Assembly: GCF_023055435.1 (NCBI RefSeq)
Contig: NW_025964354.1
Span: 2,294,001-2,358,000 of the forward strand
Direction of reading: 5' to 3'
DNA length: 64,000 nucleotides
From: Haliotis rufescens
Lineage: Eukaryota
Below the pieces are notes generated by a model. That model worked only from the letters and a program-made list of their open reading frames with translations, was not told where the DNA came from and searched no databases. Positions within the stretch are counted from its first letter, which is position 1; the number at the start of each line of letters is the position of its first letter. The position numbers and the translations under genes are program-made. Positions 1 to 64,000 of the stretch are shown piece after piece.

Positions 1-139
1 ACTCCCCAAATTACAATTGTTTACAATGAATATTTATAGAACAGAATCATACAAATTGCGTTACAATAGATGAGTGTACATCACAATGTCACATGATATA
101 TGAATCCATTTAAAAATGATCATATCTTCTGTAAGAAAA

Positions 140-210
140 TCACTGGCGATTATTTATTTGATTCAGACTGAAGCTGTCGGTGTCAGTGATGTCTGGCTTT
201 TCTAGCTTTC
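140..210 (-). CDS. G1 putative terminal exon (truncated start of a 4th Ig domain, then TGA)
   Basis: Acceptor ...aaccccag|GA AAG in phase 1. RKLEKPDITD resembles RKPGKTNITA at the start of the G2 domain-4 exon. Stop at 140-142. Confidence 0.55.
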
Positions 211-3200
211 CTGGGGTTACAATGTGACGCTTGTCCATGAGAACTGGTTTATATCAGATTATTGTACTTCCCACTCTTTATATATGCTTGCTTTTGTAGA
301 ATACAAAGTATAATACAAGTAGTGCTATAATAATGGAGTAATACATGTTTTAATCTATGACGCTGCTTGATATATTTCAAGACATAAGGTGCCCCCAAAA
401 GGACAAAACATTTTTCCTGCCCGATCAACAGCACCCACCTCACGAACAATTTGCACAGTGAAGTAAGGGTTTGTTTTTGACCTCACGCCATAGACAGCAA
501 GACTCCTGCCATACGACGGAGGTCTGTGAACAATGGAGTCTGGTCTGAGCTACTTACGTGAGACAATCAGCTTATGTCCACACTGAGGTACACGGCGATA
601 TCCGCTGACACAGAAGTATTTGCCAGCGTCAGCTGCTGTAACATTATGAAGCAACAAACGTGCAATGACAAATTCAGATGAAGGACTAACTCCCTTGATC
701 TGTAGTCGTGAGGTATAGGTATGCCCAACATTCCATTTATCAGATAGCTTCCACATAAAATGTGGACCAGAGGGCGACGTGATGTAGGACCCGCTCTCCA
801 GTGAGGGCATCTTCCACGTCATCATGGCATCCTCTCCTCCAGGCACCACAGTGTAGTTCTTGTTATCATCAGACCAATCTGTAAAATAGATTTTTTTCGT
901 TTAGTATTTACGTATTGTCGTCAGCACATGACACTACTGTCTCTGATCAGACAGGAATTATTGAAAATACTAAGCTCAGATGGAAATCATGATACACACG
1001 TCCCGTTGAACACTTTTAGGTGAAAGCCCCCCTTCCAGCACCTAACTGGTTCACACTCATGTTTATGAGCATGCAACTCACCACCAACAATCAACTCGAC
1101 CAGTGTATATTGACATTGACGGTGATCTTGCGTTGGACGCGTCATTATTAATCCTTTGAGGTATAACTGAAGTAAAAATCATGTCTAATTGACGTGTTTG
1201 TTCAAACCACTCACATATTAGTGCAATATCCACACTCCACTCAGACTGTATCTCCCCCACTCCAGCCTGACACTTGTATCTGTCGTTCTCCCGCCAACTA
1301 TCACGAATGGTCAAGGTGCTGGTGTGGTTTATCTGTCTCCCATCATACACAGAGCTCCACGTCTCAGATGACGCCATGTGATTTCTCTCCCCACTATACA
1401 GCCTGATATTGTTTTCTCTCCATGTGACTGACACAGTTGGGACGCTATCCGGATAGATCCGTAGTCTACAGTTGCATGTCAGGTTCACGGTTCTGTTATG
1501 TTCCCTTTCAAGATGTATGTAGGGGTGATGAAAATCTAAAATGCAAAGCATCAATTCTAGACAATTGACACTGGGAATCAAAAAGCAAACTACACACTAA
1601 TGCTGTCTTCTCTTGATTATAGAATACACTCAATTAAAGACGTACGCGATTCTGATTGGTCTTTCAGAGGTTTGAAACCACAATGACCAACAGTTTTAAG
1701 GAGCTGATTTGACAGCCAGATCCCCGCTGAGTTGATATTTACAGAAACAGGATATACATTGTGCTTACTGCAGTATCCAATTTATGTGTGGCAATACATT
1801 TTGAGCAGAAAACGTGTATTTAGACTTTTCTGGACAACACAGAGCTTGGAATCTGGCCATTTTCTACTTCCCACTTTTACCTTTCCACCAAGATATACTT
1901 TGTCACTACCACATCAAGCTGACACACCGTCATATAACTGGACTACCGTTCAAATAACTAAACACTCTCTATTTATCACAGTGAATGGTGTGACGTAATT
2001 ATAGTCACTTAGAACTAATAGAACCAATACATGAAAGTCTTTCTGATCTATAAGTATAATGATGTAATAGCATCAGTATTGTAGCACATGCATGCTGTTT
2101 TATACAACCCATATAAATCATTGGACTCAACCCACAATACCTCACTCGATATATTCGCTAACACCAAACAGTAGGTGTTTAGTATGGTCATGGAAAATGG
2201 AGATTAACAATCTGATATTTTGATAAGATGTAACTACACCAAGAATAGGGAATTGAAACATTTGCCAAACCTGCGAGATCGGGTCAACATAAACATTTGC
2301 GCGGTTATATCTACAGGCTACCTGGTTCGGGTTCAGACCAATGGTCAATGAATAGGGCACAACTCAGAGACGCATTTCAGCTTAACGAAATATGCCACAC
2401 TGACATTTGTGACAATCTCATCATGGACACAAAACTGCTTGTCGTACTGGCATATGTGGTTCCGCTACAAGAGAAAAATATCTTAAACGTCACAAGCATC
2501 CTCTCCATTCACATAGTTTTGAACAAACATGTGTCTCATTTATTGCGATGGTGTTAGCGGTTGTGAAGGAGAGGGGTACAATAATTAAACAATATTGTGA
2601 AACAAATTCTTACCCATAACTTAAAGTGTCTGTCCACAGTTTGGCATCCTGATTCTTCTATAGGGGAGATATGATCACATAAGACACTCTTCCGCGAGTA
2701 CTCACCTATAACATCATGGCATGTCAGCTTAATGTTGGAGGAGAGTCAGAAGTTACGTTTACCATCTTGTCGAAACCTAGAAGCATGTTTACGGTGTGCC
2801 CGAACCAAGGATCACACACAGAACGAATTTTGGAGTCGAAACATACAGTCATTAAGCTCACATGGACATTCGATAATACATCAGAACCCTGCAGGTACTT
2901 ACCTATAACATAAAGTGTTTGTCCACAGTTTGGCATCCTTGTTCTTCTATACGGCGGACGTGTCGGGTCCAGGTGACAGCTGTACTGGCCAGCGTCAGAG
3001 GGGGTCACGTTATACAGTTGGAAACTGAAGGTTCCACGTGTGTAGGACAATGAGTCGCTATTAATCCTTGTCCTCAGTTCCTCATCAGCAAGTGTTACTT
3101 TATTGCTGCCAGTTATCTGAAACACTATCCTGTATTCCTTCATCACCTTGAACTCCTTGATGGGAGACATGGCCCACGTCACAGTCACAGGTCCTCCAAG

Positions 3201-4515
3201 GCGAGCATAGACGCCTGCAGCAGCTGAACAATACAACACGGATTTCATGAAGTTGTGGAAGTATGAGTGAGTGAGTGAGCATAGTTTTGGCCGCTTTTAG
3301 CAAATATCACGGCGGGGCACACCAGAAACGGGCTTCTCTAATTGTACCCATGTCGGGAACCGAACTCGGGCCTTCGGCGTGACGAACGAACACTTTAACC
3401 ACTAGCCTACCCGACCGCCCCTTTGGAGGTATGGACCAAGAACACAGTTAAACCTTATAATTTCAATATAAAAGGATGTAAGACCACGTCTTTCAAAGTA
3501 TATTTATTTCTTCCACTTTTTTAATCGTAGCATATATGTTATTTTAATGTTTGGCGAAATTATGTCAGTCGTCGCTAACAACTGGAGGGATGATGTAAAT
3601 CCGACTGAAGTCCATGCAGGTAGCAAAAGTACTGTAAGTCCCCATGATCCCCAGCGCGGTGATCGACTTTCAGTTGGTGGCGATCTATAGCCCGTTTTTA
3701 TAATGTGTTGTCGAATGATTAAGTTAGTTATCTATTTTAACATATTCTCAAACTAGTTTTACGAATATCTGTGATATGCTAGTTTTTATACTGCCCTTCG
3801 TCGGCAGAATTTTATACAGCTAAAATTATATTGTTGATGTCAAATTTTGTTTCGTCACGATATGGCTGAAAAATATTGCCGATGTGACGTTAAATCTTAA
3901 TTCACTCACTCACTCAATATAAAAGGCCAATTTTGTATAACTTTTCTGACGAAACATCCAAATACATGTGTCAAGACAATCATTCTTACAACCCTTGTAA
4001 ATCCATGGATTTACCGACTCTTACTGAATGACCTCTGCAGCAGTAACCACCAAGAAAACACCTGTTTCGCGAGATACGCGAGATTGTTTGAACTCACGTG
4101 TTGAGGTTTTATAGTAACAAGTATTTCGATACAAAATGCCAATTCTCTGTCGCTTTTCTAACGAATTGCTTACCCTTTTCGAAAAGGCCTGTTGCCATCA
4201 TAGACATACATCTCAAATACATATATGGCGGAAGCGATGTAAGTAATATTATTTTAAATTTGCTTACTTGTTGCTCCAATGTGGCTGTAATTCAAAAGAC
4301 AATACACGACCCAAGAATAAGGAAAGCAGCTCCACACACGTTGCATTGTGTCAATGCGCTGCCAGACTATTTCACACTGATTTGATGAAAGTTGTTTTTA
4401 GAGTGCAGATCGAGGAAGACGTGTATGTGAACGATAAAAAACACTGTTTCCGTGTACGTTGTTCTTGTTTCATTTACCTCAAGATGATTAACGCTATATT
4501 TGAAATATGAAACAT
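140..4515 (-). CDS. G1: IgSF gene, V*-C-V* plus short terminal exon, probably secreted (~372 aa). Exons: 4478-4515?, 4015-4061?, 2903-3223, 1215-1535, 558-878, 140-210
   Basis: Three 321-bp phase-1/phase-1 Ig exons with canonical AG/GT. The terminal exon after 'ccccag' reads RKLEKPDITDTDSFSLNQINNRQ*. The leader exons are tentative. The full model totals 1119 nt and is in frame. Confidence 0.7.
558..878 (-). CDS. G1 exon: atypical V-type Ig domain 3
   Basis: tttacag|...|gtaagt, 321 bp. WSDDNKNYTVVPGGEDAMMTWKMP...LLLHNVTAADAGKYFCVSGYRRVPQCGHKLIVS (DxGxYxC motif). Confidence 0.9.
1215..1535 (-). CDS. G1 exon: C/I-type Ig domain 2
   Basis: ttttag|...|gtgagt, 321 bp. VNLTCNC...VTWREN...TSTLTIRD...DRYKCQAG shows the canonical C-W-C triad. 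Confidence 0.9.
2609..2714 (-). pseudogene. Two duplicated fragments of the V*1 exon 3' end (G strand + splice donor) in the G1 intron
   Basis: 2609-2666 reads PYRRIRMPNCGQTL*VM|gtaag. 2696-2714 is atgttatag|gtgagtac, matching the G2 V*1 exon end near 17101-17116. Confidence 0.7.
2903..3223 (-). CDS. G1 exon: atypical V-type Ig domain 1
   Basis: ttcag|...|gtaagt, 321 bp. VYARLGGPVTVTWAM...FQLYNVTPSDAGQYSCHLDPTRPPYRRTRMPNCGQTLYVI. Confidence 0.9.
3264..3421 (-). mobile_element. SINE family A
   Basis: Reverse-complement match to 28366-28533. Confidence 0.75.
4015..4515 (-). CDS. G1 tentative two-exon leader (4478-4515 + 4015-4061): MFHISNIALIILRCFLGGYCCRGHSVRV
   Basis: ATG...AG|gtaaat (phase 2), then aaacag|47 bp|gtaaat (phase 1), joining the V exon in frame. 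Hydrophobic core present, but not homologous to the G2-G4 leaders. Confidence 0.35.
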
Positions 4516-4699
4516 ACACACAATAAAAATTGCTTCCTGGTGATTCACCTCCGTTAGTAAGTAAGTAAGAAAGCAAGCAAGCAAGCCAGCCAGCCAGCAC
4601 CCAAGCAAGCAAGTAATCACTTAGACATTTTGGGTGTATCAAAATTTATATTGGCGAGAAAAAAAGTCAAAACATAAATTTTATAACATCAATATCCAA

Positions 4700-4968
4700 T
4701 ACAGTAAACTACGGTTATAACGAACTGAAAGGGACCACTAAATGTAGTTCGTAATAACCGTAGTTCGTTACAAGCATATATACAACAAATGTACAACAAA
4801 TGACCGGGACTAAACAATAACTTCGTAACATCGGTCAGTTCGTTATAAGCGTGTTCGTTACAAGCATATATACAACATATGTACAACACATGACCGGGAC
4901 TTAACAATAACTTCGTAACATCGGTCAGTTCGTTATAAGCGTGGTCGTTACAAACGTAGTTTACTGTA
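4700..4968. mobile_element. MITE-like element with TIRs and an internal 89-bp tandem duplication (related remnant ~20068-20225)
   Basis: Ends tacagtaaactacg / cgtagtttactgta. Repeated gttataa(c/g) motifs. Confidence 0.65.
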
Positions 4969-5032
4969 TATGAAAATATGTGCAATGTGCTGTGTGTGCA
5001 AAATAACAATTTCGTAGCTGTAGTAGTAGAAG

Positions 5033-5190
5033 CGGTGGGGTAATCTACTGGCTAAAAGATTCAGTCGTCAAACTAAAGAGCAGGGTTCTATTCCCCACAC
5101 GGGTACAATGTGTGAATCCACTTTCTGTGTCGCTTGTCGTGATATTGCTGTGACATTCCTTAAAGTGGCGTAAAACCATACTCGCTCATT
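5033..5190 (+). mobile_element. SINE family A (diverged)
   Basis: Similarity to 28366-28533. Confidence 0.6.
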
Positions 5191-6276
5191 GAATCTGCTT
5201 TGCCATTGATAGTTTATCGAAGGGGGTGACTATCCACTAAACACTAAATGACTAGATAAATACATGATCTGTTGAAAACTGATAATGCATACATCAGCAG
5301 AATCAGACACATTGAAACGCAACTGTTTAATTACAGTATAAGATAGGATTATTGGAATCCTTTGGTAGCTATTATTGTTTCTTTTTAACAGACTTGAACA
5401 TATCGTAATGTTGGCATCACATTCCTTGTCATCAAAAATATTTTTTTCCTAATTTGGAAAAAGTCCTGTTGTCGAGCATTTCGTGTTTTCTGAACTGATA
5501 TGATCTACAGTTTCCCGAATATGGCCTGAACAACAATTTGGCCTGAACCTCCGAAGATATGTAACTATATCAAAGGAAGAGGTGACCATATGCATGGTTT
5601 TAGGAACATATATATTTTGCTTATGAGAAATAAATGCATCATGTAAGTTCAAGTGTATATTTACAAGCATGCATATTATCCTTGGGTGTGACTGTGATCA
5701 TATATACCCACGTATTATACATATTCAATGAAATATGTGTTAACAGTTACATAAGTGTCAATGATATCGGTTGGGGAATTACTGAAGATATCTCTGTGAA
5801 ACGTACTTTTATGTTTCCTTTACAGACACTCGACGAACTCTCAACGTTGTTAACCTGTCGTTATGGGGCAAAGACATTCATGATTTGTTACTGGTGACAC
5901 GATGACACGGAACACAGTGTCAAACTGACTACTTCCGTAAAAGCCAACAATCATTTATGACGGAAACAGAAAGGTCGATGTTACACGTCAGTTGATATAA
6001 CGTCAGCCAATATGTGTCTTATAATGATGACCTCACTGTATGGGAGATGGAGGTTTGGCCGGAGAACAAACATTTATCGAACACGGAGGTGTTTCGTCGT
6101 TATTATATTCTGACATGGTGGCACATTTACAAAGTGTGGACTGTACGAACAGGGGATTGGCTTTTGACTGCTCTAGGTGGTGTGCATGTACATGAGGAAG
6201 TTGCGTAGTGCAAGCGCTACTTTCGGTTTGAAAATACTGTCACTGGCATAAAGTATTAGGTAACAGCAAGTCGTGT

Positions 6277-7170
6277 GAACACGCACACACGTATTTAACA
6301 TGTAAATACGTACTTTCTCCCACACACAAACACGCACACACACGCGCATATACACATGTTCACACACACATACACATACACGCGCACACGCACACGCATA
6401 CACGCACACACGCACACACACATGATCCCATACGCACATACACATACACGCACACTTACATATACACACACACGCACACATACATGGACACGCATACACG
6501 CACACTTATACACACGTACACACGCATACACACACGAACACACATACGCAGACACACGCACGAACACAAACACACACGCACGCAAACATACACACACACG
6601 CATGCACACAAGCACATACAAATACATACACGCACGCTCACATACACACACGCGCACAGTGCGCACACGCACGAACACACATACACAGACACACGCACAC
6701 ATACACGCACACACACATACACACACGCACACACACGTACACACGCATACACAGATGCGCACACCCACACACTCACATACACATACACGCACGCACACAT
6801 ACACGCATACACACACATTCACTAGAGCGATAAATATACACACATACGCACGTACACATACGCGCACACACACATTCACGTACGCACACATACACACGCA
6901 TACACGCACACATACAAACACACACGCANNNNNNNNNNNNNNNNNNNNNNNNNNNNNNNNNNNNNNNNNNNNNNNNNNNNNNNNNNNNNNNNNNNNNNNN
7001 NNNNNNNNNNNNNNNNNNNNNNNNNNNNNNNNNNNNNNNNNNNNNNNNNNNNNNNNNNNNNNNNNNNNNNNNNNNNNNNNNNNNNNNNNNNNNNNNNNNN
7101 NNNNNNNNNNNNNNNNNNNNNNNNNNNNNNNNNNNNNNNNNNNNNNNNNNNNNTATGCACGTACACATAG
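6277..7170. repeat. Degenerate (CA/CG/TA)n microsatellite spanning an assembly gap (N 6929-7153)
   Basis: Seen directly. Confidence 0.95.
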
Positions 7171-8337
7171 ATAGATAGGTCTGAATGTGCTATGCCTTGT
7201 CCAGTGTCACGATAACAGCCGGATCGTCGCACATGACGACCACCAGATTCCCTGTCAAAACCTCCTCGGAACTTAGCTTATTATGTCTTCTTACTACGAA
7301 TACAGCAACTGTATTAGTGAAATAGAAAACACAACAACTCGCCTGTAACATTTGAGTTGTTTTCCTTGTTCACTTATGTTGAAAGGTTCATACAACGTCA
7401 GCTTACGAAACGACGTCCTGTGTGTAACACGATTGCATTCAACTCCGGAAAGTATGTTTGTGATTTTACATACACCTAAAGATTACTACATTGCAATGAA
7501 CAGACCAAACGAAAGAATATACGGAAATTATTTAATCGGTGCCGGAAAATAATCACATGTCAATATAAATAGTTCAGAAACACTATACGTGGCACAACAA
7601 AACAACCTGCTTATAGACGTTAGTGATGAATAATATTTATTAAATCCTCGTAAATACTATAGCTAGCAACTGTGTAATACAGTTTCTCAAGTCACAACTT
7701 TGTCTCAGACGCATCTGAAATAACCTACTGCATGGACATACAAAAATACTGAAAAGGATTTCGTCAACTACACACAGAGTATTCAATCAGTATGTACATG
7801 GACATGTACACGGATATGTTCAGGAAAATAGCACAAGCACTTTATGTGGGGAGATTATAATGAACCAACTGGGCTTTGCGCCAGACAATATCTCCCAGTT
7901 CTATCTCAGTGGCCAGCAAATATCCATGCATGAACATGAACAACGTCTACGCCGAAACGCGGTCAAGCATCATAACTAAAACATATCGTTGCCTGGTTAA
8001 ACAGGTTAAAACGGTAACTATCCAAAGACGAAGATGCGGTGTGGGACATGATCTGACACGAAATCTACATGGCGTCAACGACAAGGCTAAGTTAAATATG
8101 AATGCATAGGTAGACTTTATTGTGATGGTTAACTCAACAAGCAGGAATCAGTGAGAAGCTACACAATAACTAAATGTGCTGCATTATTCATGTCTGTGCA
8201 TGCTATAACATCAGTTCACAATATTGTATGTATTTTATATATTTTATGTAGGATTTCCCATGACAAAAAACTTATTTCTTTGGTAAACAACAACTAAAAC
8301 AATACAACGTTTAATAAGAATTGTGTTCAATACACAT

Positions 8338-8770
8338 TATTTTTACGGTGCATAAATAGAGAATCTTACAGTGTATTTTGATATCAAATATATCAACAGG
8401 AGTTGATTAAAGAGGCAAATATTCCTCGGCAAGCCTCGAATTTTTCCACTTTTATCAACTCCTATTTTACGGTGCATAAATAGAGAATCTCACAGTGTAT
8501 TTTGATATCAAATATATCAAAAGGAGTTGATAAAAGTGGAAAAAATCGAGGCTTGCCGAGGAATATTTGCCACTTTAATCAATGAGTGTTGATATATTTG
8601 ATATCAAAAGTCACGAGGGTGAGATTTTATTTATCATCCAACATCATTCTTCAGTTTGTAGACCGTAATCAGCAGTGTCTTAAGTGTAAAAAGAGCTGCT
8701 AAGAGCTTCAATAGCAGAGCCATTAGTGATGTCATTTAATTGTGACGTCATGGTAAGCAATGACGTCAAA
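8338..8770. repeat. Rearranged hairpin/MITE-like element: A-B-A-B'(inverted)-A'
   Basis: Direct repeat 8338-8398/8463-8522. Segment 8399-8461 is the reverse complement of 8523-8583 (core cgaggcttgccgag). Confidence 0.75.
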
Positions 8771-9114
8771 ATGGTCTGCAAAGCATTGTGATGGAATTTC
8801 ATTGCAGCGATATATGCTATGAAGATATCGCTTGATCTCACCCTAGCAATATCTCATACTCTAAAATATAACATATTATTCACAATGGCTTTGCCTTAAA
8901 CATAATTACAATATATATCAACTATGTACAGGTTTGTATTAAGTTCCCACTGTGACCAATACAGAAGCAATACAACAACAACATCGCTGGCTGACACGGA
9001 AGCAATCTGTCATCTATCTAAGGTATGCACAAGGTTAACACTGTTGAATATATACGATATGAAATTCAATGAATCTGAAATACAGAACACTTTAAACAGA
9101 GTACACAGAACTGT

Positions 9115-10048
9115 GCCTAGTTAGGGGATATGTAGGGGTGATGGGTGGCGTCCCTCATCCTTGTGAAGAGTTGTCTTGTTAGGGAATATGTAGGGGTGAT
9201 GGGTGGCGTGCCTCATCCTTGTGAAGAGTTGTCTGGTTAGGGGATATGTAGGGGTGATGGGTGGCGTGCCTCATCCTTGTGACGAGTTGTCTTGTTAGGG
9301 AATATGTAGGGTTGACGGGTGGCGTGCCTCATCCTTGTGACGAGTTGTCTTGTTAGGGAATATGTAGGGTTGACGGGTGGCGTGCCTCATCCTTGTGACG
9401 AGTTGTCTTGTTAGGGATATGTAGGGGTGATGGGTGGCGTGCCTCATCCTTGTGAAGGGTTGTCTAGTTAGGGGATATGTAGGGGTGATGGGTGGCGTGC
9501 CTCATCCTTATGAAGAAGTGTCTAGTGAGGGGATATGTAGGGGTGATGGGTGGCGTGCCTCATCCTTGTGAAGGGTTGTCTTGTTAGGGAATATGTAGGG
9601 TTGACGGGTGGCGTGCCTCATCCTTGTGACGAGTTGTCTTGTTAGGGAATATGTAGGGTTGACGGGTGGCGTGCCTCATCCTTGTGACGAGTTGTCTTGT
9701 TAGGGAATATGAAGGGGTGATGGGTGGCGTGCCTCATCCTTGTGAAGAGTTGTCTAGTTTGGGGATATGTAGAGGTGATAGGGGGCGTGCCTCATCCTTG
9801 TGAAGTGTTGTCTAGTTAGGGGATAGGTAGAGGTAATAGGGGGCTTGCCTAATCCTTGTGAAGGTTTGTCTAGTTAGGGGATATGTAGGGGTGACGAGTG
9901 GCGTGCCTCATTATTGTGAAGGGTTGTCTAGTTAGGGGATATGTAGAGGTGATAGGGGGCGTGCCTCATCCTTGTGAAGGGTTGTCTAGTTAGAGGATAT
10001 GTAGGGGTGATGGGTGGCGAGCCTCATCCTTGTGACGAGTTGTCTTGG
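9115..10048. repeat. 58-bp G-rich minisatellite, ~16 copies, just 3' of G2
   Basis: Unit ttaggggatatgtaggggtgatgggtggcgtgcctcatccttgtgaagagttgtctag. Confidence 0.95.
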
Positions 10049-10271
10049 AGCGTTAAAATAAACATATGCTCTCTCTTCAGGAAATGTCCCAGACTCCCTT
10101 CCCCCAGATTGGACACGTGGTCAGTTACTTCGGCGCACAGGAACACAACAGATGACTCTGTATATATAGGCTCACGGAGGAGAACGGGTATGTTAGACGA
10201 TGTACGTGTTGCATCCACAGATAAAGGTAGATGACAAGTTAGCTGAGCTAATTCAGAAAGATGCGGTCGAG

Positions 10272-10941
10272 TTATAACACAGTTATGTCATCGCATTGAC
10301 CTGGCATGATCAAGCATTCCGTTTCATCAACTGTGTTTCCATTTTCATTGAGGGAAAGCTGCATAATGTGTTCTTTACTGTCCAGTTGTGTCGCCATAAT
10401 ATCACTGTTCTCTGATGATACTGTCCCCACCAACTCCTGGTATGCCTCAATAGTATCTCTTTTGATACCACTATCAGTATTGCGTTGTCTCTCTTCTCTT
10501 TGTTGGATAATGGACATTGTTTCAGCAATGATATTGTCCAAGTTAGATATGATTCTCAACACTGTGTCGGGATGAGAATCTATAGGAGAGCTTACTGACT
10601 GAGCTTCAGTTGAACTGATACCACCATGTACTGTCATACCTTGTTCCCCAAATGACACATTTCCATCCACTTCAGGGATTTCGTTTCGCATTTGTCTCCT
10701 CTTCTCTCCAATCCCAGATTCTGAAGTAGTTTCTGGGTCAGTACAGTCCAAATTCCCTAGGTCTGGTGCCTTGGTTGCTTGATGTTTCAAACTCTGGGAT
10801 GTCGATCTGACCGCTTGATCTACCTTCTGTCCTGCAGCTGACCCCGCTTGTGGCATATTGGCCTCAACAAACTCAGCATAGGTTATGCTTTGGAATGACA
10901 TACCTATATTGTCAGAGGGCGTGATAGGCGACTTGCAAAAC
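10272..10941 (-). CDS. G2 cytoplasmic-tail exon (~223 aa, acidic/Ser-Thr rich)
   Basis: ccacag|G TTT TGC, continuing into ORF 10272..10901. Confidence 0.8.
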
Positions 10942-13900
10942 CTGTGGATACAATGTCTTCTGTCATTTCCTATATGGCCAACATATTTAAATTTAAATTA
11001 TTCCACAGCTATTGACACTTTACAATAACGTAGCTTCTTCTTATTGACTCTATCCTCTATAATTGTTTTGTCATACCTTTTGGTATCTGTTATAATGCGA
11101 AATCTGATATGTTCCGTCACTGTTGAGAGGGGTGCTCATTTATAACCCTTAGTCCCACACTAATCCGCTAATTCTGGATTTTATCTACAACATAGTAAAC
11201 TTCTGTGACATGCATCACACTAAGGTATTTCTCCCACATGAAATGGAAATGCCCCATAAAACTGAACTACCGTTCGATGTGTTATAACTCAACTCATTCA
11301 CGCACTCACGTCACCAAGTTTTCAATGACAGTTTCAAGTTATTAATTAAAAAAACACACAAACCTGATCGTAAGATTGAAACCTTGTATCCTTCACACTA
11401 TAATGCCAAACATACTGTGTCAGGATGCTACATTATGCACAGATTGTCATAGTTTGTAAGGATATGTCTTTATGAGACTGTAATTCCTTGCTCTCTTGAA
11501 GACGGGGTGCACAAATGGCTAAAACACTTGCTCGTCACGGTCGAAGACCCGGGTTCGAGTCACCATATGGTAACAATGTGTCCCCCAAAGTGACGTTGCT
11601 AGAATATTGTTAAAAGCATCGAAAACGTGACCCACTCCTTTCAAAAGATGATATGTATACTGTATGTCAGATCCTACCTTCGATTCCAGCGTTCTGCAAT
11701 AAAACACCAAAAATATGTTTTCATTCAATTTATCTTTTGAAACATATATTATTGCGTCGATCGTCTACGTGGTCTACTGGGTAGAACGTCTGCCCAGAGA
11801 GCGGAAGTTTGGTGGTTCGATCTCGGCCGCGTCATACCAAACAACGTTTAACGATGGTACTTGCTGTTAACCTGTCTGGCCCTCGACATTTATGGTATAA
11901 AACATGAAATGGTTGACACTATACACATATCTACATTTATCTGTCTGAGGTGCCTTTTTCAGAAGCCATTAATAATAGAAATAAACCGAAATAATTACGA
12001 ATTTCATTATATCGCAGATTAACTATTAATATTTGGAAATCTTACCTCTGATATTCTTGTTTCGGACGAGTACCACGGCAGCAATGACGAGCAAGGTGAT
12101 AGCCAATATTAAACAGCCAATGGCAATGCCAGGAGAGGTCGTATCTGGAACATGTACAATGTATTGTATAATAATAACCAACATAATACAGAGTCGGGTA
12201 AGGGTAAGGGTAAGGGTAAGGGTAAGGGTCGGTCTGAGGGCAAGTTATTAAATGCATGAAAATAAATCAGTGACATTAAATAACATTGTTAGTGAAAAGT
12301 GGAACAATTTCATCATGGGAAATTGTGGTATTATTCCAATGTTTGAGCCTTTTACAAAATGAATATTGCTGATGTATAGAAAAATATTATTTAAAAACAA
12401 TAATAGTTTATTGCGTAAAATAATTAATTTGGCGCTAAACGCTGATGGACAGGATGACATTTGTGCGAACTGTAATTTCCTAAAAGTAGCTTCTTATAGA
12501 ATGAACAATGGCTTTTAGGTGAACGACCAAGGAAATTCGTCACGATTCTAAAGCATCAGTTATTGTCAATGAGAGCTCATTATGAATTGGTTATACAAGT
12601 GTTTGTCATATTCGACTCAAGGCTACAAATCACATTTAAAATAAACTCACGCGTATTCGTGTTGCTTCCTGCAAAGTGAGGAAGGAGATTTCGTGAAAAA
12701 GATAAAAGAAAAGCATTTCAAAGTCATCATCTAAGCAATGTAAACACCCCTGTATGGCACTAGTTATCATTATCTTACAATATATATCTTTACTAAAGGT
12801 TTTTGAAAACTGCCTACATCTTATGGGTGAGTGGGTACCGCTTTTAGCAATATTCCAGCAATATCACGTTGGGGGACACCGGAAATAGGCTTCACACATT
12901 GTACCCATGTCGGGAATTGAACCCGGGTCTTCGGCGTGACGTGCGAACTCTTTAACCACTAGGCTACCCGACAGCCCCTTACATCTAATGTGACATTAGA
13001 AGTACCCAAATTTAAAATTCGAATCTATAATTTCAATAATCGGCTACTTTGAGTTACACGTGATTGGCATACACATGAGTCATAGGTGTTTGGATAAATA
13101 TGACGCCATCCATTATGCAACAGCGCTGATACATTTCCATTTGACATAACACGCCGCTGGATTTCCTGAATGATATCCATGGCCATTTGAAACCCTTTGA
13201 ATTTGAAAGTCTCCTAACTATTAGATATATGATGTCTATCAAAATAATAAGTAAGTCAATCAGAATGAATATATTCATATATTTAGGACAGTATACATAC
13301 GTAGTTGAACATCCAGGACAAAGTCGCTGCTCCATCGCGACACCTGTCCACCCTCCTCTGTACCCTGGCATGAGTAGTTCCCACTATCCTCCTCTCTGAC
13401 ATCAGTGATTGTCAAGGTGGAGCCTGACATTTGGCACCTGGCTCCACACAGTAAGCTGGTGGTGTTTCTTCTCCAGATGTAGGCCATGTTGAGACTGTGG
13501 TCAGGTGGAAGACTCCGGGACGTGGAGGAACACGTCAAGGTTATGTTCTCACCCACACTAGGCAGGTCGGCGGCAGTGATATTCGTCTTCCCTGGCTTGC
13601 CTGGAATACATGGTAATATGTGTACATCAACATGACAATCTTCAACGTTTGTGTTTAGGCATAAATATATCTCGATTTTTCTTCTCTGACATTAAGTGAT
13701 ATTCAAGGTGGAGCCTAACGTTTGGCACCTTACTTAACTGTTCTAAGATGTAGGACATGGTCCGATCGTGATCGTGGCGAAAAAAAAACGGGACGTGGAG
13801 GAACGTTGCATGTCAGCCTTGAATCCCGAGTCAAATTGAACTCTTCTATGTTTCACGGTGTCAAAGGGAACTATCAGCTTATCATACACCTCACACTCGA

Positions 13901-16900
13901 TTATAGCATAGAGCGCCTCCGTGGTCAAGTGACAGAGTGCCTTCCCGGAGAGATCCCGTTCGCGTCTTACCAATAGACCTTAAAAAATGGTACTTTTTGT
14001 TACGCTTCCTGGAGCTCGGCATTAAGGGGCAAAAACAAGAACAGGTCGGCTCGGAGTCAGTATACTGTGTCTGAGTGGAGTTCAAGTTAAACTACGGCAC
14101 GGTATCTCAGTGGGCCTCACTATAAAATCGGCATTAGTCCTGACTAGAACAAGCAGCCACGCCACACACTCACGTGCATGCACGTCGCTATATAAGTTGA
14201 ACGTGAAGTTAAACCCCATTTCACCTCACCTCTCCTTTTGAGTATGATTACTGCATGGGATGCTAACAGAATAGAACCATACAAATAGTGCTGCAATAGT
14301 GGAAAGATACAGGTTTCTATCTGCAATGCTGCTTGATACCTTCAACGAACGCAATGCTAATAGTGGCTATCAATTATTGTAGGAAGAGTCAGTCACGTTA
14401 TAAATTCAATACGTCGACGTTAGAGAACGACATTGATGAAGACTACATGAATGGATCACCGACAGAGCGACGATATCAGATGCCCCGCGAATCCGGCAAA
14501 CATTTCCGGCTTCACCGGCAGCAGCCGCCACCCACACAATATGCATATAAAAGTAAGGGTTTGTTTGTTGGCTATCGCAGCACCCAGAAAGACTCCTGCC
14601 ATACGACGGAGGTCTGTGAACAATGGAGTCTGGTCCGAGCTACTTACGTGAGACAATCAAGGTATGTCCACACTGAGGTACACGGCGATATCCGCTGACA
14701 CAAAGGTATTTGCCAGCGTCAGATGCTGTAACATTATGAAGCAACAGACGTGCAATGGCATATTCAGATGAAGGACTAATTCCCTTGATCTGCAGTCTTG
14801 AGGTGAAGGTATCCTCAACGTTCCATTTATCAGATAGCGTCCACATAAAATGTGGACCAGAGGGCGACGTGATGTAGGACCCGCTCTCCAGGGAGGGCAT
14901 CTTCCACGTCATCATGGCATCCTCTCCTTCAGGCACCAAAGTGTAGTTCTTGTTATCATCAGACCAATCTGCAAAATAGTTTTCGTTTATTTAGTCGTTC
15001 TTGTCCATGGACAAAGATGTTGGTAATGCTGTAGGTGTTTATATACATAATTTACTGGTCGACTGTTCAGTATGTTGTATGGCAGTGTATTTTATAACAT
15101 TGATTGTTACATTGTTATTTTTTAGATTTGGTCGACGCTCATTGCAGTGTGTTTCGACAGTGATCAGTCGTGAGGAATATGGTGCTTTTAATGTTAGCAA
15201 ACGTCAGGAAGTTACTATATTTAGACGCTAATGCGGTGCGTGATAGGACCATGTGGAATGACTAAGCACCGCTAGACTGAAGGCACTGTGTACAAACTAC
15301 CGATGGCTAGCTATGTTGTATATAAGGGAACATGAGCGTGTTTACGCATCGCTCACAATTTTCATCACATCAAGACCAGCTTTCGTGTGTGGATCACTCA
15401 TCATACCTGGATCCCCGCCTAAGCGCGTCTCGGAAGCTTGACCGCTTTTGCCGCTGGGTGAATATATATCATTATCACTGACTTTTGCTATTACTACTTT
15501 ATTTTTGTATTTAATACTGACCACTGCCCTCATATTATATATTGGATAGTGTACCACCACTCTATTGGGTACTGCCATTGTAATTGTTGTGCAGCAATTT
15601 GTGTTGAATTGTAAACCTAGTTAATTCAATTGTTTATTAATAATTTCACACCAAATTCTTTGACATACAGATTTCTGGGTTAACATTTCGTTTCAATTTG
15701 GGAATCGACAGGTAACAAGTAGAATCAATGACAATCTTGCATCTACATGTTTACTGCTCGAAAAGTAAAGGACCCATGTAAACTACACTGAGACATATTG
15801 AAACCACTCACTTATTAGGACAATCTGCTCACTCCACATAGACTGTATCTCCCCCACTCCAGCCTGACACTTGTATCTGTCGTTCTCCCGCCAACCATCA
15901 CGAATAGTCAAGGTGCTGGTGTGGTTTATCTGTCTCCTATCATACACAGAGCTCCACGTCTCAGATGACGCCATGTGATTCTGTCCCCCACTATACAGCC
16001 TGACATCATTTCCTCTCCATGTGATTGACACAGTTGGGACGCTATCTGGATAGATCCGTAGTCTACAGTTGCATGTCAGGTTCACAGTGTTGTTGTCCTC
16101 CACGTCTTGTTCAATTAGGACATAAGGATCTTGTAAACCTAAAAAACAAGGTATCCTCTCAAGACATAAACAAATATACTATCAAATTTGTATTCAACAT
16201 TTCAGTATATTAGTTATGTGTGCATCATGGGAAGATTTCTCAACAGTTTCTGGTGATTCCCCACACATCTATAAATAGATAATTAACCAACTTTCACTTT
16301 CACACGTTGTCAACAGCATGGTGTGACAACCACGGGTGTATATTCCAAGGAGCTACAAACGCCACAGAATAAGTAACACTGGTATCTACCGAAAGAAATG
16401 CCATAGAAGACAAGCTGGTGATGGAGATTACATAAATGAAGCATTGAAAATCAGTGATAACACCTAGTGTTCACAATATTAATGTCAACAAATATATCAC
16501 AGCTTATTGTGACGTGACACATCTTAATTTATTAATTACCGATTAATGGGTAACTTAATTCCTGTGAAAGGTAAGATTTCAACTTGAATAACGAAATACC
16601 CGTTTGCCACTCGGCACAGAACTCTACCCGTCCCTTGTGAGTTGATGCGTTGTCTGTTCAATGACAATGAAACATAGCGACAAAACCCTTTCCATGTCCA
16701 ATAGAAATCTCTGCATAAAGCAGAGTCGATTGTACAATTCCGACTATATCATGAGCATGTGTTTATGAATCACTATCAAATAGTTATGATACAAGGTATT
16801 CGCGACAAGGGGAGCGTATCCTGCCCACTGGTGGCACCCGTCAAACAGATGCAAAGACACGTCAATTGTTAACCTGAAAATATGGTTCAAAATAGGGATA

Positions 16901-19900
16901 TTCACTGGACATCAATTTTGTCACTGATGCGTGAAATTTGGACAAATGCCTGTCAAGCTATACGTACCGAATCTCCCTCACTCGTTGATATACGTCGTGT
17001 TGCATTGAGTAGGTGTATTTAATCTCAGCACGCCGTTTATATTGTTGTATGGAGGACAGTTGGAAGTGCCATTTACCATCTTGGAGAACACGTGTATGGG
17101 TACTCACCTATAACATAAAGGGTTTGTCCACAGTTTGCTATCCTTGTTCTTCTATACGGGGGACGTGTCGAGTCTAGGTGACAGCTGTACTGACCAGCGT
17201 CAGCGGGGGTCACGTTATACAGTTGGAAACTGAAGGTTCCACGTGTGTAGGACACTGAGTCGCCTTTAATCCTGGTCCTCAGTTCCTTATCAGCAACTGT
17301 TACTTTATTGCTGCCAGTTATCTGAAACAGTACCCTGTATTCCTTCATCACCTTGAGCTCCTTGATGGGAGACATGGCCCAGGTAACAGTCACAGGTCCT
17401 CCAAGGCGAGCATAGACGCCTACAGCAGCTGAGATAGAACAACAAAACTGGTTTCATGTGTCCATTGAAATAATTCAGTTTATATATGATACCAAATACT
17501 ACACATTGGGAATGTTTTATGCATTATGGATGTGAGTGAGTGAGTTTAGTTTTACGCCGCTTGCAGCAATATTCCAGCAATATCACGTCGGGGGACACCA
17601 GAAATGGGCTTCACACATTGTACTCATGTCAGGCATCGAACCCGGGTCTTCGGCGTGACTGGGCGAACGCTTTAACCACTAGGCCACCCAACCGTCCCTA
17701 TGCATTTTGGAACAAATCAAATGACATATTCATAAAAAAAAATGTATACATGTGTGCTGAATGATCCAAATTCATGAAATAAAATGTAACAGAAACAAAA
17801 TGATAAAACTGTCAATGAATTACCCTTACGACATGATTAAGTCATTTACTGATTATATGAAAAATAATAATTGATGAAATATGAACATGAATAGATATGT
17901 TCGGTCGATTGATTTTCCTTGGTGCTGTGCCATATTCCCTCTAGTTTGTATTACTAGAAAGGTGTTAACAAAGGCTTAATGCCTCTTCTCCGACCCTTAA
18001 ACCCAAACAGAATGTTGTTTAGATTGTTGATTAAGACATCACAGTCTACAATAAAGCAAGGAATAACTATCAACCTTGCGCATTTCTTTATTGCCGAATG
18101 CTCAAATGACAGACAGCCTATTCAGGAAACAGTCAAAGCAGACAAATCTTAGAGACTTTCGACTACAATTACGACTGCTATTAGAGCTATTCTTGAAGTT
18201 GCCTTAAACCTTTCGCAAAGTTATCTTACTCATGACACAAATCTCAGGAAACACATTGAGCTCTTTTGTGACGGAGGTAAAATAATGGTGTTTCCCAATG
18301 ACGTCATTGATGATTCAAGGAATTCCCTAGATTTAAATTGTATCAATATTTATATGAAATTATATATAGGTTTTAAAGATAATCAGTGAATCCGCTATTG
18401 AAGATAAATGTAGATGTTATGATTAATGATGCAGCCTCATGTTATTGTTATGGGCAACTGATCTATAGTGGTCATCATTATACGGCCGTTCTCTTTTATT
18501 GACAGATATAGCAACCACTGAATATTGATACATAGAATTCGAAAGGATGATGCGAAAGAAAACGAAAATGTGACAAAACACTAACAAGTTCGTACATTAT
18601 ATGGGTATGGCCACATTTCAAAGATTGCATCTAACATTGTTTGGCCAGATGTGAGAAGGAAACTCGGAACATAGAACAATGAAACCTACACAATGTCCAC
18701 GGAACATAGAACAATGAAACCTACACAATGTCCCAGGAACATAGAACAATGAAACCTACACAATGTCCCCCGAACATAGAACAATGAAACCTACACAATG
18801 TCCCCGGAACATAGAACAATGAAACCTACACAATGTCCCAGGAACATAGAACAATGAAACCTACACAATGTCCCCGGAACATAGAACAATGAAACCTACA
18901 CAATGTCCCCGGAACATAGAACAATGAAACCTACACAATGTCCCGTGAACATAGAACAATGAAACCTACACAATGTCCCCGGAACATAGAACAATGAAAC
19001 CTACACAATGTCCCAGGAACATAGAACAATGAAACCTACACAATGTCCCAGGAACATAGAACAATGAAACCTACACAGTGTCCCCGGAACATAGAACAAT
19101 GAAACCTACACAATGTCCCAGGAACATAGAACAATGAAACCTACACAATGTCCCCGGAACAAAGAACAATGAAACCTACACAATGTTCCCGGAACATAGA
19201 ACAATGAAACCTACACAATGTCCCCGGAACATAGAACAATGAAACCTACACAATGTCCCAGGAACATAGAACAATGAAACCTACACAATGTCCCCGGAAC
19301 ATAGAACAATGAAACCTACACAATGTCCCAGGAACATAGAACAATGAAACCTACACAATGTCCCCGGAACATAGAACAATGAAACCTACACAATGTCCCC
19401 GGAACATAGAACAATGAAACCTACACAGTGTCCCCGGAACATAGAACAATGAAACCTACACAATGTCCCCGGAACATAGAACAATGAAACCTACACAACG
19501 TCCCCGGAACATAGAACAATGAAACCTACACAATGTCCCCTGAACAAAGAACAATGAAACCTACACAATGTCCCCGGAACATAGAACAATGAAACCTACA
19601 CAATGTCCCCGGAACATAGAACAATGAAACCTACACAATGTCCCCTGAACATAGAACAATGAAACCTACAAAATGTCCCCCGAACTGCGACGTGGTTTTT
19701 GCAACGCTCCCCGAGTGTGAAATCGATAATTTTGGAAGGTATTTTGTGTGAATCAACCCACGTAGATTGTAAACCGACCTTTAGATATTTAAAGTATGTT
19801 TTACACAATTTCAATTTTTTCTTTTAGCATTCGTAATTGAATATTCATTCTTGGGTTAAATGATGTCATAAAACATGCCATCTACCTATACATATTCGAC

Positions 19901-21061
19901 AAGGTGTTCATTGTATTAGACGCCATATGTCTCATATGTTGTACTCGTAGTCAATAAGAACCACTCTCATTTTCCATATAAATTGACAAGAAAAGGATCA
20001 CGTTCAATACGATAGCATGCACATACGCTGCTAGTGTTTCAACCGAAACAAACGAAAAAGGTACATTAAACTACCTTTATAACGAACACGCTTATAACGA
20101 AACGACGGATATAACGACTTCTTTTGGTCCCGTCCTGATGTTGTATATATGCTGTATATATTCTTATAACGAACTACGGTTATAACGAACTAAACTTAGT
20201 GGTCTCTTTGAGTTATAACCGTTTTGTATGTTGTTTGTATGTTACTTTTTTTCTAGAATGATTGTTAAGCTATCATCTGTTATCGACTCGCTCTTACATC
20301 ATCAGTCAATACAATGTTTCAGCGGTGTCTGTTAGGGTATGTTGTTCGTTTTGTGAAAGTGAATGTGGCAAACACTCGGTCTTGTGTTCAGAAACGATAC
20401 AGTGGAACCATACTGCGAATCGTTTTCTTCAACATGCATCACGTCGTGATCTCATGAGACAGGTCTTAATTTTTGTAGTAAACTTAAGATAACGTAGCGC
20501 TAAGGCAGCTAAGTACAGACTTAGCTACGATTTGTTGCTACGACACACTAACGCCAACCTTGGTGATAATTTTAAGACAGTTTCGTGAATAGGCCACCAG
20601 AAGGTCAATTCCCAACACTGAGCCTAAATGTCAATCTATCCTTTCATTATTGAATTCATTACGATTGTGTTACCCAATGCATATTTCCTGATCCCTGCAT
20701 GTTGAATGACCATCCGTAAGTACAGCTGTGAACACATTTTTTGAAGATGTTGGACAATCCAATTTTGAAATTAATGTTTGCCTTTGTTCATCAATGATAT
20801 ATGATAAACAGAAGATCAAAGACACGTGTGCTCATTGAAACAAACCGAAATATTTATTTACTTTATCGCAACTTAACTCGACATGCCCATTCGGGACTTG
20901 AAGAACATGCTTGTGACAGCTAGGATAATACACCTAAACGTGGCGAGGAGCGAGGTGGTTATAATATATAAAATGTCAAATCACTCACGTGTAGCCCCCG
21001 TACAGCTGTCGGTCACTATACTGCAGACAACACATTGTATACACCACCACGAGGGTCGCAT
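10272..21061 (-). CDS. G2: complete IgSF type I membrane receptor, leader-V*-C-V*-Ig(I/C2)-stalk-TM-long tail (~714 aa). Exons: 20989-21061, 17108-17428, 15812-16138, 14648-14968, 13301-13600, 12651-12668, 12046-12144, 11678-11693, 10272-10941
   Basis: Nine exons, all GT-AG with consistent phases, totalling 2145 nt in one open frame. TM is PGIAIGCLILAITLLVIAAVVLVRNKNIR. The tail contains ITYAEF and YQEL and ends DITVL*. Confidence 0.85.
11505..11640 (+). mobile_element. SINE family A (diverged)
   Basis: gctcgtcacg..gaagacccgggttcga core. Confidence 0.6.
11678..11693 (-). CDS. G2 16-bp juxtamembrane microexon (ERWNRR)
   Basis: ttattgcag|AACGCTGGAATCGAAG|gtagga. Required to convert phase 1 to phase 2. 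A homologous 16-bp exon exists in G3. Confidence 0.75.
12046..12144 (-). CDS. G2 transmembrane exon
   Basis: gttccag|...|gtaaga, 99 bp. A hydrophobic run of ~22 residues followed by RNKNIR. Confidence 0.85.
12196..12228. repeat. (GGGTAA)n short repeat
   Basis: About 5.5 copies, seen directly. Confidence 0.9.
12651..12668 (-). CDS. G2 18-bp stalk microexon (RSNTNT)
   Basis: ctttgcag|GAAGCAACACGAATACGC|gtgagt. Phase 1/1, so optional for frame. Confidence 0.55.
12826..12978 (-). mobile_element. SINE family A
   Basis: Reverse-complement match. Confidence 0.75.
13301..13600 (-). CDS. G2 exon: canonical I/C2-set Ig domain 4
   Basis: 300 bp, ttccag|...|gtatgt. GENITLTCSS...YIWRRN...STLTITDVREEDSGNYSCQG. 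Confidence 0.9.
13675..13822 (-). pseudogene. Decayed duplicate of the G2 domain-4 exon
   Basis: Collinear patches match 13385-13540 (tctctgacat, tcaaggtggagcct, tttggcacct, agatgtagg, cgggacgtggaggaac) with indels. Confidence 0.65.
13912..14152 (+). mobile_element. SINE family B
   Basis: Reverse-complement similarity to 59300-59572. Confidence 0.65.
14648..14968 (-). CDS. G2 exon: atypical V-type Ig domain 3
   Basis: 321 bp, ttgcag|...|gtaagt. Paralogue of 558-878. Confidence 0.9.
15812..16138 (-). CDS. G2 exon: C/I-type Ig domain 2
   Basis: 327 bp, tttttag|...|gtgagt. LTCNC...TWRGND...YKCQAG. Confidence 0.9.
17108..17428 (-). CDS. G2 exon: atypical V-type Ig domain 1
   Basis: 321 bp, ctcag|...|gtgagt. 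Close paralogue of 2903-3223. Confidence 0.9.
17533..17698 (-). mobile_element. SINE family A
   Basis: Reverse-complement match. Confidence 0.75.
18666..19685. repeat. 35-bp minisatellite, ~29 copies, in G2 intron 1
   Basis: Unit ggaacatagaacaatgaaacctacacaatgtcccc. Confidence 0.95.
20989..21061 (-). CDS. G2 signal-peptide exon MRPSWWCIQCVVCSIVTDSCTGAT
   Basis: ATG to phase-1 donor gtgagt, 73 bp. Near-identical exons precede G3 and G4. Confidence 0.8.
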
Positions 21062-23771
21062 AGTGTGAGATTCATCAAAGTGTAAACTGTCCACGTATTG
21101 TCCAACCTATGTCATCCAGGCTGAGCGAATTTGAATCTACTAGCGTTTATTTCAACACATTTATTGCAACGTGATGATTCAAAGCGGATTTCTGCCCACT
21201 TTCCGCCTCAGGTTTCGACTACCGTGACGTGACTAAAAGTTTCATTAGGTTTGCATCAGGCCAGAATTTATAATTATCTTTAATGATGGTTTTATTTCTG
21301 TTGTTATAGTTCAGCAAAGGAGGGTCGGGTGTCCCTGGCAGTATCAGGCTTGCTAGGCTCATCATAAGCTCAGTCCCCTCTACGCGCAGCCCAGACAGCG
21401 AATAGGACTTCTCCCATGAGGCCCTGCCTAGTCGAACCCGCCTAGAACGTTTCGGAGAACGTGAAGACTTCCCAACAATGCAGCCTTCTGCATTACCCAG
21501 ATTATCAGCACTTTATTGCCTGTCCTCCGATGCAAATAAATTACATCGGGTGGTAAGGTTCTGTGGATTGGACGACTGTGTATCGTCGTACTCGACGCCG
21601 TAGGACGTTGCTCATAATATCAATCACTGCTTTTTCTTTCTGACCCTCATCTATCAGACCTGTAAAACTCACATTATGAAGTCTAAATGAAAAACACAAA
21701 ATCCTTTACATCAGACAATGATGTGTATCGAAGTAGCGGCTGGTGAATTTCCTACACTGTATCACACGTGACACTGAATACAATGTCTGACTCAGACAGG
21801 CAATGGACACCAGTCTGTGGAGCATTTCTCCATGGATACCATCTCACAGTGCAGCATTTGTGTAAACACAGTCACCCTTAAAACAACATGACTTCCCCGA
21901 TATGTTACCATCTCACAGTGTAGCATCTATGTTCACATGGTATGTTTATGGTAGGATCAAAACATGCGAAAACATCAGCACAACGCTGTGAATATTTCCG
22001 TTATCCCGTTTCCGTTTTCGTCTAAATTTACGCTGTAACGACAACTCGACTTCCCACACAGGATGACACAGAGCCAGAAGTAAAACGACCTATGCGGACC
22101 TCGAGGACCTATGCCGTAGATTGTGAAACACTTCCGTAAAGAACTTACATTTGATGTTCAATCATGGACTCTGACATGGTGGTACGTTGTATTGTGTTGG
22201 GTATACAGGCATCTGATAATGAGTATCTGGCCTGACATAACTGGAGGGAAAGGGACTCTATATTTAACTAATGAATGATTAAATCAGCCAAACCTGTTTT
22301 CTGAACAGAGTATCCACCAGGTAGTATTTAAGAATTGACTCAAACTCGAGCTCGAGAATAGTAACTTAACAGACTGCTTTGTAAATCATTAACGCAAAAA
22401 AGTTTACCACGACAGGAAAACCCCACCCACTCGATTATCAGCCAATCAGGAAACTCGTTGTCCGGTTGTGGCGATGACCTGGTTTATGAGACAATAAACA
22501 ATTGCTTCAATTCACTTTAGCAGTGTCTTTCATTCACTGTAGGTGAAAACGGGTACATCGAGTCCCGCTCGAGTCGTTGAGACACAGGTGCTCAAGTCCA
22601 TTTGTTTCAAACCTTCAGAGACCTCCTCCAAGATAAGTATGGTCGTATTTCGTTCACTTCTACCACTGCAACTGTAACTTACACAGATTATATTTAAACC
22701 TGTCCGTATAAAAAGATTTGTTGGACTTAAAATTGAAAAAGCAGAGTGGAGCCCGACTGGGAAGTCCTTTCAGAAACAGAATAAACTTTTTCGAGATGAG
22801 AAGATCTGTTTTCGCTTCTCTGAGTATAGTACCAAGATTGATTTTTCCTGTAAGCATTCCTGCCAGATAGTTGTTTGACAACTGTAACTGGTAGTAATAA
22901 TAGCTGTGGATCAAGATTATACAGAGTGTGAACCTACAGTTGGTCCCTTCCATAGGTAATTCAAAAAGTGTCAAAAGTAGTACAACACTATGACTAAGTC
23001 ATTGGAGTATATGAAAACCTCTACTGAAGCAAACATACCATGCACCTAGTGAACTACACAGCTAAGTTTCCCAACGAATCTTATACTCCATGAAAGGTAC
23101 GAAGCCTAATTATGACGATTTATGAACATGCTATTTATACACCAGAAGGATATTATGAGGAATGTGCTGTTATTTTCTAAAGCTTGTTGGCGCGAACTTA
23201 ATCGAAATATCGCCACTGTTATATTAAATCCTGTAAGTTCATGTCGGCCTTACTGTTAATATCGTATGGAAAGGTTCAAAATAACATTAACTGTTGTAAG
23301 AGGATGTAGGTCATAGTGGAACTAACGAAGTAGCATTCACTGTTACCATCTAATGATGTGGTTTCTAAAGGATTATTGAAAAAACCCGTTAATAGTTAAC
23401 ATACTGATGTAGACTCATGTCGAGCTGTTAAAAAAGTATGACTGGATCGTGTTATATGTCTGATCATTTACATTTGGCACCATCTAATGTAAGGGAGATA
23501 ACTCAGTGTAAGTATGCTTGACTGATGTGGATGACACCGGACAGCAGTTATAAAGGGAGGGAACTCCAACTGACTTAGTACCATGACATGCTGAAAGCGG
23601 TCTGCTGAATATGTTTTGTGTTTCAGTGGAACATCATTTTCTGTAATAACCTTAATGAGTAGTAACCCGTCAAGGTTTAGTTTGCTGCTAGCCTTTCATC
23701 CCGTTGCCGAACAAGACACACAGATACGTTCACACCGTCTGGCTCTAAACACCCCTAATCTCTCTACCGTG

Positions 23772-24185
23772 ACAGTACAACACAACATCACACCAACATA
23801 CATTCCACACTTACAACACAACACAGCCTCACACCTACATACATTCCACATTGACAATACAACACAGCCTCACACCTACATACATTCCACACTGACAATA
23901 CAACACAGCCTCACACCTACATACGTTCCACATTGACAATACAACACAGCCTCACACCTACCTACATTCCACATTGACAATACAACACAGCCTCACACGT
24001 ACCTACATTCCACACTGACAATACAACATAGCCTAACACCTACCTACATTCAAACATTGACAGTACAACACAGCCTCACACCTACCTACATTCCACACTG
24101 ACAATACAACACAGCCTAACACCTACATACCTTTCACACTGACAATACAACACAGCCTCACACCTACATACATTCCACACTGACA
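23772..24185. repeat. 41-bp minisatellite, ~10 copies
   Basis: Unit acaatacaacacagcctcacacctacatacattccacactg. Confidence 0.9.
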
Positions 24186-24799
24186 TTGCAAAACAGCCCC
24201 ACGCTCTGACAAGTGTAAATTGGCACGGCTCAGATGGCCGATAGCTATGAACACACAATGCCATTAAAAAAATGGGCAAATGTAACAAAAGTTATATTTG
24301 ACAAACACTCGTAAAGTATATATTCTAGTACTTTTGTTGAGTTGAGTCCTGTCCCGTTCGAACCCACACTGCCAGAGTGAGATACACAATCGCCAGCACA
24401 CACAGTCAGCGAGCTAGCCCACCCAGTCACTGAGGCTTCCAGAAAATGAAAGTCGAACAACTGGTAGTCTAGATCACGTACTTTGTGTACCCCTCTGACA
24501 GTGTAAGGCACTGCAACCGTGGGTTCGAATCCCAGCTGGGACCCAGCCCCAAAACTGGGATCTGTACTTTACTAAGAAAATGTTATCTCAAATATAACAT
24601 TTGTTAACTGACAACCTCCAGCGGCAAAACATAACCAGAATGCAATGGCTAGCCATGAGACCTGATCTCTCCCCCTGGGCCTTACACGGGCAACGTGTCT
24701 GCCGACGTTAAAGGCCACCGTACAAATGATTTTTTTACCAATCGCGGGGGCATTAACCATTATTGATCAAGTCATCTCAAAGGCTCATTTTTATTCCCC

Positions 24800-24951
24800 T
24801 GGGGATGGGGATGGCCTAGTGGTTAAACCATTCGCTCGTCACAAAAAACACCTGGGTTCGATTCACCACATGGGTACAATGTTTGAAGCCCATTTCTGGT
24901 GAAGCCCCGCAGTGATATTGCTAAAAGCGGTGTAACACCAGACTCACTCAC
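24800..24951 (+). mobile_element. SINE family A
   Basis: Match to consensus. Confidence 0.7.
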
Positions 24952-25111
24952 CCTAATCATTTGGTATTTTCGAATATCCTTTACTTTATTTGGAAAGTAT
25001 ATAACTTACTTCGTGAAAGAAAAACTGAGAATACTAGTCGCTCATTTGTGCGAGAGATCCTCTACTACCTGTAATTTTAAACAATTAAATAAAATTATGT
25101 TAAATATAATA

Positions 25112-25318
25112 TCATTCAAAGACATTGAGAACATGTTTGATCACCTCAATTTTAGGCTTTGAAACCGGTGGCATCCAGCCCAATTCGGCCCAGACAGCCA
25201 AATTGGGTGTTTTACTGTCAACACCTGGAAAGAACCTACAGGCATTAATCTGTACAATGTTTAAACAACTCAATTGTCTCTGACCCCATGCAGCTGACTC
25301 ATAGGAGAAGGAGGACAA
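25112..25318 (-). mobile_element. Non-LTR retrotransposon (LINE) ORF2 fragment
   Basis: SYESAAWG...VQINACRFFPGV...TPNLAVWAELGWMP matches the post-RT region of LINE ORF2. Confidence 0.65.
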
Positions 25319-27109
25319 GAAGAAAAAAACAACTTATTTATTAATGTGATACACATTGCATTTACAGTGTATAGAGATCTGGATGATAAACTAGTTAAAC
25401 AAGCACAGCCTCACAAAGCTTGTGAGACACAATGTACATACAACAATCAAATACTATTAAAATAATGTATATTCAGTGATACACACAACATGATTGAACT
25501 AAAGAATAAGTAACAATTTAGATACAACATTGAAAAAATACATGGTAAAAGGAAGAAACGCAGCGCTTAGTAAGAGTGAGTATTTAGCCTGGAAAGGGTT
25601 ATTCTATTTATTATCTACGCCAGATGATAAGCATTCTCGACTATTTGCGGCAAACCATTCCCTTGAGCGTGAAAGGCAAAATAGCTGTGAAAAGTATTTT
25701 AATTAATAACTAAAAATAACATTGTAGGACAAACCAGCAAAAGATTTAGATTCACCTATAATAACATCGAGTGTTCGGCTGACAGATTCAGGAATTTGTC
25801 TTACTGCAAAATTTAAATCAAGATTATCTCGTAGCCAAATCCCTAGACGCTTATAACCACTAATCTAGTCTATAACATTATCGCTAATATAAAATGCAAA
25901 CTGAGTTCTGCTCATGCAATAAGTGCTGCAATGTACAATGTCTAATATGCACAAAGAACTGGCAATTACAACACGTGCTATGCTTCACGCTTGGGTGAGT
26001 GAGAGAGTTAAAATTTAACGTCGCATCTGCATTATTTCAGCCATATAGCGACGAGACCAAGTTAATAAATTTACAATGTAGTTATTAATGCACATTTTAT
26101 ATTTAAAAACAAGTTGTGAAGCATATTTGAGAAATATATATTTAGAAACAATTTATGAAACATATTTGAGCATCACAATATTATATATACAGTTTTAAAA
26201 CACGGGCTATAGGACACCAGTAACCAAAGCTTCCCGCTTGGATCGGCATTAGCATAGGTAATCAATTGTCTGACTGTAACAGTGATGGGTTTGGTCAGTT
26301 TTCCTGGTTCTAGCTTACGGTCTGCAGTAAGTTCCCACTGACTTTTAAAATCATAGGAACAGAACTTTCAACAAGACTCATTTTATCTAGCCTTTAACGG
26401 AAAAGGCGTCTGTATAGAATCGGGTAGCCAAGCTCGTTGTCTAGGTTGATTGCATGTCATCGTACCCCAACGTGTTAAATGTTGTATGTCAACTAGACTC
26501 GATTGCGTACAGGAATGTGACACACAGGATATCGCTGCAAATAATGCTGAAGGAAAATATGCAATACAGTGTACATACACTAAACACTGAACTTTGACGA
26601 AATTGCAATTAATTCTTCTTAGATAATCAAAACATATAAACGGTGATCACAATCATAAAATGTGTAGTTCGTGCTATCATGCTCTTTGGTTTTTATACAG
26701 TCCTATATACCATGGGAGGGGTCGGTTAGTATCACTTAATTCCAAATGATTCCGAAATAACGACATTGCCAAGGTAGTTAATTTTATAGTCAGCATGATG
26801 ACTTGCTATATACATGCTATATACACCAGATAATGAGTAAACATAAGTACTAACAGGCTGGATGTAGCGATTATCTTCATCGCCCGCAGTGGTGGCAATA
26901 TACCGTGATGGATATAAAAAAACTATATGTCACTCTTCCGAAACTACAGCAGTTGTGAATACTGGAATCCATGTTTTGTTTTGGTTTACAGAATATACCC
27001 GAACACTTATTGTGTTGGACTCTCTTTGCATAATAAAATTCATCTTTTCCTCAAAATGCCAGGTTAACTAAAGTAATCACGACTCTTGTGACTATCCTTA
27101 TCTCTTAAA

Positions 27110-27273
27110 GGAGCGGTTGTGTAGCCTAGTGGTTAAAGCGTTCGCTCGTCACGCCGAAGACACGTGTTCGATTCCCGACATGGGTACACTGTGTGAAGCC
27201 CTTTTCTGGTGCCCCCGTCGTGATATTGCTTGAATATAGCTAAAGAGGGGCTTACAACCTCACTCACTCACTC
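27110..27273 (+). mobile_element. SINE family A
   Basis: Match to consensus. Confidence 0.75.
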
Positions 27274-27543
27274 AGTTATCTATTTACATCAAATCATTCA
27301 ACTTAATCATCCGCTGTTTATCTCAAAGGACAAAGGACGTCGTTTCCTTGAACGACGAGGCTGCCTCAGAGGTAAACAGAAATATAATTGGTTCAACAGC
27401 ACGATAACATGCCAGCTGACTCGTCATTTCTCTAAGTGAGAAGCAGTGTTATTCCTTTGTTTGATAATAATTCCTGTTTGATAATAATTCCTGTTTGATA
27501 ATAATTGCTGTCCTAGGCCTGGCCTGTTTTACAGAAATACTAT

Positions 27544-27784
27544 TCAGTTTGAGTTTTCTGCATCAGTGTTATCAACAGTTCCTGGTTCAGCTGACGTTTG
27601 AGCGTCAAGGGAAGGAAATGGTCTAACTTCCTCATAGTCGGAGCTGCTGGCACGTGGTGACTGCATGTGATAAAAGACCGAACCGGAGCCATCTGTGTCC
27701 TCAATGACAGCGTATTCGTCAACCCCCTCCTGTTCATGTGGGCCATGTGTAGTCTGGGTAGGTGTAAGATACGACTGACGAAAC
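27544..27784 (-). CDS. G3 cytoplasmic-tail exon
   Basis: tgttcacag|G TTT CGT. FRQSYLTPT...DEYAVI...VFYHM...SSDYEEVRPF...ENSN*. Confidence 0.8.
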
Positions 27785-30700
27785 CTGTGAACAAAGAAAC
27801 AACATTTCCTGTACATTTTCATACAATGCATGACTATATCCTGAGATAATGAGGCGGTCGGGTAGCCTAGTGGTTAAAGCGTTCGCTCGTCACGCCAAAG
27901 ACCCGGGTTCGATTTCCGACATGCGTACAATGTGCTGAAAGCGTCGTAAAATCAAACTCACACTCTGAGATAATACTAATGCGATAGTGAACATGTTTTC
28001 ATTAAATATGTAATCATGTAAAAAAAAAAATCTCTTTCTTACTGCCTTATGACTTAGCGTAGAAATCACAAATTCTACTTTCTGGCTCAATCTACCTGCA
28101 CATCCATACCTTAGTCACAAGTAAGTATTGTACAAACAAATATGTCATATAGCCAACAGGACCTACCTGACAGACCAGTATTCTGTAACAAAGGAAGAAA
28201 CAATTTTGATGTTATATAAGACCATATGCCTGTGATCTATATAGTTTATTCATAGGCTGGCACATTCAGTTAAACTCTTGCAAAGCACGTACGAGTCAAT
28301 CCAACTAACATAACCGTACTGCAGTGTAGATTCGTTTGCCTCTTTATTACATCCACATGAATTAGGGTGGTCGGGTAGCCTTGTGGTTAAAGCGTTCGCT
28401 CGTCACGCCGAAGACCCGGGTTCGATTCCCGACATGGGTACAATGTGTGAAGCCCTTTTCTGGTGTCCCCCGCCGTGATATCGCTGGAATATTGCTAAAA
28501 GTGGTGTAAAACGAAACTCACTCTCTCACTCACTTTACACTCGTGGCATCCAGTTTAATGGGCTGCGACATCCAGTGTATCCGTCTTAAGGTTTGAAAGG
28601 TTTAAAACAATTTTGGTATCCCTACCAGAAGATTGCAAACAGAAAATAAAACAAATGTGTCTTCAGTAAATATACGAAACTGTTTACCACAGGTATGCAG
28701 GGGATTTGAATGTTTAGAATTTAGATCCAATCTAAACATTTATTTTATTGATTTCGTATTTTGCGCAATTTTCTGTAAGCAAGAATTTTCATATGTGCTT
28801 TTAGCGGTACGTGTTTTATAGGTCACACGACATTCCTGCAATCATGTTGGCTATAACAGTTTCAACATGCCAGTTATCCCATTCATACCTGACAGTACAT
28901 GGTGTATTTTCTAACCGTACGGTATCCTTTACATCATCCATGAGATATAAGATTACAGGCATATGATTAATCTCAACGCTGTTGACTACTGATATTTTGT
29001 TTTAGTAACAGAAAAGTTCAACCGGAAATGAGATAATCGATCACACTACATCCTTGTTAACTTATAAAAGTAAAAGAACCACCACTGTCTCCGACAACAC
29101 GCCCATTGAGTATTTACAATCTTAATATATAGGAAAAATTCAAAAGTAAATTAACGAATGTATTAACCAACTATCACTTGAATCCACATGAGTTTAGCAA
29201 AGCGATATAACACGTGGCTACTGATTGCTGTGATGCATTAGTTTTTAAATAACACTTTCTTCCTAGTCGATTAAGTAGTTGCAATGTAGAGTACAGCGTT
29301 GCGTCACTCATAGGAAGCGAGGCATGATCTTATTTCGAATGTTCGTGGGATTCACCAAAGGGGTCCTGCATCACTTCAGGCCCTCCTCACACATCAGACG
29401 GACGTGCCATGATACAACTAACACATTGCTCAAAACGGCGTAAAACACAACTCAGTCACCATTCTTATTTCACCCAGTTTTAATCTCACCTCTGATATGC
29501 TCCAGTCGAATGAGGAATATGGTTGCAAGAAGGATCAATGTAAAGGCTACTATCGAACACCCAACGACAACAGTCACATCAGGGGGGCTTCTCTCTGGAA
29601 CTGACAACGAGTAACAGTATGAGTTTTGTAGCTAAGTCTGATGTGTACGAACAAAAGCATTTCTTAGTGAAGTGAAAAATTGACGGATGTATTTTACATA
29701 TCAATATACCAATGTATGTAACAGGTGAAAGTGTCATCAGGAATAACTGTCATAACTATGATCTCAGGTTTGGCTGTAACAGAATTATTCTTTTTATCTT
29801 GTTATCAATTAATGAATGAGTAAATTGTTTTCTTCCGAGTTGAAACCTAAGATCATACATAGGCAAATACATTACTAGCAATACATTATTAATATTACTT
29901 GAGTATATACAGTGGAAGCATGTGAACGGTGTTTATGAATATCAATTTACAATGTAAAATTTGTGAACAGTAACGTGTATGTGTCTAATAGATGTACATG
30001 AGGTGTTTCTTTAAATTCAATATAAAGTAGCACAAATACAGTTTGATGTATTCCAAAGTATCAAAATCAATTTCGTCAGTTAAATCATGAATATCTGCAC
30101 CGAGAAACAATGAAAGCATATCATCGTCGTCAAGCATACTTATTTTCACATCGACATCAATACCATGTTTATCAATCAGACATAAAAAGAAATGATTTCT
30201 GTCATATTTACAGTGCAAAATAATGTGGCAATTATAGTCATAGCAATTACAATGTTTACATTCTTTCGACACCTTTCTCTTGATCCGAATTTAATACAAA
30301 AGTTGTAGGGGTTGTCTTAAATGTGGATAGAGATGCATTGTATTATAAGGAACATGCATTTGTAAACGTGTATGAATGTAATGCTATCACGACAGATCTG
30401 GCCTCTGTTCTAAGTTAGAAATAGACGAATCTGTTGGGTGTCTTTTCCCGAGCTTGGATGGCGAGCAAAGTTATGTTTTACTGTTAAAAAAATAAAAGTT
30501 TTAGTTTTTTAATTATTCATCTATTCTTTTCTTCATGTTTGGGATTGTTATTTATATTCTTGACTATAAGTAAAGGACACAATTAATGAAAGACATTTTA
30601 TATGACATTTAATATTAACTATTTACAATTAATATGAAATAAGGGGCATGAGTTGCCTGATAACCTGAAGTACAGCAACACAATAACACTCGTAGCTGAA

Positions 30701-33700
30701 ATACTTTGACAGGCAATTGTTAAAACTTCAATGCACACACTCACTGATATAATATGTGTTCTGTTTTGTGATTGGCTTTTCACACGTTACGACTTAACTT
30801 ATTTCACTGGACGTATCACTTCATATATCATTTATAGAACTATTCCACAAATTGATAGACACGTGGGGATTCCGGGTTAGAATTGTTTCCCAGCAACCTT
30901 TGCTTGTCGTCAGAGGCTACTAAATGAAACGTTGGGTCAGGTTCGCTGCCTTGGTTGATGCATCGTATCCCAATTAAGCTGGATTAGTGCTGAGGTTGCA
31001 ACAAACAAGCAGGCTACGTAATTGTGCATTGTCGAGATACATTTTTATCTTTGTTAGCTGGCTACATTCAGGCTTGAATGTTTCAGCATTTAGCACTCTG
31101 GTAAATAATTCTATGACTGCTAGCGGAACACATATTCTCGAGAATATTAAAACTTATATGGAATGTATAAAAAGCAGATACGTTTCAATTGTCATATTAG
31201 AAAGCTATTTTTGTCAATGAATGGTCAGTAGATATTTATCAGTGTACATTGTACGCATGTGGGAAATCTAACAATCGTCACGCCGAAGACCCGGGTTTGA
31301 TTCCCCACATGGTCAAAATGTGTAATGCCCATTTCTTCATAATGTTTTCTTCGCCATGACATTGCAGGATATTGCAAACTCATTACACTGGCTAATCACA
31401 TCGAATGCAATGGACGTGACAAGAACAGTCACATTGACAAATATGTCACAAAAGACTCTAAGATGTCGGAAATGTGTCACAAATAGTAGATTAAAAACTA
31501 AACATTTCAAATACTAAAACAGTCCAATCTAATCATTTCATACCATTAAAATTAGAGCTGTATACCACCAGCCATCAGAACAATGGACGTACATGATCAT
31601 TCACATGATGCCCAATGAACATAGTTGGTCATTCAATGACCTAATATATTATAAAGCTACTTGGCTATTCAATGGCATGTTTTATAATGAACCTATTTGG
31701 TCATTCAATGACATGATATATGATGAACCCTGGCCTTGACATATACAGAACCGCAAAAGAACCATCATTCCAAGTAACATTGCATCAAAAGTTGTCATTG
31801 AAATATCTCGGTACTTTTTGTCAAAGTTTCTAAAAATTTACCTTGTCCGGAAAAATGAAATTTAATGATAAAAAACCAAAGCAGAGCACAATAAAACCGA
31901 TCGCCAAAACGCATCACGGCAACGGCCATGGTGACCCGATACACGTGAGTTCCGTGCAAATTGAAATGCACATGCGTTCCCCCATTTCTTGCCCTAAATA
32001 AATCCTCCCAGATCGGATAACATTCATTCGTTATTGAATTGCTGCCACATGCCGAGATTGACTAGGAATCAGCGACACCAAGCCCTTGGACGATTGCAAG
32101 CTGGACAAACCGCCAGGCAAGTAGCCAATGCATTACAAGTCCACGTAAGGACCATATACAGGCTCAAGTAATGGTACCAGACCACCAACACTACAGATGA
32201 CCGACCACGTAGTGGAAGACCAAGGGTACACCACCCGACGCCAGGATCGTCAGATTGTGGGACAGCATCTTCAAGATCGCTTTGTTACTGCTGCGGAAAT
32301 TGCTCGACAGACCGTGGGGACACACCAGCGACACATTAGTGCGGACACCGTGCGTCGACGATTGACGAGCAGACACCTCCACCGTCACAGGCCACACCGA
32401 GGACCCATTCTGACACCATGTCATCGACGGGACCGTCTTCAGTGGGCATCACGGCACCAGCATTGGCGCCACCAGCAGTGGAGCAGAGTCCTCTTCTAAG
32501 GAGAGAGCCGTTACTGTATCTCAACATCAGATGGCAGAGAGATAGTATGGCGACGCCGTGGGGAACGTTATTCGGATGTTTTTGTTGTTGAGAGAGACTC
32601 TGTGGTCCGAGCATCATGGTGTGGGTCGGAATTGGCCTTGCACAGAGGGTCGGCCCTGTGGTCTTCCAGAACATCGGTCCAGGGAGGGGCAATGGTGTCA
32701 TGACAGCTCGGTACATTGATCAAGTCTTGAGACCACACGCCATACCTCATTTGGCACGTCGCCGCAACCACGGGTTTCAGCGTGATAACGCCCATGCCCA
32801 CACTGCGAGAGCAACAAGAGACTTCCTCCAGCAGAATCGATTCATAACCATGCTGTTGCTTGCCCTCAGTCCCGATTTAAATCCCATTGAGCACCTGTGG
32901 GACGAGATTCAAAGAGGGCTAAATGACGTCCGACCAAGGCCGACAACTGCAGCTGAACTGCGTGAGGCGTTCCTCAGAGTCTGGGCTCAAGTGCCTATGG
33001 CCTTCATCAACCGCCTCATCCATGCCATGTATCGACGTTGCACGGCAGTCAACAATGCACATGGCGGGCGCACGAGAGACTGACTTGTGATGCCATTTTC
33101 TCAGAGACTAGTGTTGTGTTTCACTTTAAGAACATTTGACACATTAATTTCAACCTTGATGATCAGTTTTGCCAAGTTTCATCTTTTTGATATGTCTCAA
33201 AGTATGTTTACAGTGTTTGGACAAATAAGGTTTCTCATATATCTATGCATGGTGACGTTTTCTGTTGCGGTTCAGTGTATAATGTACTTTCTTGGCTATG
33301 CAATGACAGTGAAAATTCAGTGAAAAGGTCATAGGACCAAACCCCAGACACTGTTAGAATGCATGAACTACCCATGCCAATATGTAATTTACAACATCAC
33401 AGTTTTCAGTTAAAAACCATTCAGTCAAATATGTTACCGTTTGAGACCTGTATACTGTTTAAGATAAATACTTCTTACAGCTGAACAATAACATACACAA
33501 TACAGCAATACGTCTTCAATAAAAGATCTACCATTTTCTATACACTATTTACATAATCGTTCTTTGAATTGGACATTTGTGTCTCTCTCCAAATCAACTG
33601 CAAATTTAGACTTGCCACATCTGAAACGAGTCCTACATATCTCAGATGTACTGGCATGGGGAGCGTAAGATATTTTTCAACATTTAACAGGGATTGATAA

Positions 33701-36700
33701 TGTTAAAAATAAACGGTATCAGATATACTATTTATAGAACTACAACTTAAATGTTGAACGTATAAAATAGGTTTTGTTTAAAAAAGATAAATATATATCT
33801 GCACTTTGCCAACATCTTGTGTGAATCGATAGATATCCAAATCCTAATTTAAACAGAATAATTTCATTATGGGTAGCCCATGCAGTTTGAGCATTACATA
33901 GCATTGACGAGGTAGCCTATGATCATCCAAATGCAGCTTCCTGCGCCAGTACATGATGGGGAGAGGCTCTACCACACTTTCACAAAACCATGGCATTGTC
34001 TGTTGTTTTACCCATTTTATGAAATCATTTACACGTTTTGTTCTGTACAACTTCAATAGTTTTACAAAATGAGGTGACACTTACTTCTTCACGATAACAA
34101 ACTATGGGCACAACCATAGCAAAAACTATCTTCAATAAATCATTACCAGAATTCTGTTGGTGTCTATATTATGTCATAATAGCTTTGTTACTTTGTAAAA
34201 GTACGTGTCTCAGTCAAAACAAGTTTGGGCAAGAACCCAATACTCAAATATCTATACAATGACACAGTTTAATTAACTTTCCACTTTTCATTACGGATAA
34301 GAGGTCCGCCATTGCCGAATACCATAACTTGAGTATACTTCAAGTTTACCATCATACTTGTGGTATTGTAATGACATACTATATGAGAAACCTACATGGC
34401 TAACTATTGAGCCTACGTGCTATTGTCCGTTCATGACGATGTTATAAGGGACTTTGAGTCTTGTGGTGCCATAAGGGGACACATAATTGCAAATGAATAT
34501 TACAAACTACACAAAATAACTTTTTCACCACACACAGGTCATAATATAACCTATGTGATGAACAATGGAGTGCAACATTTCCACTCTACTCTTCTATACT
34601 TACACATACCAGGCGATGTCATGACGGCGTTTGAGTCTCTGACGTCAGGACCTGAAATAAATGTTATTGTAAATGAACATAATATATCAACTTCTTTATG
34701 CACCAATCGTATTATAAGCCTCACCTTTACACATTACAAACAATACTCGCAAAGCAGCTCTTGGAACTATACACTACATTTATATGAAACATGCAACAGG
34801 TACTATATATTCACCTCTATAAGTTACAGCCTACTATTTACATCAACTTTCGAGAGAATGCATTCCCGTGTTAAATATATCAACAACCGCACAGTAACAC
34901 TATTGTGGGCATTGGTAAAGTACATGCACAACAGGACCCGTGAAGATTCCGGGGAGGAATAGGTCTTCAGCAACCCATGCTTGCCGTAAAAGGTGACTAT
35001 GCTTGTCGTAAAAGGAGACTAACGGGATCGGGTGGTCAGGCTTGCTGACTTGGTTGATGCATGTCATCGATCCCAATTACGTTTTACGTGTCTGGTCCAG
35101 ACTCGATTATTTACAGACGCCGTCATATAGCTGGAATATTGATGAGTGTGGCGTTAAACAACAAATAAACAACAACAGTGGTAATCGGTAACAGTTGTGC
35201 TAAGAAAAACATAACTGGATAATTTGACACTTGCTTAATTACCCAATGACGCAGCTATATTGTTTTCTAACAATATTTGTCTTTGCTAAAGATAAAAGTT
35301 ATTTCACAAACTTCAAACAATTTATATCAAGTTTATGTTCCGAGGACAAACTGAAAATTATTTGTCGAGGGACATACATTTCATATCAATTTGAAGCGAG
35401 TGTATTTATTCTATTCCATATCACGAAGAAACGCCTTTTCACCGCTATTGTGCTTTTTACTCCAAACTGGATAATCGACATATTTACATTTTGGAAGTAA
35501 AATACCGTCCAGAGTAGAGATAAGCTTTTATATTTCGACAGTTAACAGCAGAATAGTTGACTCAGTACCGACAACGCTGCTTGTTATTGTGAACGTAAGA
35601 GATACGTACTTGAGACGATCAAATCGTGTGTACACTGAGTCATTTTGTAGATCTTGGTTGCACTTTTCTCTATCCTGCAGCTGTATCTCCCAGCATCAGC
35701 TAGTGTAACATTGTAGAGACGAAAGACATAGGTGCTGGTGTTACGGGAGGTAACAACCTCCACCATCCTGGTTCTGAGCCAGTACTTAGGAAGAATGTAG
35801 ACCTTATTGGAATCCAAAGCCATCAACTTATCCCCACTAGGTGTCATGATGTAGAATTCATATTGATAGCGAGGCATCCTCCAGGCTACCATAGCATGAT
35901 CACCTTCACGCACTTGTGTGTAGTTTGGGACTTCTTCCATCCTTGCTGTAACATATACATGTATCATCCACACTACTTAAGTTAACAATGTGCATGTATG
36001 AGTAAAGGCGTACTGGCATGAGCGCGGGTTCGTGATTTTATGTTGAAAGCGTACTGTGTAAGCTGCTAAATCAGTCGCAATATGAATAATACTTGGAGGC
36101 AGGCATTAAATACGCATCTCAGTTGTTATACACATGTATTCATAAGGGTAATATTTTAAATAGATATGTATTGAGATAGATTAAGAACTAAAGTTGAATT
36201 CATCTATAACAGGAGGATTAGATAGAAAACTGTATTAAGTTTATGGACTGAGATATGTGAAAAGGACGCAAATTTCGTGGTTTTTAGTATAAACACGAGA
36301 CTGGCTATTAGATAATAGCACGATGGTGTGGATCATGTATTGTGACTCATGATAGCTGGGTGACGTTCATTTAGAAATACTAAATTTACGCTATGTTGTT
36401 TTCAGAAAGTAATACTTAATATGTGGATTCAGCCTTCAATTATGCGTATTTGTTTTAATTATTATAATTTTATACAACGAATAAACGAACGTGTGAAGAA
36501 GCAATTTGGAGTAGAAGAACCAATTCGGCCATGTAAGATATTTCCGTATGTGTGTTATAGTCAATTACCTATAATCATAAATATCTTCAGTTGAACTGTA
36601 TTAAAATACATATGTTACAATGTGGCTACCTGTCTCTTATGTTGGAGTGGTTTAGTCACTTACATTTGGTCGACATTCCAAATTCTTCACTCCAGTCAGT

Positions 36701-39531
36701 TTGAACATTCCATCCCACTATTTCAGCTTTACACGTGTATCTGCCTCTGTCATCATCCTGTCCTACATCACTGACGGTCAGAGCGCTCTTGTGGTACAAG
36801 TAGTCTCCATGTAACTTCGAAACTGTCAAAGGAAGTCTTCCTATGTTTGCCACTTCGACTTCATTCCGCCTCCAACTCCAAGTTATTAATGTATGTAAGT
36901 ACCCTTTCACGGCGACGTAAGATGTCAGCGTGACAATTTTATCGGCTTCAACTGTCTGAGGGGCGACGATGTAGGGATCCGCAATATCTGTTCATAAATA
37001 AAATGTGTGGCTATTGGTAAAGGTACAATGTAAGGATCGTTACAGGGACCTAAACTCCTATTTGAGAACAACTATATAGCATACTCATCATGTATTCTCA
37101 ATGAAAATATACACATGTCACAGAACATTTTTCCAACAAGTAATAAGACAAAAGCGCTTGCAAAATGTATGTTCGATTGAGCATGAGAATCCCTCTCGTG
37201 GCATGGTATTTGATAGATTCTGGAAAAGGTATATTTTGATGATTTTGTGAGTGAATATCAAAAGGAGATGGCCAGTAGTTTTGATTTGAGAGGACTTGTT
37301 TCAACTACATTTGTCTCATTTAAATGTTATTTGTGCTTGGTTGATTGTACTCATATTATTAAATGATACGCACATATTACAACTAGCCGTTGACCACAGT
37401 CGTACACTCTTGACCCGGTCGAGCCTGGTGACCCTCTGTGACATCTGTACTCTGCACTGTCTGGCCAGTCCACATTATACAGCTCGAAGCTGAACACACC
37501 AGATCCTGAAGAATTCACTCTCCCGGTGAATGTTGCTCTGGACTTGTATCTTTCAGTGACATTCACTTGATTGTAGTCAGTTATGTGGAACAGAGATTTC
37601 GAAGATAACCGTCGCACTGTAAATTCTCTGAGACCAGGTCGGGGTAATTCCCACGACAGAAAGGCAGTACTCCCAAGGCGAGCATATGCAGGCGACACAG
37701 CTGAAATAATACAATGCATGGTAAAACACACCCGAAGAAAAACAGGAAGCAGTAGTTCTGCGTTGAGTAGCAGATACAACTGAATGTCACGGTGCCAGTC
37801 ATTTGGCAAAGGTTATTGTAAAAATGTGTTCGCGAAAAGGTGAGCGTATCCTGCTCCACCGGTGGCACATTGCGCAACCACATGCAAACAACATGGGAAC
37901 ATATGGTACAAGTCAATATAAGGAATTGTTTGAAATGTCCCCCACATGCCTTCCATAGAACGTTTTGAAAGCTTTACTGAGGCATTAAATGTTGTAACCT
38001 TGATCAAACAACTTCTGAGCAAGAGTCGTATGACGCTCTTTGAAATCTTGGTAGAAAGAGCATCATGTTGTATCTCAGAAGTTGTGAAATGTAAACACCT
38101 AAGGCTGTAGCTGCTGGAATATTGCTCGACATGTAGGGAACGTTGACTATTGGAATGTTGAAGTCATCTACCTTGTCAAACAGTTTGAGGAGAGTGTTTT
38201 GTCACCCTCAATCTTTATGCCGAGATCTACATATGAAACAGATGAGGCGGTCTCACACTGGTCTCCTTTATTTCTTGTTCAAGTGGGTAAATCAGTGGAA
38301 GGGAATGGGCTATTTGATTGTCATTGTGTATTCGTGCTAGATAACTTCCAGGGGTTCCCCCAGGAATGTGAAAATAGTCCGTCAGTGTTTACATCATTTC
38401 AAGAATACAGTCTCGAGAAAAACGTATGAACGTTATACTGTGTCGTCCATACACTTATGAACGTCAGTTTCGCGGTCATGTGACCGACTTCTCGCTCAAT
38501 GGAAAAGTCGTATATCGTTTAAACTTCACATTAATAATCATACAGCTTTAAACTATCATTTAGTAAAATAGAAAAACGGTACCCATGACTTGAATTTCTT
38601 TTAAATGGATGGTTGTAACTGAAATCAGTTTGTTTGTTCACACAGTCCATCATATTGATTACTGTACATTTAATTTTGTTTCCAAATAAATCAGATAGCA
38701 ATCAATCTGTTTGCGCTGAATGAACACACGATTTGCCGTGCCGTGTATAGTAGCGATGGTACATTTAAGTATTTTGTCATTTCAAAGTGATGCATGTTGT
38801 TTCCTCGCAAAATATATAGGTTCTGATAAAACTTAGGTTCGATTTCCCCAATACTTCAGGGCTCGCTATTTTTAGTTCATGTGGATGGTATGGTATGTAT
38901 GGGGAAGTGATGCTGTGGTATGTTTACATTTTGCATAGTTATTTTCATAAACATTTCATAGGCATGTATATTACATAAAATATATAATGTACACAGTAAA
39001 TATTATTAGTACGATATATTTACGATCCCAAAACACAGAAATGTTACAACGTCTTTTGTAGTTAGTCATTTCGAACATCAGATTTGGAAGCCACAAAGAT
39101 ATTTATGTTTCGATTTTATATTGAAATAATTATATGTTATAAGTAATGAACAAGCATTGACTGAATACATGCTTGAAAGTAGTGTGGAAGATGAAAGCAA
39201 ATGTCATCCGAAGTTTACAGAGAAAATAATTTTTAGGAAAGGACATTTAAGTAATGATGCTTTATATTAAGTTTTTTATGTTGTTTCAATCAAACCAAAG
39301 TATTTACTTTGATAATCGATTTCTTTATCGCAACTTTAGTGAACCTACACGGCATTCAAATTCATTAATTGTTAGGAATAAGCCCCCATCTGTGACAGCT
39401 ATGATAACATACCTACACGAGGAAGCGAGGTAAGTAGTACTGTAACAAAATCACTCACGTGTAGCCCCCGTCCAGCAGTCTGTCACTATACTGCAGACAA
39501 CACAGAGTATCCACCACCACGAGGGTCGCAT
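27544..39531 (-). CDS. G3: complete IgSF type I receptor, leader-V*-C-V*-stalk-TM-tail with ITIM (~487 aa). Exons: 39459-39531, 37374-37700, 36664-36987, 35610-35945, 34610-34651, 29490-29594, 28167-28182, 27544-27784
   Basis: All GT-AG with consistent phases, 1464 nt. TM is DVTVVVGCSIVAFTLILLATIFLIRLEHIR. The tail has YAVI and SDYEEV. Confidence 0.82.
27851..27965 (+). mobile_element. SINE family A, internally deleted
   Basis: Head and tail match, body missing. Confidence 0.7.
28167..28182 (-). CDS. G3 16-bp microexon (EYWSVR)
   Basis: ctttgttacag|AATACTGGTCTGTCAG|gtaggt. Restores the frame into the tail exon. Confidence 0.75.
28366..28533 (+). mobile_element. tRNA(Asp-like)-derived SINE, family A (best copy)
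   Basis: Box A (tagcc.tgtgg), GTC anticodon-like loop, box B (ggttcgattcc), a non-tRNA body and a (CACT)n tail. Confidence 0.8.
29490..29594 (-). CDS. G3 transmembrane exon
   Basis: gttccag|105 bp|gtgaga, with an alternative in-frame acceptor at 29600. Homologous to the G2 TM exon (GC.I.A.TL...ATCAGAG|gt). Confidence 0.82.
29985..30300 (-). mobile_element. LINE ORF2 C-terminal zinc-knuckle remnant
   Basis: CKHC...HIILHC..Y followed by LFLG...YLCYFI. Confidence 0.5.
31276..31383 (+). mobile_element. SINE family A, 5'-truncated
   Basis: cgtcacgccgaagacccgggtttgattcccc core. Confidence 0.6.
31746..33277 (+). mobile_element. Decayed Tc1/mariner DNA transposon (transposase pseudogene ~32049-33083) in a G3 intron
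   Basis: MPRLTRNQR...HTH region, WSRVLF*GESR, FQRDNAHAH, SPDLNPIEHLWD, with stops and frameshifts. Imperfect TIRs (ca(ct)gaaccgcaa.../...ttgcggttcagtg) flanked by TA. Confidence 0.9.
33480..34400 (-). mobile_element. Degenerate LINE ORF2 fragment
   Basis: Remnant motifs YLGIEYWVL, HLDDHRLPRQCY and RFRCGKSKFAVD...ERLCK, with many stops. Confidence 0.55.
34610..34651 (-). CDS. G3 stalk exon (PDVRDSNAVMTSP)
   Basis: atttcag|42 bp|gtatgt, with an alternative in-frame donor 6 nt further. Homologous to 60528-60569. Confidence 0.7.
34935..35177 (+). mobile_element. Interspersed SINE-like repeat family C (remnants at ~30862-30985, ~21540-21660, ~39800-39900, ~54080-54180)
   Basis: gacccgtgaag...cagcaacccatgcttg...gggatcgggtggtcagg...gctggaatattg...(caaa)n tail, recurring in the window. 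Confidence 0.6.
35610..35945 (-). CDS. G3 exon: atypical V-type Ig domain 3
   Basis: 336 bp. VREGDHAMVAWRMP...YNVTLADAGRYSCRIEKSATKIYKMTQCTHDLIVS. Confidence 0.9.
36664..36987 (-). CDS. G3 exon: C-type Ig domain 2 (B-strand Cys mutated to Ser)
   Basis: 324 bp. VTLTSYVAVKG...TWSWRRN...DRGRYTCKAE. Confidence 0.88.
37374..37700 (-). CDS. G3 exon: atypical V-type Ig domain 1
   Basis: 327 bp. AYARLGSTAFLSWEL...FELYNVDWPDSAEYRCHRGSPGSTGSRVYDCGQRLVVI. Confidence 0.9.
37810..38370 (-). mobile_element. Penelope-like fragment (duplicated with 52009-52615)
   Basis: Collinear nucleotide similarity. Same position in intron 1 of G3. Shorter related remnants lie at ~16710-16940, ~48235-48400 and ~59990-60170. 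Confidence 0.7.
39459..39531 (-). CDS. G3 signal-peptide exon MRPSWWWILCVVCSIVTDCWTGAT
   Basis: 73 bp, ATG to phase-1 gtgagt. Confidence 0.82.
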
Positions 39532-40112
39532 AGTGTGAGGTTTATCCAAGTGTAATATGTCAAAGCACCGTCCTAACTAAGTCATCTTAGTTTGGCGAAT
39601 GTGTATTCACTCATGCTTATTTCAACACGTTTTTTTTCAACGTGATGATTCAAAGCAGTTTTCCGCCAGTTGTTTCGATTACCTTTACGTGACTATACAA
39701 ACGTGAACAGAATGTTCTTCCTCCCTATAAATGATTAACGACCAAAGTTTCATACATCTGACCTCAATTCAATGTATTGATTGTCTCTTCGGATGCAGCT
39801 AAATGGGATCGGGTGTTCAAGATCGTGGATTGCATGACCCAGCGTCATTGTGCACGACGGCGTTGTTGGACGCTGCTCATGATATCAATCACTGGTTCCT
39901 CTAATTATATCTGACCATATCTTATCAACATCGGCCTGCCCTACACCAATCAAACACATGTAAAACCGAACTCATTCACCTTCATATCTTACTGATAGCA
40001 ACAGAACACTTTCTGTGATTATTAGAAACCTTTGCTAAAACAGAGTCACTTGTCCGAATCCGACAATAGCGTAAGCACGTGTAATGCAGTCTGAACAAGT
40101 CACTACTTATCC

Positions 40113-40271
40113 GGGGATGCGGGGCAGTCTGGGGATAAAGCGTTCGCTCGTCACAAGGACCTGAGTTCCATTCCCACGTGGGTACAATGTGTGAATACCA
40201 TTTCTGGTGTCCAACGTCGTGATGTTGCTGGAAAACTGCTAAAAGCGGCGTAAATTACTCACTCACTCACT
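40113..40271 (+). mobile_element. SINE family A (duplicated at 54387-54553)
   Basis: Match to consensus. Apparent target duplication 'actacttatcc' on both sides. Confidence 0.75.
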
Positions 40272-40402
40272 ACTTATCCTCTTAAACCTGACCTTATTAA
40301 TGTCGAATACATGCCAACTGATGCTATACTAACTTAATATAATATCTTGTATTGGAACAATCATCTATGCATTTGTGTAATTATTATTCGTGACTCCCAA
40401 TT

Positions 40403-43400
40403 AGAGTTAATACAATGGGGTAGGAGTTATCACCACAGGGCAGGTGTTATTACCACGGGGCAGGAGTTATCATAATAGGGCATGAGTTATCATCTTGGGG
40501 CATGAGTTATTACCATGGGGCAGGAGTTATCACCATGGAGCAGGAGTTATCACCTTGGAGCAGGAGTTATCACCAAGGAGCAGGAGTTATCACCATGGAG
40601 CAGGAGTTATCACCATGGAGCAGGAGTTATCACCATGGAGCAGGAGTTATCACCATGGGGCAGGAGTTATCAACATGGTGTAGGAGTTCTCATAATAGGG
40701 CAGAGGTTATCACCATGGGGCAGGAGTTATCACCATGGGGCAGGAGTTATCACCATGGGGCAGGAGTTGTCATCATGGGGCAGGAGTTATCATCATGGAG
40801 CAGGAGTTATCACCATGGGGCAGGAGTTATCACCATGGAGCAGGAGTTATCACCATGGAGCAGGAGTTATCACCATGGGGCAGAAGTTATCACCATGGGG
40901 CAGAGGTTATCACCATGGGGCAGGAGTTATCACCATGGAGCAGGAGTTATCACCATGGAGCAGGAGTTATCACCATGGGGCAGAAGTTATCACCATGGCG
41001 CAGGAGTTATCACCATGGAGCAGGAGTTATCACCATGGAGCAGGAGTTATCACCATGGGGCTGTAGTTATCACCTTGGGGCAGGAGTTATCACCACGGGG
41101 CTGTAGTTATCACCATGGGGCAGTAGTTAACACCATAGGGCTATAGTTATCACCATGGGGCTGTAGTTATCTCCTCGGGGCAGAGGTTATCACCATTGGG
41201 CAGGAGTTATCACCATGGGCAGGAGTTATCACCATGGGGCAGGAGTTATCACCATGGGCCTGTAGTTAACATCATGGGGCAGGAGTTATCACCATGGGGC
41301 TGTAGTTATCACCATGGGGCAGGAGTTATCACCATGGGGCAGGAGTTCTCATCATGGGACAGGAGTTATCATCATGGAGCAGGAGTTATCACCATGGGGC
41401 AGGAGTTATCACCATGGGGCAGGAGTTCTCATCATGGGGCAGGAGTTATCATCATGGAGCAGGAGTTATCACCATGGGGCAGGAGTTATCACCATTGAGC
41501 AGGAGTTATCACCATGGAGCAGGAGTTATCACCATGGGTCAGAAGTTATCACCATGGGGCAGAGGTTATCACCATGGGGCAGGAGTTATCACCATGGAGC
41601 AGGAGTTATCACCGTGGAGCAGGAGTTATCACCGTGGGGCAGGAGTTATCAACATGGGGTAGGAGTTCTCATAATAGGGCAGAGGTTACCACCATGGGGC
41701 AGGAGTTATCACCATGGGGCTGTAGTTCACATCATGGGGCAGGAGTTATCACCATGGGGCTGTAGTTATCACCATGGGGCAGGAGTTATCACCATGGGGC
41801 AGGAGTTCTCATCATGGGGCAGGAGATATCATCATGGAGCAGGAGTTATCACCATAGGGCAGGAGTTATCACCATGGAGCAGGAGTTATCACCATGGGGC
41901 AGGAGTTATCACCATGGGGCAGGAGTTCTCATCATGGGGCAGGAGTTATCATCATGGAGCAGGAGTTATCACCATTGGGCAGGAGTTATCACCATTGAGC
42001 AGGAGTTATCACCATGGAGCAGGAGTTATCACCATGGTGCAGAAGTTATCACCATGGGGCAGAGGTTATCACCATGGGGCATGAGTTATCACCATGGAGC
42101 AGGAGTTATCACCGTGGAGCAGGAGTTATCACCGTGGGGCAGGAGTTATCAACATGGGGTAGGAGTTCTCATAATAGGGCAGAGGTTATCACCATGGGGC
42201 AGGAGTTATCACCATGGGGCAGGGGTTCTCACCATGGGGCAGGAGTTCTCATCATGGGGCAGGAGTTATCATCATGGAGCAGGAGTTATCACCATGGGGC
42301 AGGAGTTATCACCATGGAGCAGGAGTTATCACCATGGAGCAGGAGTTATCACCATGGGGCAGAGGTTATCACCATGGGGCAGGAGTTATCACCATGGAGC
42401 AGGAGTTATCACCATGGAGCAGGAGTTATCACCATGGGGCAGAAGTTATCACCATGGGGCTGTAGTTATCACCATGGGGCAGGCGTTATCACCAAGGAGC
42501 TGTAGTTATCACCATGGGGCTGTAGTTATCACCTTGGGGCAGGAGTTATCACCATGGGGCTGAAGTTATCACCATGGGGCAGAGGTTATCACCATGGGGC
42601 AGGAGTTATCACCATGGAGCAGGAGTTATCACCATGGAGCAGGAGTTATCACCATGGAGCAGGAGTTATCACCATGGGGCAGGAGTTATCAACATGGTGT
42701 AGGAGTTCTCATAATAGGGCAGAGGTTATCACCATGGGGCAGGAGTTATCACCATGGGGCAGGAGTTATCACCATGGGGCAGGAGTTGTCATCATGGGGC
42801 AGGAGTTATCATCATGGAGCAGGAGTTATCACCATGGGGCAGGAGTTATCACCATGGAGCAGGAGTTATCACCATGGAGCAGGAGTTATCACTATGGGGC
42901 AGAAGTTATCACCATGGGGCAGAGGTTATCACCATGGGGCAGGAGTTATCACCATGGAGCAGGAGTTATCACCATGGAGCAGGAGTTATCACCATGGGGC
43001 AGAAGTTATCACCATGGGGCTGTAGTTATCACCATGGGGCAGGCGTTATCACCAAGGAGCTGTAGTTATCACCATGGGGCTGTAGTTATCACCTTGGGGC
43101 AGGAGTTATCACCATGGGGCTGTAGTTATCACCATGGGGCAGGAGTTAACACCATAGGGCTATAGTTATCACCATGGGGCTGTAGTTATCACCTTGGGGC
43201 AGAGGTTATCACCATTGGGCAGGAGTTATCACCATGGGGCAGGAGTTATCACCATGGGGCAGGAGTTATCACCATGGTGCTGTAGTTAACATCATGGGGC
43301 AGGAGTTATCACCATGGGGCTGTAGTTATCACCATGGGGCAGGAGTTATCACCATGGGGCAGGAGTTCTCATCATGGGGCAGGAGTTATCATCATGGAGC

Positions 43401-45228
43401 AGGAGTTATCACCATGGGGCAGGAGTTATCACCATGGAGCAGGAGTTATCACCATGGGGCAGGAGTTATCACCATGGGGCAGGAGTTCTCATCATGGGGC
43501 AGGAGTTATCATCATGGAGCAGGAGTTATCACCATGGGGCAGGAGTTATCACCATTGAGCAGGAGTTATCACCATGGAGCAGGAGTTATCACCATGGGGC
43601 AGAAGTTATCACCATGGGGCAGAGGTTATCACCATGGGGCAGGAGTTATCACCATGGAGCAGGAGTTATCACCGTGGAGCAGGAGTTATCACCGTGGGGC
43701 AGGAGTTATCAACATGGGGTAGGAGTTCTCATAATAGGGCAGAGGTTATCACCATGGGGCAGGAGTTATCACCATGGGGCAGGAGTTCTCACCATGGGGC
43801 AGGAGTTCTCATCATGGGGCAGGAGTTATCATCATGGAGCAGGAGTTATCACCATGGGGCAGGAGTTATCACCATGGAGCAGGAGTTATCACCATGGAGC
43901 AGGAGTTATCACCATGGGGCAGAGGTTATCACCATGGGGCAGGAGTTATCACCATGGAGCAGGAGTTATCACCATGGAGCAGGAGTTATCACCATGGGGC
44001 AGAAGTTATCACCATGGGGCTGTAGTTATCACCATGGGGCAGGCGTTATCACCAAGGAGCTGTAGTTATCACCATGGGGCTGTAGTTATCACCTTGGGGC
44101 AGGAGTTATCACCATGGGGCTGAAGTTATCACCATGGGGCTGTAGTTATCACCATGGGGCAGGAGTTATCACCATGGGGCTGTAATTATCACCTTGGGGC
44201 AGAGGTTATCACCATTGGGCAGGAGTTATCACCATGGGGCTGAAGTTATCACCATGGGGCTGTAGTTATCACCATGGGGCAGGAGGTATCACCATGGGGC
44301 TGTAGTTATCACCATGGGGCAGAGGTTATCACCATTGGGCAGGAGTTATCACCATGGGGCAGGAGTTATCACCATGGGGCAGGAGTTATCACCATGGGGC
44401 TGTAGTTATCACCATGGGGCAGGAGTTATCACCATGGGGCAGGAGTTCCCATCATAGGGCAGGAAATATCATCTTAGGGCAGGAGTTCCAATCATAGGGC
44501 AGGCGTTATCACCAAGGAGCTGTAGTTATCACCATGGGGGTGTAGTTATCACCTTGGGGCAGGAGTTATCACCATGGGGCAGAAGTTATCACCATGGGGC
44601 AGAGGTTATCACCATGGGGCAGGAGTTATCACCATGGAGCAGGAGTTATCACCATGGAGCAGGAGTTATCACCATGGGGCAGAAGTTATCACCATGGGGC
44701 TGTAGTTATCACCATGGGGCAGGCGTTATCACCAAGGAGCTGTAGTTATCACCATGGGGCTGTAGTTATCACCTTGGGGCAGGAGTTATCACCATGGGGC
44801 TGAAGTTATCCCCATGGGGCAGGAGTTAACACCATGGGGCTATAGTTATCACCATGGGGCTGTAGTTATCACCTTGGGGCAGAGGTTATCACCATGGGGC
44901 AGGAGTTATCACCATGGGCAGGAGTTATCACCATGGGGCAGGAGTTATCACCATGGGGCTGTAGTTAACACCATGGGGCAGGAGTTATCACCATGGGGCT
45001 GTAGTTATCACCATGGGGCAGGAGTTCCCATCATAGGGCAGGAAATATCATCTTAGGGCAGGAGTTCTAATCATAGGGCAGGAGTTATCGCCATGGGGCA
45101 GGAGTTATCACCTTGGGACAGGAGGTATCACCATGGGGCTGTAGTTATTATCATAGGGCAGGAGTTATCACCATGGGACAGGAATTATCACCATTGAGCG
45201 GGTGTTATCACCATGGGGAAGGAGTTAT
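40403..45228. repeat. 20-bp satellite array (~240 copies) with higher-order blocks
   Basis: Unit ggggcaggagttatcaccat. Confidence 0.97.
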
Positions 45229-46057
45229 ATATGACTCAGTCTACTCCACTTTCCATCCGGTTTCACATGTGATCTCGCACTTCCCCGTGTTCAGTTACTG
45301 TTACTATGAAACTATATGTTTCAACAGTGTGTGTATAATGTAGGTTGGCAGTGTGTGTGTTTCTGTCTTGCGAGGACGACCTCTGCTGTAGGTCACATGC
45401 CACTCAGACAAGCAATTAGTTTTTATCTGAGAATCCGTTAGACGCTAACTCGCCACCTATTGATTGCTACCCCGACAGCTAACCGCAGCTACGTTCACAC
45501 TGTTAAATTTGCTAATTTTCAGGATGACATGAAACAGGACATGTCATAAAACATTTGAATGGGTTACGCAGAACATATTCCAGCTGGGGGTCAATGCTCG
45601 AAAATACGTTAATCATATCAATGAATATAAGGCTTCTTTGTACGTGACTTCGAGTCACTCATTTTAACGGCGCATCAGCATGACGTAGAAGGAAATCCCG
45701 AGGCGATGCAGGTCTCACACGTTCCCCACTGTGGTGAAACCAACGAGCACGGATGTGGTGCAAACCTTAACAAATATTCATGGAGAACCAAGATTTGTAC
45801 ACAGAATGACAGCATTCTGCCAAGGCTAAGAGACACAACTCTGCATAGGACATTTTGGCGTCTTGGACGAAAGGGCCACCCTGCCCCTGCTGCATAATGA
45901 ACACGAGAAATTGTTTCAAAGCCATAATTTATTTTAAACTAATTACGCAGCTGTAATGTGAAAAGAAAATTATAGAAAGTTCGTGGAATGCATAACAAAA
46001 GCGTTCTCATTTGGGATATGTACATCAGGTCACTGACATGATCTTTATAAGAGATAC

Positions 46058-46562
46058 ATACTGCTATTGTGAAATCCAAGTCTAGTAATACTGCTATGGT
46101 GAAATCCAAGTCTAGTAATACATTATACATACATACTGCTATGGTGAAATCCAAGTCTAGTAATACATTATACATACATACTGCTATGGTGAAATCCAAG
46201 TCTAGTAATACTGCTATGGTGAAATCCAAGCCTAGTAATACTGCTATGGTGAAATCCAAGTCTAGTAATACTGCTATGGTGAAATCCAAGTCTAGTAATA
46301 CTGCTATGGTGAAATCCAAGTCTAGTAATACTGCTATGGTGAAATCCAAGCCTAGTAATACTGCTATGGTGAAATCCAAGTCTAGTAATACTGCTATGGT
46401 GAAATCCAAGTCTAGTAATACTGCTATGGTGAAATCCAAGTCTAGTAATACTGCTATGACGAAATCCAAGTCTAGTAATACTGCTATGGTGAAATCCAAG
46501 TCTAGTAATACTGCTATGGTGAAATCCAAGTCTAGTAATACTGCTATGGTGAAATCCAAGTC
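46058..46562. repeat. 30-bp minisatellite, ~16 copies
   Basis: Unit tctagtaatactgctatggtgaaatccaag. Confidence 0.95.
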
Positions 46563-46991
46563 ATGCTTACACCTTACCGACAACGTTCTGTTGTTGTTCG
46601 GCATCTGTGTATGGGGTACCACTCCCACACTACTTACATAACATAAGCCATTGTTACACCTTATCGACAGTGTTCTGTTGTTGTTCGGCATTTCTGTATT
46701 GGGTACCACTCCTATACTACATAATAACATAAGCCATGGTTACACCTTATCGACAACGTTCTGTTGTTGTTCGGCATCTCTGTATGGGGTACCACTCCCA
46801 TACTACATACATAACATAAGCCATTGTTACACCTTATCGACAGCGTTCTGTTGTTGTTCGGCATTTCTGTATGGGGTACCACTCCCATACTACATAATAA
46901 CATAAGCCATGGTTACACCTTATCGACAACGTTCTGTTGTTGTTCGGCATCTCTGTATGGGGGACCACTCCCATACTACATAATAACATAT
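46562..46991. repeat. ~85-90-bp tandem repeat, ~5 copies, 3' of G4
   Basis: agccatggttacaccttatcgacaacgttctgttgttgttcggcatctctgtatgggg...cccatactacataataacata. Confidence 0.9.
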
Positions 46992-47206
46992 AGGAGCCAT
47001 AACCTCAATACTATCAATGACTGAGACATACTATTGACCACCTTTTGCTTGGCCAACTCATCATAGTATACTAGATGTGTGACATTGCACGACGGTCACA
47101 ATTCCGTAGATATGTTCCCCCGTGTCACACGTCCGATCACTGTTCTCGTTCCGAGGCAGAGGCATCATACTACAAGGAACAGCCGCCGAATGTATCCTCT
47201 GGACAG

Positions 47207-50200
47207 TCACACCATCCGGCGCACATTGTCCTGCTCCAGCGCTGTCTGGTTGCCATGGTAGCTCATCTTCTTCTCCACGACACACGTCCGTGTTACTTCC
47301 TCCGTCGTCTTCATGCCGTGACCTCTTGCACTGAATACAGAAAGAACGCCTTCAACAGAAATAAGCAGTGATGTACAGACTGGCATTCTGGTGCCAGATA
47401 GACAAACAAGGGAAACAGTAAAACATACTGTTCGTGTTACAATTNNNNNNNNNNNNNNNNNNNNNNNNNNNNNNNNNNNNNNNNNNNNNNNNNNNNNNNN
47501 NNNNNNNNNNNNNNNNNNNNNNNNNNNNNNNNNNNNNNNNNNNNNNNNNNNNNNNNNNNNNNNNNNNNNNNNNNNNNNNNNNTTTATAGTGCTAGCTCAC
47601 TGAGATACCATGCCGCATTTCAACATGAATACACCACTGAGACACAGTATACGGACTCCGAGCCGACCAGTCCTTGTTTTAGCCCCTTAATGCTGAGCGC
47701 CAGACAGGGTAACAACAAATACCATCTTTTAACGTCTTTTGGTATGACGCGACCGGGGATCGAACCCCGGACCTTCCTCTCTCCGGGCGGATGCTCTACC
47801 ACTGGACCACGGAAGAGGTCTTTCAGTGTAAGAGTTACAGGTACTTATTCCGAATAGATGATCTCCAAAGAATACACGCGATCAAATTTGGTCTTACCGT
47901 TTGTTAACAAATACAATATGAGAACCGCTACCAGGATTCCTATAAGAACGGCATATCCATCTGTAAAATAAAAAAAATATCATTAACTTTACATATATAA
48001 TTAACTGGTCGTTGAGAAGAGTTCCAGTCGAGTGTTCACCACATGTTTGGCAGGCAGAACGTTTTCATGAGGCCTTATAACCATGGCCTAAACATGTGCA
48101 CTATAATATTGATATCGATATACCATTGCCAGTAGTTATGATTCTGGATATAAAATCCGACAATGCCATATCCATACTCATAAGAAATCATTCGATTGCA
48201 ACTATATCATAAGCATTTTTTTTTATATGATCAGCGTGTCAGATAGTGATGGTTGCAGGTATTCGCGAAAAGGTAAGCGCTGGTAGCACCGTCGTGAACA
48301 CATGCAAAGGAAAGTCAGTTTGGCTTTGCTTGTAACTGATGATGCTCGCCTGTCTGCCATACCAGTTGTAGAAAAGTTCACTTAGGTCTTAAATCACTTC
48401 ATATAACCAAGTACATACTAAGCACTACACAGTGTATATTACACGTTGAAAAACGTATACTGCCCGAGTATACACTGTATACCGAGTAACTATAGACCTG
48501 TTTGCACTGTTACTCCTGTATCTGTACTACATATGACATTGTACACTACACACAAGTCGAGTATGTAGACTTACATGAACTTGTGGATTCTACACGGGCC
48601 ATGCATGGCACAGTCTACACGATACACAATTTACACTAAATACAGGTGACAGTATAAACTGTGTGCCGAACGATGAATTGCAACTTTTTTCACTCTACAC
48701 CATTCTTATATACTTACACTTATTCGGCGATGTCATAACTGGCTTTGTTGCTGTGGCGTTATGACCTGAAATGTATTGAATGTTATATACTAAACTACAC
48801 TATGCATCAATATATTACACTCCTTATTTTTATACATTACAAAAACAAAACTCACAAAACACCTATTACTTGTATATAACTATTACATTCAGAATGCATG
48901 CATTCAACAACTCGCAAAAGACAAAAAAAAGTACGTACCTTAACAAAATACAGCCTATCTGCTATTTATATCAATTTTTTCTAAGAGAATACATTCTTAT
49001 ATTCAATATTTTGACATACTTACAGTGACACTATATAGTCACTGCCTAATGAAGAAGCCTACATTATTTTCTATTAACATGAACTGTCTTTGCTGAGGGT
49101 GATAACTTTATGTTTACACAAACCTGAAACAATATAATATCAAGTTTATGTCCCGAGGGCTAACTGAAAATTATTTCACTTGGGACACATTACATCACTT
49201 GGGAGTGCATTTATAGTCCATTTATTACCACATACGGGTATATACTTTGAAGAGGAATCTGCATACGATAGGGTTTCTTCCATATTATGGCTTTTCACTG
49301 CCTAATTTGCTTTTTACGTCCTATAGTATCTGTTTCGTCGAAAACTCGACATTTGTTATTTTTTTGTGTTAACTTTTCATCTTTAAATTTGTGAACTGAA
49401 TTACCTCTCAGAGTGATTAACGAAATACTCACTCACTCATTTTTAATTTGACAGTTAAGTAGCACAGCTGACGCAATACACATAACACCGGATTACAATT
49501 GTGAACGTATGAGATACGTACTTGAGACAAATAGGTCGTGTATACACCGAGTCAGGGAGATCTTGGTTGCACCTTTTTCCTCTCTCCTGCAGGTGTACCT
49601 TCCAGCATCAGCTAGTGAAACATTGTAGAGACAAAAGACATAGGTGCTGGTGTTACGGGAGGTAACAACCTCCACCATCCTGGTTCTGAGCCAGTACTTA
49701 GGAAGTATGTAGACCTTATTGGCATCCACAGCCATAAACTTATCCCCACTAGGTGTCATGATGTAGAATTCATATCGATAACGAGGCATCTTCCAGGCTA
49801 CCATGGCATGATCACCTTCACGCACTTGTGTGTAGTTCGGGACTTTTTCCATCTTTGCTGTAAAACATCACAATTACACATACATAATTTAACAGTGTGC
49901 ATGTATGAGTGAAAGCGTACTGGCATGAGCGCGGGTCCTTGTTTTCATGTTTTTTTGTGAAAGCGTAATGTGCTGAATCCGTTGCAATATAAGTTATATT
50001 GGGAGACAATAAATACACATTTCAATTTTGTCATTACTATGGATTTGTACAGACCGCTTCAAAACATATAACTACTCAAATGCGCCTAGAACACTCAATT
50101 ATTTTCATTCTTTACTTCCTGAGGAGCATATAACCTAACCATTAACAGTCACATTGCCATCTCCTCCAACTTGTTAGGGTGCTGTGTGAACAGGAGTACA

Positions 50201-53200
50201 CTAGACTCTCACGAGTCAACCTGCTGAGCACCTGATCTCCAATCATTGTTTGTATATTTCTAAATGTATGTTTTTCAAATAAAGATATTCTGAGGTAGAT
50301 AGTGTTCTAATGTAAAGAAATGGCATTCATCTAAAACACGGCAGTTGTATGACATTCGACTGGATATCACATCTATGCATTGTTGTTGATATAATCTGAG
50401 AGTTATACTGTGGATTCTGCCCTCAATCACATATTTGCAATTAAGTACATTGCTCATAAATGAATTTTACACAACAACTAACGTCTCATTATACAAGTTG
50501 CCAGCCTGCCTTTGATGTTGTAGTGTTTTAATCACTTACAGTTTGTAGACAATTCAGATTCTTCACTCCATTCAGACTGAACATCCCATCCCACCAGTTC
50601 AGCTTTACACGTGTATCTGCCTCTGGTACCATCACTGACGGTCAGAGAACCCTTGTGGTAGTAATAGTCTCCATGTAACTTAGAAACTGCCAAAGGAAGT
50701 CTTTCTATGTTTGCCACTTCGACTTCATTCCGCCTCCAACCCCAAGTAATTGATGTCTGTAAATACCCTTTCACGGCGACGTAACATGTCAGCGTGACAA
50801 TTTTATCGGCTTCAACTGTCTGAGGGGCGACGATGTAGGGATCCGCAATATCTGTTCATAAATATAATGTATGGCAATTGGTAGAGGTACAATGCAAGAA
50901 TCGTTACAGGGACCTAAACTCATATTTGAGTAAAACTACATAAACTCATCATGTATTATAAATGAAAATATACACATGTCACAGAACATTTTTCCAACAA
51001 GTAATAAGACAAAAGCGCTTGCAAAATGTATGTTCGATTGAGTATGAGGACGAGTATCCCTCTCGTGGCATGGTATTTGATATATTCTGGAAAAGGTACA
51101 TTTTGATGATTTTGTGAGTGAATATCAAAAGGAGATGGCCAGTAGTTTTGATTTGAGAGAACTTGTTTCAACTACATTTGTCTCATTTATCTGTTATTTG
51201 TGCTTGGTTGATTGTACTCATATTATTAAATCATACTCACATTTTACAAATAGCCGTTGACCACAGTCGTACACTCTTGACCCGGGCGAGCCTGGTGACC
51301 CTCTGTGACATCTGTACTCTGCACTGTCTGGCCAGTCCACATTATACAGCTCGAAGCTGAACACCCCAGATCCTGAAGAATTCACTCTCCCGGTGAATGC
51401 AGCTCTGGACTTGTATCTGTCAGTGACATTCACTTGATTGTAGTCAGTTATGTGGAACAGAGATTTCGAAGATAACCGTCGCACTGTAAATTCTCCGAGT
51501 CCAGGTCGGGGTAATTTCCACGACAGAAAGGCAGTACTCCCGAGGCGGGCGTGTGCAGGCACCGCAGCTGAAATAATACAATGCATGGTAAAACACACCC
51601 GAAGAAAACCAGGAAGCAGTAGTTCTGCCTGCGTTGTGTAGCAGATACAACTGAATGTCACGGTGCCAGTCATCACTGATCAGTTGGCCGCTCATTGAAA
51701 TGTGATTATAAAGATGTGTCCAATAGATACTAAGGTCAATTCATAAGTTGCTGTAGACTGTCACTGTAGTCTAAGCACGGATCGAGTCGAAACTACAATA
51801 GTTTGGATGTGCATTTGTTCACAAGGATGGGTCGTAGCGAGGATATTCGTGAACAATCATGCAATAAAACTCTCTGACATTTCTCAATGTATGCGTCAAT
51901 CCTGAGTTCAAGATTAGGGGGCTTAATGATCAGAATATATCAATAAAGCGGCAAAACGTTTTCCATATCCAAAACAATGCCTGTATAAAGCAGAGTCTAC
52001 GATTCCGATTATATCACGAGCTTGTGTTTATGAATCACTTTCAAGTAGTAATGATACCAGATCGTCGCGACCGGCGGCACCCTCACAAACACATGCAAAG
52101 GAAAGTCAGTTGTTCGCCTAAAACAAAACGGAAACATATGGTACAAGTCAAAATAGGGAATTGTATCGGACATACATTTTGTCAATGGTGGGTCAAATTT
52201 GGAAAAGTCCTCCACATATCTACCAAAAAACTTTTTGAAAGCTTTACTGAGGCCTTGAATGCTGTAATCTTGATCAAACAACTTCTGAGCAAGAGTCGCA
52301 TGACGCTCTTTGAAATCGTGGCACAAAGAACATGCTTTGTTGTATCTCAAATGTTGTGAAATGTAATCGCCAAATGCTGGAGCTGCTGGAATATTACTCG
52401 ACATTGAAGGGAAGTTGACTATTGGGAAGTGGAAGTCATCCCTCTTGTCATACAGTGTTGTGGAGAGTGTATTGTCACCCTGAATCTTTATGCAGAGATC
52501 TAAATATGGAACGGATGAGGTGGTCTCACTGGTCTCCTCTATTTCTTGTTCAAGTGGGTAAATCAGTGGAAGGGAATGGGCTATTTGACTGACATTGTGT
52601 ATTCGTGCTATCCCCCAGGAATGTGAAAAAAAGTCCGTCAGTGTTTACGTCATTTCAAGAAAACAGTCTCGAGAAACACGTATGAACGTCAGTTTCGCGG
52701 TCATGTGACCGACCTCTCGCCCAATGGAAATGCCGTATATCTTTTAAACTTCACATTACAAATCATACAGCTTTAAACTGTCATTTAGTAAAATAGAAAA
52801 ACGGTACCCATGACTTTTGAATTTCTTTTAAATGGATGGTTGTAACTGAAATCAATTTGTTTACACAGTCCATCATATTAGTTAATGTACATTTCATTTA
52901 TTTTCAAATCAATCAGATAGCATATCTGTTTGCGCTGAATGAACACACGATTTGCCGTGCTGTGTGTAGTCGCGATGGCACATCTAAGTATTTTGTCATT
53001 TCAAAGTGAGGCATGTTGTTTCCTCGTAAAAAATATATGTTTTGATAAAAGTTAGATTCGATTTCCCCAATACTTCAGCGCTCGCTATATTTAGTTCATA
53101 GGAATGTTATGGTATGCATCGTGAAGTGATGCGGCGGTGTGTTTACATTCTGTCATTATAGGCATGCATATTACGGGCATATTGCGAACTTACATTGAAC

Positions 53201-53816
53201 ATTCTTTAAAAATCATTTATAATAAATAATATAATGTACACAGTAATTATCATAAATACGAGATATTTACCATCCCAAAACACACAAATGTCATAACTTC
53301 TCTTGTAGTTAGTTATTTCGAACATCCGATTTTGAAGCCACAAAGATATTCATGTTGCGATTTTAGATTGAAATACTTATATATTATTAGTAATTAATTA
53401 GCATTGACTTAATATAAGCTTGAAAGAAGTGTGGAAGATGAAAGCAAATGTCATCCGAAGTTTACAGAGAAAAGAAATTTAAGGAAAGGACATTTAGGCA
53501 AGACGTTGGCACCCCCATGAGCACCAATGGTGCTTCACAGTCAGTTTTTTTGTGTTGTTTCAATCAAACCATAGCATTTACTTTGATAAAGGATTTCTTG
53601 ATCGCAACTTTAGTAAACCTACACAGCATTCAAATTCGAGAAATGGACATTAATTGTTAGGAATAAGCCCCCATCTGTAACAGCTATGATAACATACCTA
53701 CACGAGGAAGCGAGGTAAGTAGTAATGTAACAAAATCACTCACGTGTAGCCCCCGTCCAGCAGTCTGTCACTATACTGCAGACAATACAAAGTACACACC
53801 ACAACGAGGGTCGCAT
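47207..53816 (-). CDS. G4: IgSF receptor, leader-V*-C-V*-stalk-TM with frameshifted tail (~433 aa). Exons: 53744-53816, 51241-51567, 50540-50851, 49522-49857, 48718-48765, 47898-47960, 47207-47349 (ancestral-frame stop at 47061)
   Basis: Close paralogue of G5. The TM exon is 63 bp versus 61 bp in G5. There is a 12-bp in-frame deletion in domain 2 and the stalk donor is shifted by 6 nt. Confidence 0.75.
47445..47582. other. Assembly gap (Ns) in the G4 TM-tail intron
   Basis: Run of N. Confidence 1.
47583..47820 (-). mobile_element. SINE family B
   Basis: Paralogous to 59300-59572. Confidence 0.7.
47898..47960 (-). CDS. G4 transmembrane exon (GYAVLIGILVAVLILYLLTN)
   Basis: tttacag|63 bp|gtaaga. 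Confidence 0.8.
49522..49857 (-). CDS. G4 exon: atypical V-type Ig domain 3
   Basis: 336 bp, tttacag|...|gtacgt. Confidence 0.9.
50540..50851 (-). CDS. G4 exon: C-type Ig domain 2
   Basis: 312 bp. VTLTCYV...TWGWRRN...DGTRGRYTCKAE. Confidence 0.88.
51241..51567 (-). CDS. G4 exon: atypical V-type Ig domain 1
   Basis: 327 bp, atttcag|...|gtgagt. Confidence 0.9.
52009..52615 (-). mobile_element. Penelope-like retroelement RT C-terminal fragment
   Basis: LYDKRDDFHFPIVNFPSMSSNIPAAPAFG.YISQ.LRY..AC motif, typical of PLE reverse transcriptases. Confidence 0.75.
53744..53816 (-). CDS. G4 signal-peptide exon MRPSLWCVLCIVCSIVTDCWTGAT
   Basis: 73 bp, ATG to phase-1 gtgagt. Confidence 0.82.
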
Positions 53817-54386
53817 TGTGTGAGTGTAATATGTCAAAGCACCGTCCAAACTAAGTCATCTTAGTTTGGTGAATGTGTATTCACTCATGCTTATTTCGAC
53901 ACGTTTTTTTCTGCGTTATGATTCAAAGCAGTTTTCCACCAAGGTTGTTTCAATTACCGTAATATGACTATACAAGCGTGAACAGAATGTTCTTCCTCCC
54001 TATAAATTATTAACGACCAAAGTTTCATACATCTGACCTCAATTCAATTTATTGTTTGTCTCTTCGGATGCAGCTAAATGGGATCGGGTGTTCAAGATCG
54101 TGGATTGCATGACCCAGCGTCATTGTGCACGACGGCGTTGTTGGACGCTGCTCATGATATCAATCACTGGTTCCTCTGACTATATCTGACCATATCTTAT
54201 CAACATCGGCCTGACCTACACCAATCAAACACATGTAAAACCCACTCATTCACATTACAATTTTAATGATACCAACAGAACACTGTCTGTGATTATTAGA
54301 AACCTTTGCTAAAACAGAGGCACTTGTCCGAATCCGACAATAGCGTAAGCACATGTAATGCAGTCTGAATAAATGACTACTTATCC

Positions 54387-54553
54387 GGGGATGCGGGGCA
54401 GCCTTGTGGATAAAGCGTTCGCTCGTCACGAAGACCTGAGTTCCATTCCCGACGTGGGTACATACAATGTGTGAGTACCATTTCTGGTGTCCAGCGTCGT
54501 GATGTTGCTGGAAAACTGCTAAAAGCGGCGTATAACATTACTCACTCAATCAC
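54387..54553 (+). mobile_element. SINE family A
   Basis: Paralogous to 40113-40271. Confidence 0.75.
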
Positions 54554-54685
54554 TACTTATCCTCTTAAACCTGACCTTATAAGTGTTGAACATATGCCAA
54601 CTGATGCTATACTAACTACAAATAATATCTTGTTTAGGAACAATCATCTATGCATTTGTGTAATTACTATTTGTGACTCCCTATT

Positions 54686-55633
54686 AGAGTTATCACCATG
54701 GGGCAGGAGTTATCACCATGGAGCAGGAGTTATCATCTTGGGGCAGGAGTTATCACCATGGGGCAGGAGTGATCACCATGGGGCAGGAGTTCTCATCATA
54801 GGGCAGGAGTTATCACCATGGAGCAGGAGTTATCATCTTGGGGCAGGAGTTATCACCATGGGGCAGGAGTGATCACCATGGGGCAGGAGTTCTCATCATA
54901 GGGCAGGAGTGATCACCATGGGGCAGGAGTTCTCATCAAAGGGCAGGAGTGATCACCATGGAGCAGGAGTTCTCATCATAGGGCAGGAGTTATCATCTTG
55001 GGGCAGGAGTTATCACCATGGGACAGGAGTTATCACCTTGGGGCTGTCGTTATCACCATGGGGTAGCAGTTATCGCCATGGGGCAGGAGTGATCACCATG
55101 GGGCTGTAGTTATCACCATGGGGCTGTAGTTATCACCATGGGGCTGTATTTATCACCATGGGGCTGTAGTTATCACCATGGGGCAGACGTTATCACCATG
55201 GGGCAGGAGTTATCACCATGGGGCTCTAGTTATCACCATGGGGCTCTAGTTATCACCATGGGGCGGGGGTTATCACCTTGGGGCAGAAGTTATCACCATG
55301 GGGCTGTAGTTATCACCATGGGGCAGGAGTTATCACCATGGGGCAGGAGTTATCACCATGGGCCAAGAGTTATCACCATGGGGCAGGAGTTCTGACCATA
55401 GGGCAGGAGTTATCATCTTTGTGCAGGAGTTATCACCATGGGGCAGGAGTTATCACCTTTGGGCAGGAGTTATCACCATGGGGCTGTAGTTATCATCATA
55501 GGGCAGGAGTTATCACCTTGGGGCAGGAGTTATCACCATCGGGCAGGAGTTATCACCTTGGGAGCAGGAGTTATCACCATGGGACAGGAATTATCACCAT
55601 TGAGCGGGGGTTATCACCATGGGGAAGGTGTTA
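54686..55633. repeat. 20-bp satellite array (~47 copies), paralogous to 40403-45228
   Basis: Same unit and same flanks. Confidence 0.97.
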
Positions 55634-56460
55634 TGTATGACTCAGTCTACTCCACTTTCCATCCGGTTTCACATGTGATCTCGCACTTCCCCGTGTTCAG
55701 TTACTGTTACTATAAAACTATATGTTTCAACGGTGTGTGTATAATGTAGGTTGGCGGTGTGTGTGTTTCTGTCTTGCGAGGACGACCTCTGCTGTAGGTC
55801 ACATGCCACTCAGACAAGCAATCAGTTTTTTTCTGAGAATCCGTTGGACGCTAGCTAACCGCAGCTACGTTCACACTGTTAAATTTGCTAATTTTCAGGA
55901 TGACATGAAACAGGACATGTTTTAATGTCATAAAACACTTGAATGGGTTACGCAGATCATATTCGAGCTGGGGTCAATGCTCGAAAATACGTTAATCATA
56001 TCAATGAATATAAGGCTTCTTTGTACGTGACTTCGAGTGACTCAATTTAACGGCGTATCATCTTGTTGTGGAAGGAAATCACGAGGCGATGCAGGTCTCA
56101 CACTTTCCTCACTGTGGTGAAACCAACGAGCACGGATGTGGTGCAAACCTTAACAAATATTCATGGAGAACCAAGATTTGTACACAGAATGACAGCATTC
56201 TGCCAAGGCTAAGGGACACAACTCTGCATAGGACATTTTGGCGTCTTGGACGAAAGGGCCACCCTGCCCCTGCTGCATAATGAACACGAGAAATTGTTTC
56301 GAAGCCATAATTTATTTTAAACTAATTACACAGCTGTAATGTGAAAAGAAAATTAAAAAAAGTTCGTGGAATGCATAACAAAAGCGTTTTCGTTTGGGAT
56401 ATGTACATCAGGTCACTGATATGATCTTTATAAGAGATTCATACTTCTATGGTGAAATCC

Positions 56461-57401
56461 AAGCCATGGTTACACCTTATCGACAACGTTCTGTTGTTGT
56501 TCGGCATCTCTGTATGGGGACAACTCCCATACTACACAATAACATAAGCCATGGTTAGACCTTATCGACAACGTTCTGTCGTTGTTTGGCATCTCTGTAT
56601 GGGGGACAACTCCCATACTACACAATAACATAAGCCATGGTTACACCTTATCGACAACGTTCTGTCGTTGTTTGGCATCTCGGTATGGGGACAACTCCCA
56701 TACTACACAATAACATAAGCCATGGTTACACCTTATCGACAACGTTCTGTCGTTGTTTGGCATCTCTGTATGGGGACAACTCCCATACTACACAATAACA
56801 TAAGCCATGGTTACACCTTATCGACAACGTTCTGTCGTTGTTTGGCATCTCTGTATGGGGACAACTCCCATACTACACAATAACATAAGCCATGGTTACA
56901 CCTTATCGACAACGTTCTGTTGTTGTGTGGCATCTCTGTATGGGGACAACTCCCATACTACACAATAACATAAGCCATGGTTACACCTTATCGACAACGT
57001 TCTGTCGTTGTTTGGCATCTCTGTATGGGGACAACTCCCATACTACACAATAACATAAGCCATGGTTACACCTTATCGACAACGTTCTGTTGTTGTGTGG
57101 CATCTCTGTATGGGGTACCACTCCCACACTACATAATAACATAAGCCATGGTTACACCTTATCGACAACGTTCTGTTGTTGTTCGGCATCTCTGTATGGG
57201 GGACCACTCCCACACTACATAATAACATAAGCCATGCTTACACCTTATCGACAACGTTCTGTTGTTGCTCGGCATCTCTGTACGGGGTACCACTCCCATA
57301 CTACACAATAACATAAGCCATGGTTACACCTTATCGACAACGTTCTGTTGTTGGTCGGCATCTCTGTTTGTGGGACCACTCCCACACTACATAATAACAT
57401 A
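56461..57401. repeat. ~85-bp tandem repeat, ~11 copies
   Basis: Same unit as 46562-46991. Confidence 0.92.
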
Positions 57402-57965
57402 TAGGAACCATAACCTCAATACTATCAATTACTGAGACATACTATTGACCACCTTTTGCTTGGCCAACTCATCATAGTATACTAGATGTGTAGGTCACAT
57501 GCCACTCAGACAAGCAATCAGTTTTTTTCTGAGAATCCGTTGGACGCTAACTCGCAAGCTATTGATTGCTAGCCCGAAAAGCTAACCGCAGCTACGTTCA
57601 CACTGTTAAATTTGCTAATTTTCAGGATGACATGGAACAGGACATGTTTTAATGTCATAAAACATTTGAATGGGTTACGCAGAACATATTCCAGCTGGGA
57701 GTCAATTCTCGAAAATACGTTAATCATATTAATGAATATAAGGCTTCTTTGTACGTGACTTCGAGTGACTCATTTTAACGGCGCATCAGCATGACGTGGA
57801 AGGAAACCACGAGGCGATGCAGGTCTCACACTTTCCTCACTGTGGTGAAACCAACGAGCACGGATGTGGTGCAAACCTTAACAAATATTCATGGCGAGCC
57901 AAGATTTGTACACAGAATGACAGCATTCTGCCAAGGCTAAGAGACACAACTCTGCATAGGACATC

Positions 57966-58747
57966 ACATAAGCCATGGTTACACCTTATCGACAGCGTTC
58001 TGTTGTTGTTCGGCATCTCTGTATGGGGGACCACTCCCACACTACATACATAACATAAGCCATGGTTACACCTTATCGACAACATTCTGTTGTTGTTCGG
58101 CATCTCTGTATGGGGCACCACTCAAATGCAACATACATAACATAAGCCATGGTTACACCTAATCGACAACGTTCTGTTGTTGTTCGGCATCTCTGTATGG
58201 GGCACCACTCCCATACTACATAATAACATAAGCCATGGTTACACCTTATCGACAAGGTTCTGTCGTTGTTTGGCATCTCTGTATGGGGGACAACTCCCAT
58301 ACTACATAATAACATAAGCCATGGTTCGACCTTATCGACAACGTTCTGTTGTTGTTCGGCCACTCTGTATGGGGTACCACTCCCATACTACATAATAACA
58401 TAAGCCATGGTTACACCTTATCGACAACGTTCTGTTGTTGTTCGGCATCTCTGTATGGGGCACCACTCCCATACTACATAATAACATAAGCCATGGTTAC
58501 ACCTTATCGACAAGGTTATGTCATTGTTTGGCATCTCTGTATGGGGGACAACTCCCATACTACATAATAACATAAGCCATGGTTGCACCTTATCGACAAC
58601 ATTCTGTTGTTGTTCGGCACCTCTGTATGGGTACCACTCCCATACTACATAATAACATAAGCCATGGTTACACCTTATCGACAACGTTCTGTTGTTGTTT
58701 GGCATCTCTGTATGGGGGACCACTCCCATACTACATACAAAACATAT
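57966..58747. repeat. ~86-90-bp tandem repeat, ~9 copies, 3' of G5
   Basis: Same unit. Confidence 0.92.
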
Positions 58748-58816
58748 AGGAACCATAACCTCAATACTATCAATTACTGAGACATACTATTGACCACCTT
58801 TTGCTTGGCCAACTCA

Positions 58817-59105
58817 TCATAGTATACTAGATGTGTGACATTGCACGACGGTAACAGTTCCGTAGATATGTTCCTCCGTGTCACACGTCCGATCACTGTT
58901 CTCGTTCCGAGGCAGAGACATCATACTACAAGGAACAGCCGCCGTATGTATCCTCTGGACGGTCACACCATCCGGCGTATTTTGTCCTGCTCCAGCGCTG
59001 TCTGGTTGCCATGGTAGCTCATGTTCTTCTCCACTACACACGTCCGTGTTACTTCCTCCGTCGTCTTCATGCCGTGACCTCTTGCATTGAATACAGAAAG
59101 AACGC
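58817..59105 (-). CDS. G5 cytoplasmic-tail exon
   Basis: tttctgttgaag|G CGT TCT. Open frame to the stop at 58817. Confidence 0.72.
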
Positions 59106-62100
59106 CTTCAACAGAAATGAGCAGTGATGTACAGACTGGTATTCTGGTACCAGATAGACAAACAAGGGAAACAGTAAAACATATTGTTCGTGTTACAATT
59201 TCAAATACAAAATATTTCAGCATAGGTGAGGTGAAATTGGGTTTACCGTCGCGTCCAAGATTTTTCACATATATGGCGACGTTCATGCACGTGTTTGTGT
59301 GGCTTCTTGTACTAGTCCGGACTGATACCTATTTATAGTGCTAGCTCACTGAGATACCATGCCGCATTTCAACCTGAATACTACCCGACTCAGACACAGT
59401 TTACTGACTCCGAACCAACCAGTCCTTGTTTTAGCCCCTTAATGCCGAGCGCCAGACAGGGTAACAACAAATGCCATCATTTAACGTCTTTTGGTATGAC
59501 GCTGCCGGGGATCAAACCCCGGACCTTCCGCTCTCCGGACGGCTGCTCTACCACTGGACCACGGAAACGGTCTTTCAGTGTAGGAGTTACAGGTACTTAT
59601 TCCGAATAGATGATCTCCAAAGAATACATGCGATCAAAGTGTGGTCTTACCGTTTGATAACAAATACAATGAGAACCGCTACCAGGATTCCTATAAGAGC
59701 GGCATATCCATCTGTGATATAAAAATATCATTTACTTTACATATACAATTAACTGGTCGTTGAGAAAATTCCAGTCGAGTGTTCACCACATGTTTGGCAG
59801 GGAGAACGTTTTCATGAGGCATTATAACCATGGCCTAAGCATATGCACTATAATATTGATATCAATATACCATTGCCAGTAGGTATGATTCTGGATAAAA
59901 AAGCGACAATGCCATTTCCATAATCATAAGAAATCATTCGAGTCCAATATACGATTGCGACTATATCATAAGCAAATGTTTATATAATCAGCATGTCAAA
60001 TAGTGATGGTAGCAGATATTCGCGAAAAGGTAAGCGATGGTAGCACCGTCATAAACACATGCAAAGGAAGTCAGTTTGGCTTTGCTTGTCAATGATGAGA
60101 CATATTTTGAAAAGTCCTCCACCTGTCTGCCATACCAATTGTAGAAAAGTTCACTTAGGTCTTGAATCACTTCATATAACCAAGTACATACTTAGCACTA
60201 CGTATACTACCCGAAAAACGTATACTACCCGAGTATACACTGTATACAGAGTGACTATAAACTGCTCCTGTTTGCACTGTTTCTCCTGTTTCTGCACTAC
60301 ATATGACTATACACAAAGTCGAGTCTGTACTTACACAAACTAGGGGATGTCACATGGGCCTTTGAGTGTGGTTCTTGTGATGTCATTGATAGATACGTAG
60401 CTGAAAATGAATAGTACAGTCAACACAATACATGATTTACACAAAACACAGGTCACAGTATAAACTATTTGCCGAACGATGAATTGCAACCCCACTCTAC
60501 ACCAGTCACTTATATACTTACACTTACTCGGCGATGTCATAACTGGCTTTGTTGCAGTGGCGTCATGACCTGAAATGTATTGAATGCTATATACTAAGCT
60601 ACACTATGCATCAATATATTACACTTCATATTTGTATACATTACAAAAACAAAACTCACAAAACACATATTACTAGTATATAACTATAACATTCAGAATG
60701 CATGCATTCAACAACTTGCATAAGACAAAAAAGTATGTACCTTAACAAAATACATCTTCTATTTATATCAACTTTTTCTAAGGGAATACATTCTTATGTT
60801 AAATATTTTGACATACTTCCATTGACACTATTGTGGTCACTGCCTAATGAAGAAGCCTACGTTATTTTCTATTTACATGATTTGTCTTTGCTGAGGGTGA
60901 TAACTTTATGTTTACACAAACCTGAAACAATTTAATATCAAGTTTATGTGCCAAGGGCTAATTGAAAATTATTTCACTAGGGACACAAATGTCATATCAA
61001 ATCGAAGTGAGTGCATTAATAGTCCATTTATTACCACATATATACTTTGAAGAGGAATCTGCATACGATAGGGTTTTCCTTCCATATTATGGCTTTTCAC
61101 TGCCTAAGTTGCCTCTTACGTCCTACAGTATCTGTTTCGTCGAAAACTCGAAACTTGTTATTTTCTTGCATTAACTTTTCATCTTTATATTTGTGAACTG
61201 AATTACCTCTCAGAGTGATTAACGAAATACTCACTCACTCATTTTTATTTTGACAGTTAAGTAGCACAGCTGACGCAATACACATAACACCGGATTACAA
61301 CTGTGAACGTAAGAGACACGTACGTGAGACAAACAGGTCGTGTATACACCGAGTCATGGAAATCTTGGTTGCACCTTTTTCCTCTCTCCTGCAGGTGTAC
61401 CTTCCAGCATCAGCTAGTGTAACATTGTAGAGACGAAAGACATAGGTGCTGGTGTTACGGGAGGTAACAACCTCCACCATCCTGGTTCTGAGCCAGTACT
61501 CAGGAAGTATGTAGACCTTATTGGAATCCACTGCCATAAACTTATCCCCACTAGGTGTCATGATGTAGAATTCATATCGATAACGAGGCATCTTCCAGGC
61601 TACCATGGCATGATCACCTTCACGCACTTGTGTGTAGTTCGGGACTTTTTCCATCTTTGCTGTAAAACATCACAATTACACATACATAAGTTAACAGTGT
61701 GCATGTATGAGTGAAAGCGTACTGACATGAGCGCGGGTCTGTGTTTCATGTTCATGTGAAAGCGTAATGTGCATAGTGCTGAATCAGTTGCAATATTAGT
61801 GATATTGGGAGGCAATAAATACACATTTCAATTTTGTCATTACTATGGATGTGTACAGAGCTCTTTAAAAAATATAGAATACTTGATTATTATCGTTCTT
61901 TACTTCCTGGGGTGTATATAACCCAACCATTAACAGTCACACTACCATCTCCTCCAACTGGTTAGGGTGCTGTATGAACAGGATCACACTAGACTCCCAG
62001 GAGTCAACCTGCCGGACACCTGATTTGTATATTAATAAAACAAATTCAAATAAAGATAGTGTAATGTAAATGTTGTGTAAAGAAATGACATTCGTCTGTA

Positions 62101-63429
62101 ACAGGGGGCTAAGATAGAAAGTCTCATCAAGTTAACACATGACTAGCTAGATACTGGCATGACTGTATGGATCATAAGTTGTAACAGAAGACATTTGTAT
62201 GACCTTCGTCTGGAGATTACATCTATGTCTTGTTGTTATTACAATCTTATACTACTAGGTAAACTGTGGATTCTGCCCTCTGCCCCTAGAAGCATTTGTA
62301 ATTAGGATGAATGAGTTGGTCATATGAACATGCATATTATACAACTTGACTACCTGCCTTTGATGTTGTAGTGGTTTAGTCACTTACAGTCTGTGGACAT
62401 TGTAAATTCTTCACTCCAGTCAGTTTGAACATTCCATCTCACTAGTTCAGCTTTACACGTGTATCTCCCTCTGTCATCATCCTGTCCTACATCACTGACT
62501 ATCAGAGCGCTCTTAAGGTAGAAGTAGTCTCCATGTAACTTCGAAACTGCCAAAGGATGTATTCCTATGTTTACATGTTCGACTTCATTCCGCCTCCAAC
62601 TCCAAGTTACTAATGTATGTATGTACCCTTTCACGGCGACGTAACATGTCAGCGTGACATTTTTATCGGCTTCAACTGTCTGAGGGGCGACGATGTAGGC
62701 AACCGCAATATCTGTTCATAAATATAATGTATGGCTATTGGTAAAGGTACAATGCAAGGGTCGTTACAGGGACCTTAACTCATATTTGAGGACAACTATA
62801 TAGCATACTCATCATTTCTAAATGAAAATATACACATGTCACAGAACATTTTTCAAACAAGTAATAAGACAAATGCGCTGGCAAATTGTATGTTCGATTG
62901 AGCATCAGGACATGAGAATACCTCTCGTGGCATGGTATTTGATAGATTATGGAAAAGGTATATTTTGATAATTTTTTGAGTGAATATCAAAAGCAGATGG
63001 CCAGTAGTTTTGATTTCAGAGAGCTTGTTTCAGCAACATTTGTCTCATTTATCTGTTATTTGTGCTTGGTTGATTGTACTCATGTTATTAAATAATACGC
63101 ACATATTACAAATAGCCATTGACCACAGTCGTACACTCTTGACCCGGTAGAGCGTGGTGACCCTCTGTGACATCTGTACTCTTCATTGTCTGGCCAGTCC
63201 ACATTATACAGCTGGAAGCTGAACACCCCAGATCCTGAGGAATTCATTCTCCCGGTGAATGTTGCTCTGGACTTGTATCTGTCAGTGACATTCACTTGAT
63301 TATAGTCAGTTATGTGGAACAGAGATTTCGAAGATATCCGTCGCACTGTAAACTCTCTGAGTCCAGGTCGGGGTAATGTCCACGACAGAAAGGCTGTACT
63401 CCCGAGGCGAGCATATGCAGGCGACGCAG
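58817..63429 (-). CDS. G5: IgSF receptor, 5'-partial (leader beyond window), V*-C-V*-stalk-TM-tail. Exons: 63103-63429, 62388-62711, 61324-61659, 60528-60569, 59651-59711, 58817-59105
   Basis: GT-AG with consistent phases. TM GYAALIGILVAVLIVFVIKR joins in phase 2 to RSFCIQCKRSR...EEHIYGTV...HTSSIL*. Confidence 0.82.
59300..59572 (-). mobile_element. tRNA-derived SINE family B (also 47583-47820 -, 13912-14152 +, 11760-11920 +)
   Basis: tRNA-like head followed by cataccaaaagacgttaaa...ggcgctcggcattaagggg...atctcagtgagctagcactataaa, shared among copies. Confidence 0.7.
59651..59711 (-). CDS. G5 transmembrane exon
   Basis: atcacag|61 bp|gtaaga. Hydrophobic run ending KR. Confidence 0.85.
61324..61659 (-). 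CDS. G5 exon: atypical V-type Ig domain 3
   Basis: 336 bp. Confidence 0.9.
62388..62711 (-). CDS. G5 exon: C-type Ig domain 2
   Basis: 324 bp. NVTLTCYV...TWSWRRN...DRGRYTCKAE. Confidence 0.9.
63103..63429 (-). CDS. G5 exon: atypical V-type Ig domain 1
   Basis: 327 bp. Paralogue of G3/G4 domain 1. Confidence 0.9.
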
Positions 63430-63597
63430 CTGAAATAATACAATACATGGTGAACACACATCCAGGAACAGGTAGCAGTAGTTACAGCAGTTCGGCAATG
63501 TGTAGCAGACCAAGAGAAGTTTACATGCATACATGCAGTGTGAACATTTGAAGTCTGCAGCAGTATGAACATTTGAAGCATTATACAGTGTACATAT

Positions 63598-63945
63598 TCA
63601 AGCAGTATGCAGTGGGATCCTCTGAAGCATCACGCAGTGGGAACCTTTGAAGTATGACGCAGTGGGACCCTCTGAAGCATGGAGCAGCGGGAACCTTTGA
63701 AGCATGAAGCAGCGGGAACCTTTGAAGCATGACGCAGTGGGAACCTTTGAAGCATGAAGAAGCGGGAACCTTTCAATCATGAAGCAAGGGGAACTTTTGA
63801 AGCATGGAGCAGCGGGAACCTTTGAAGCATGAAGCAGCGAGAACCTTTCAAGCATGAAGCAGCGGGAACCTTTCAAGCATGAAGCAGTGGGAACCTTTCA
63901 AGCATGAATCAGTGGGAACCCTTCAAGCATGAAGCAGCGGGAACT
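63598..63945. repeat. 25-bp minisatellite, ~14 copies
   Basis: Unit gaagcagcgggaacctttgaagcat. Confidence 0.9.
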
Positions 63946-64000
63946 GTATCTGCACTACATATGACAAGGTACACTATACACAAAGTCGGGTATGTTGACT

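Follow-up and report, generated by a model that had tools for sequence, protein, structure and literature searches.

What kind of protein is encoded by a tandem run of unusual immunoglobulin superfamily (IgSF) genes in a mollusc, and what might such proteins do? Lineage-specific tandem IgSF families are central to recognition diversity in antibody-less animals, as illustrated by FREPs, NITRs, Alr and VCBPs. The locus considered here lies in a window of 64,000 nucleotides, by which is meant the whole stretch of DNA that was analysed, on a 2.54-Mb scaffold; positions are counted from the first letter of the window, and negative values or values above 64,000 lie beyond its ends. A preliminary description had taken the host to be lophotrochozoan-like, which fits the red abalone Haliotis rufescens, and had read the locus as a candidate paired-receptor or allorecognition locus. 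The reading favoured here, to which we assign a probability of roughly 0.6, is that the window covers part of a longer tandem cluster, whose genes encode type I membrane IgSF proteins of a family restricted to Haliotis, probably surface recognition receptors.

Layout and exon plan of the cluster

Between positions 140 and 63429 there are five units arranged head to tail on the minus strand, each with three Ig-like exons in the order V*-C-V*. Every Ig exon of the five units is bounded by AG/GT in phase 1, its length being a multiple of three, and all 16 Ig exons of the window are open with intact splice sites. Open reading frames, paralog identity and splice borders agree with the earlier picture of five minus-strand genes (G1 to G5, here A1, A2, B1, B2 and B3) with a common V*-C-V* core and one domain per phase-1 exon. 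These fall into two subfamilies, with amino acid identities of about 87% between A1 and A2 and of 84-94% among B1, B2 and B3. The five units stand, but the cluster is not contained within the window: it runs past it on both sides, with at least eight units in 104 kb and off-window units at -13 to -10 kb and at 76-80 kb (window coordinates).

A full gene opens with a short leader exon; symmetric phase-1 exons then encode one Ig domain each, in the order V*, canonical C-type Ig and second V*, to which A-type genes add a canonical fourth Ig (Ig4). Short Ser/Thr/Pro-rich stalk exons, a transmembrane (TM) exon and a cytoplasmic tail complete the protein. Leader exons are conserved in A2, B1 and B2. 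RefSeq has a whole model for A2, a model for B2 and partial ones for B1 and B3, each labelled "uncharacterized", and these models agree with the exon calls, leader and a 16-nt micro-exon included. Similarity searches were run exon by exon, the full-length proteins used being database models only.

The complete gene of the window is A2 (10275..21061, minus strand), which matches RefSeq XP_046378087.2 (LOC124150189, 714 aa) exon for exon. Exon calls and RefSeq together place its leader at 20989-21061, V1 at 17108-17428, C at 15812-16138, V2 at 14648-14968, the canonical Ig4 at 13301-13600, a small stalk exon at about 12652-12666, the TM exon at 12046-12144, the 16-nt micro-exon at 11678-11693 and the tail at 10275-10940. 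This gene had been credited with a TM segment and a long ITIM-like tail; the TM exon and a tail of about 222 aa are present, but A2 has no canonical ITIM.

Its neighbour A1 is cut by the low end of the window. The in-window part (558..3223, minus strand), delimited by open reading frames, paralog identity and splice borders, consists of V1 at 2903-3223, C at 1215-1535 and V2 at 558-878. The earlier suggestion that this gene encodes a secreted protein proves to be a window-edge artefact: just past the low end lie Ig4 (-329..-33), a TM exon (about -1968..-1807), a 16-nt micro-exon (-2558..-2543) and a tail open reading frame of 322 codons (-3864..-2899). A leader exon for A1 was looked for and not found. 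In A2 the leader stands about 3.6 kb from V1, and an assembly gap at 6929-7153 stands equally far upstream of A1 V1; this gap may therefore hide the missing leader.

Three B-type units follow, all on the minus strand. B1 (27547..39531) was assembled from exon calls, its V2-to-tail part corresponding to the RefSeq model LOC125375934, and comprises a leader (39459-39531), V1 (37374-37700), C (36664-36987), V2 (35610-35945), stalk (34611-34649), TM exon (29491-29601), micro-exon (28167-28182) and tail (27547-27783). Its C domain has exchanged the B-strand Cys for Ser. B2 (47064..53816), to which RefSeq XP_048242944.1 (LOC124150164) maps, has by exon calls a leader (53744-53816), V1 (51241-51567), C (50540-50851, with a 12-nt in-frame deletion), V2 (49522-49857), stalk (48719-48763) and TM exon (47848-47958). 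The TM exon carries a 2-bp (AT) insertion relative to B3, and the resulting frameshift, correctly noted in the preliminary description, leaves the downstream tail exon (47064-47351) an orphan, intact yet out of frame and 92% identical to the tail exon of B3.

B3 (58820..63429) is covered by RefSeq LOC125375959 and LOC125375955, which together with the exon calls define V1 (63103-63429), C (62388-62711), V2 (61324-61659), two stalk exons (60523-60567 and 60336-60398), a TM exon (59650-59709) and a tail (58820-59104). No leader exon of its own was found. A sixth unit, B4, lies off-window at 64.9-67.2 kb, 1.4 kb upstream of B3, and RefSeq XP_048242992.1 splices the V2 and stalk exons of B4 into the V1 and C exons of B3; LOC125375959 thus consists of B4 V2, stalk, B3 V1 and C, and LOC125375955 runs from B3 V2 to the tail. 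In H. cracherodii this V2-stalk-V1-C junction occurs in two models, which argues that the fused arrangement has been retained across species. The TM segment and tail earlier ascribed to B3 are there, but its standing as a separate gene is not borne out. The RefSeq models of the three B-type units either have no signal peptide or break off between the C and V2 exons, so that transcript support for full B genes is doubtful.

Introns and spacers are filled by minisatellites and one transposon remnant. A 20-bp minisatellite with 241 copies occupies 40404..45228, upstream of the B1 leader, and 47 copies of the same unit lie upstream of B2 at 54687-55634; arrays of an 85/86-bp unit stand directly downstream of the B3 stop codon (56461..58746) and, in a shorter version, downstream of the B2 tail exon (46558-46990). 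Two long open reading frames at 45942-46739 and 57840-58786 were considered as tails and rejected, being frames through 30-bp and 85/86-bp minisatellites. Both assembly gaps fall outside recognised exons. The first interrupts the spacer between the 3' end of A2 and A1 V1, within a CA/GT microsatellite (6321-6925), and the second (47445..47582) lies in the TM-to-tail intron of B2, where its flanks are collinear with B3; the 138 N correspond there to 131 bp (59201-59331), a stretch free of RefSeq exons.

The V* domain and the range of the family

The family has the Ig beta-sandwich that characterises the immunoglobulin superfamily, and in structural models the V* domain folds as a V-set but has no canonical B-F disulfide, carrying instead an invariant pair of cysteines on strands F and G. 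Among 29 V* exons, none has a B-strand Cys, and two Cys, on strands F and G, are invariant; these two would form a disulfide with each other. The AF2 model of V1 (pLDDT 92.5) has nine strands, and that of the B2 protein (pLDDT 81) shows three Ig domains and a TM helix. Fold matches to V1 are V-set domains, with Necl-4 D1 at the top (Z 12.3) and then CD200, CD80, nectins and antibody VH, and a protein atlas search with V* returned V-set clusters. V* does not qualify as a canonical V-set, since besides lacking the B-F disulfide it scores 13-20 bits against Pfam V-set (PF07686), below the cut-off of 26. For the whole three-Ig ectodomain, Foldseek gave generic multi-Ig matches with low TM-scores, the highest being to Necl-4.

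The remaining Ig domains are more conventional. The C domain scores 34.4 bits as Ig_3 (cut-off 30), and Ig4 of A2 scores 41.4 bits against the Pfam ig model. The C domain also reaches 22-23 bits against Pfam C1-set (cut-off 21), with weak PDB matches to antibody VH-CH1 (E 2e-5), but assignment to the C1-set was rejected, since Ig_3 scores higher and the model has the tight C-C' hairpin typical of C2/I-set domains. Variability along V* has no peak in the BC or FG loops, and the tip loops are conserved across paralogs. A CDR-like diversification of V* was accordingly dropped, and the conservation of these loops argues against a diversified repertoire.

The family is apparently restricted to abalones, as judged from the searches so far. 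A phmmer search with V* against 1.84 billion representatives gave 37 hits; all 29 whole-domain hits that were looked up are Haliotis proteins, and the other five looked up match short stretches. A profile search found Haliotis only, plus two generic Ig hits each covering less than 10% of the query. In this genome V* has at least 134 matches, most of which sit in long arrays along a single 32.7-Mb scaffold, and nearly all family hits in H. asinina and H. cracherodii are likewise on one chromosome or scaffold. No paper describing this IgSF family was found, and the RefSeq entries are all "uncharacterized", so the earlier view that no named family fits holds.

That said, amplification of Ig-domain genes in abalones has been noted before. 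In Haliotis gigantea, Hirase et al. (2025, PMC12627906) report that genes with an Ig domain (PF13895) have been multiplied through tandem and segmental duplication on chromosome 4, called "non-syntenic"; this Ig-rich chromosome is reported to be non-syntenic between haplotypes, amplification is reported for H. rufescens and H. asinina too, and the region is annotated as NCAM-like. That study reports domain enrichment and the NCAM-like label, and contains no V* domain, V-C-V plan or tail modules. The likeness to the present cluster consists in the shared genus and the amplification of Ig-domain genes. The family itself is otherwise described only by automatic "uncharacterized" models.

Tail modules and the recombining cluster

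Two unrelated 3' modules supply the TM segments and tails of the cluster. Module 1, found in A1, A2, B1 and an off-window paralog, X, consists of a TM exon, the conserved 16-nt micro-exon and a tail in which a Yxx(I/F) motif is conserved in position. The TM and tail of B1 resemble those of X (75.4-76.4 kb); the two tails are 68% identical, with YAVIEDTDGS and an 18-residue block around SDYEEV invariant. B1 joins a B-type ectodomain to an A-type tail, and its TM exon and a tail with YAVI and the canonical ITIM SDYEEV, shared with X, bear out the earlier assignment of a TM segment and ITIM tail. A separate ITIM, SLYEDV, is present in A1 and lost in A2, and no canonical ITIM ([SIVL]xYxx[IVL]) occurs in A2 or B3. 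ITIM matches alone are statistically weak, shuffled tails giving at least one in 8-41% of trials. Module 2, found in B3 and, before the frameshift, in B2, is marked by CxxC, one YG(T/I)V and an SSIL at the C-terminus; H. cracherodii retains the B3 tail, IYGTV and SSIL included. There are no Pfam domains in the tails, no ITAM, and no Lys or Arg in the five TM segments, that of A1 holding a Glu. Module 1 tails may signal in the inhibitory, SHP-recruiting manner, through docking at phosphotyrosines, and module 2 tails may bind PDZ scaffolds.

The ectodomains are under moderate constraint: for the concatenated ectodomain, each of the six B-B and three A-A comparisons gives a dN/dS under 1 (0.34-0.60). 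The orphan tail exon of B2 is nearly neutral (dN/dS about 0.86, with nine nonsynonymous and three synonymous changes), so that the loss of this tail looks like decay, not design. Change in the cluster itself appears to come from tandem duplication, from unequal exchange and from small lesions. B4 and B3 are fused head to tail, one TM/tail and one leader having been lost, in B1 a B-type ectodomain is joined to module 1, and the 2-bp insertion has cost B2 its tail. Gene fusion, the swap of a 3' module and locally discordant similarity between copies all uphold the earlier claim of a recombining cluster.

Candidate functions

The proteins of this family would be cell-surface recognition receptors, and the leading guess is an immune role in haemocytes. 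In its full form, which we offer tentatively and think rather unlikely, the V*-C-V* genes would belong, as one arm, to an innate recognition system that is specific to abalones and varies between haplotypes, the family being concentrated on the chromosome reported as non-syntenic, with ITIM-type tails setting haemocyte inhibitory thresholds and exon-module exchange giving the same specificity with different outputs. Like SIRP, LILR/KIR, CD300 and teleost NITR genes, the abalone genes form a tandem cluster, have a V-type N-terminal domain with one domain per phase-1 exon, and join near-identical ectodomains to different tails, some with ITIM-like tyrosine motifs; B2 resembles the tail-less SIRP-gamma. 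They differ in their V-C-V order and in V domains that lack the B-F disulfide, and sequence homology is limited to the Ig fold. The Biomphalaria FREPs likewise form an expanded, tandem IgSF family in a gastropod, for which a part in immune recognition has been proposed, but they are secreted proteins with a C-terminal fibrinogen domain, whereas the abalone genes encode TM segments and tails, have no sequence match to FREPs, and show no fibrinogen domain in tails or RefSeq models. Hydractinia Alr is another tandem IgSF cluster restricted to one invertebrate lineage, and there too the V-like domains are divergent, with poor Pfam scores, and the tails have tyrosine motifs; no homology is detectable, however, and no cnidarian protein appears among the looked-up phmmer hits or in the profile search.

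Such likenesses underlie the unproven proposal of a paired (activating/inhibitory) receptor locus, in which like ectodomains give opposite signals, or of an allorecognition locus with allelic discrimination of self from non-self, which we hold to be highly improbable. Closely related ectodomains do share one cluster, and the B-type ones stand on an ITIM tail (B1), a different tail (B3) or no tail (B2), so that the different TM/tail modules of the paired-receptor claim are real, but no unit has the basic TM residue or ITAM of an activating partner, and the tail-less state of B2 is a 2-bp lesion upstream of a near-neutral exon. Homology to Alr, SIRP, LILR or NITR goes no further than the Ig fold. 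Allorecognition also fares badly against V* tip loops that are conserved, not hypervariable, and against the solitary life of abalones. The recombining cluster, the interspecies best matches (81-88%, no closer than within-species paralogs) and the reported haplotype differences of the Ig-rich chromosome (PMC12627906) nevertheless speak in favour.

The conserved tip loops suit lineage-specific adhesion molecules of the nectin/Necl(CADM)/IgLON type, which would join cells by binding in trans through the N-terminal V domain, couple to scaffolds through their tails and have no immune role, a reading that we consider fairly unlikely. Necl-4 is the best structural neighbour of both V1 and the three-Ig ectodomain, followed by nectins, OPCML/IgLON, CD200 and CD48/58, although the scores in this list hardly differ (Z 10-12) and such matches are generic for V-set domains. 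Nectins and CADMs share the plan of three Ig domains, one TM segment and a short tail ending in a PDZ-type motif (SSIL in B3, conserved in H. cracherodii). The NCAM-like annotation of the published Ig-rich abalone region (PMC12627906) also speaks for this reading. The order is V-C-V, however, not V-C-C; neither nectins nor CADMs appear among the sequence hits, leaving a similarity of fold only; and a second tail module with conserved tyrosine motifs, massive genus-restricted tandem amplification and the dN/dS of 0.34-0.60 would be unusual for core adhesion molecules. It is also improbable that the majority of the five units arose as by-products of a very active segmental-duplication region and are now decaying, with only a few functional family members elsewhere. 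The frameshift in B2, the C domain of B1 without its Cys, the leaders not found for B3 and A1, the repeats and transposon remnant of introns and spacers, and the fragmentary RefSeq models of the B genes would fit such decay, but the open Ig exons with intact splice sites, the dN/dS below 1 in every ectodomain comparison, the complete 714-aa gene A2 and the junction modelled twice in H. cracherodii tell against it.

With function still a guess, the present value of the locus as a surface-receptor cluster is that of a well-annotated lead, not the discovery of a mechanism. What it offers is a large, apparently abalone-only family built on an unusual V-set domain, in which the canonical disulfide has been lost and an invariant F-G Cys pair gained, and a window that illustrates how new receptor outputs may originate through tail-module swap, gene fusion and frameshift. 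Abalones are farmed and suffer from withering syndrome and herpesvirus disease, and a candidate inhibitory-receptor family in a reportedly haplotype-variable region of such a host would therefore be worth testing for links to disease resistance. If the immune reading is true, the V*-C-V* genes would be a molluscan, independently evolved analogue of the LILR/KIR/NITR clusters.

Five Ig-domain units on the minus strand

The minus strand of the window carries 16 Ig-like exons, recognized as stop-to-stop frames, which fall into five units that each run V-like, C-like, V-like (V1, C and V2 in gene order). Two of these units, A1 (0.5-3.3 kb) and A2 (10.3-21.1 kb), form subfamily A with ~87% amino-acid identity, and three more, B1 (27.5-39.5 kb), B2 (47.1-53.8 kb) and B3 (58.8-63.4 kb), make up subfamily B with mutual amino-acid identities of 84-94%; the first and third domains, V1 and V2, are ~30% identical. 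Every Ig exon is preceded by AG and followed by GT, is in phase 1, and has a length that is a multiple of three. The preliminary description had proposed five V-C-V Ig units on this strand, and the 16 phase-1 exons and the paralog identities bear it out; its core holds and goes far beyond what chance would give. In the C domain of B1 (36664-36987) Ser replaces the canonical B-strand Cys, and that of B2 (50540-50851) has a 12-nt in-frame deletion ahead of the YxC motif.

Only A2, B1 and B2 have a conserved leader exon of 24 codons, which ends at a GTGAGT donor, again in phase 1, and lies 1.8-3.6 kb 5' of V1; the leader-to-V1 junctions would be 20989>17428 in A2, 39459>37700 in B1 and 53744>51567 in B2. 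The RefSeq model of A2 contains exactly this exon. At the other end, the Ig exons are followed by short Ser/Thr/Pro-rich stalk exons (phase 1), then a transmembrane (TM) exon, then the tail. Four units, A1, A2, B1 and X (a more distant paralog outside the window), share a conserved 16-nt micro-exon between TM exon and tail, which RefSeq includes in its models for A2 and B1.

The search for leader exons found none for A1. A run of Ns (6929-7153) that is touched by no recognised exon could hide it: this gap lies in a CA/GT microsatellite in the spacer from the A2 3' end to A1 V1, and stands at the same distance from A1 V1 as the A2 leader from A2 V1. The second gap (47445-47582) falls in the B2 TM-to-tail intron, with both flanks aligning to B3; its 138 N compare with 131 bp in B3 (59201-59331), a stretch without any exon of the B3 model.

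Minisatellites are frequent around the units. One with a 20-bp period and ~50% GC has 241 copies at 40404-45228, upstream of the B1 leader, and 47 at 54687-55634, upstream of the B2 leader, and is part of the duplicated block. Another, of 85/86 bp, lies directly 3' of the tail exons of B2 (46558-46990) and B3 (56461-57401 and 57966-58746) and yields long artefactual ORFs in several frames. Others occur 3' of the A2 stop codon (9120-10047, 58 bp), in the A2 leader-to-V1 intron (18665-19685, 35 bp) and in the spacer upstream of A2 (23770-24202, 41 bp).

Extent of the cluster and existing annotation

The analysis also covered the adjoining 20 kb of the same contig at either end (negative coordinates lie beyond the low end). 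Past this low end A1 goes on to a canonical fourth Ig exon (Ig4) at -329..-33 and a TM exon at about -1968..-1807, after which come the micro-exon and a tail ORF of 322 codons. The earlier suggestion that the A1 product is probably secreted was therefore an artefact of the window edge. Three more units lie outside: another member of subfamily A at -13..-10 kb, a fourth one of subfamily B (B4) at 64.9-67.2 kb, and X at 75.4-80.4 kb. Adjoining the cluster are single-domain relatives, the near-identical small RefSeq genes LOC124150163 and LOC124150153 (~220 aa), whose leader exon is found at -19842..-19768 on the minus strand; in both, a signal peptide precedes a single V*-like domain (see below) and a Ser/Thr stalk, and the C-terminus is hydrophobic and resembles a GPI or TM anchor.

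Five RefSeq models map to the window at 100% identity, all named "uncharacterized protein". XP_046378087.2 (714 aa) is the complete A2, XP_048242944.1 is B2, LOC125375934 and LOC125375955 cover B1 and B3, respectively, from V2 through the tail, and XP_048242992.1 runs from the V2 and stalk of a unit beyond the window into V1 and C of B3. The B-gene models are fragmentary, either without a signal peptide or broken between the C and V2 exons, and it is on the RefSeq models that statements about expression and splicing rest. A literature search found no paper on these five models or on the V* family.

The B4-B3 junction deserves separate mention. The leader search found none for B3, and downstream of B4 homology to B2 and B3 ends at 63944, giving way to a 25-bp tandem repeat and then the B3 V1 acceptor. 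The B4 stalk exon and the B3 V1 exon, both phase 1, are spliced together in one RefSeq model (junction 64148>63429). Because two H. cracherodii models have the identical V2-stalk-V1-C junction, B4 and B3 probably form a single transcription unit that encodes six Ig domains; otherwise B3 is promoter-less. The V-C-V exons, TM and tail of B3 are present as first described.

An unusual V-set domain and its range among abalone

The V-like domain, here called V*, was aligned over 29 exons, nine from the window and 20 from other scaffolds. Just two Cys are invariant, one in the YxC motif and the second 8-15 residues on, and the canonical B-strand Cys is absent from all 29. An AlphaFold2 model of V1 (pLDDT 92.5) is a nine-strand sandwich in which the two invariant Cys sit on the adjacent F and G strands, where a disulfide between them would staple the FG hairpin. 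Fold searches with V1 returned V-set domains exclusively: Foldseek gave antibody VH and nanobodies (TM 0.6-0.69), and a wide fold search gave Necl-4 D1 as best match (Z 12.3), followed by a flat list of CD200, CD80, OPCML, nectins and CD48/58 (Z 10-11). A protein atlas search agrees on the V-set fold, while V* reaches 13-20 bits against a Pfam V-set threshold of 26; the C domain and Ig4 pass Pfam Ig models. V* varies most in the CC' loop and C'' region and is conserved in the BC and FG loops. The model of the whole B2 protein (pLDDT 81) has three Ig domains and a TM helix.

A phmmer search of 1.84 billion representative proteins with the B1 V1 exon gave 37 matches, and the source was looked up for 34. 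Whole-domain matches (29 of the 34) belong without exception to four abalone species, Haliotis rufescens, H. cracherodii, H. asinina and H. rubra, several of the H. rufescens ones to the window's own contig; the other five, to bacterial repeat proteins, frog FcRL5 and two environmental proteins, span 25-40 residues around the F strand only. A profile search likewise gave Haliotis only, bar two generic Ig matches, a Ptychodera contactin and an environmental protein, each covering <10% of the query. The databases include other annotated molluscs; since other vetigastropods may be missing from them, the apparent restriction to Haliotis may reflect an unsampled vetigastropod range.

Searching the H. 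rufescens genome with the V1 exon gave at least 134 matches (E <= 0.001), most of them in long arrays at 3.3-6.4 Mb and 26.3-27.3 Mb of one 32.7-Mb scaffold and the remainder on four more scaffolds. V*-like exons in these arrays are spaced tens of kilobases apart. The recurrent domain plan among Haliotis proteins is (V*)-V*-C-V*-(Ig)-TM. In other proteins, for which no TM segment could be detected, V* and CUB domains alternate, so that V* also occurs in CUB proteins that may be secreted; a RefSeq "DMBT1-like" protein of 982 aa from the 32.7-Mb scaffold is among these. A 2025 study reported that Ig-domain (PF13895) genes, termed NCAM-like by its authors, are amplified on H. gigantea chromosome 4, which is poorly syntenic between haplotypes, with the same pattern in H. 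rufescens and H. asinina (PMC12627906). Family matches fall on a single chromosome or scaffold for all those looked up in H. asinina and nearly all in H. cracherodii, which fits that report.

Exchangeable tails and possible functions

The TM-and-tail ends belong to two 3' modules that are unrelated to each other. Module 1 (A1, A2, B1 and X) has in common the TM end, the micro-exon, the first tail residues and a Tyr motif at a conserved position (EYDVI, TYAEF, EYAVI, AYAVI); a genome search found such tails on the window's contig only. The B1 and X tails are 68% identical, yet do not differ at all over ten residues at YAVI or over a block of 18 that spans the canonical ITIM SDYEEV. A1 carries another canonical ITIM, SLYEDV, lost in A2. 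A lone ITIM match is weak evidence, as shuffled tails show (probability of at least one match, 0.41 for A1 and 0.08 for B1); weight comes only from the B1/X conservation. Module 2 is present in B3 and as an intact copy behind B2, the only two copies in the genome; its CxxC, single YG(T/I)V and C-terminal SSIL are all retained in H. cracherodii. No tail contains a Pfam domain or an ITAM, and no TM segment contains a basic residue. The A1 TM segment (-1968..-1807, minus strand) has a Glu halfway across the membrane, at a position that is hydrophobic in A2; this acidic residue could mediate pairing with a partner chain.

Judged by its sequence, B1 is a module swap, since a B-type ectodomain (V1-C ~91% identical to B2 in DNA) is joined to the TM and tail of module 1 (~90% amino-acid identity to X in the TM). 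The two parts are separated by a 5-kb intron with a Tc1/mariner remnant. This transposase remnant (32197-33083, plus strand, two frames; HTH_Tnp_Tc3_2, E 8e-16; DDE_3, E 6.5e-9) sits in the stalk-to-TM intron, the interval of the 3'-module exchange. In B2, the frameshifted tail of the preliminary description is confirmed by a 2-bp AT insertion in the TM exon relative to B3. The orphaned tail exon differs from that of B3 by nine nonsynonymous and three synonymous changes, a dN/dS of ~0.86 that, small as the counts are, fits relaxed constraint, and for this reason the tail-less B2 looks like decay, not a designed decoy. The ectodomain is constrained, though weakly (dN/dS among paralogs 0.34-0.60). 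Site patterns mostly group B1 with B2 and B3 with B4; local switches, such as 98.5% identity of B2 and B3 around V2, are compatible with some gene conversion. The best interspecies matches, 81-88%, are no nearer than same-species paralogs, a soft comparison made with 90%-cluster representatives only.

These data show how the genes are built, how their domains fold, where the family occurs and how it evolves; what the proteins do is our inference. On the best reading the proteins would be type I membrane recognition receptors, in which phosphotyrosines of module 1 tails would probably dock SH2 proteins in inhibitory style, and the probable partners of module 2 tails would be PDZ scaffolds. Other IgSF families that are amplified in invertebrates make an immune role plausible by analogy. 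That the units are instead adhesion molecules is a serious alternative, given Necl-4 and nectins as structural neighbours, the PDZ-like C-terminal end of module 2 and the conserved tip loops of V*. The locus had also been proposed to encode paired receptors or an allorecognition system. The paired-receptor reading fails on one defining feature, an activating partner, there being neither a basic TM residue nor an ITAM; allorecognition is without direct support, and neither is established. The tandem IgSF cluster itself is real and well defined; it belongs to a family restricted to abalone that combines an unusual variant of the V-set domain with tails that can be exchanged, and it is an interesting lead for comparative immunology and abalone disease genetics.

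Follow-up and report, generated by a model that had tools for sequence, protein, structure and literature searches.

Five tandem receptor genes carry ten variant V-like domains

The window, by which we mean the whole 64,000-nucleotide stretch of Haliotis rufescens DNA analysed here, holds five tandem genes (G1–G5) for single-pass membrane receptors in which a canonical immunoglobulin (Ig) domain, D2, lies between two variant V-like domains, D1 and D3. Ten stop-free exons on the minus strand, all AG/GT-bounded and in phase 1-1, encode the variant domains (~106–111 residues each), and these exons carry all of the sequence motifs quoted in the initial annotation, every one of which was found on the minus strand. 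The features are listed below, with exon coordinates given as full codons.

63104–63427, minus strand: G1 D1, variant V-like exon of the AFLSW class, with the Trp, F-Cys and G-Cys; matches P0002 residues 133–241
62383–62709, minus strand: G1 D2, canonical Ig domain with its Cys-Trp-Cys pin intact, between both variant domains
61325–61657, minus strand: G1 D3, variant V-like exon of the AMVAW class, from splice sites and alignment; D3 sequence used for AlphaFold2
51242–51565, minus strand: G2 D1, variant V-like exon; 100% identity to P0001 residues 1–115
49523–49855, minus strand: G2 D3, variant V-like exon with one additional Cys, in strand E
37375–37698, minus strand: G3 D1, variant V-like exon, from splice sites and alignment
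35611–35943, minus strand: G3 D3, variant V-like exon; 100% identity to P0013 residues 1–111
20990–21061: G4 signal-peptide exon
17109–17426, minus strand: G4 (LOC124150189, XP_046378087.2) D1, variant V-like exon of the VTVTW class; D1 sequence used for AlphaFold2
14649–14966, minus strand: G4 D3, variant V-like exon of the AMMTW class, from splice sites and alignment; junctions in spliced contigs
13278–13599, minus strand: G4 D4, canonical Ig domain (Pfam ig, 41.4 bits)
10275–10967, minus strand: G4 last exon, transmembrane helix and Tyr-containing cytoplasmic tail
2904–3221, minus strand: G5 (LOC124150150) D1, variant V-like exon, from splice sites, alignment and a database protein match
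2609–2667: relic exon fragment containing a third NCGQTL
559–876, minus strand: G5 D3, variant V-like exon; 100% identity to P0158 residues 242–349
50535–50849, 36659–36991, 15813–16145 and 1216–1566: D2 homologues of G1 D2

The core of a canonical Ig domain is pinned by a Cys on strand B, a Trp on strand C and a Cys on strand F. As the initial annotation had described, the B-strand Cys is replaced by Trp in all ten window domains, which lack a C-strand Trp and possess both the F-strand Cys and a further Cys on strand G. Invariant columns of the ten-domain alignment include W16, C82, C99, G9, R50, L69, D76 and Y80; the predicted C strand is free of Trp, and the gap between F-Cys and G-Cys is 9, 14 or 16 residues. 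Since the ten domains are paralogues, with 27–40% identity between classes (blastp), their unanimity counts as one inherited feature and not as ten independent events. The third NCGQTL (2624–2641) was considered as an eleventh domain and rejected, as it belongs to a ~60-nucleotide relic copy of an exon 3' end, followed by a stop. Assembly gaps lie at 6929–7153, between the last exon of G4 and the first exon of G5 (4266–4346), and at 47445–47582, in the G2 intron between the transmembrane exon (47848–47958) and the tail exon (47064–47351); no V-like exon was found to overlap or adjoin either gap.

A full type I receptor of this array is built from a signal peptide, the variant V domain D1, the canonical Ig domain D2, the variant V domain D3, in some cases a canonical D4, then a transmembrane helix and a tyrosine-motif tail. 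Whole-protein comparisons rest on database proteins (e.g. P0004), and the architectures among the proteins read were Ig/TM or Ig/CUB. For G4, the junctions from D1 through D2 and D3 to D4 are confirmed by spliced contigs, including those of D3 (15812 to 14968 and 14648 to 13599), with introns skipped at GT..AG; none of the runs recorded as RNA contains the stretch, and these contigs come from four runs that are only presumed to be RNA; they inform on splicing, not on expression level or tissue. The receptor genes are real, as judged by the spliced junctions, a dN/dS of 0.41–0.60 and the existence of RefSeq protein models.

The cysteine pair is conserved across a genome-wide family

The H. rufescens genome contains at least 150 variant V-like exons. 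Across 68 genome-wide paralogues sharing 18–40% identity, F-Cys and G-Cys are the sole invariant columns, the pair being the most conserved feature of the family; it is this larger set, not the ten window domains, that gives the informative statistic. Among 140 unique genomic exons, 111 show the complete Trp, Cys, Cys pattern; both Cys occupy their standard sites in 119, and in a further 13 both are present but the second lies two residues off its usual place. The B position in these exons is Trp in 85%, Met, Leu or Phe in ~15% and Cys in one. Exactly two Cys are present in 113 of 151 domains. The inward sites of the predicted C strand (D1 residues 23–28) hold Phe (73%) and Val (72%), with no Trp.

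Six of the eight V-set hallmarks, as listed in PMC9546547, are kept: Gly16 (86%), Arg75 (96%), Leu89 (77%), Asp98 (98%), Tyr102 (95%) and Cys104 (99%), the first five without Cys104 corresponding to family columns G9, R50, L69, D76 and Y80. At the residue level, this includes Gly16, Leu89, the putative Arg75–Asp98 salt-bridge pair and the candidate Tyr102 corner. The canonical B–F disulfide, Cys23–Cys104, is absent through replacement of Cys23. The spacing between the two Cys varies from 4 to 16 residues across the family, while G-Cys keeps a fixed distance from the L-x-V core motif. Single-Cys exons occur in both forms, with F-Cys only and Trp or Ser on strand G (n = 3), or with G-Cys only (n = 2); in one lineage F-Cys has become Val, and a relative then lost G-Cys too.

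The segment between the two Cys had been regarded as a CDR3-like ligand-binding loop, a view that the D1 class does not support: its FG loop is mostly 14 residues long, with a conserved G-S-P..G motif and low entropy. Variability is highest at outward-facing residues of strands F, G and C/C', and we propose that ligands would be recognised mainly through this diversified G-F-C-C' face, not through the FG loop.

The variant domains are predicted to adopt a V-set fold

AlphaFold2 models of G4 D1 (pLDDT 86.9, pTM 0.80) and G1 D3 (pLDDT 92.0, pTM 0.83) each contain nine strands according to DSSP, including C' and C'', and both place the Trp in strand B and the Cys in strands F and G. The top structural matches in the PDB are exclusively V-set domains (VHH/VH, PD-L1, CD80, Necl-4, NTB-A and CD4 D1), with Z scores of ~10–11.5 over 88–107 aligned residues. 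The best match of G1 D3 is Necl-4 Ig1 (Z 11.5, rmsd 2.4 Å, 92 residues), and G4 D1 matches VH and CD80 IgV (Z 10.4) as well as NTB-A (Z 10.1, rmsd 3.4 Å, 94 residues). Neighbours in the ESM Atlas are likewise V-set clusters. The V-set assignment made earlier from the letters of the DNA is therefore supported by the predicted models.

The F and G cysteines probably form a relocated disulfide

We consider it probable that these domains represent a genuine non-canonical V-set subtype, carried by a five-gene receptor array, in which the pin has been rebuilt, most likely around an intradomain F–G disulfide. At the site of the B-strand Cys stands a bulky hydrophobic residue that would fill it, Trp in abalone and Phe, Ile or Leu in planorbid snails; Phe, Val or Leu takes the place of the C-strand Trp, the F-strand Cys is retained, and strand G begins with a new Cys, within a Pro-(Asn/Asp)-Cys-Gly kink. 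Most likely, this new Cys and F-Cys form an intradomain bond that clamps the FG hairpin at its base, which would compensate for the lost B–F bridge.

A serious alternative, which we nevertheless regard as rather unlikely, retains the V-set fold and leaves the two Cys unbonded to each other: F-Cys would remain a free thiol in the core, packed on the Trp of strand B, and G-Cys would be exposed on the G-F-C-C' face, either bonded to another chain or domain (as a covalent dimer or through a D1–D3 link) or as a redox-sensitive thiol. The position of G-Cys speaks for this alternative, since a gap-free alignment with lambda and TCR-alpha J regions puts it at the X of F-G-X-G, and end-anchored structural alignments to VH also place it at the X of F/W-G-X-G. 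The side chain at this X points outward in canonical V domains, onto the G-F-C-C' face; it is solvent-exposed at the antibody V–V interface, and serves as the engineered interchain disulfide site in dsFv. A bond between G-Cys at such an outward site and the inward-facing F-Cys would therefore need a non-canonical local geometry. In both models, DSSP starts strand G three residues ahead of where a simple hairpin with opposed Cys would have it, which is compatible with an irregular bulge at the Cys.

The exceptions within the family also fit unbonded Cys, as the single-Cys variants in both directions mean that neither Cys strictly requires its partner, and G-Cys, when lost, becomes Trp, the residue type of the J-motif interface position. 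Furthermore, the number of Cys in the G4 ectodomain, three of them in D2, is odd. Conservation of 99%, however, would be unexpected for a free buried Cys at 18–40% identity between paralogues and into planorbid snails, while the B site drifts between Trp, Phe, Leu, Met and Ile. In addition, most domains contain exactly two Cys, and variants with C-x4-C and C-x5-C spacing put the pair side by side; at C-x4-C, the two must face each other across a tight turn. The stepwise loss seen in one lineage, first of F-Cys and then, in a relative, of G-Cys as well, also favours a bonded pair, if indirectly.

APC-corrected mutual information over 170 family domains (Neff 61) returned top pairs that reflect only the split between the D1 and D3 subfamilies, with no anti-diagonal to indicate the F–G strand register. 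Among PDB sequences, no solved domain bearing the F–G Cys pair was found, the profile hits being generic E–F strand matches. A 39-residue hairpin query against the PDB gave non-significant antibody and TCR alignments only, which were used solely for positional mapping.

The remaining alternatives concern the Trp and the integrity of the array. It is very improbable that the domains are truncated or misread, so that the Trp is really that of the canonical C strand, or that they have a fold other than V-set (I-set or C2-like, or another β-sandwich). Such a reading can draw on Pfam, where the variant domains obtain only sub-threshold matches confined to the E–F region (best ig 20.3 against a cut-off of 21.8) and V-set PF07686 gives 13.3–18.7 bits or no match, against a gathering score of 26 bits. 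The Trp nonetheless lies 7 residues past the conserved A'B Gly, within the second strand and ~66 residues before F-Cys, with three strands (C, C' and C'') still to come before D; its column in the family profile alignment is that in which 13 canonical Ig domains place their B-strand Cys, and every top structural match is V-set. It is also very unlikely that the pattern merely accompanies the decay of a pseudogene array and lacks structural meaning: damaged copies do exist (3 of the best 150 genomic matches have stops, G3 D2 has lost its B-strand Cys, and the relic at 2609–2667 is a fragment), but the other 147 of those matches are open, the dN/dS is that given above, all ten exons have canonical splice sites, spliced transcripts are present, and the signature is common to abalone and planorbid snails.

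Comparison with known V-type domains

With canonical V-set domains (PF07686; Necl/nectin Ig1, CD80 IgV, PD-L1 IgV, antibody VH/VL), the abalone domains share the predicted A-B-C-C'-C''-D-E-F-G nine-strand sandwich, and one phase 1-1 exon per domain. They differ in the replacement of Cys23 by Trp (Phe, Ile or Leu in planorbids) and of Trp41 by Phe, Val or Leu, and in the added conserved Cys at the X of F-G-X-G.

The best PDB sequence-profile matches, over the region from C'' to F, are V domains of the pIgR/CD300 type (pIgR E ~1e-19 summed over five domains). pIgR-type domains carry an additional Cys pair on C and C'. One abalone subfamily has an additional Cys pair on the same two strands, resembling that of pIgR. 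The canonical B–F disulfide is retained in pIgR domains, unlike in the abalone domains.

Among N-terminal V domains of the CD2/SLAM group, NTB-A (SLAMF6, PDB 2if7), which ranks with the best D1 structural matches, is a V-set domain without the B–F disulfide, like the abalone domains. CD2/SLAM domains also occupy the membrane-distal position in receptors that have several Ig domains and a tail with tyrosine motifs, as in abalone. The N domains of CD2/SLAM proteins are not known to have a replacement disulfide, whereas the abalone domains have two conserved Cys flanking the FG hairpin.

The initial annotation had drawn a parallel with Hydractinia Alr proteins, which stands in part. In Alr domain 1, the B-strand Cys is indeed replaced by Trp, Phe or Tyr (Huene et al. 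2022, PMC9546547), strand C has no Trp, the V-set fold was missed by HMM searches, and the domain belongs to a large tandem family of membrane receptors (PMC9546547). The parallel fails at strand F: Alr domain 1 has lost the F-strand Cys too and lacks an F–G Cys pair (PMC9546547), whereas the abalone domains combine the aromatic residue at Cys23 with a retained Cys104 (99%) and so fall outside the Alr type, in which both pin Cys are absent. The resemblance is most simply explained by convergence.

Biomphalaria FREP IgSF1 and IgSF2 domains are V-like as well, and form expanded gastropod families with a suspected immune role. Their defining feature is a Cys loop spanning at least 40 residues, and they are fused to fibrinogen domains (PMC7588048); the abalone Cys are spaced by 4–16 residues, and no fibrinogen domain occurs in the proteins read.

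An apparently old gastropod domain type

Word-based homologue searches, with only close relatives in reach, returned 8 Haliotis proteins and 4 planorbid proteins. The F–G Cys pair is conserved in the planorbid domains, from the freshwater snails Bulinus and Biomphalaria, and the B position is Phe, Ile or Leu; the pair is thereby present in two distant gastropod lineages. A literature search of limited coverage found neither the abalone family nor an F–G disulfide in a V-set domain described before; the variant V-type domain is apparently both old and undescribed. It is possible, and we put this forward tentatively, that gastropods (at least Vetigastropoda and Heterobranchia; the type would probably be more than 400 million years old) have a distinct, unnamed V-type Ig class, in which the core disulfide has moved from B–F to F–G with a Trp or Phe plug, and which in abalone would have expanded into receptor genes by the hundred, arranged in tandem, with a G-F-C-C' face that has diversified and tails that bear tyrosine motifs.

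Textbooks identify an Ig domain by its Cys-Trp-Cys pin, and many searches depend on it. One survey of the Biomphalaria IgSF accepted only Cys loops of at least 40 residues (PMC7588048), which, given a spacing of 4–16 residues, would exclude the abalone domains. A V fold with a relocated Cys pair, in a large gastropod-wide family, would mean that the mollusc IgSF repertoire has been under-counted. The family would also offer a natural experiment on how the core of a V domain copes without its disulfide, complementing Hydractinia Alr, where both Cys are lost. If the F–G bond is real, it would be a strained link between adjacent strands at the foot of the FG hairpin, and such bonds are sometimes redox-regulated. 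The multigene receptor family, with more than 150 domain exons, occurs in a farmed species and in snails that transmit schistosomes, and, should the distinct class prove true, it would be a candidate repertoire for immunity, allorecognition or gamete recognition, systematically missed by IgSF surveys that require such long Cys loops.

Ten variant V-like exons in five tandem receptor genes

All motifs quoted in the initial annotation were found on the minus strand of the window, within ten stop-free stretches. Each is flanked, in phase 1-1, by AG on the acceptor side and GT on the donor side, which is the classic exon structure of Ig domains. Self-comparison of minus-strand open stretches, together with mapping of database proteins, resolved five tandem genes (G1–G5) sharing one plan: a signal peptide, a variant domain (D1), a canonical Cys-Trp-Cys Ig domain (D2), a second variant domain (D3), and finally a transmembrane helix followed by a cytoplasmic tail. 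The ten variant domains come from the D1 and D3 exons. A canonical D4 lies between D3 and the transmembrane helix in G4 (LOC124150189), as in close relatives such as database protein P0005, and the red abalone (Haliotis rufescens) protein XP_046378087.2 (P0004) is encoded in the window. In contigs of four public runs the introns of G4 are missing at the D1–D2, D2–D3 and D3–D4 junctions exactly as predicted (GT..AG, minus strand), and RefSeq models, named uncharacterized protein, hemolin-like or titin-like, match the family genes, showing that these genes are real. Pairwise dN/dS of 0.41–0.60 between window paralogues indicates fast yet constrained evolution.

Family cytoplasmic tails bear tyrosine motifs, and CUB domains are joined to the variant domain in some relatives. 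The motifs G-Y-A-E-I-D-D and D-Y-E-E-V recur in the tails of five database proteins (P0003, P0070, P0005, P0013, P0037), some of which also carry long arrays of a ~32-residue repeat with P-Y-Y-L-T-A-T or of a ~17-residue acidic repeat; such elements might serve in signalling or docking. In G3 D2 (36659–36991, minus strand), Ser replaces the B-strand Cys (LTSY versus LTCY in G1), leaving a lone F-strand Cys, which may reflect a decaying copy or a tolerated loss, and in G2 D3 (49523–49855, minus strand) a strand E position that is Arg in G1 and G3 is Cys, so that this domain has three.

Neither of the two assembly gaps touches a V-like exon, and no sequence was read across them or filled in. The GC-rich, skewed stretch, along with its overlapping ORFs on the plus strand, is explained by a 20-bp minisatellite.

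Gaps, repeats and a relic exon in the window
6929–7153: assembly gap, intergenic, between G4 and G5 (LOC124150150)
47445–47582: assembly gap, G2 intron between transmembrane and tail exons
40404–45228: 20-bp minisatellite, 241 copies
54687–55634: 20-bp minisatellite, 47 copies
46558–46990, 56461–57401 and 57966–58746: satellites, 85–86 bp
9120–10047: satellite, 58 bp
18665–19685: satellite, 35 bp
2609–2667, minus strand: relic copy of the 3' end of the G5 D1 exon

The relic (88% identity over 61 nt, intronic, ~240 bp downstream of its source) contains a third match to NCGQTL, has a stop immediately past CGQTL and is not an extra domain. Over two further intronic stretches, in G4 (13920–14351 and 16656–16799), each of the four runs reaches a contig depth of thousands, with many joints inside them; they probably represent a transcribed element that is highly repeated.

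Trp at the B-strand Cys site across the family

The ten window domains share the invariant columns G9, W16, R50, S59, L69, N71, V72, D76, Y80, C82, C99, L103 and V105, confirming the earlier observation of Trp in strand B and Cys in strands F and G. The Trp lies 7 residues past the conserved Gly and 66 ahead of the F-strand Cys, a spacing that fits Cys23 and not Trp41. Unrelated canonical Ig domains, once aligned with the profile of the family, have their B-strand Cys in the Trp column (13 cases).

Since the ten window domains are paralogues, the wider family is the real test of the pattern. A six-frame profile search of the genome revealed clusters of such exons on five contigs, at least 150 in total (251 candidates), with 147 of 150 open; across 68 diverse exons (18–40% identity), the only invariant columns are the two Cys. 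The full signature (W/C/C) is present in 111 of 140 unique exons. Another eight have Leu, Phe, Met or Cys at the B site with both Cys present, three keep the F-strand Cys alone, two the G-strand Cys alone, and three are truncated. The remaining 13 form a D3 subfamily (L126, L130, L133–L144; contig C90, 26.6–27.0 Mb) in which the B site is Met, the G-Cys site is Trp and the second Cys lies two residues further upstream. The change has the look of a compensatory swap, pointing to contact between the B and G sites.

In a large D1 subfamily (L033, L045, L048, L080–L109; contigs C90 3.3–6.0 Mb, C157 and C268; proteins P0016, P0075, P0003 and P0007), the predicted C and C' strands bear a further pair of Cys, as in V domains of the pIgR/CD300 type, and the domain alternates with CUB domains where a protein model exists. 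Just past the window's high end, the D3 paralogue of the next gene (L004:1501–1833; G000:C576:2358961–2359293), ~92% identical to G1 D3, has Cys at the B site and hence three Cys (B, F and G); this natural 'revertant' could reveal which pair forms. A fish protein, butyrophilin-like protein 2 of Siniperca chuatsi (P0107), has three near-identical V domains. Its B-strand Cys site is Trp in domain 1 and Cys in domains 2 and 3, and each of the three has a Cys early in strand G; this is an independent case of the substitution in a vertebrate.

A distinct V-set subtype by predicted fold

AlphaFold2 models built with a 68-row family alignment (G4 D1: pLDDT 86.9, pTM 0.80; G1 D3: pLDDT 92.0, pTM 0.83) both contain nine strands, running A, B, C, C', C'', D, E, F and G, with the Trp in strand B, in the canonical B-Cys column and not in strand C, and the Cys in F and G. 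Top Foldseek and VIA-align matches of both models were V-set domains only, among them, for G1 D3, Necl-4 Ig1 (Z 11.5, rmsd 2.4 Å over 92 residues), Necl-2, SynCAM2, Dpr, CD80 and VH/VL; for G4 D1, VH and CD80 IgV (Z 10.4), NTB-A (Z 10.1), neurotrimin, CD4 D1 and PD-L1. ESM Atlas neighbours are V-set clusters; Pfam alone did not recognise the variant domains at curated cut-offs. Two outcomes that would have counted against the initial annotation, a Trp aligned to strand C and a fold other than V-set, were therefore not seen. PMC9546547 lists eight hallmark residues of V-set domains, of which the family keeps six (Gly16 86%, Arg75 96%, Leu89 77%, Asp98 98%, Tyr102 95%, Cys104 99%) and loses Cys23 and Trp41. 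The proposal that the variant domains are a distinct V-set subtype is supported.

A putative F–G disulfide and the variable surface

The same proposal held that the two Cys form a disulfide closing a CDR3-like ligand-binding loop. We consider an intradomain F–G bond rather probable. The pair is extremely conserved, exactly two Cys are present in most domains, and planorbid snails retain both with Phe, Ile or Leu at the B site. Cys-Cys spacing ranges from 4 to 16 residues, yet the distance from the G-Cys to the L-x-V core motif is fixed; the C-x4-C variants can only be tight turns that set the pair face to face. In one lineage the F-Cys has become Val, and in a relative the G-Cys is then lost too.

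Bonding of an exposed G-Cys to another chain or domain is a less likely but real rival, and several observations speak against an F–G bond or complicate it. In gap-free alignments with a lambda chain and a TCR alpha chain, the G-Cys falls on X of F-G-X-G and the next Gly on the second Gly, and end-anchored structural alignments to VH are consistent with this placement. The X side chain points outward in canonical V domains and is the site of engineered interchain disulfides. Single-Cys variants in both directions also complicate an F–G bond. The motif at the G-Cys, hydrophobic-Pro-(Asn/Asp)-Cys-Gly, looks like a kink, and the DSSP strings of both models imply a three-residue register irregularity there; the geometry is evidently non-canonical, and the G-Cys could fold back onto the F-Cys.

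The loop is CDR3-like in position only, and its proposed role in binding is not supported: most D1-class copies have a 14-residue FG loop with a conserved Gly-Ser-Pro...Gly motif and low entropy. Entropy peaks at residues 79 and 81 of F (3.4 bits) and 102 of G (3.3 bits), which face outward, at the start of C' (31–32) and in the BC loop. This suggests that the G-F-C-C' face is the surface that has diversified, which is also the case for many V-set domains of adhesion molecules and co-receptors.

Taxonomic range

The parallel drawn with Hydractinia Alr proteins holds for the B site, where Cys23 is replaced by Trp, Phe or Tyr, but not beyond it, since Alr domain 1 also lacks Cys104 and has no F–G pair (PMC9546547). 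We found no published description of the variant subtype in the literature searched; an IgSF survey of Biomphalaria set a Cys loop of 40 or more residues as an explicit condition (PMC7588048), which would leave the subtype out. Among proteins whose source was looked up, full-length profile matches are almost all from Haliotis (rufescens, cracherodii, rubra, asinina). One match is KAH9525185.1 of Bulinus truncatus, in which eight domains in tandem all bear the F–G Cys pair and Phe, Ile or Leu at the B site; Biomphalaria glabrata and B. pfeifferi have relatives of this protein. The subtype is therefore common to vetigastropods and heterobranchs.
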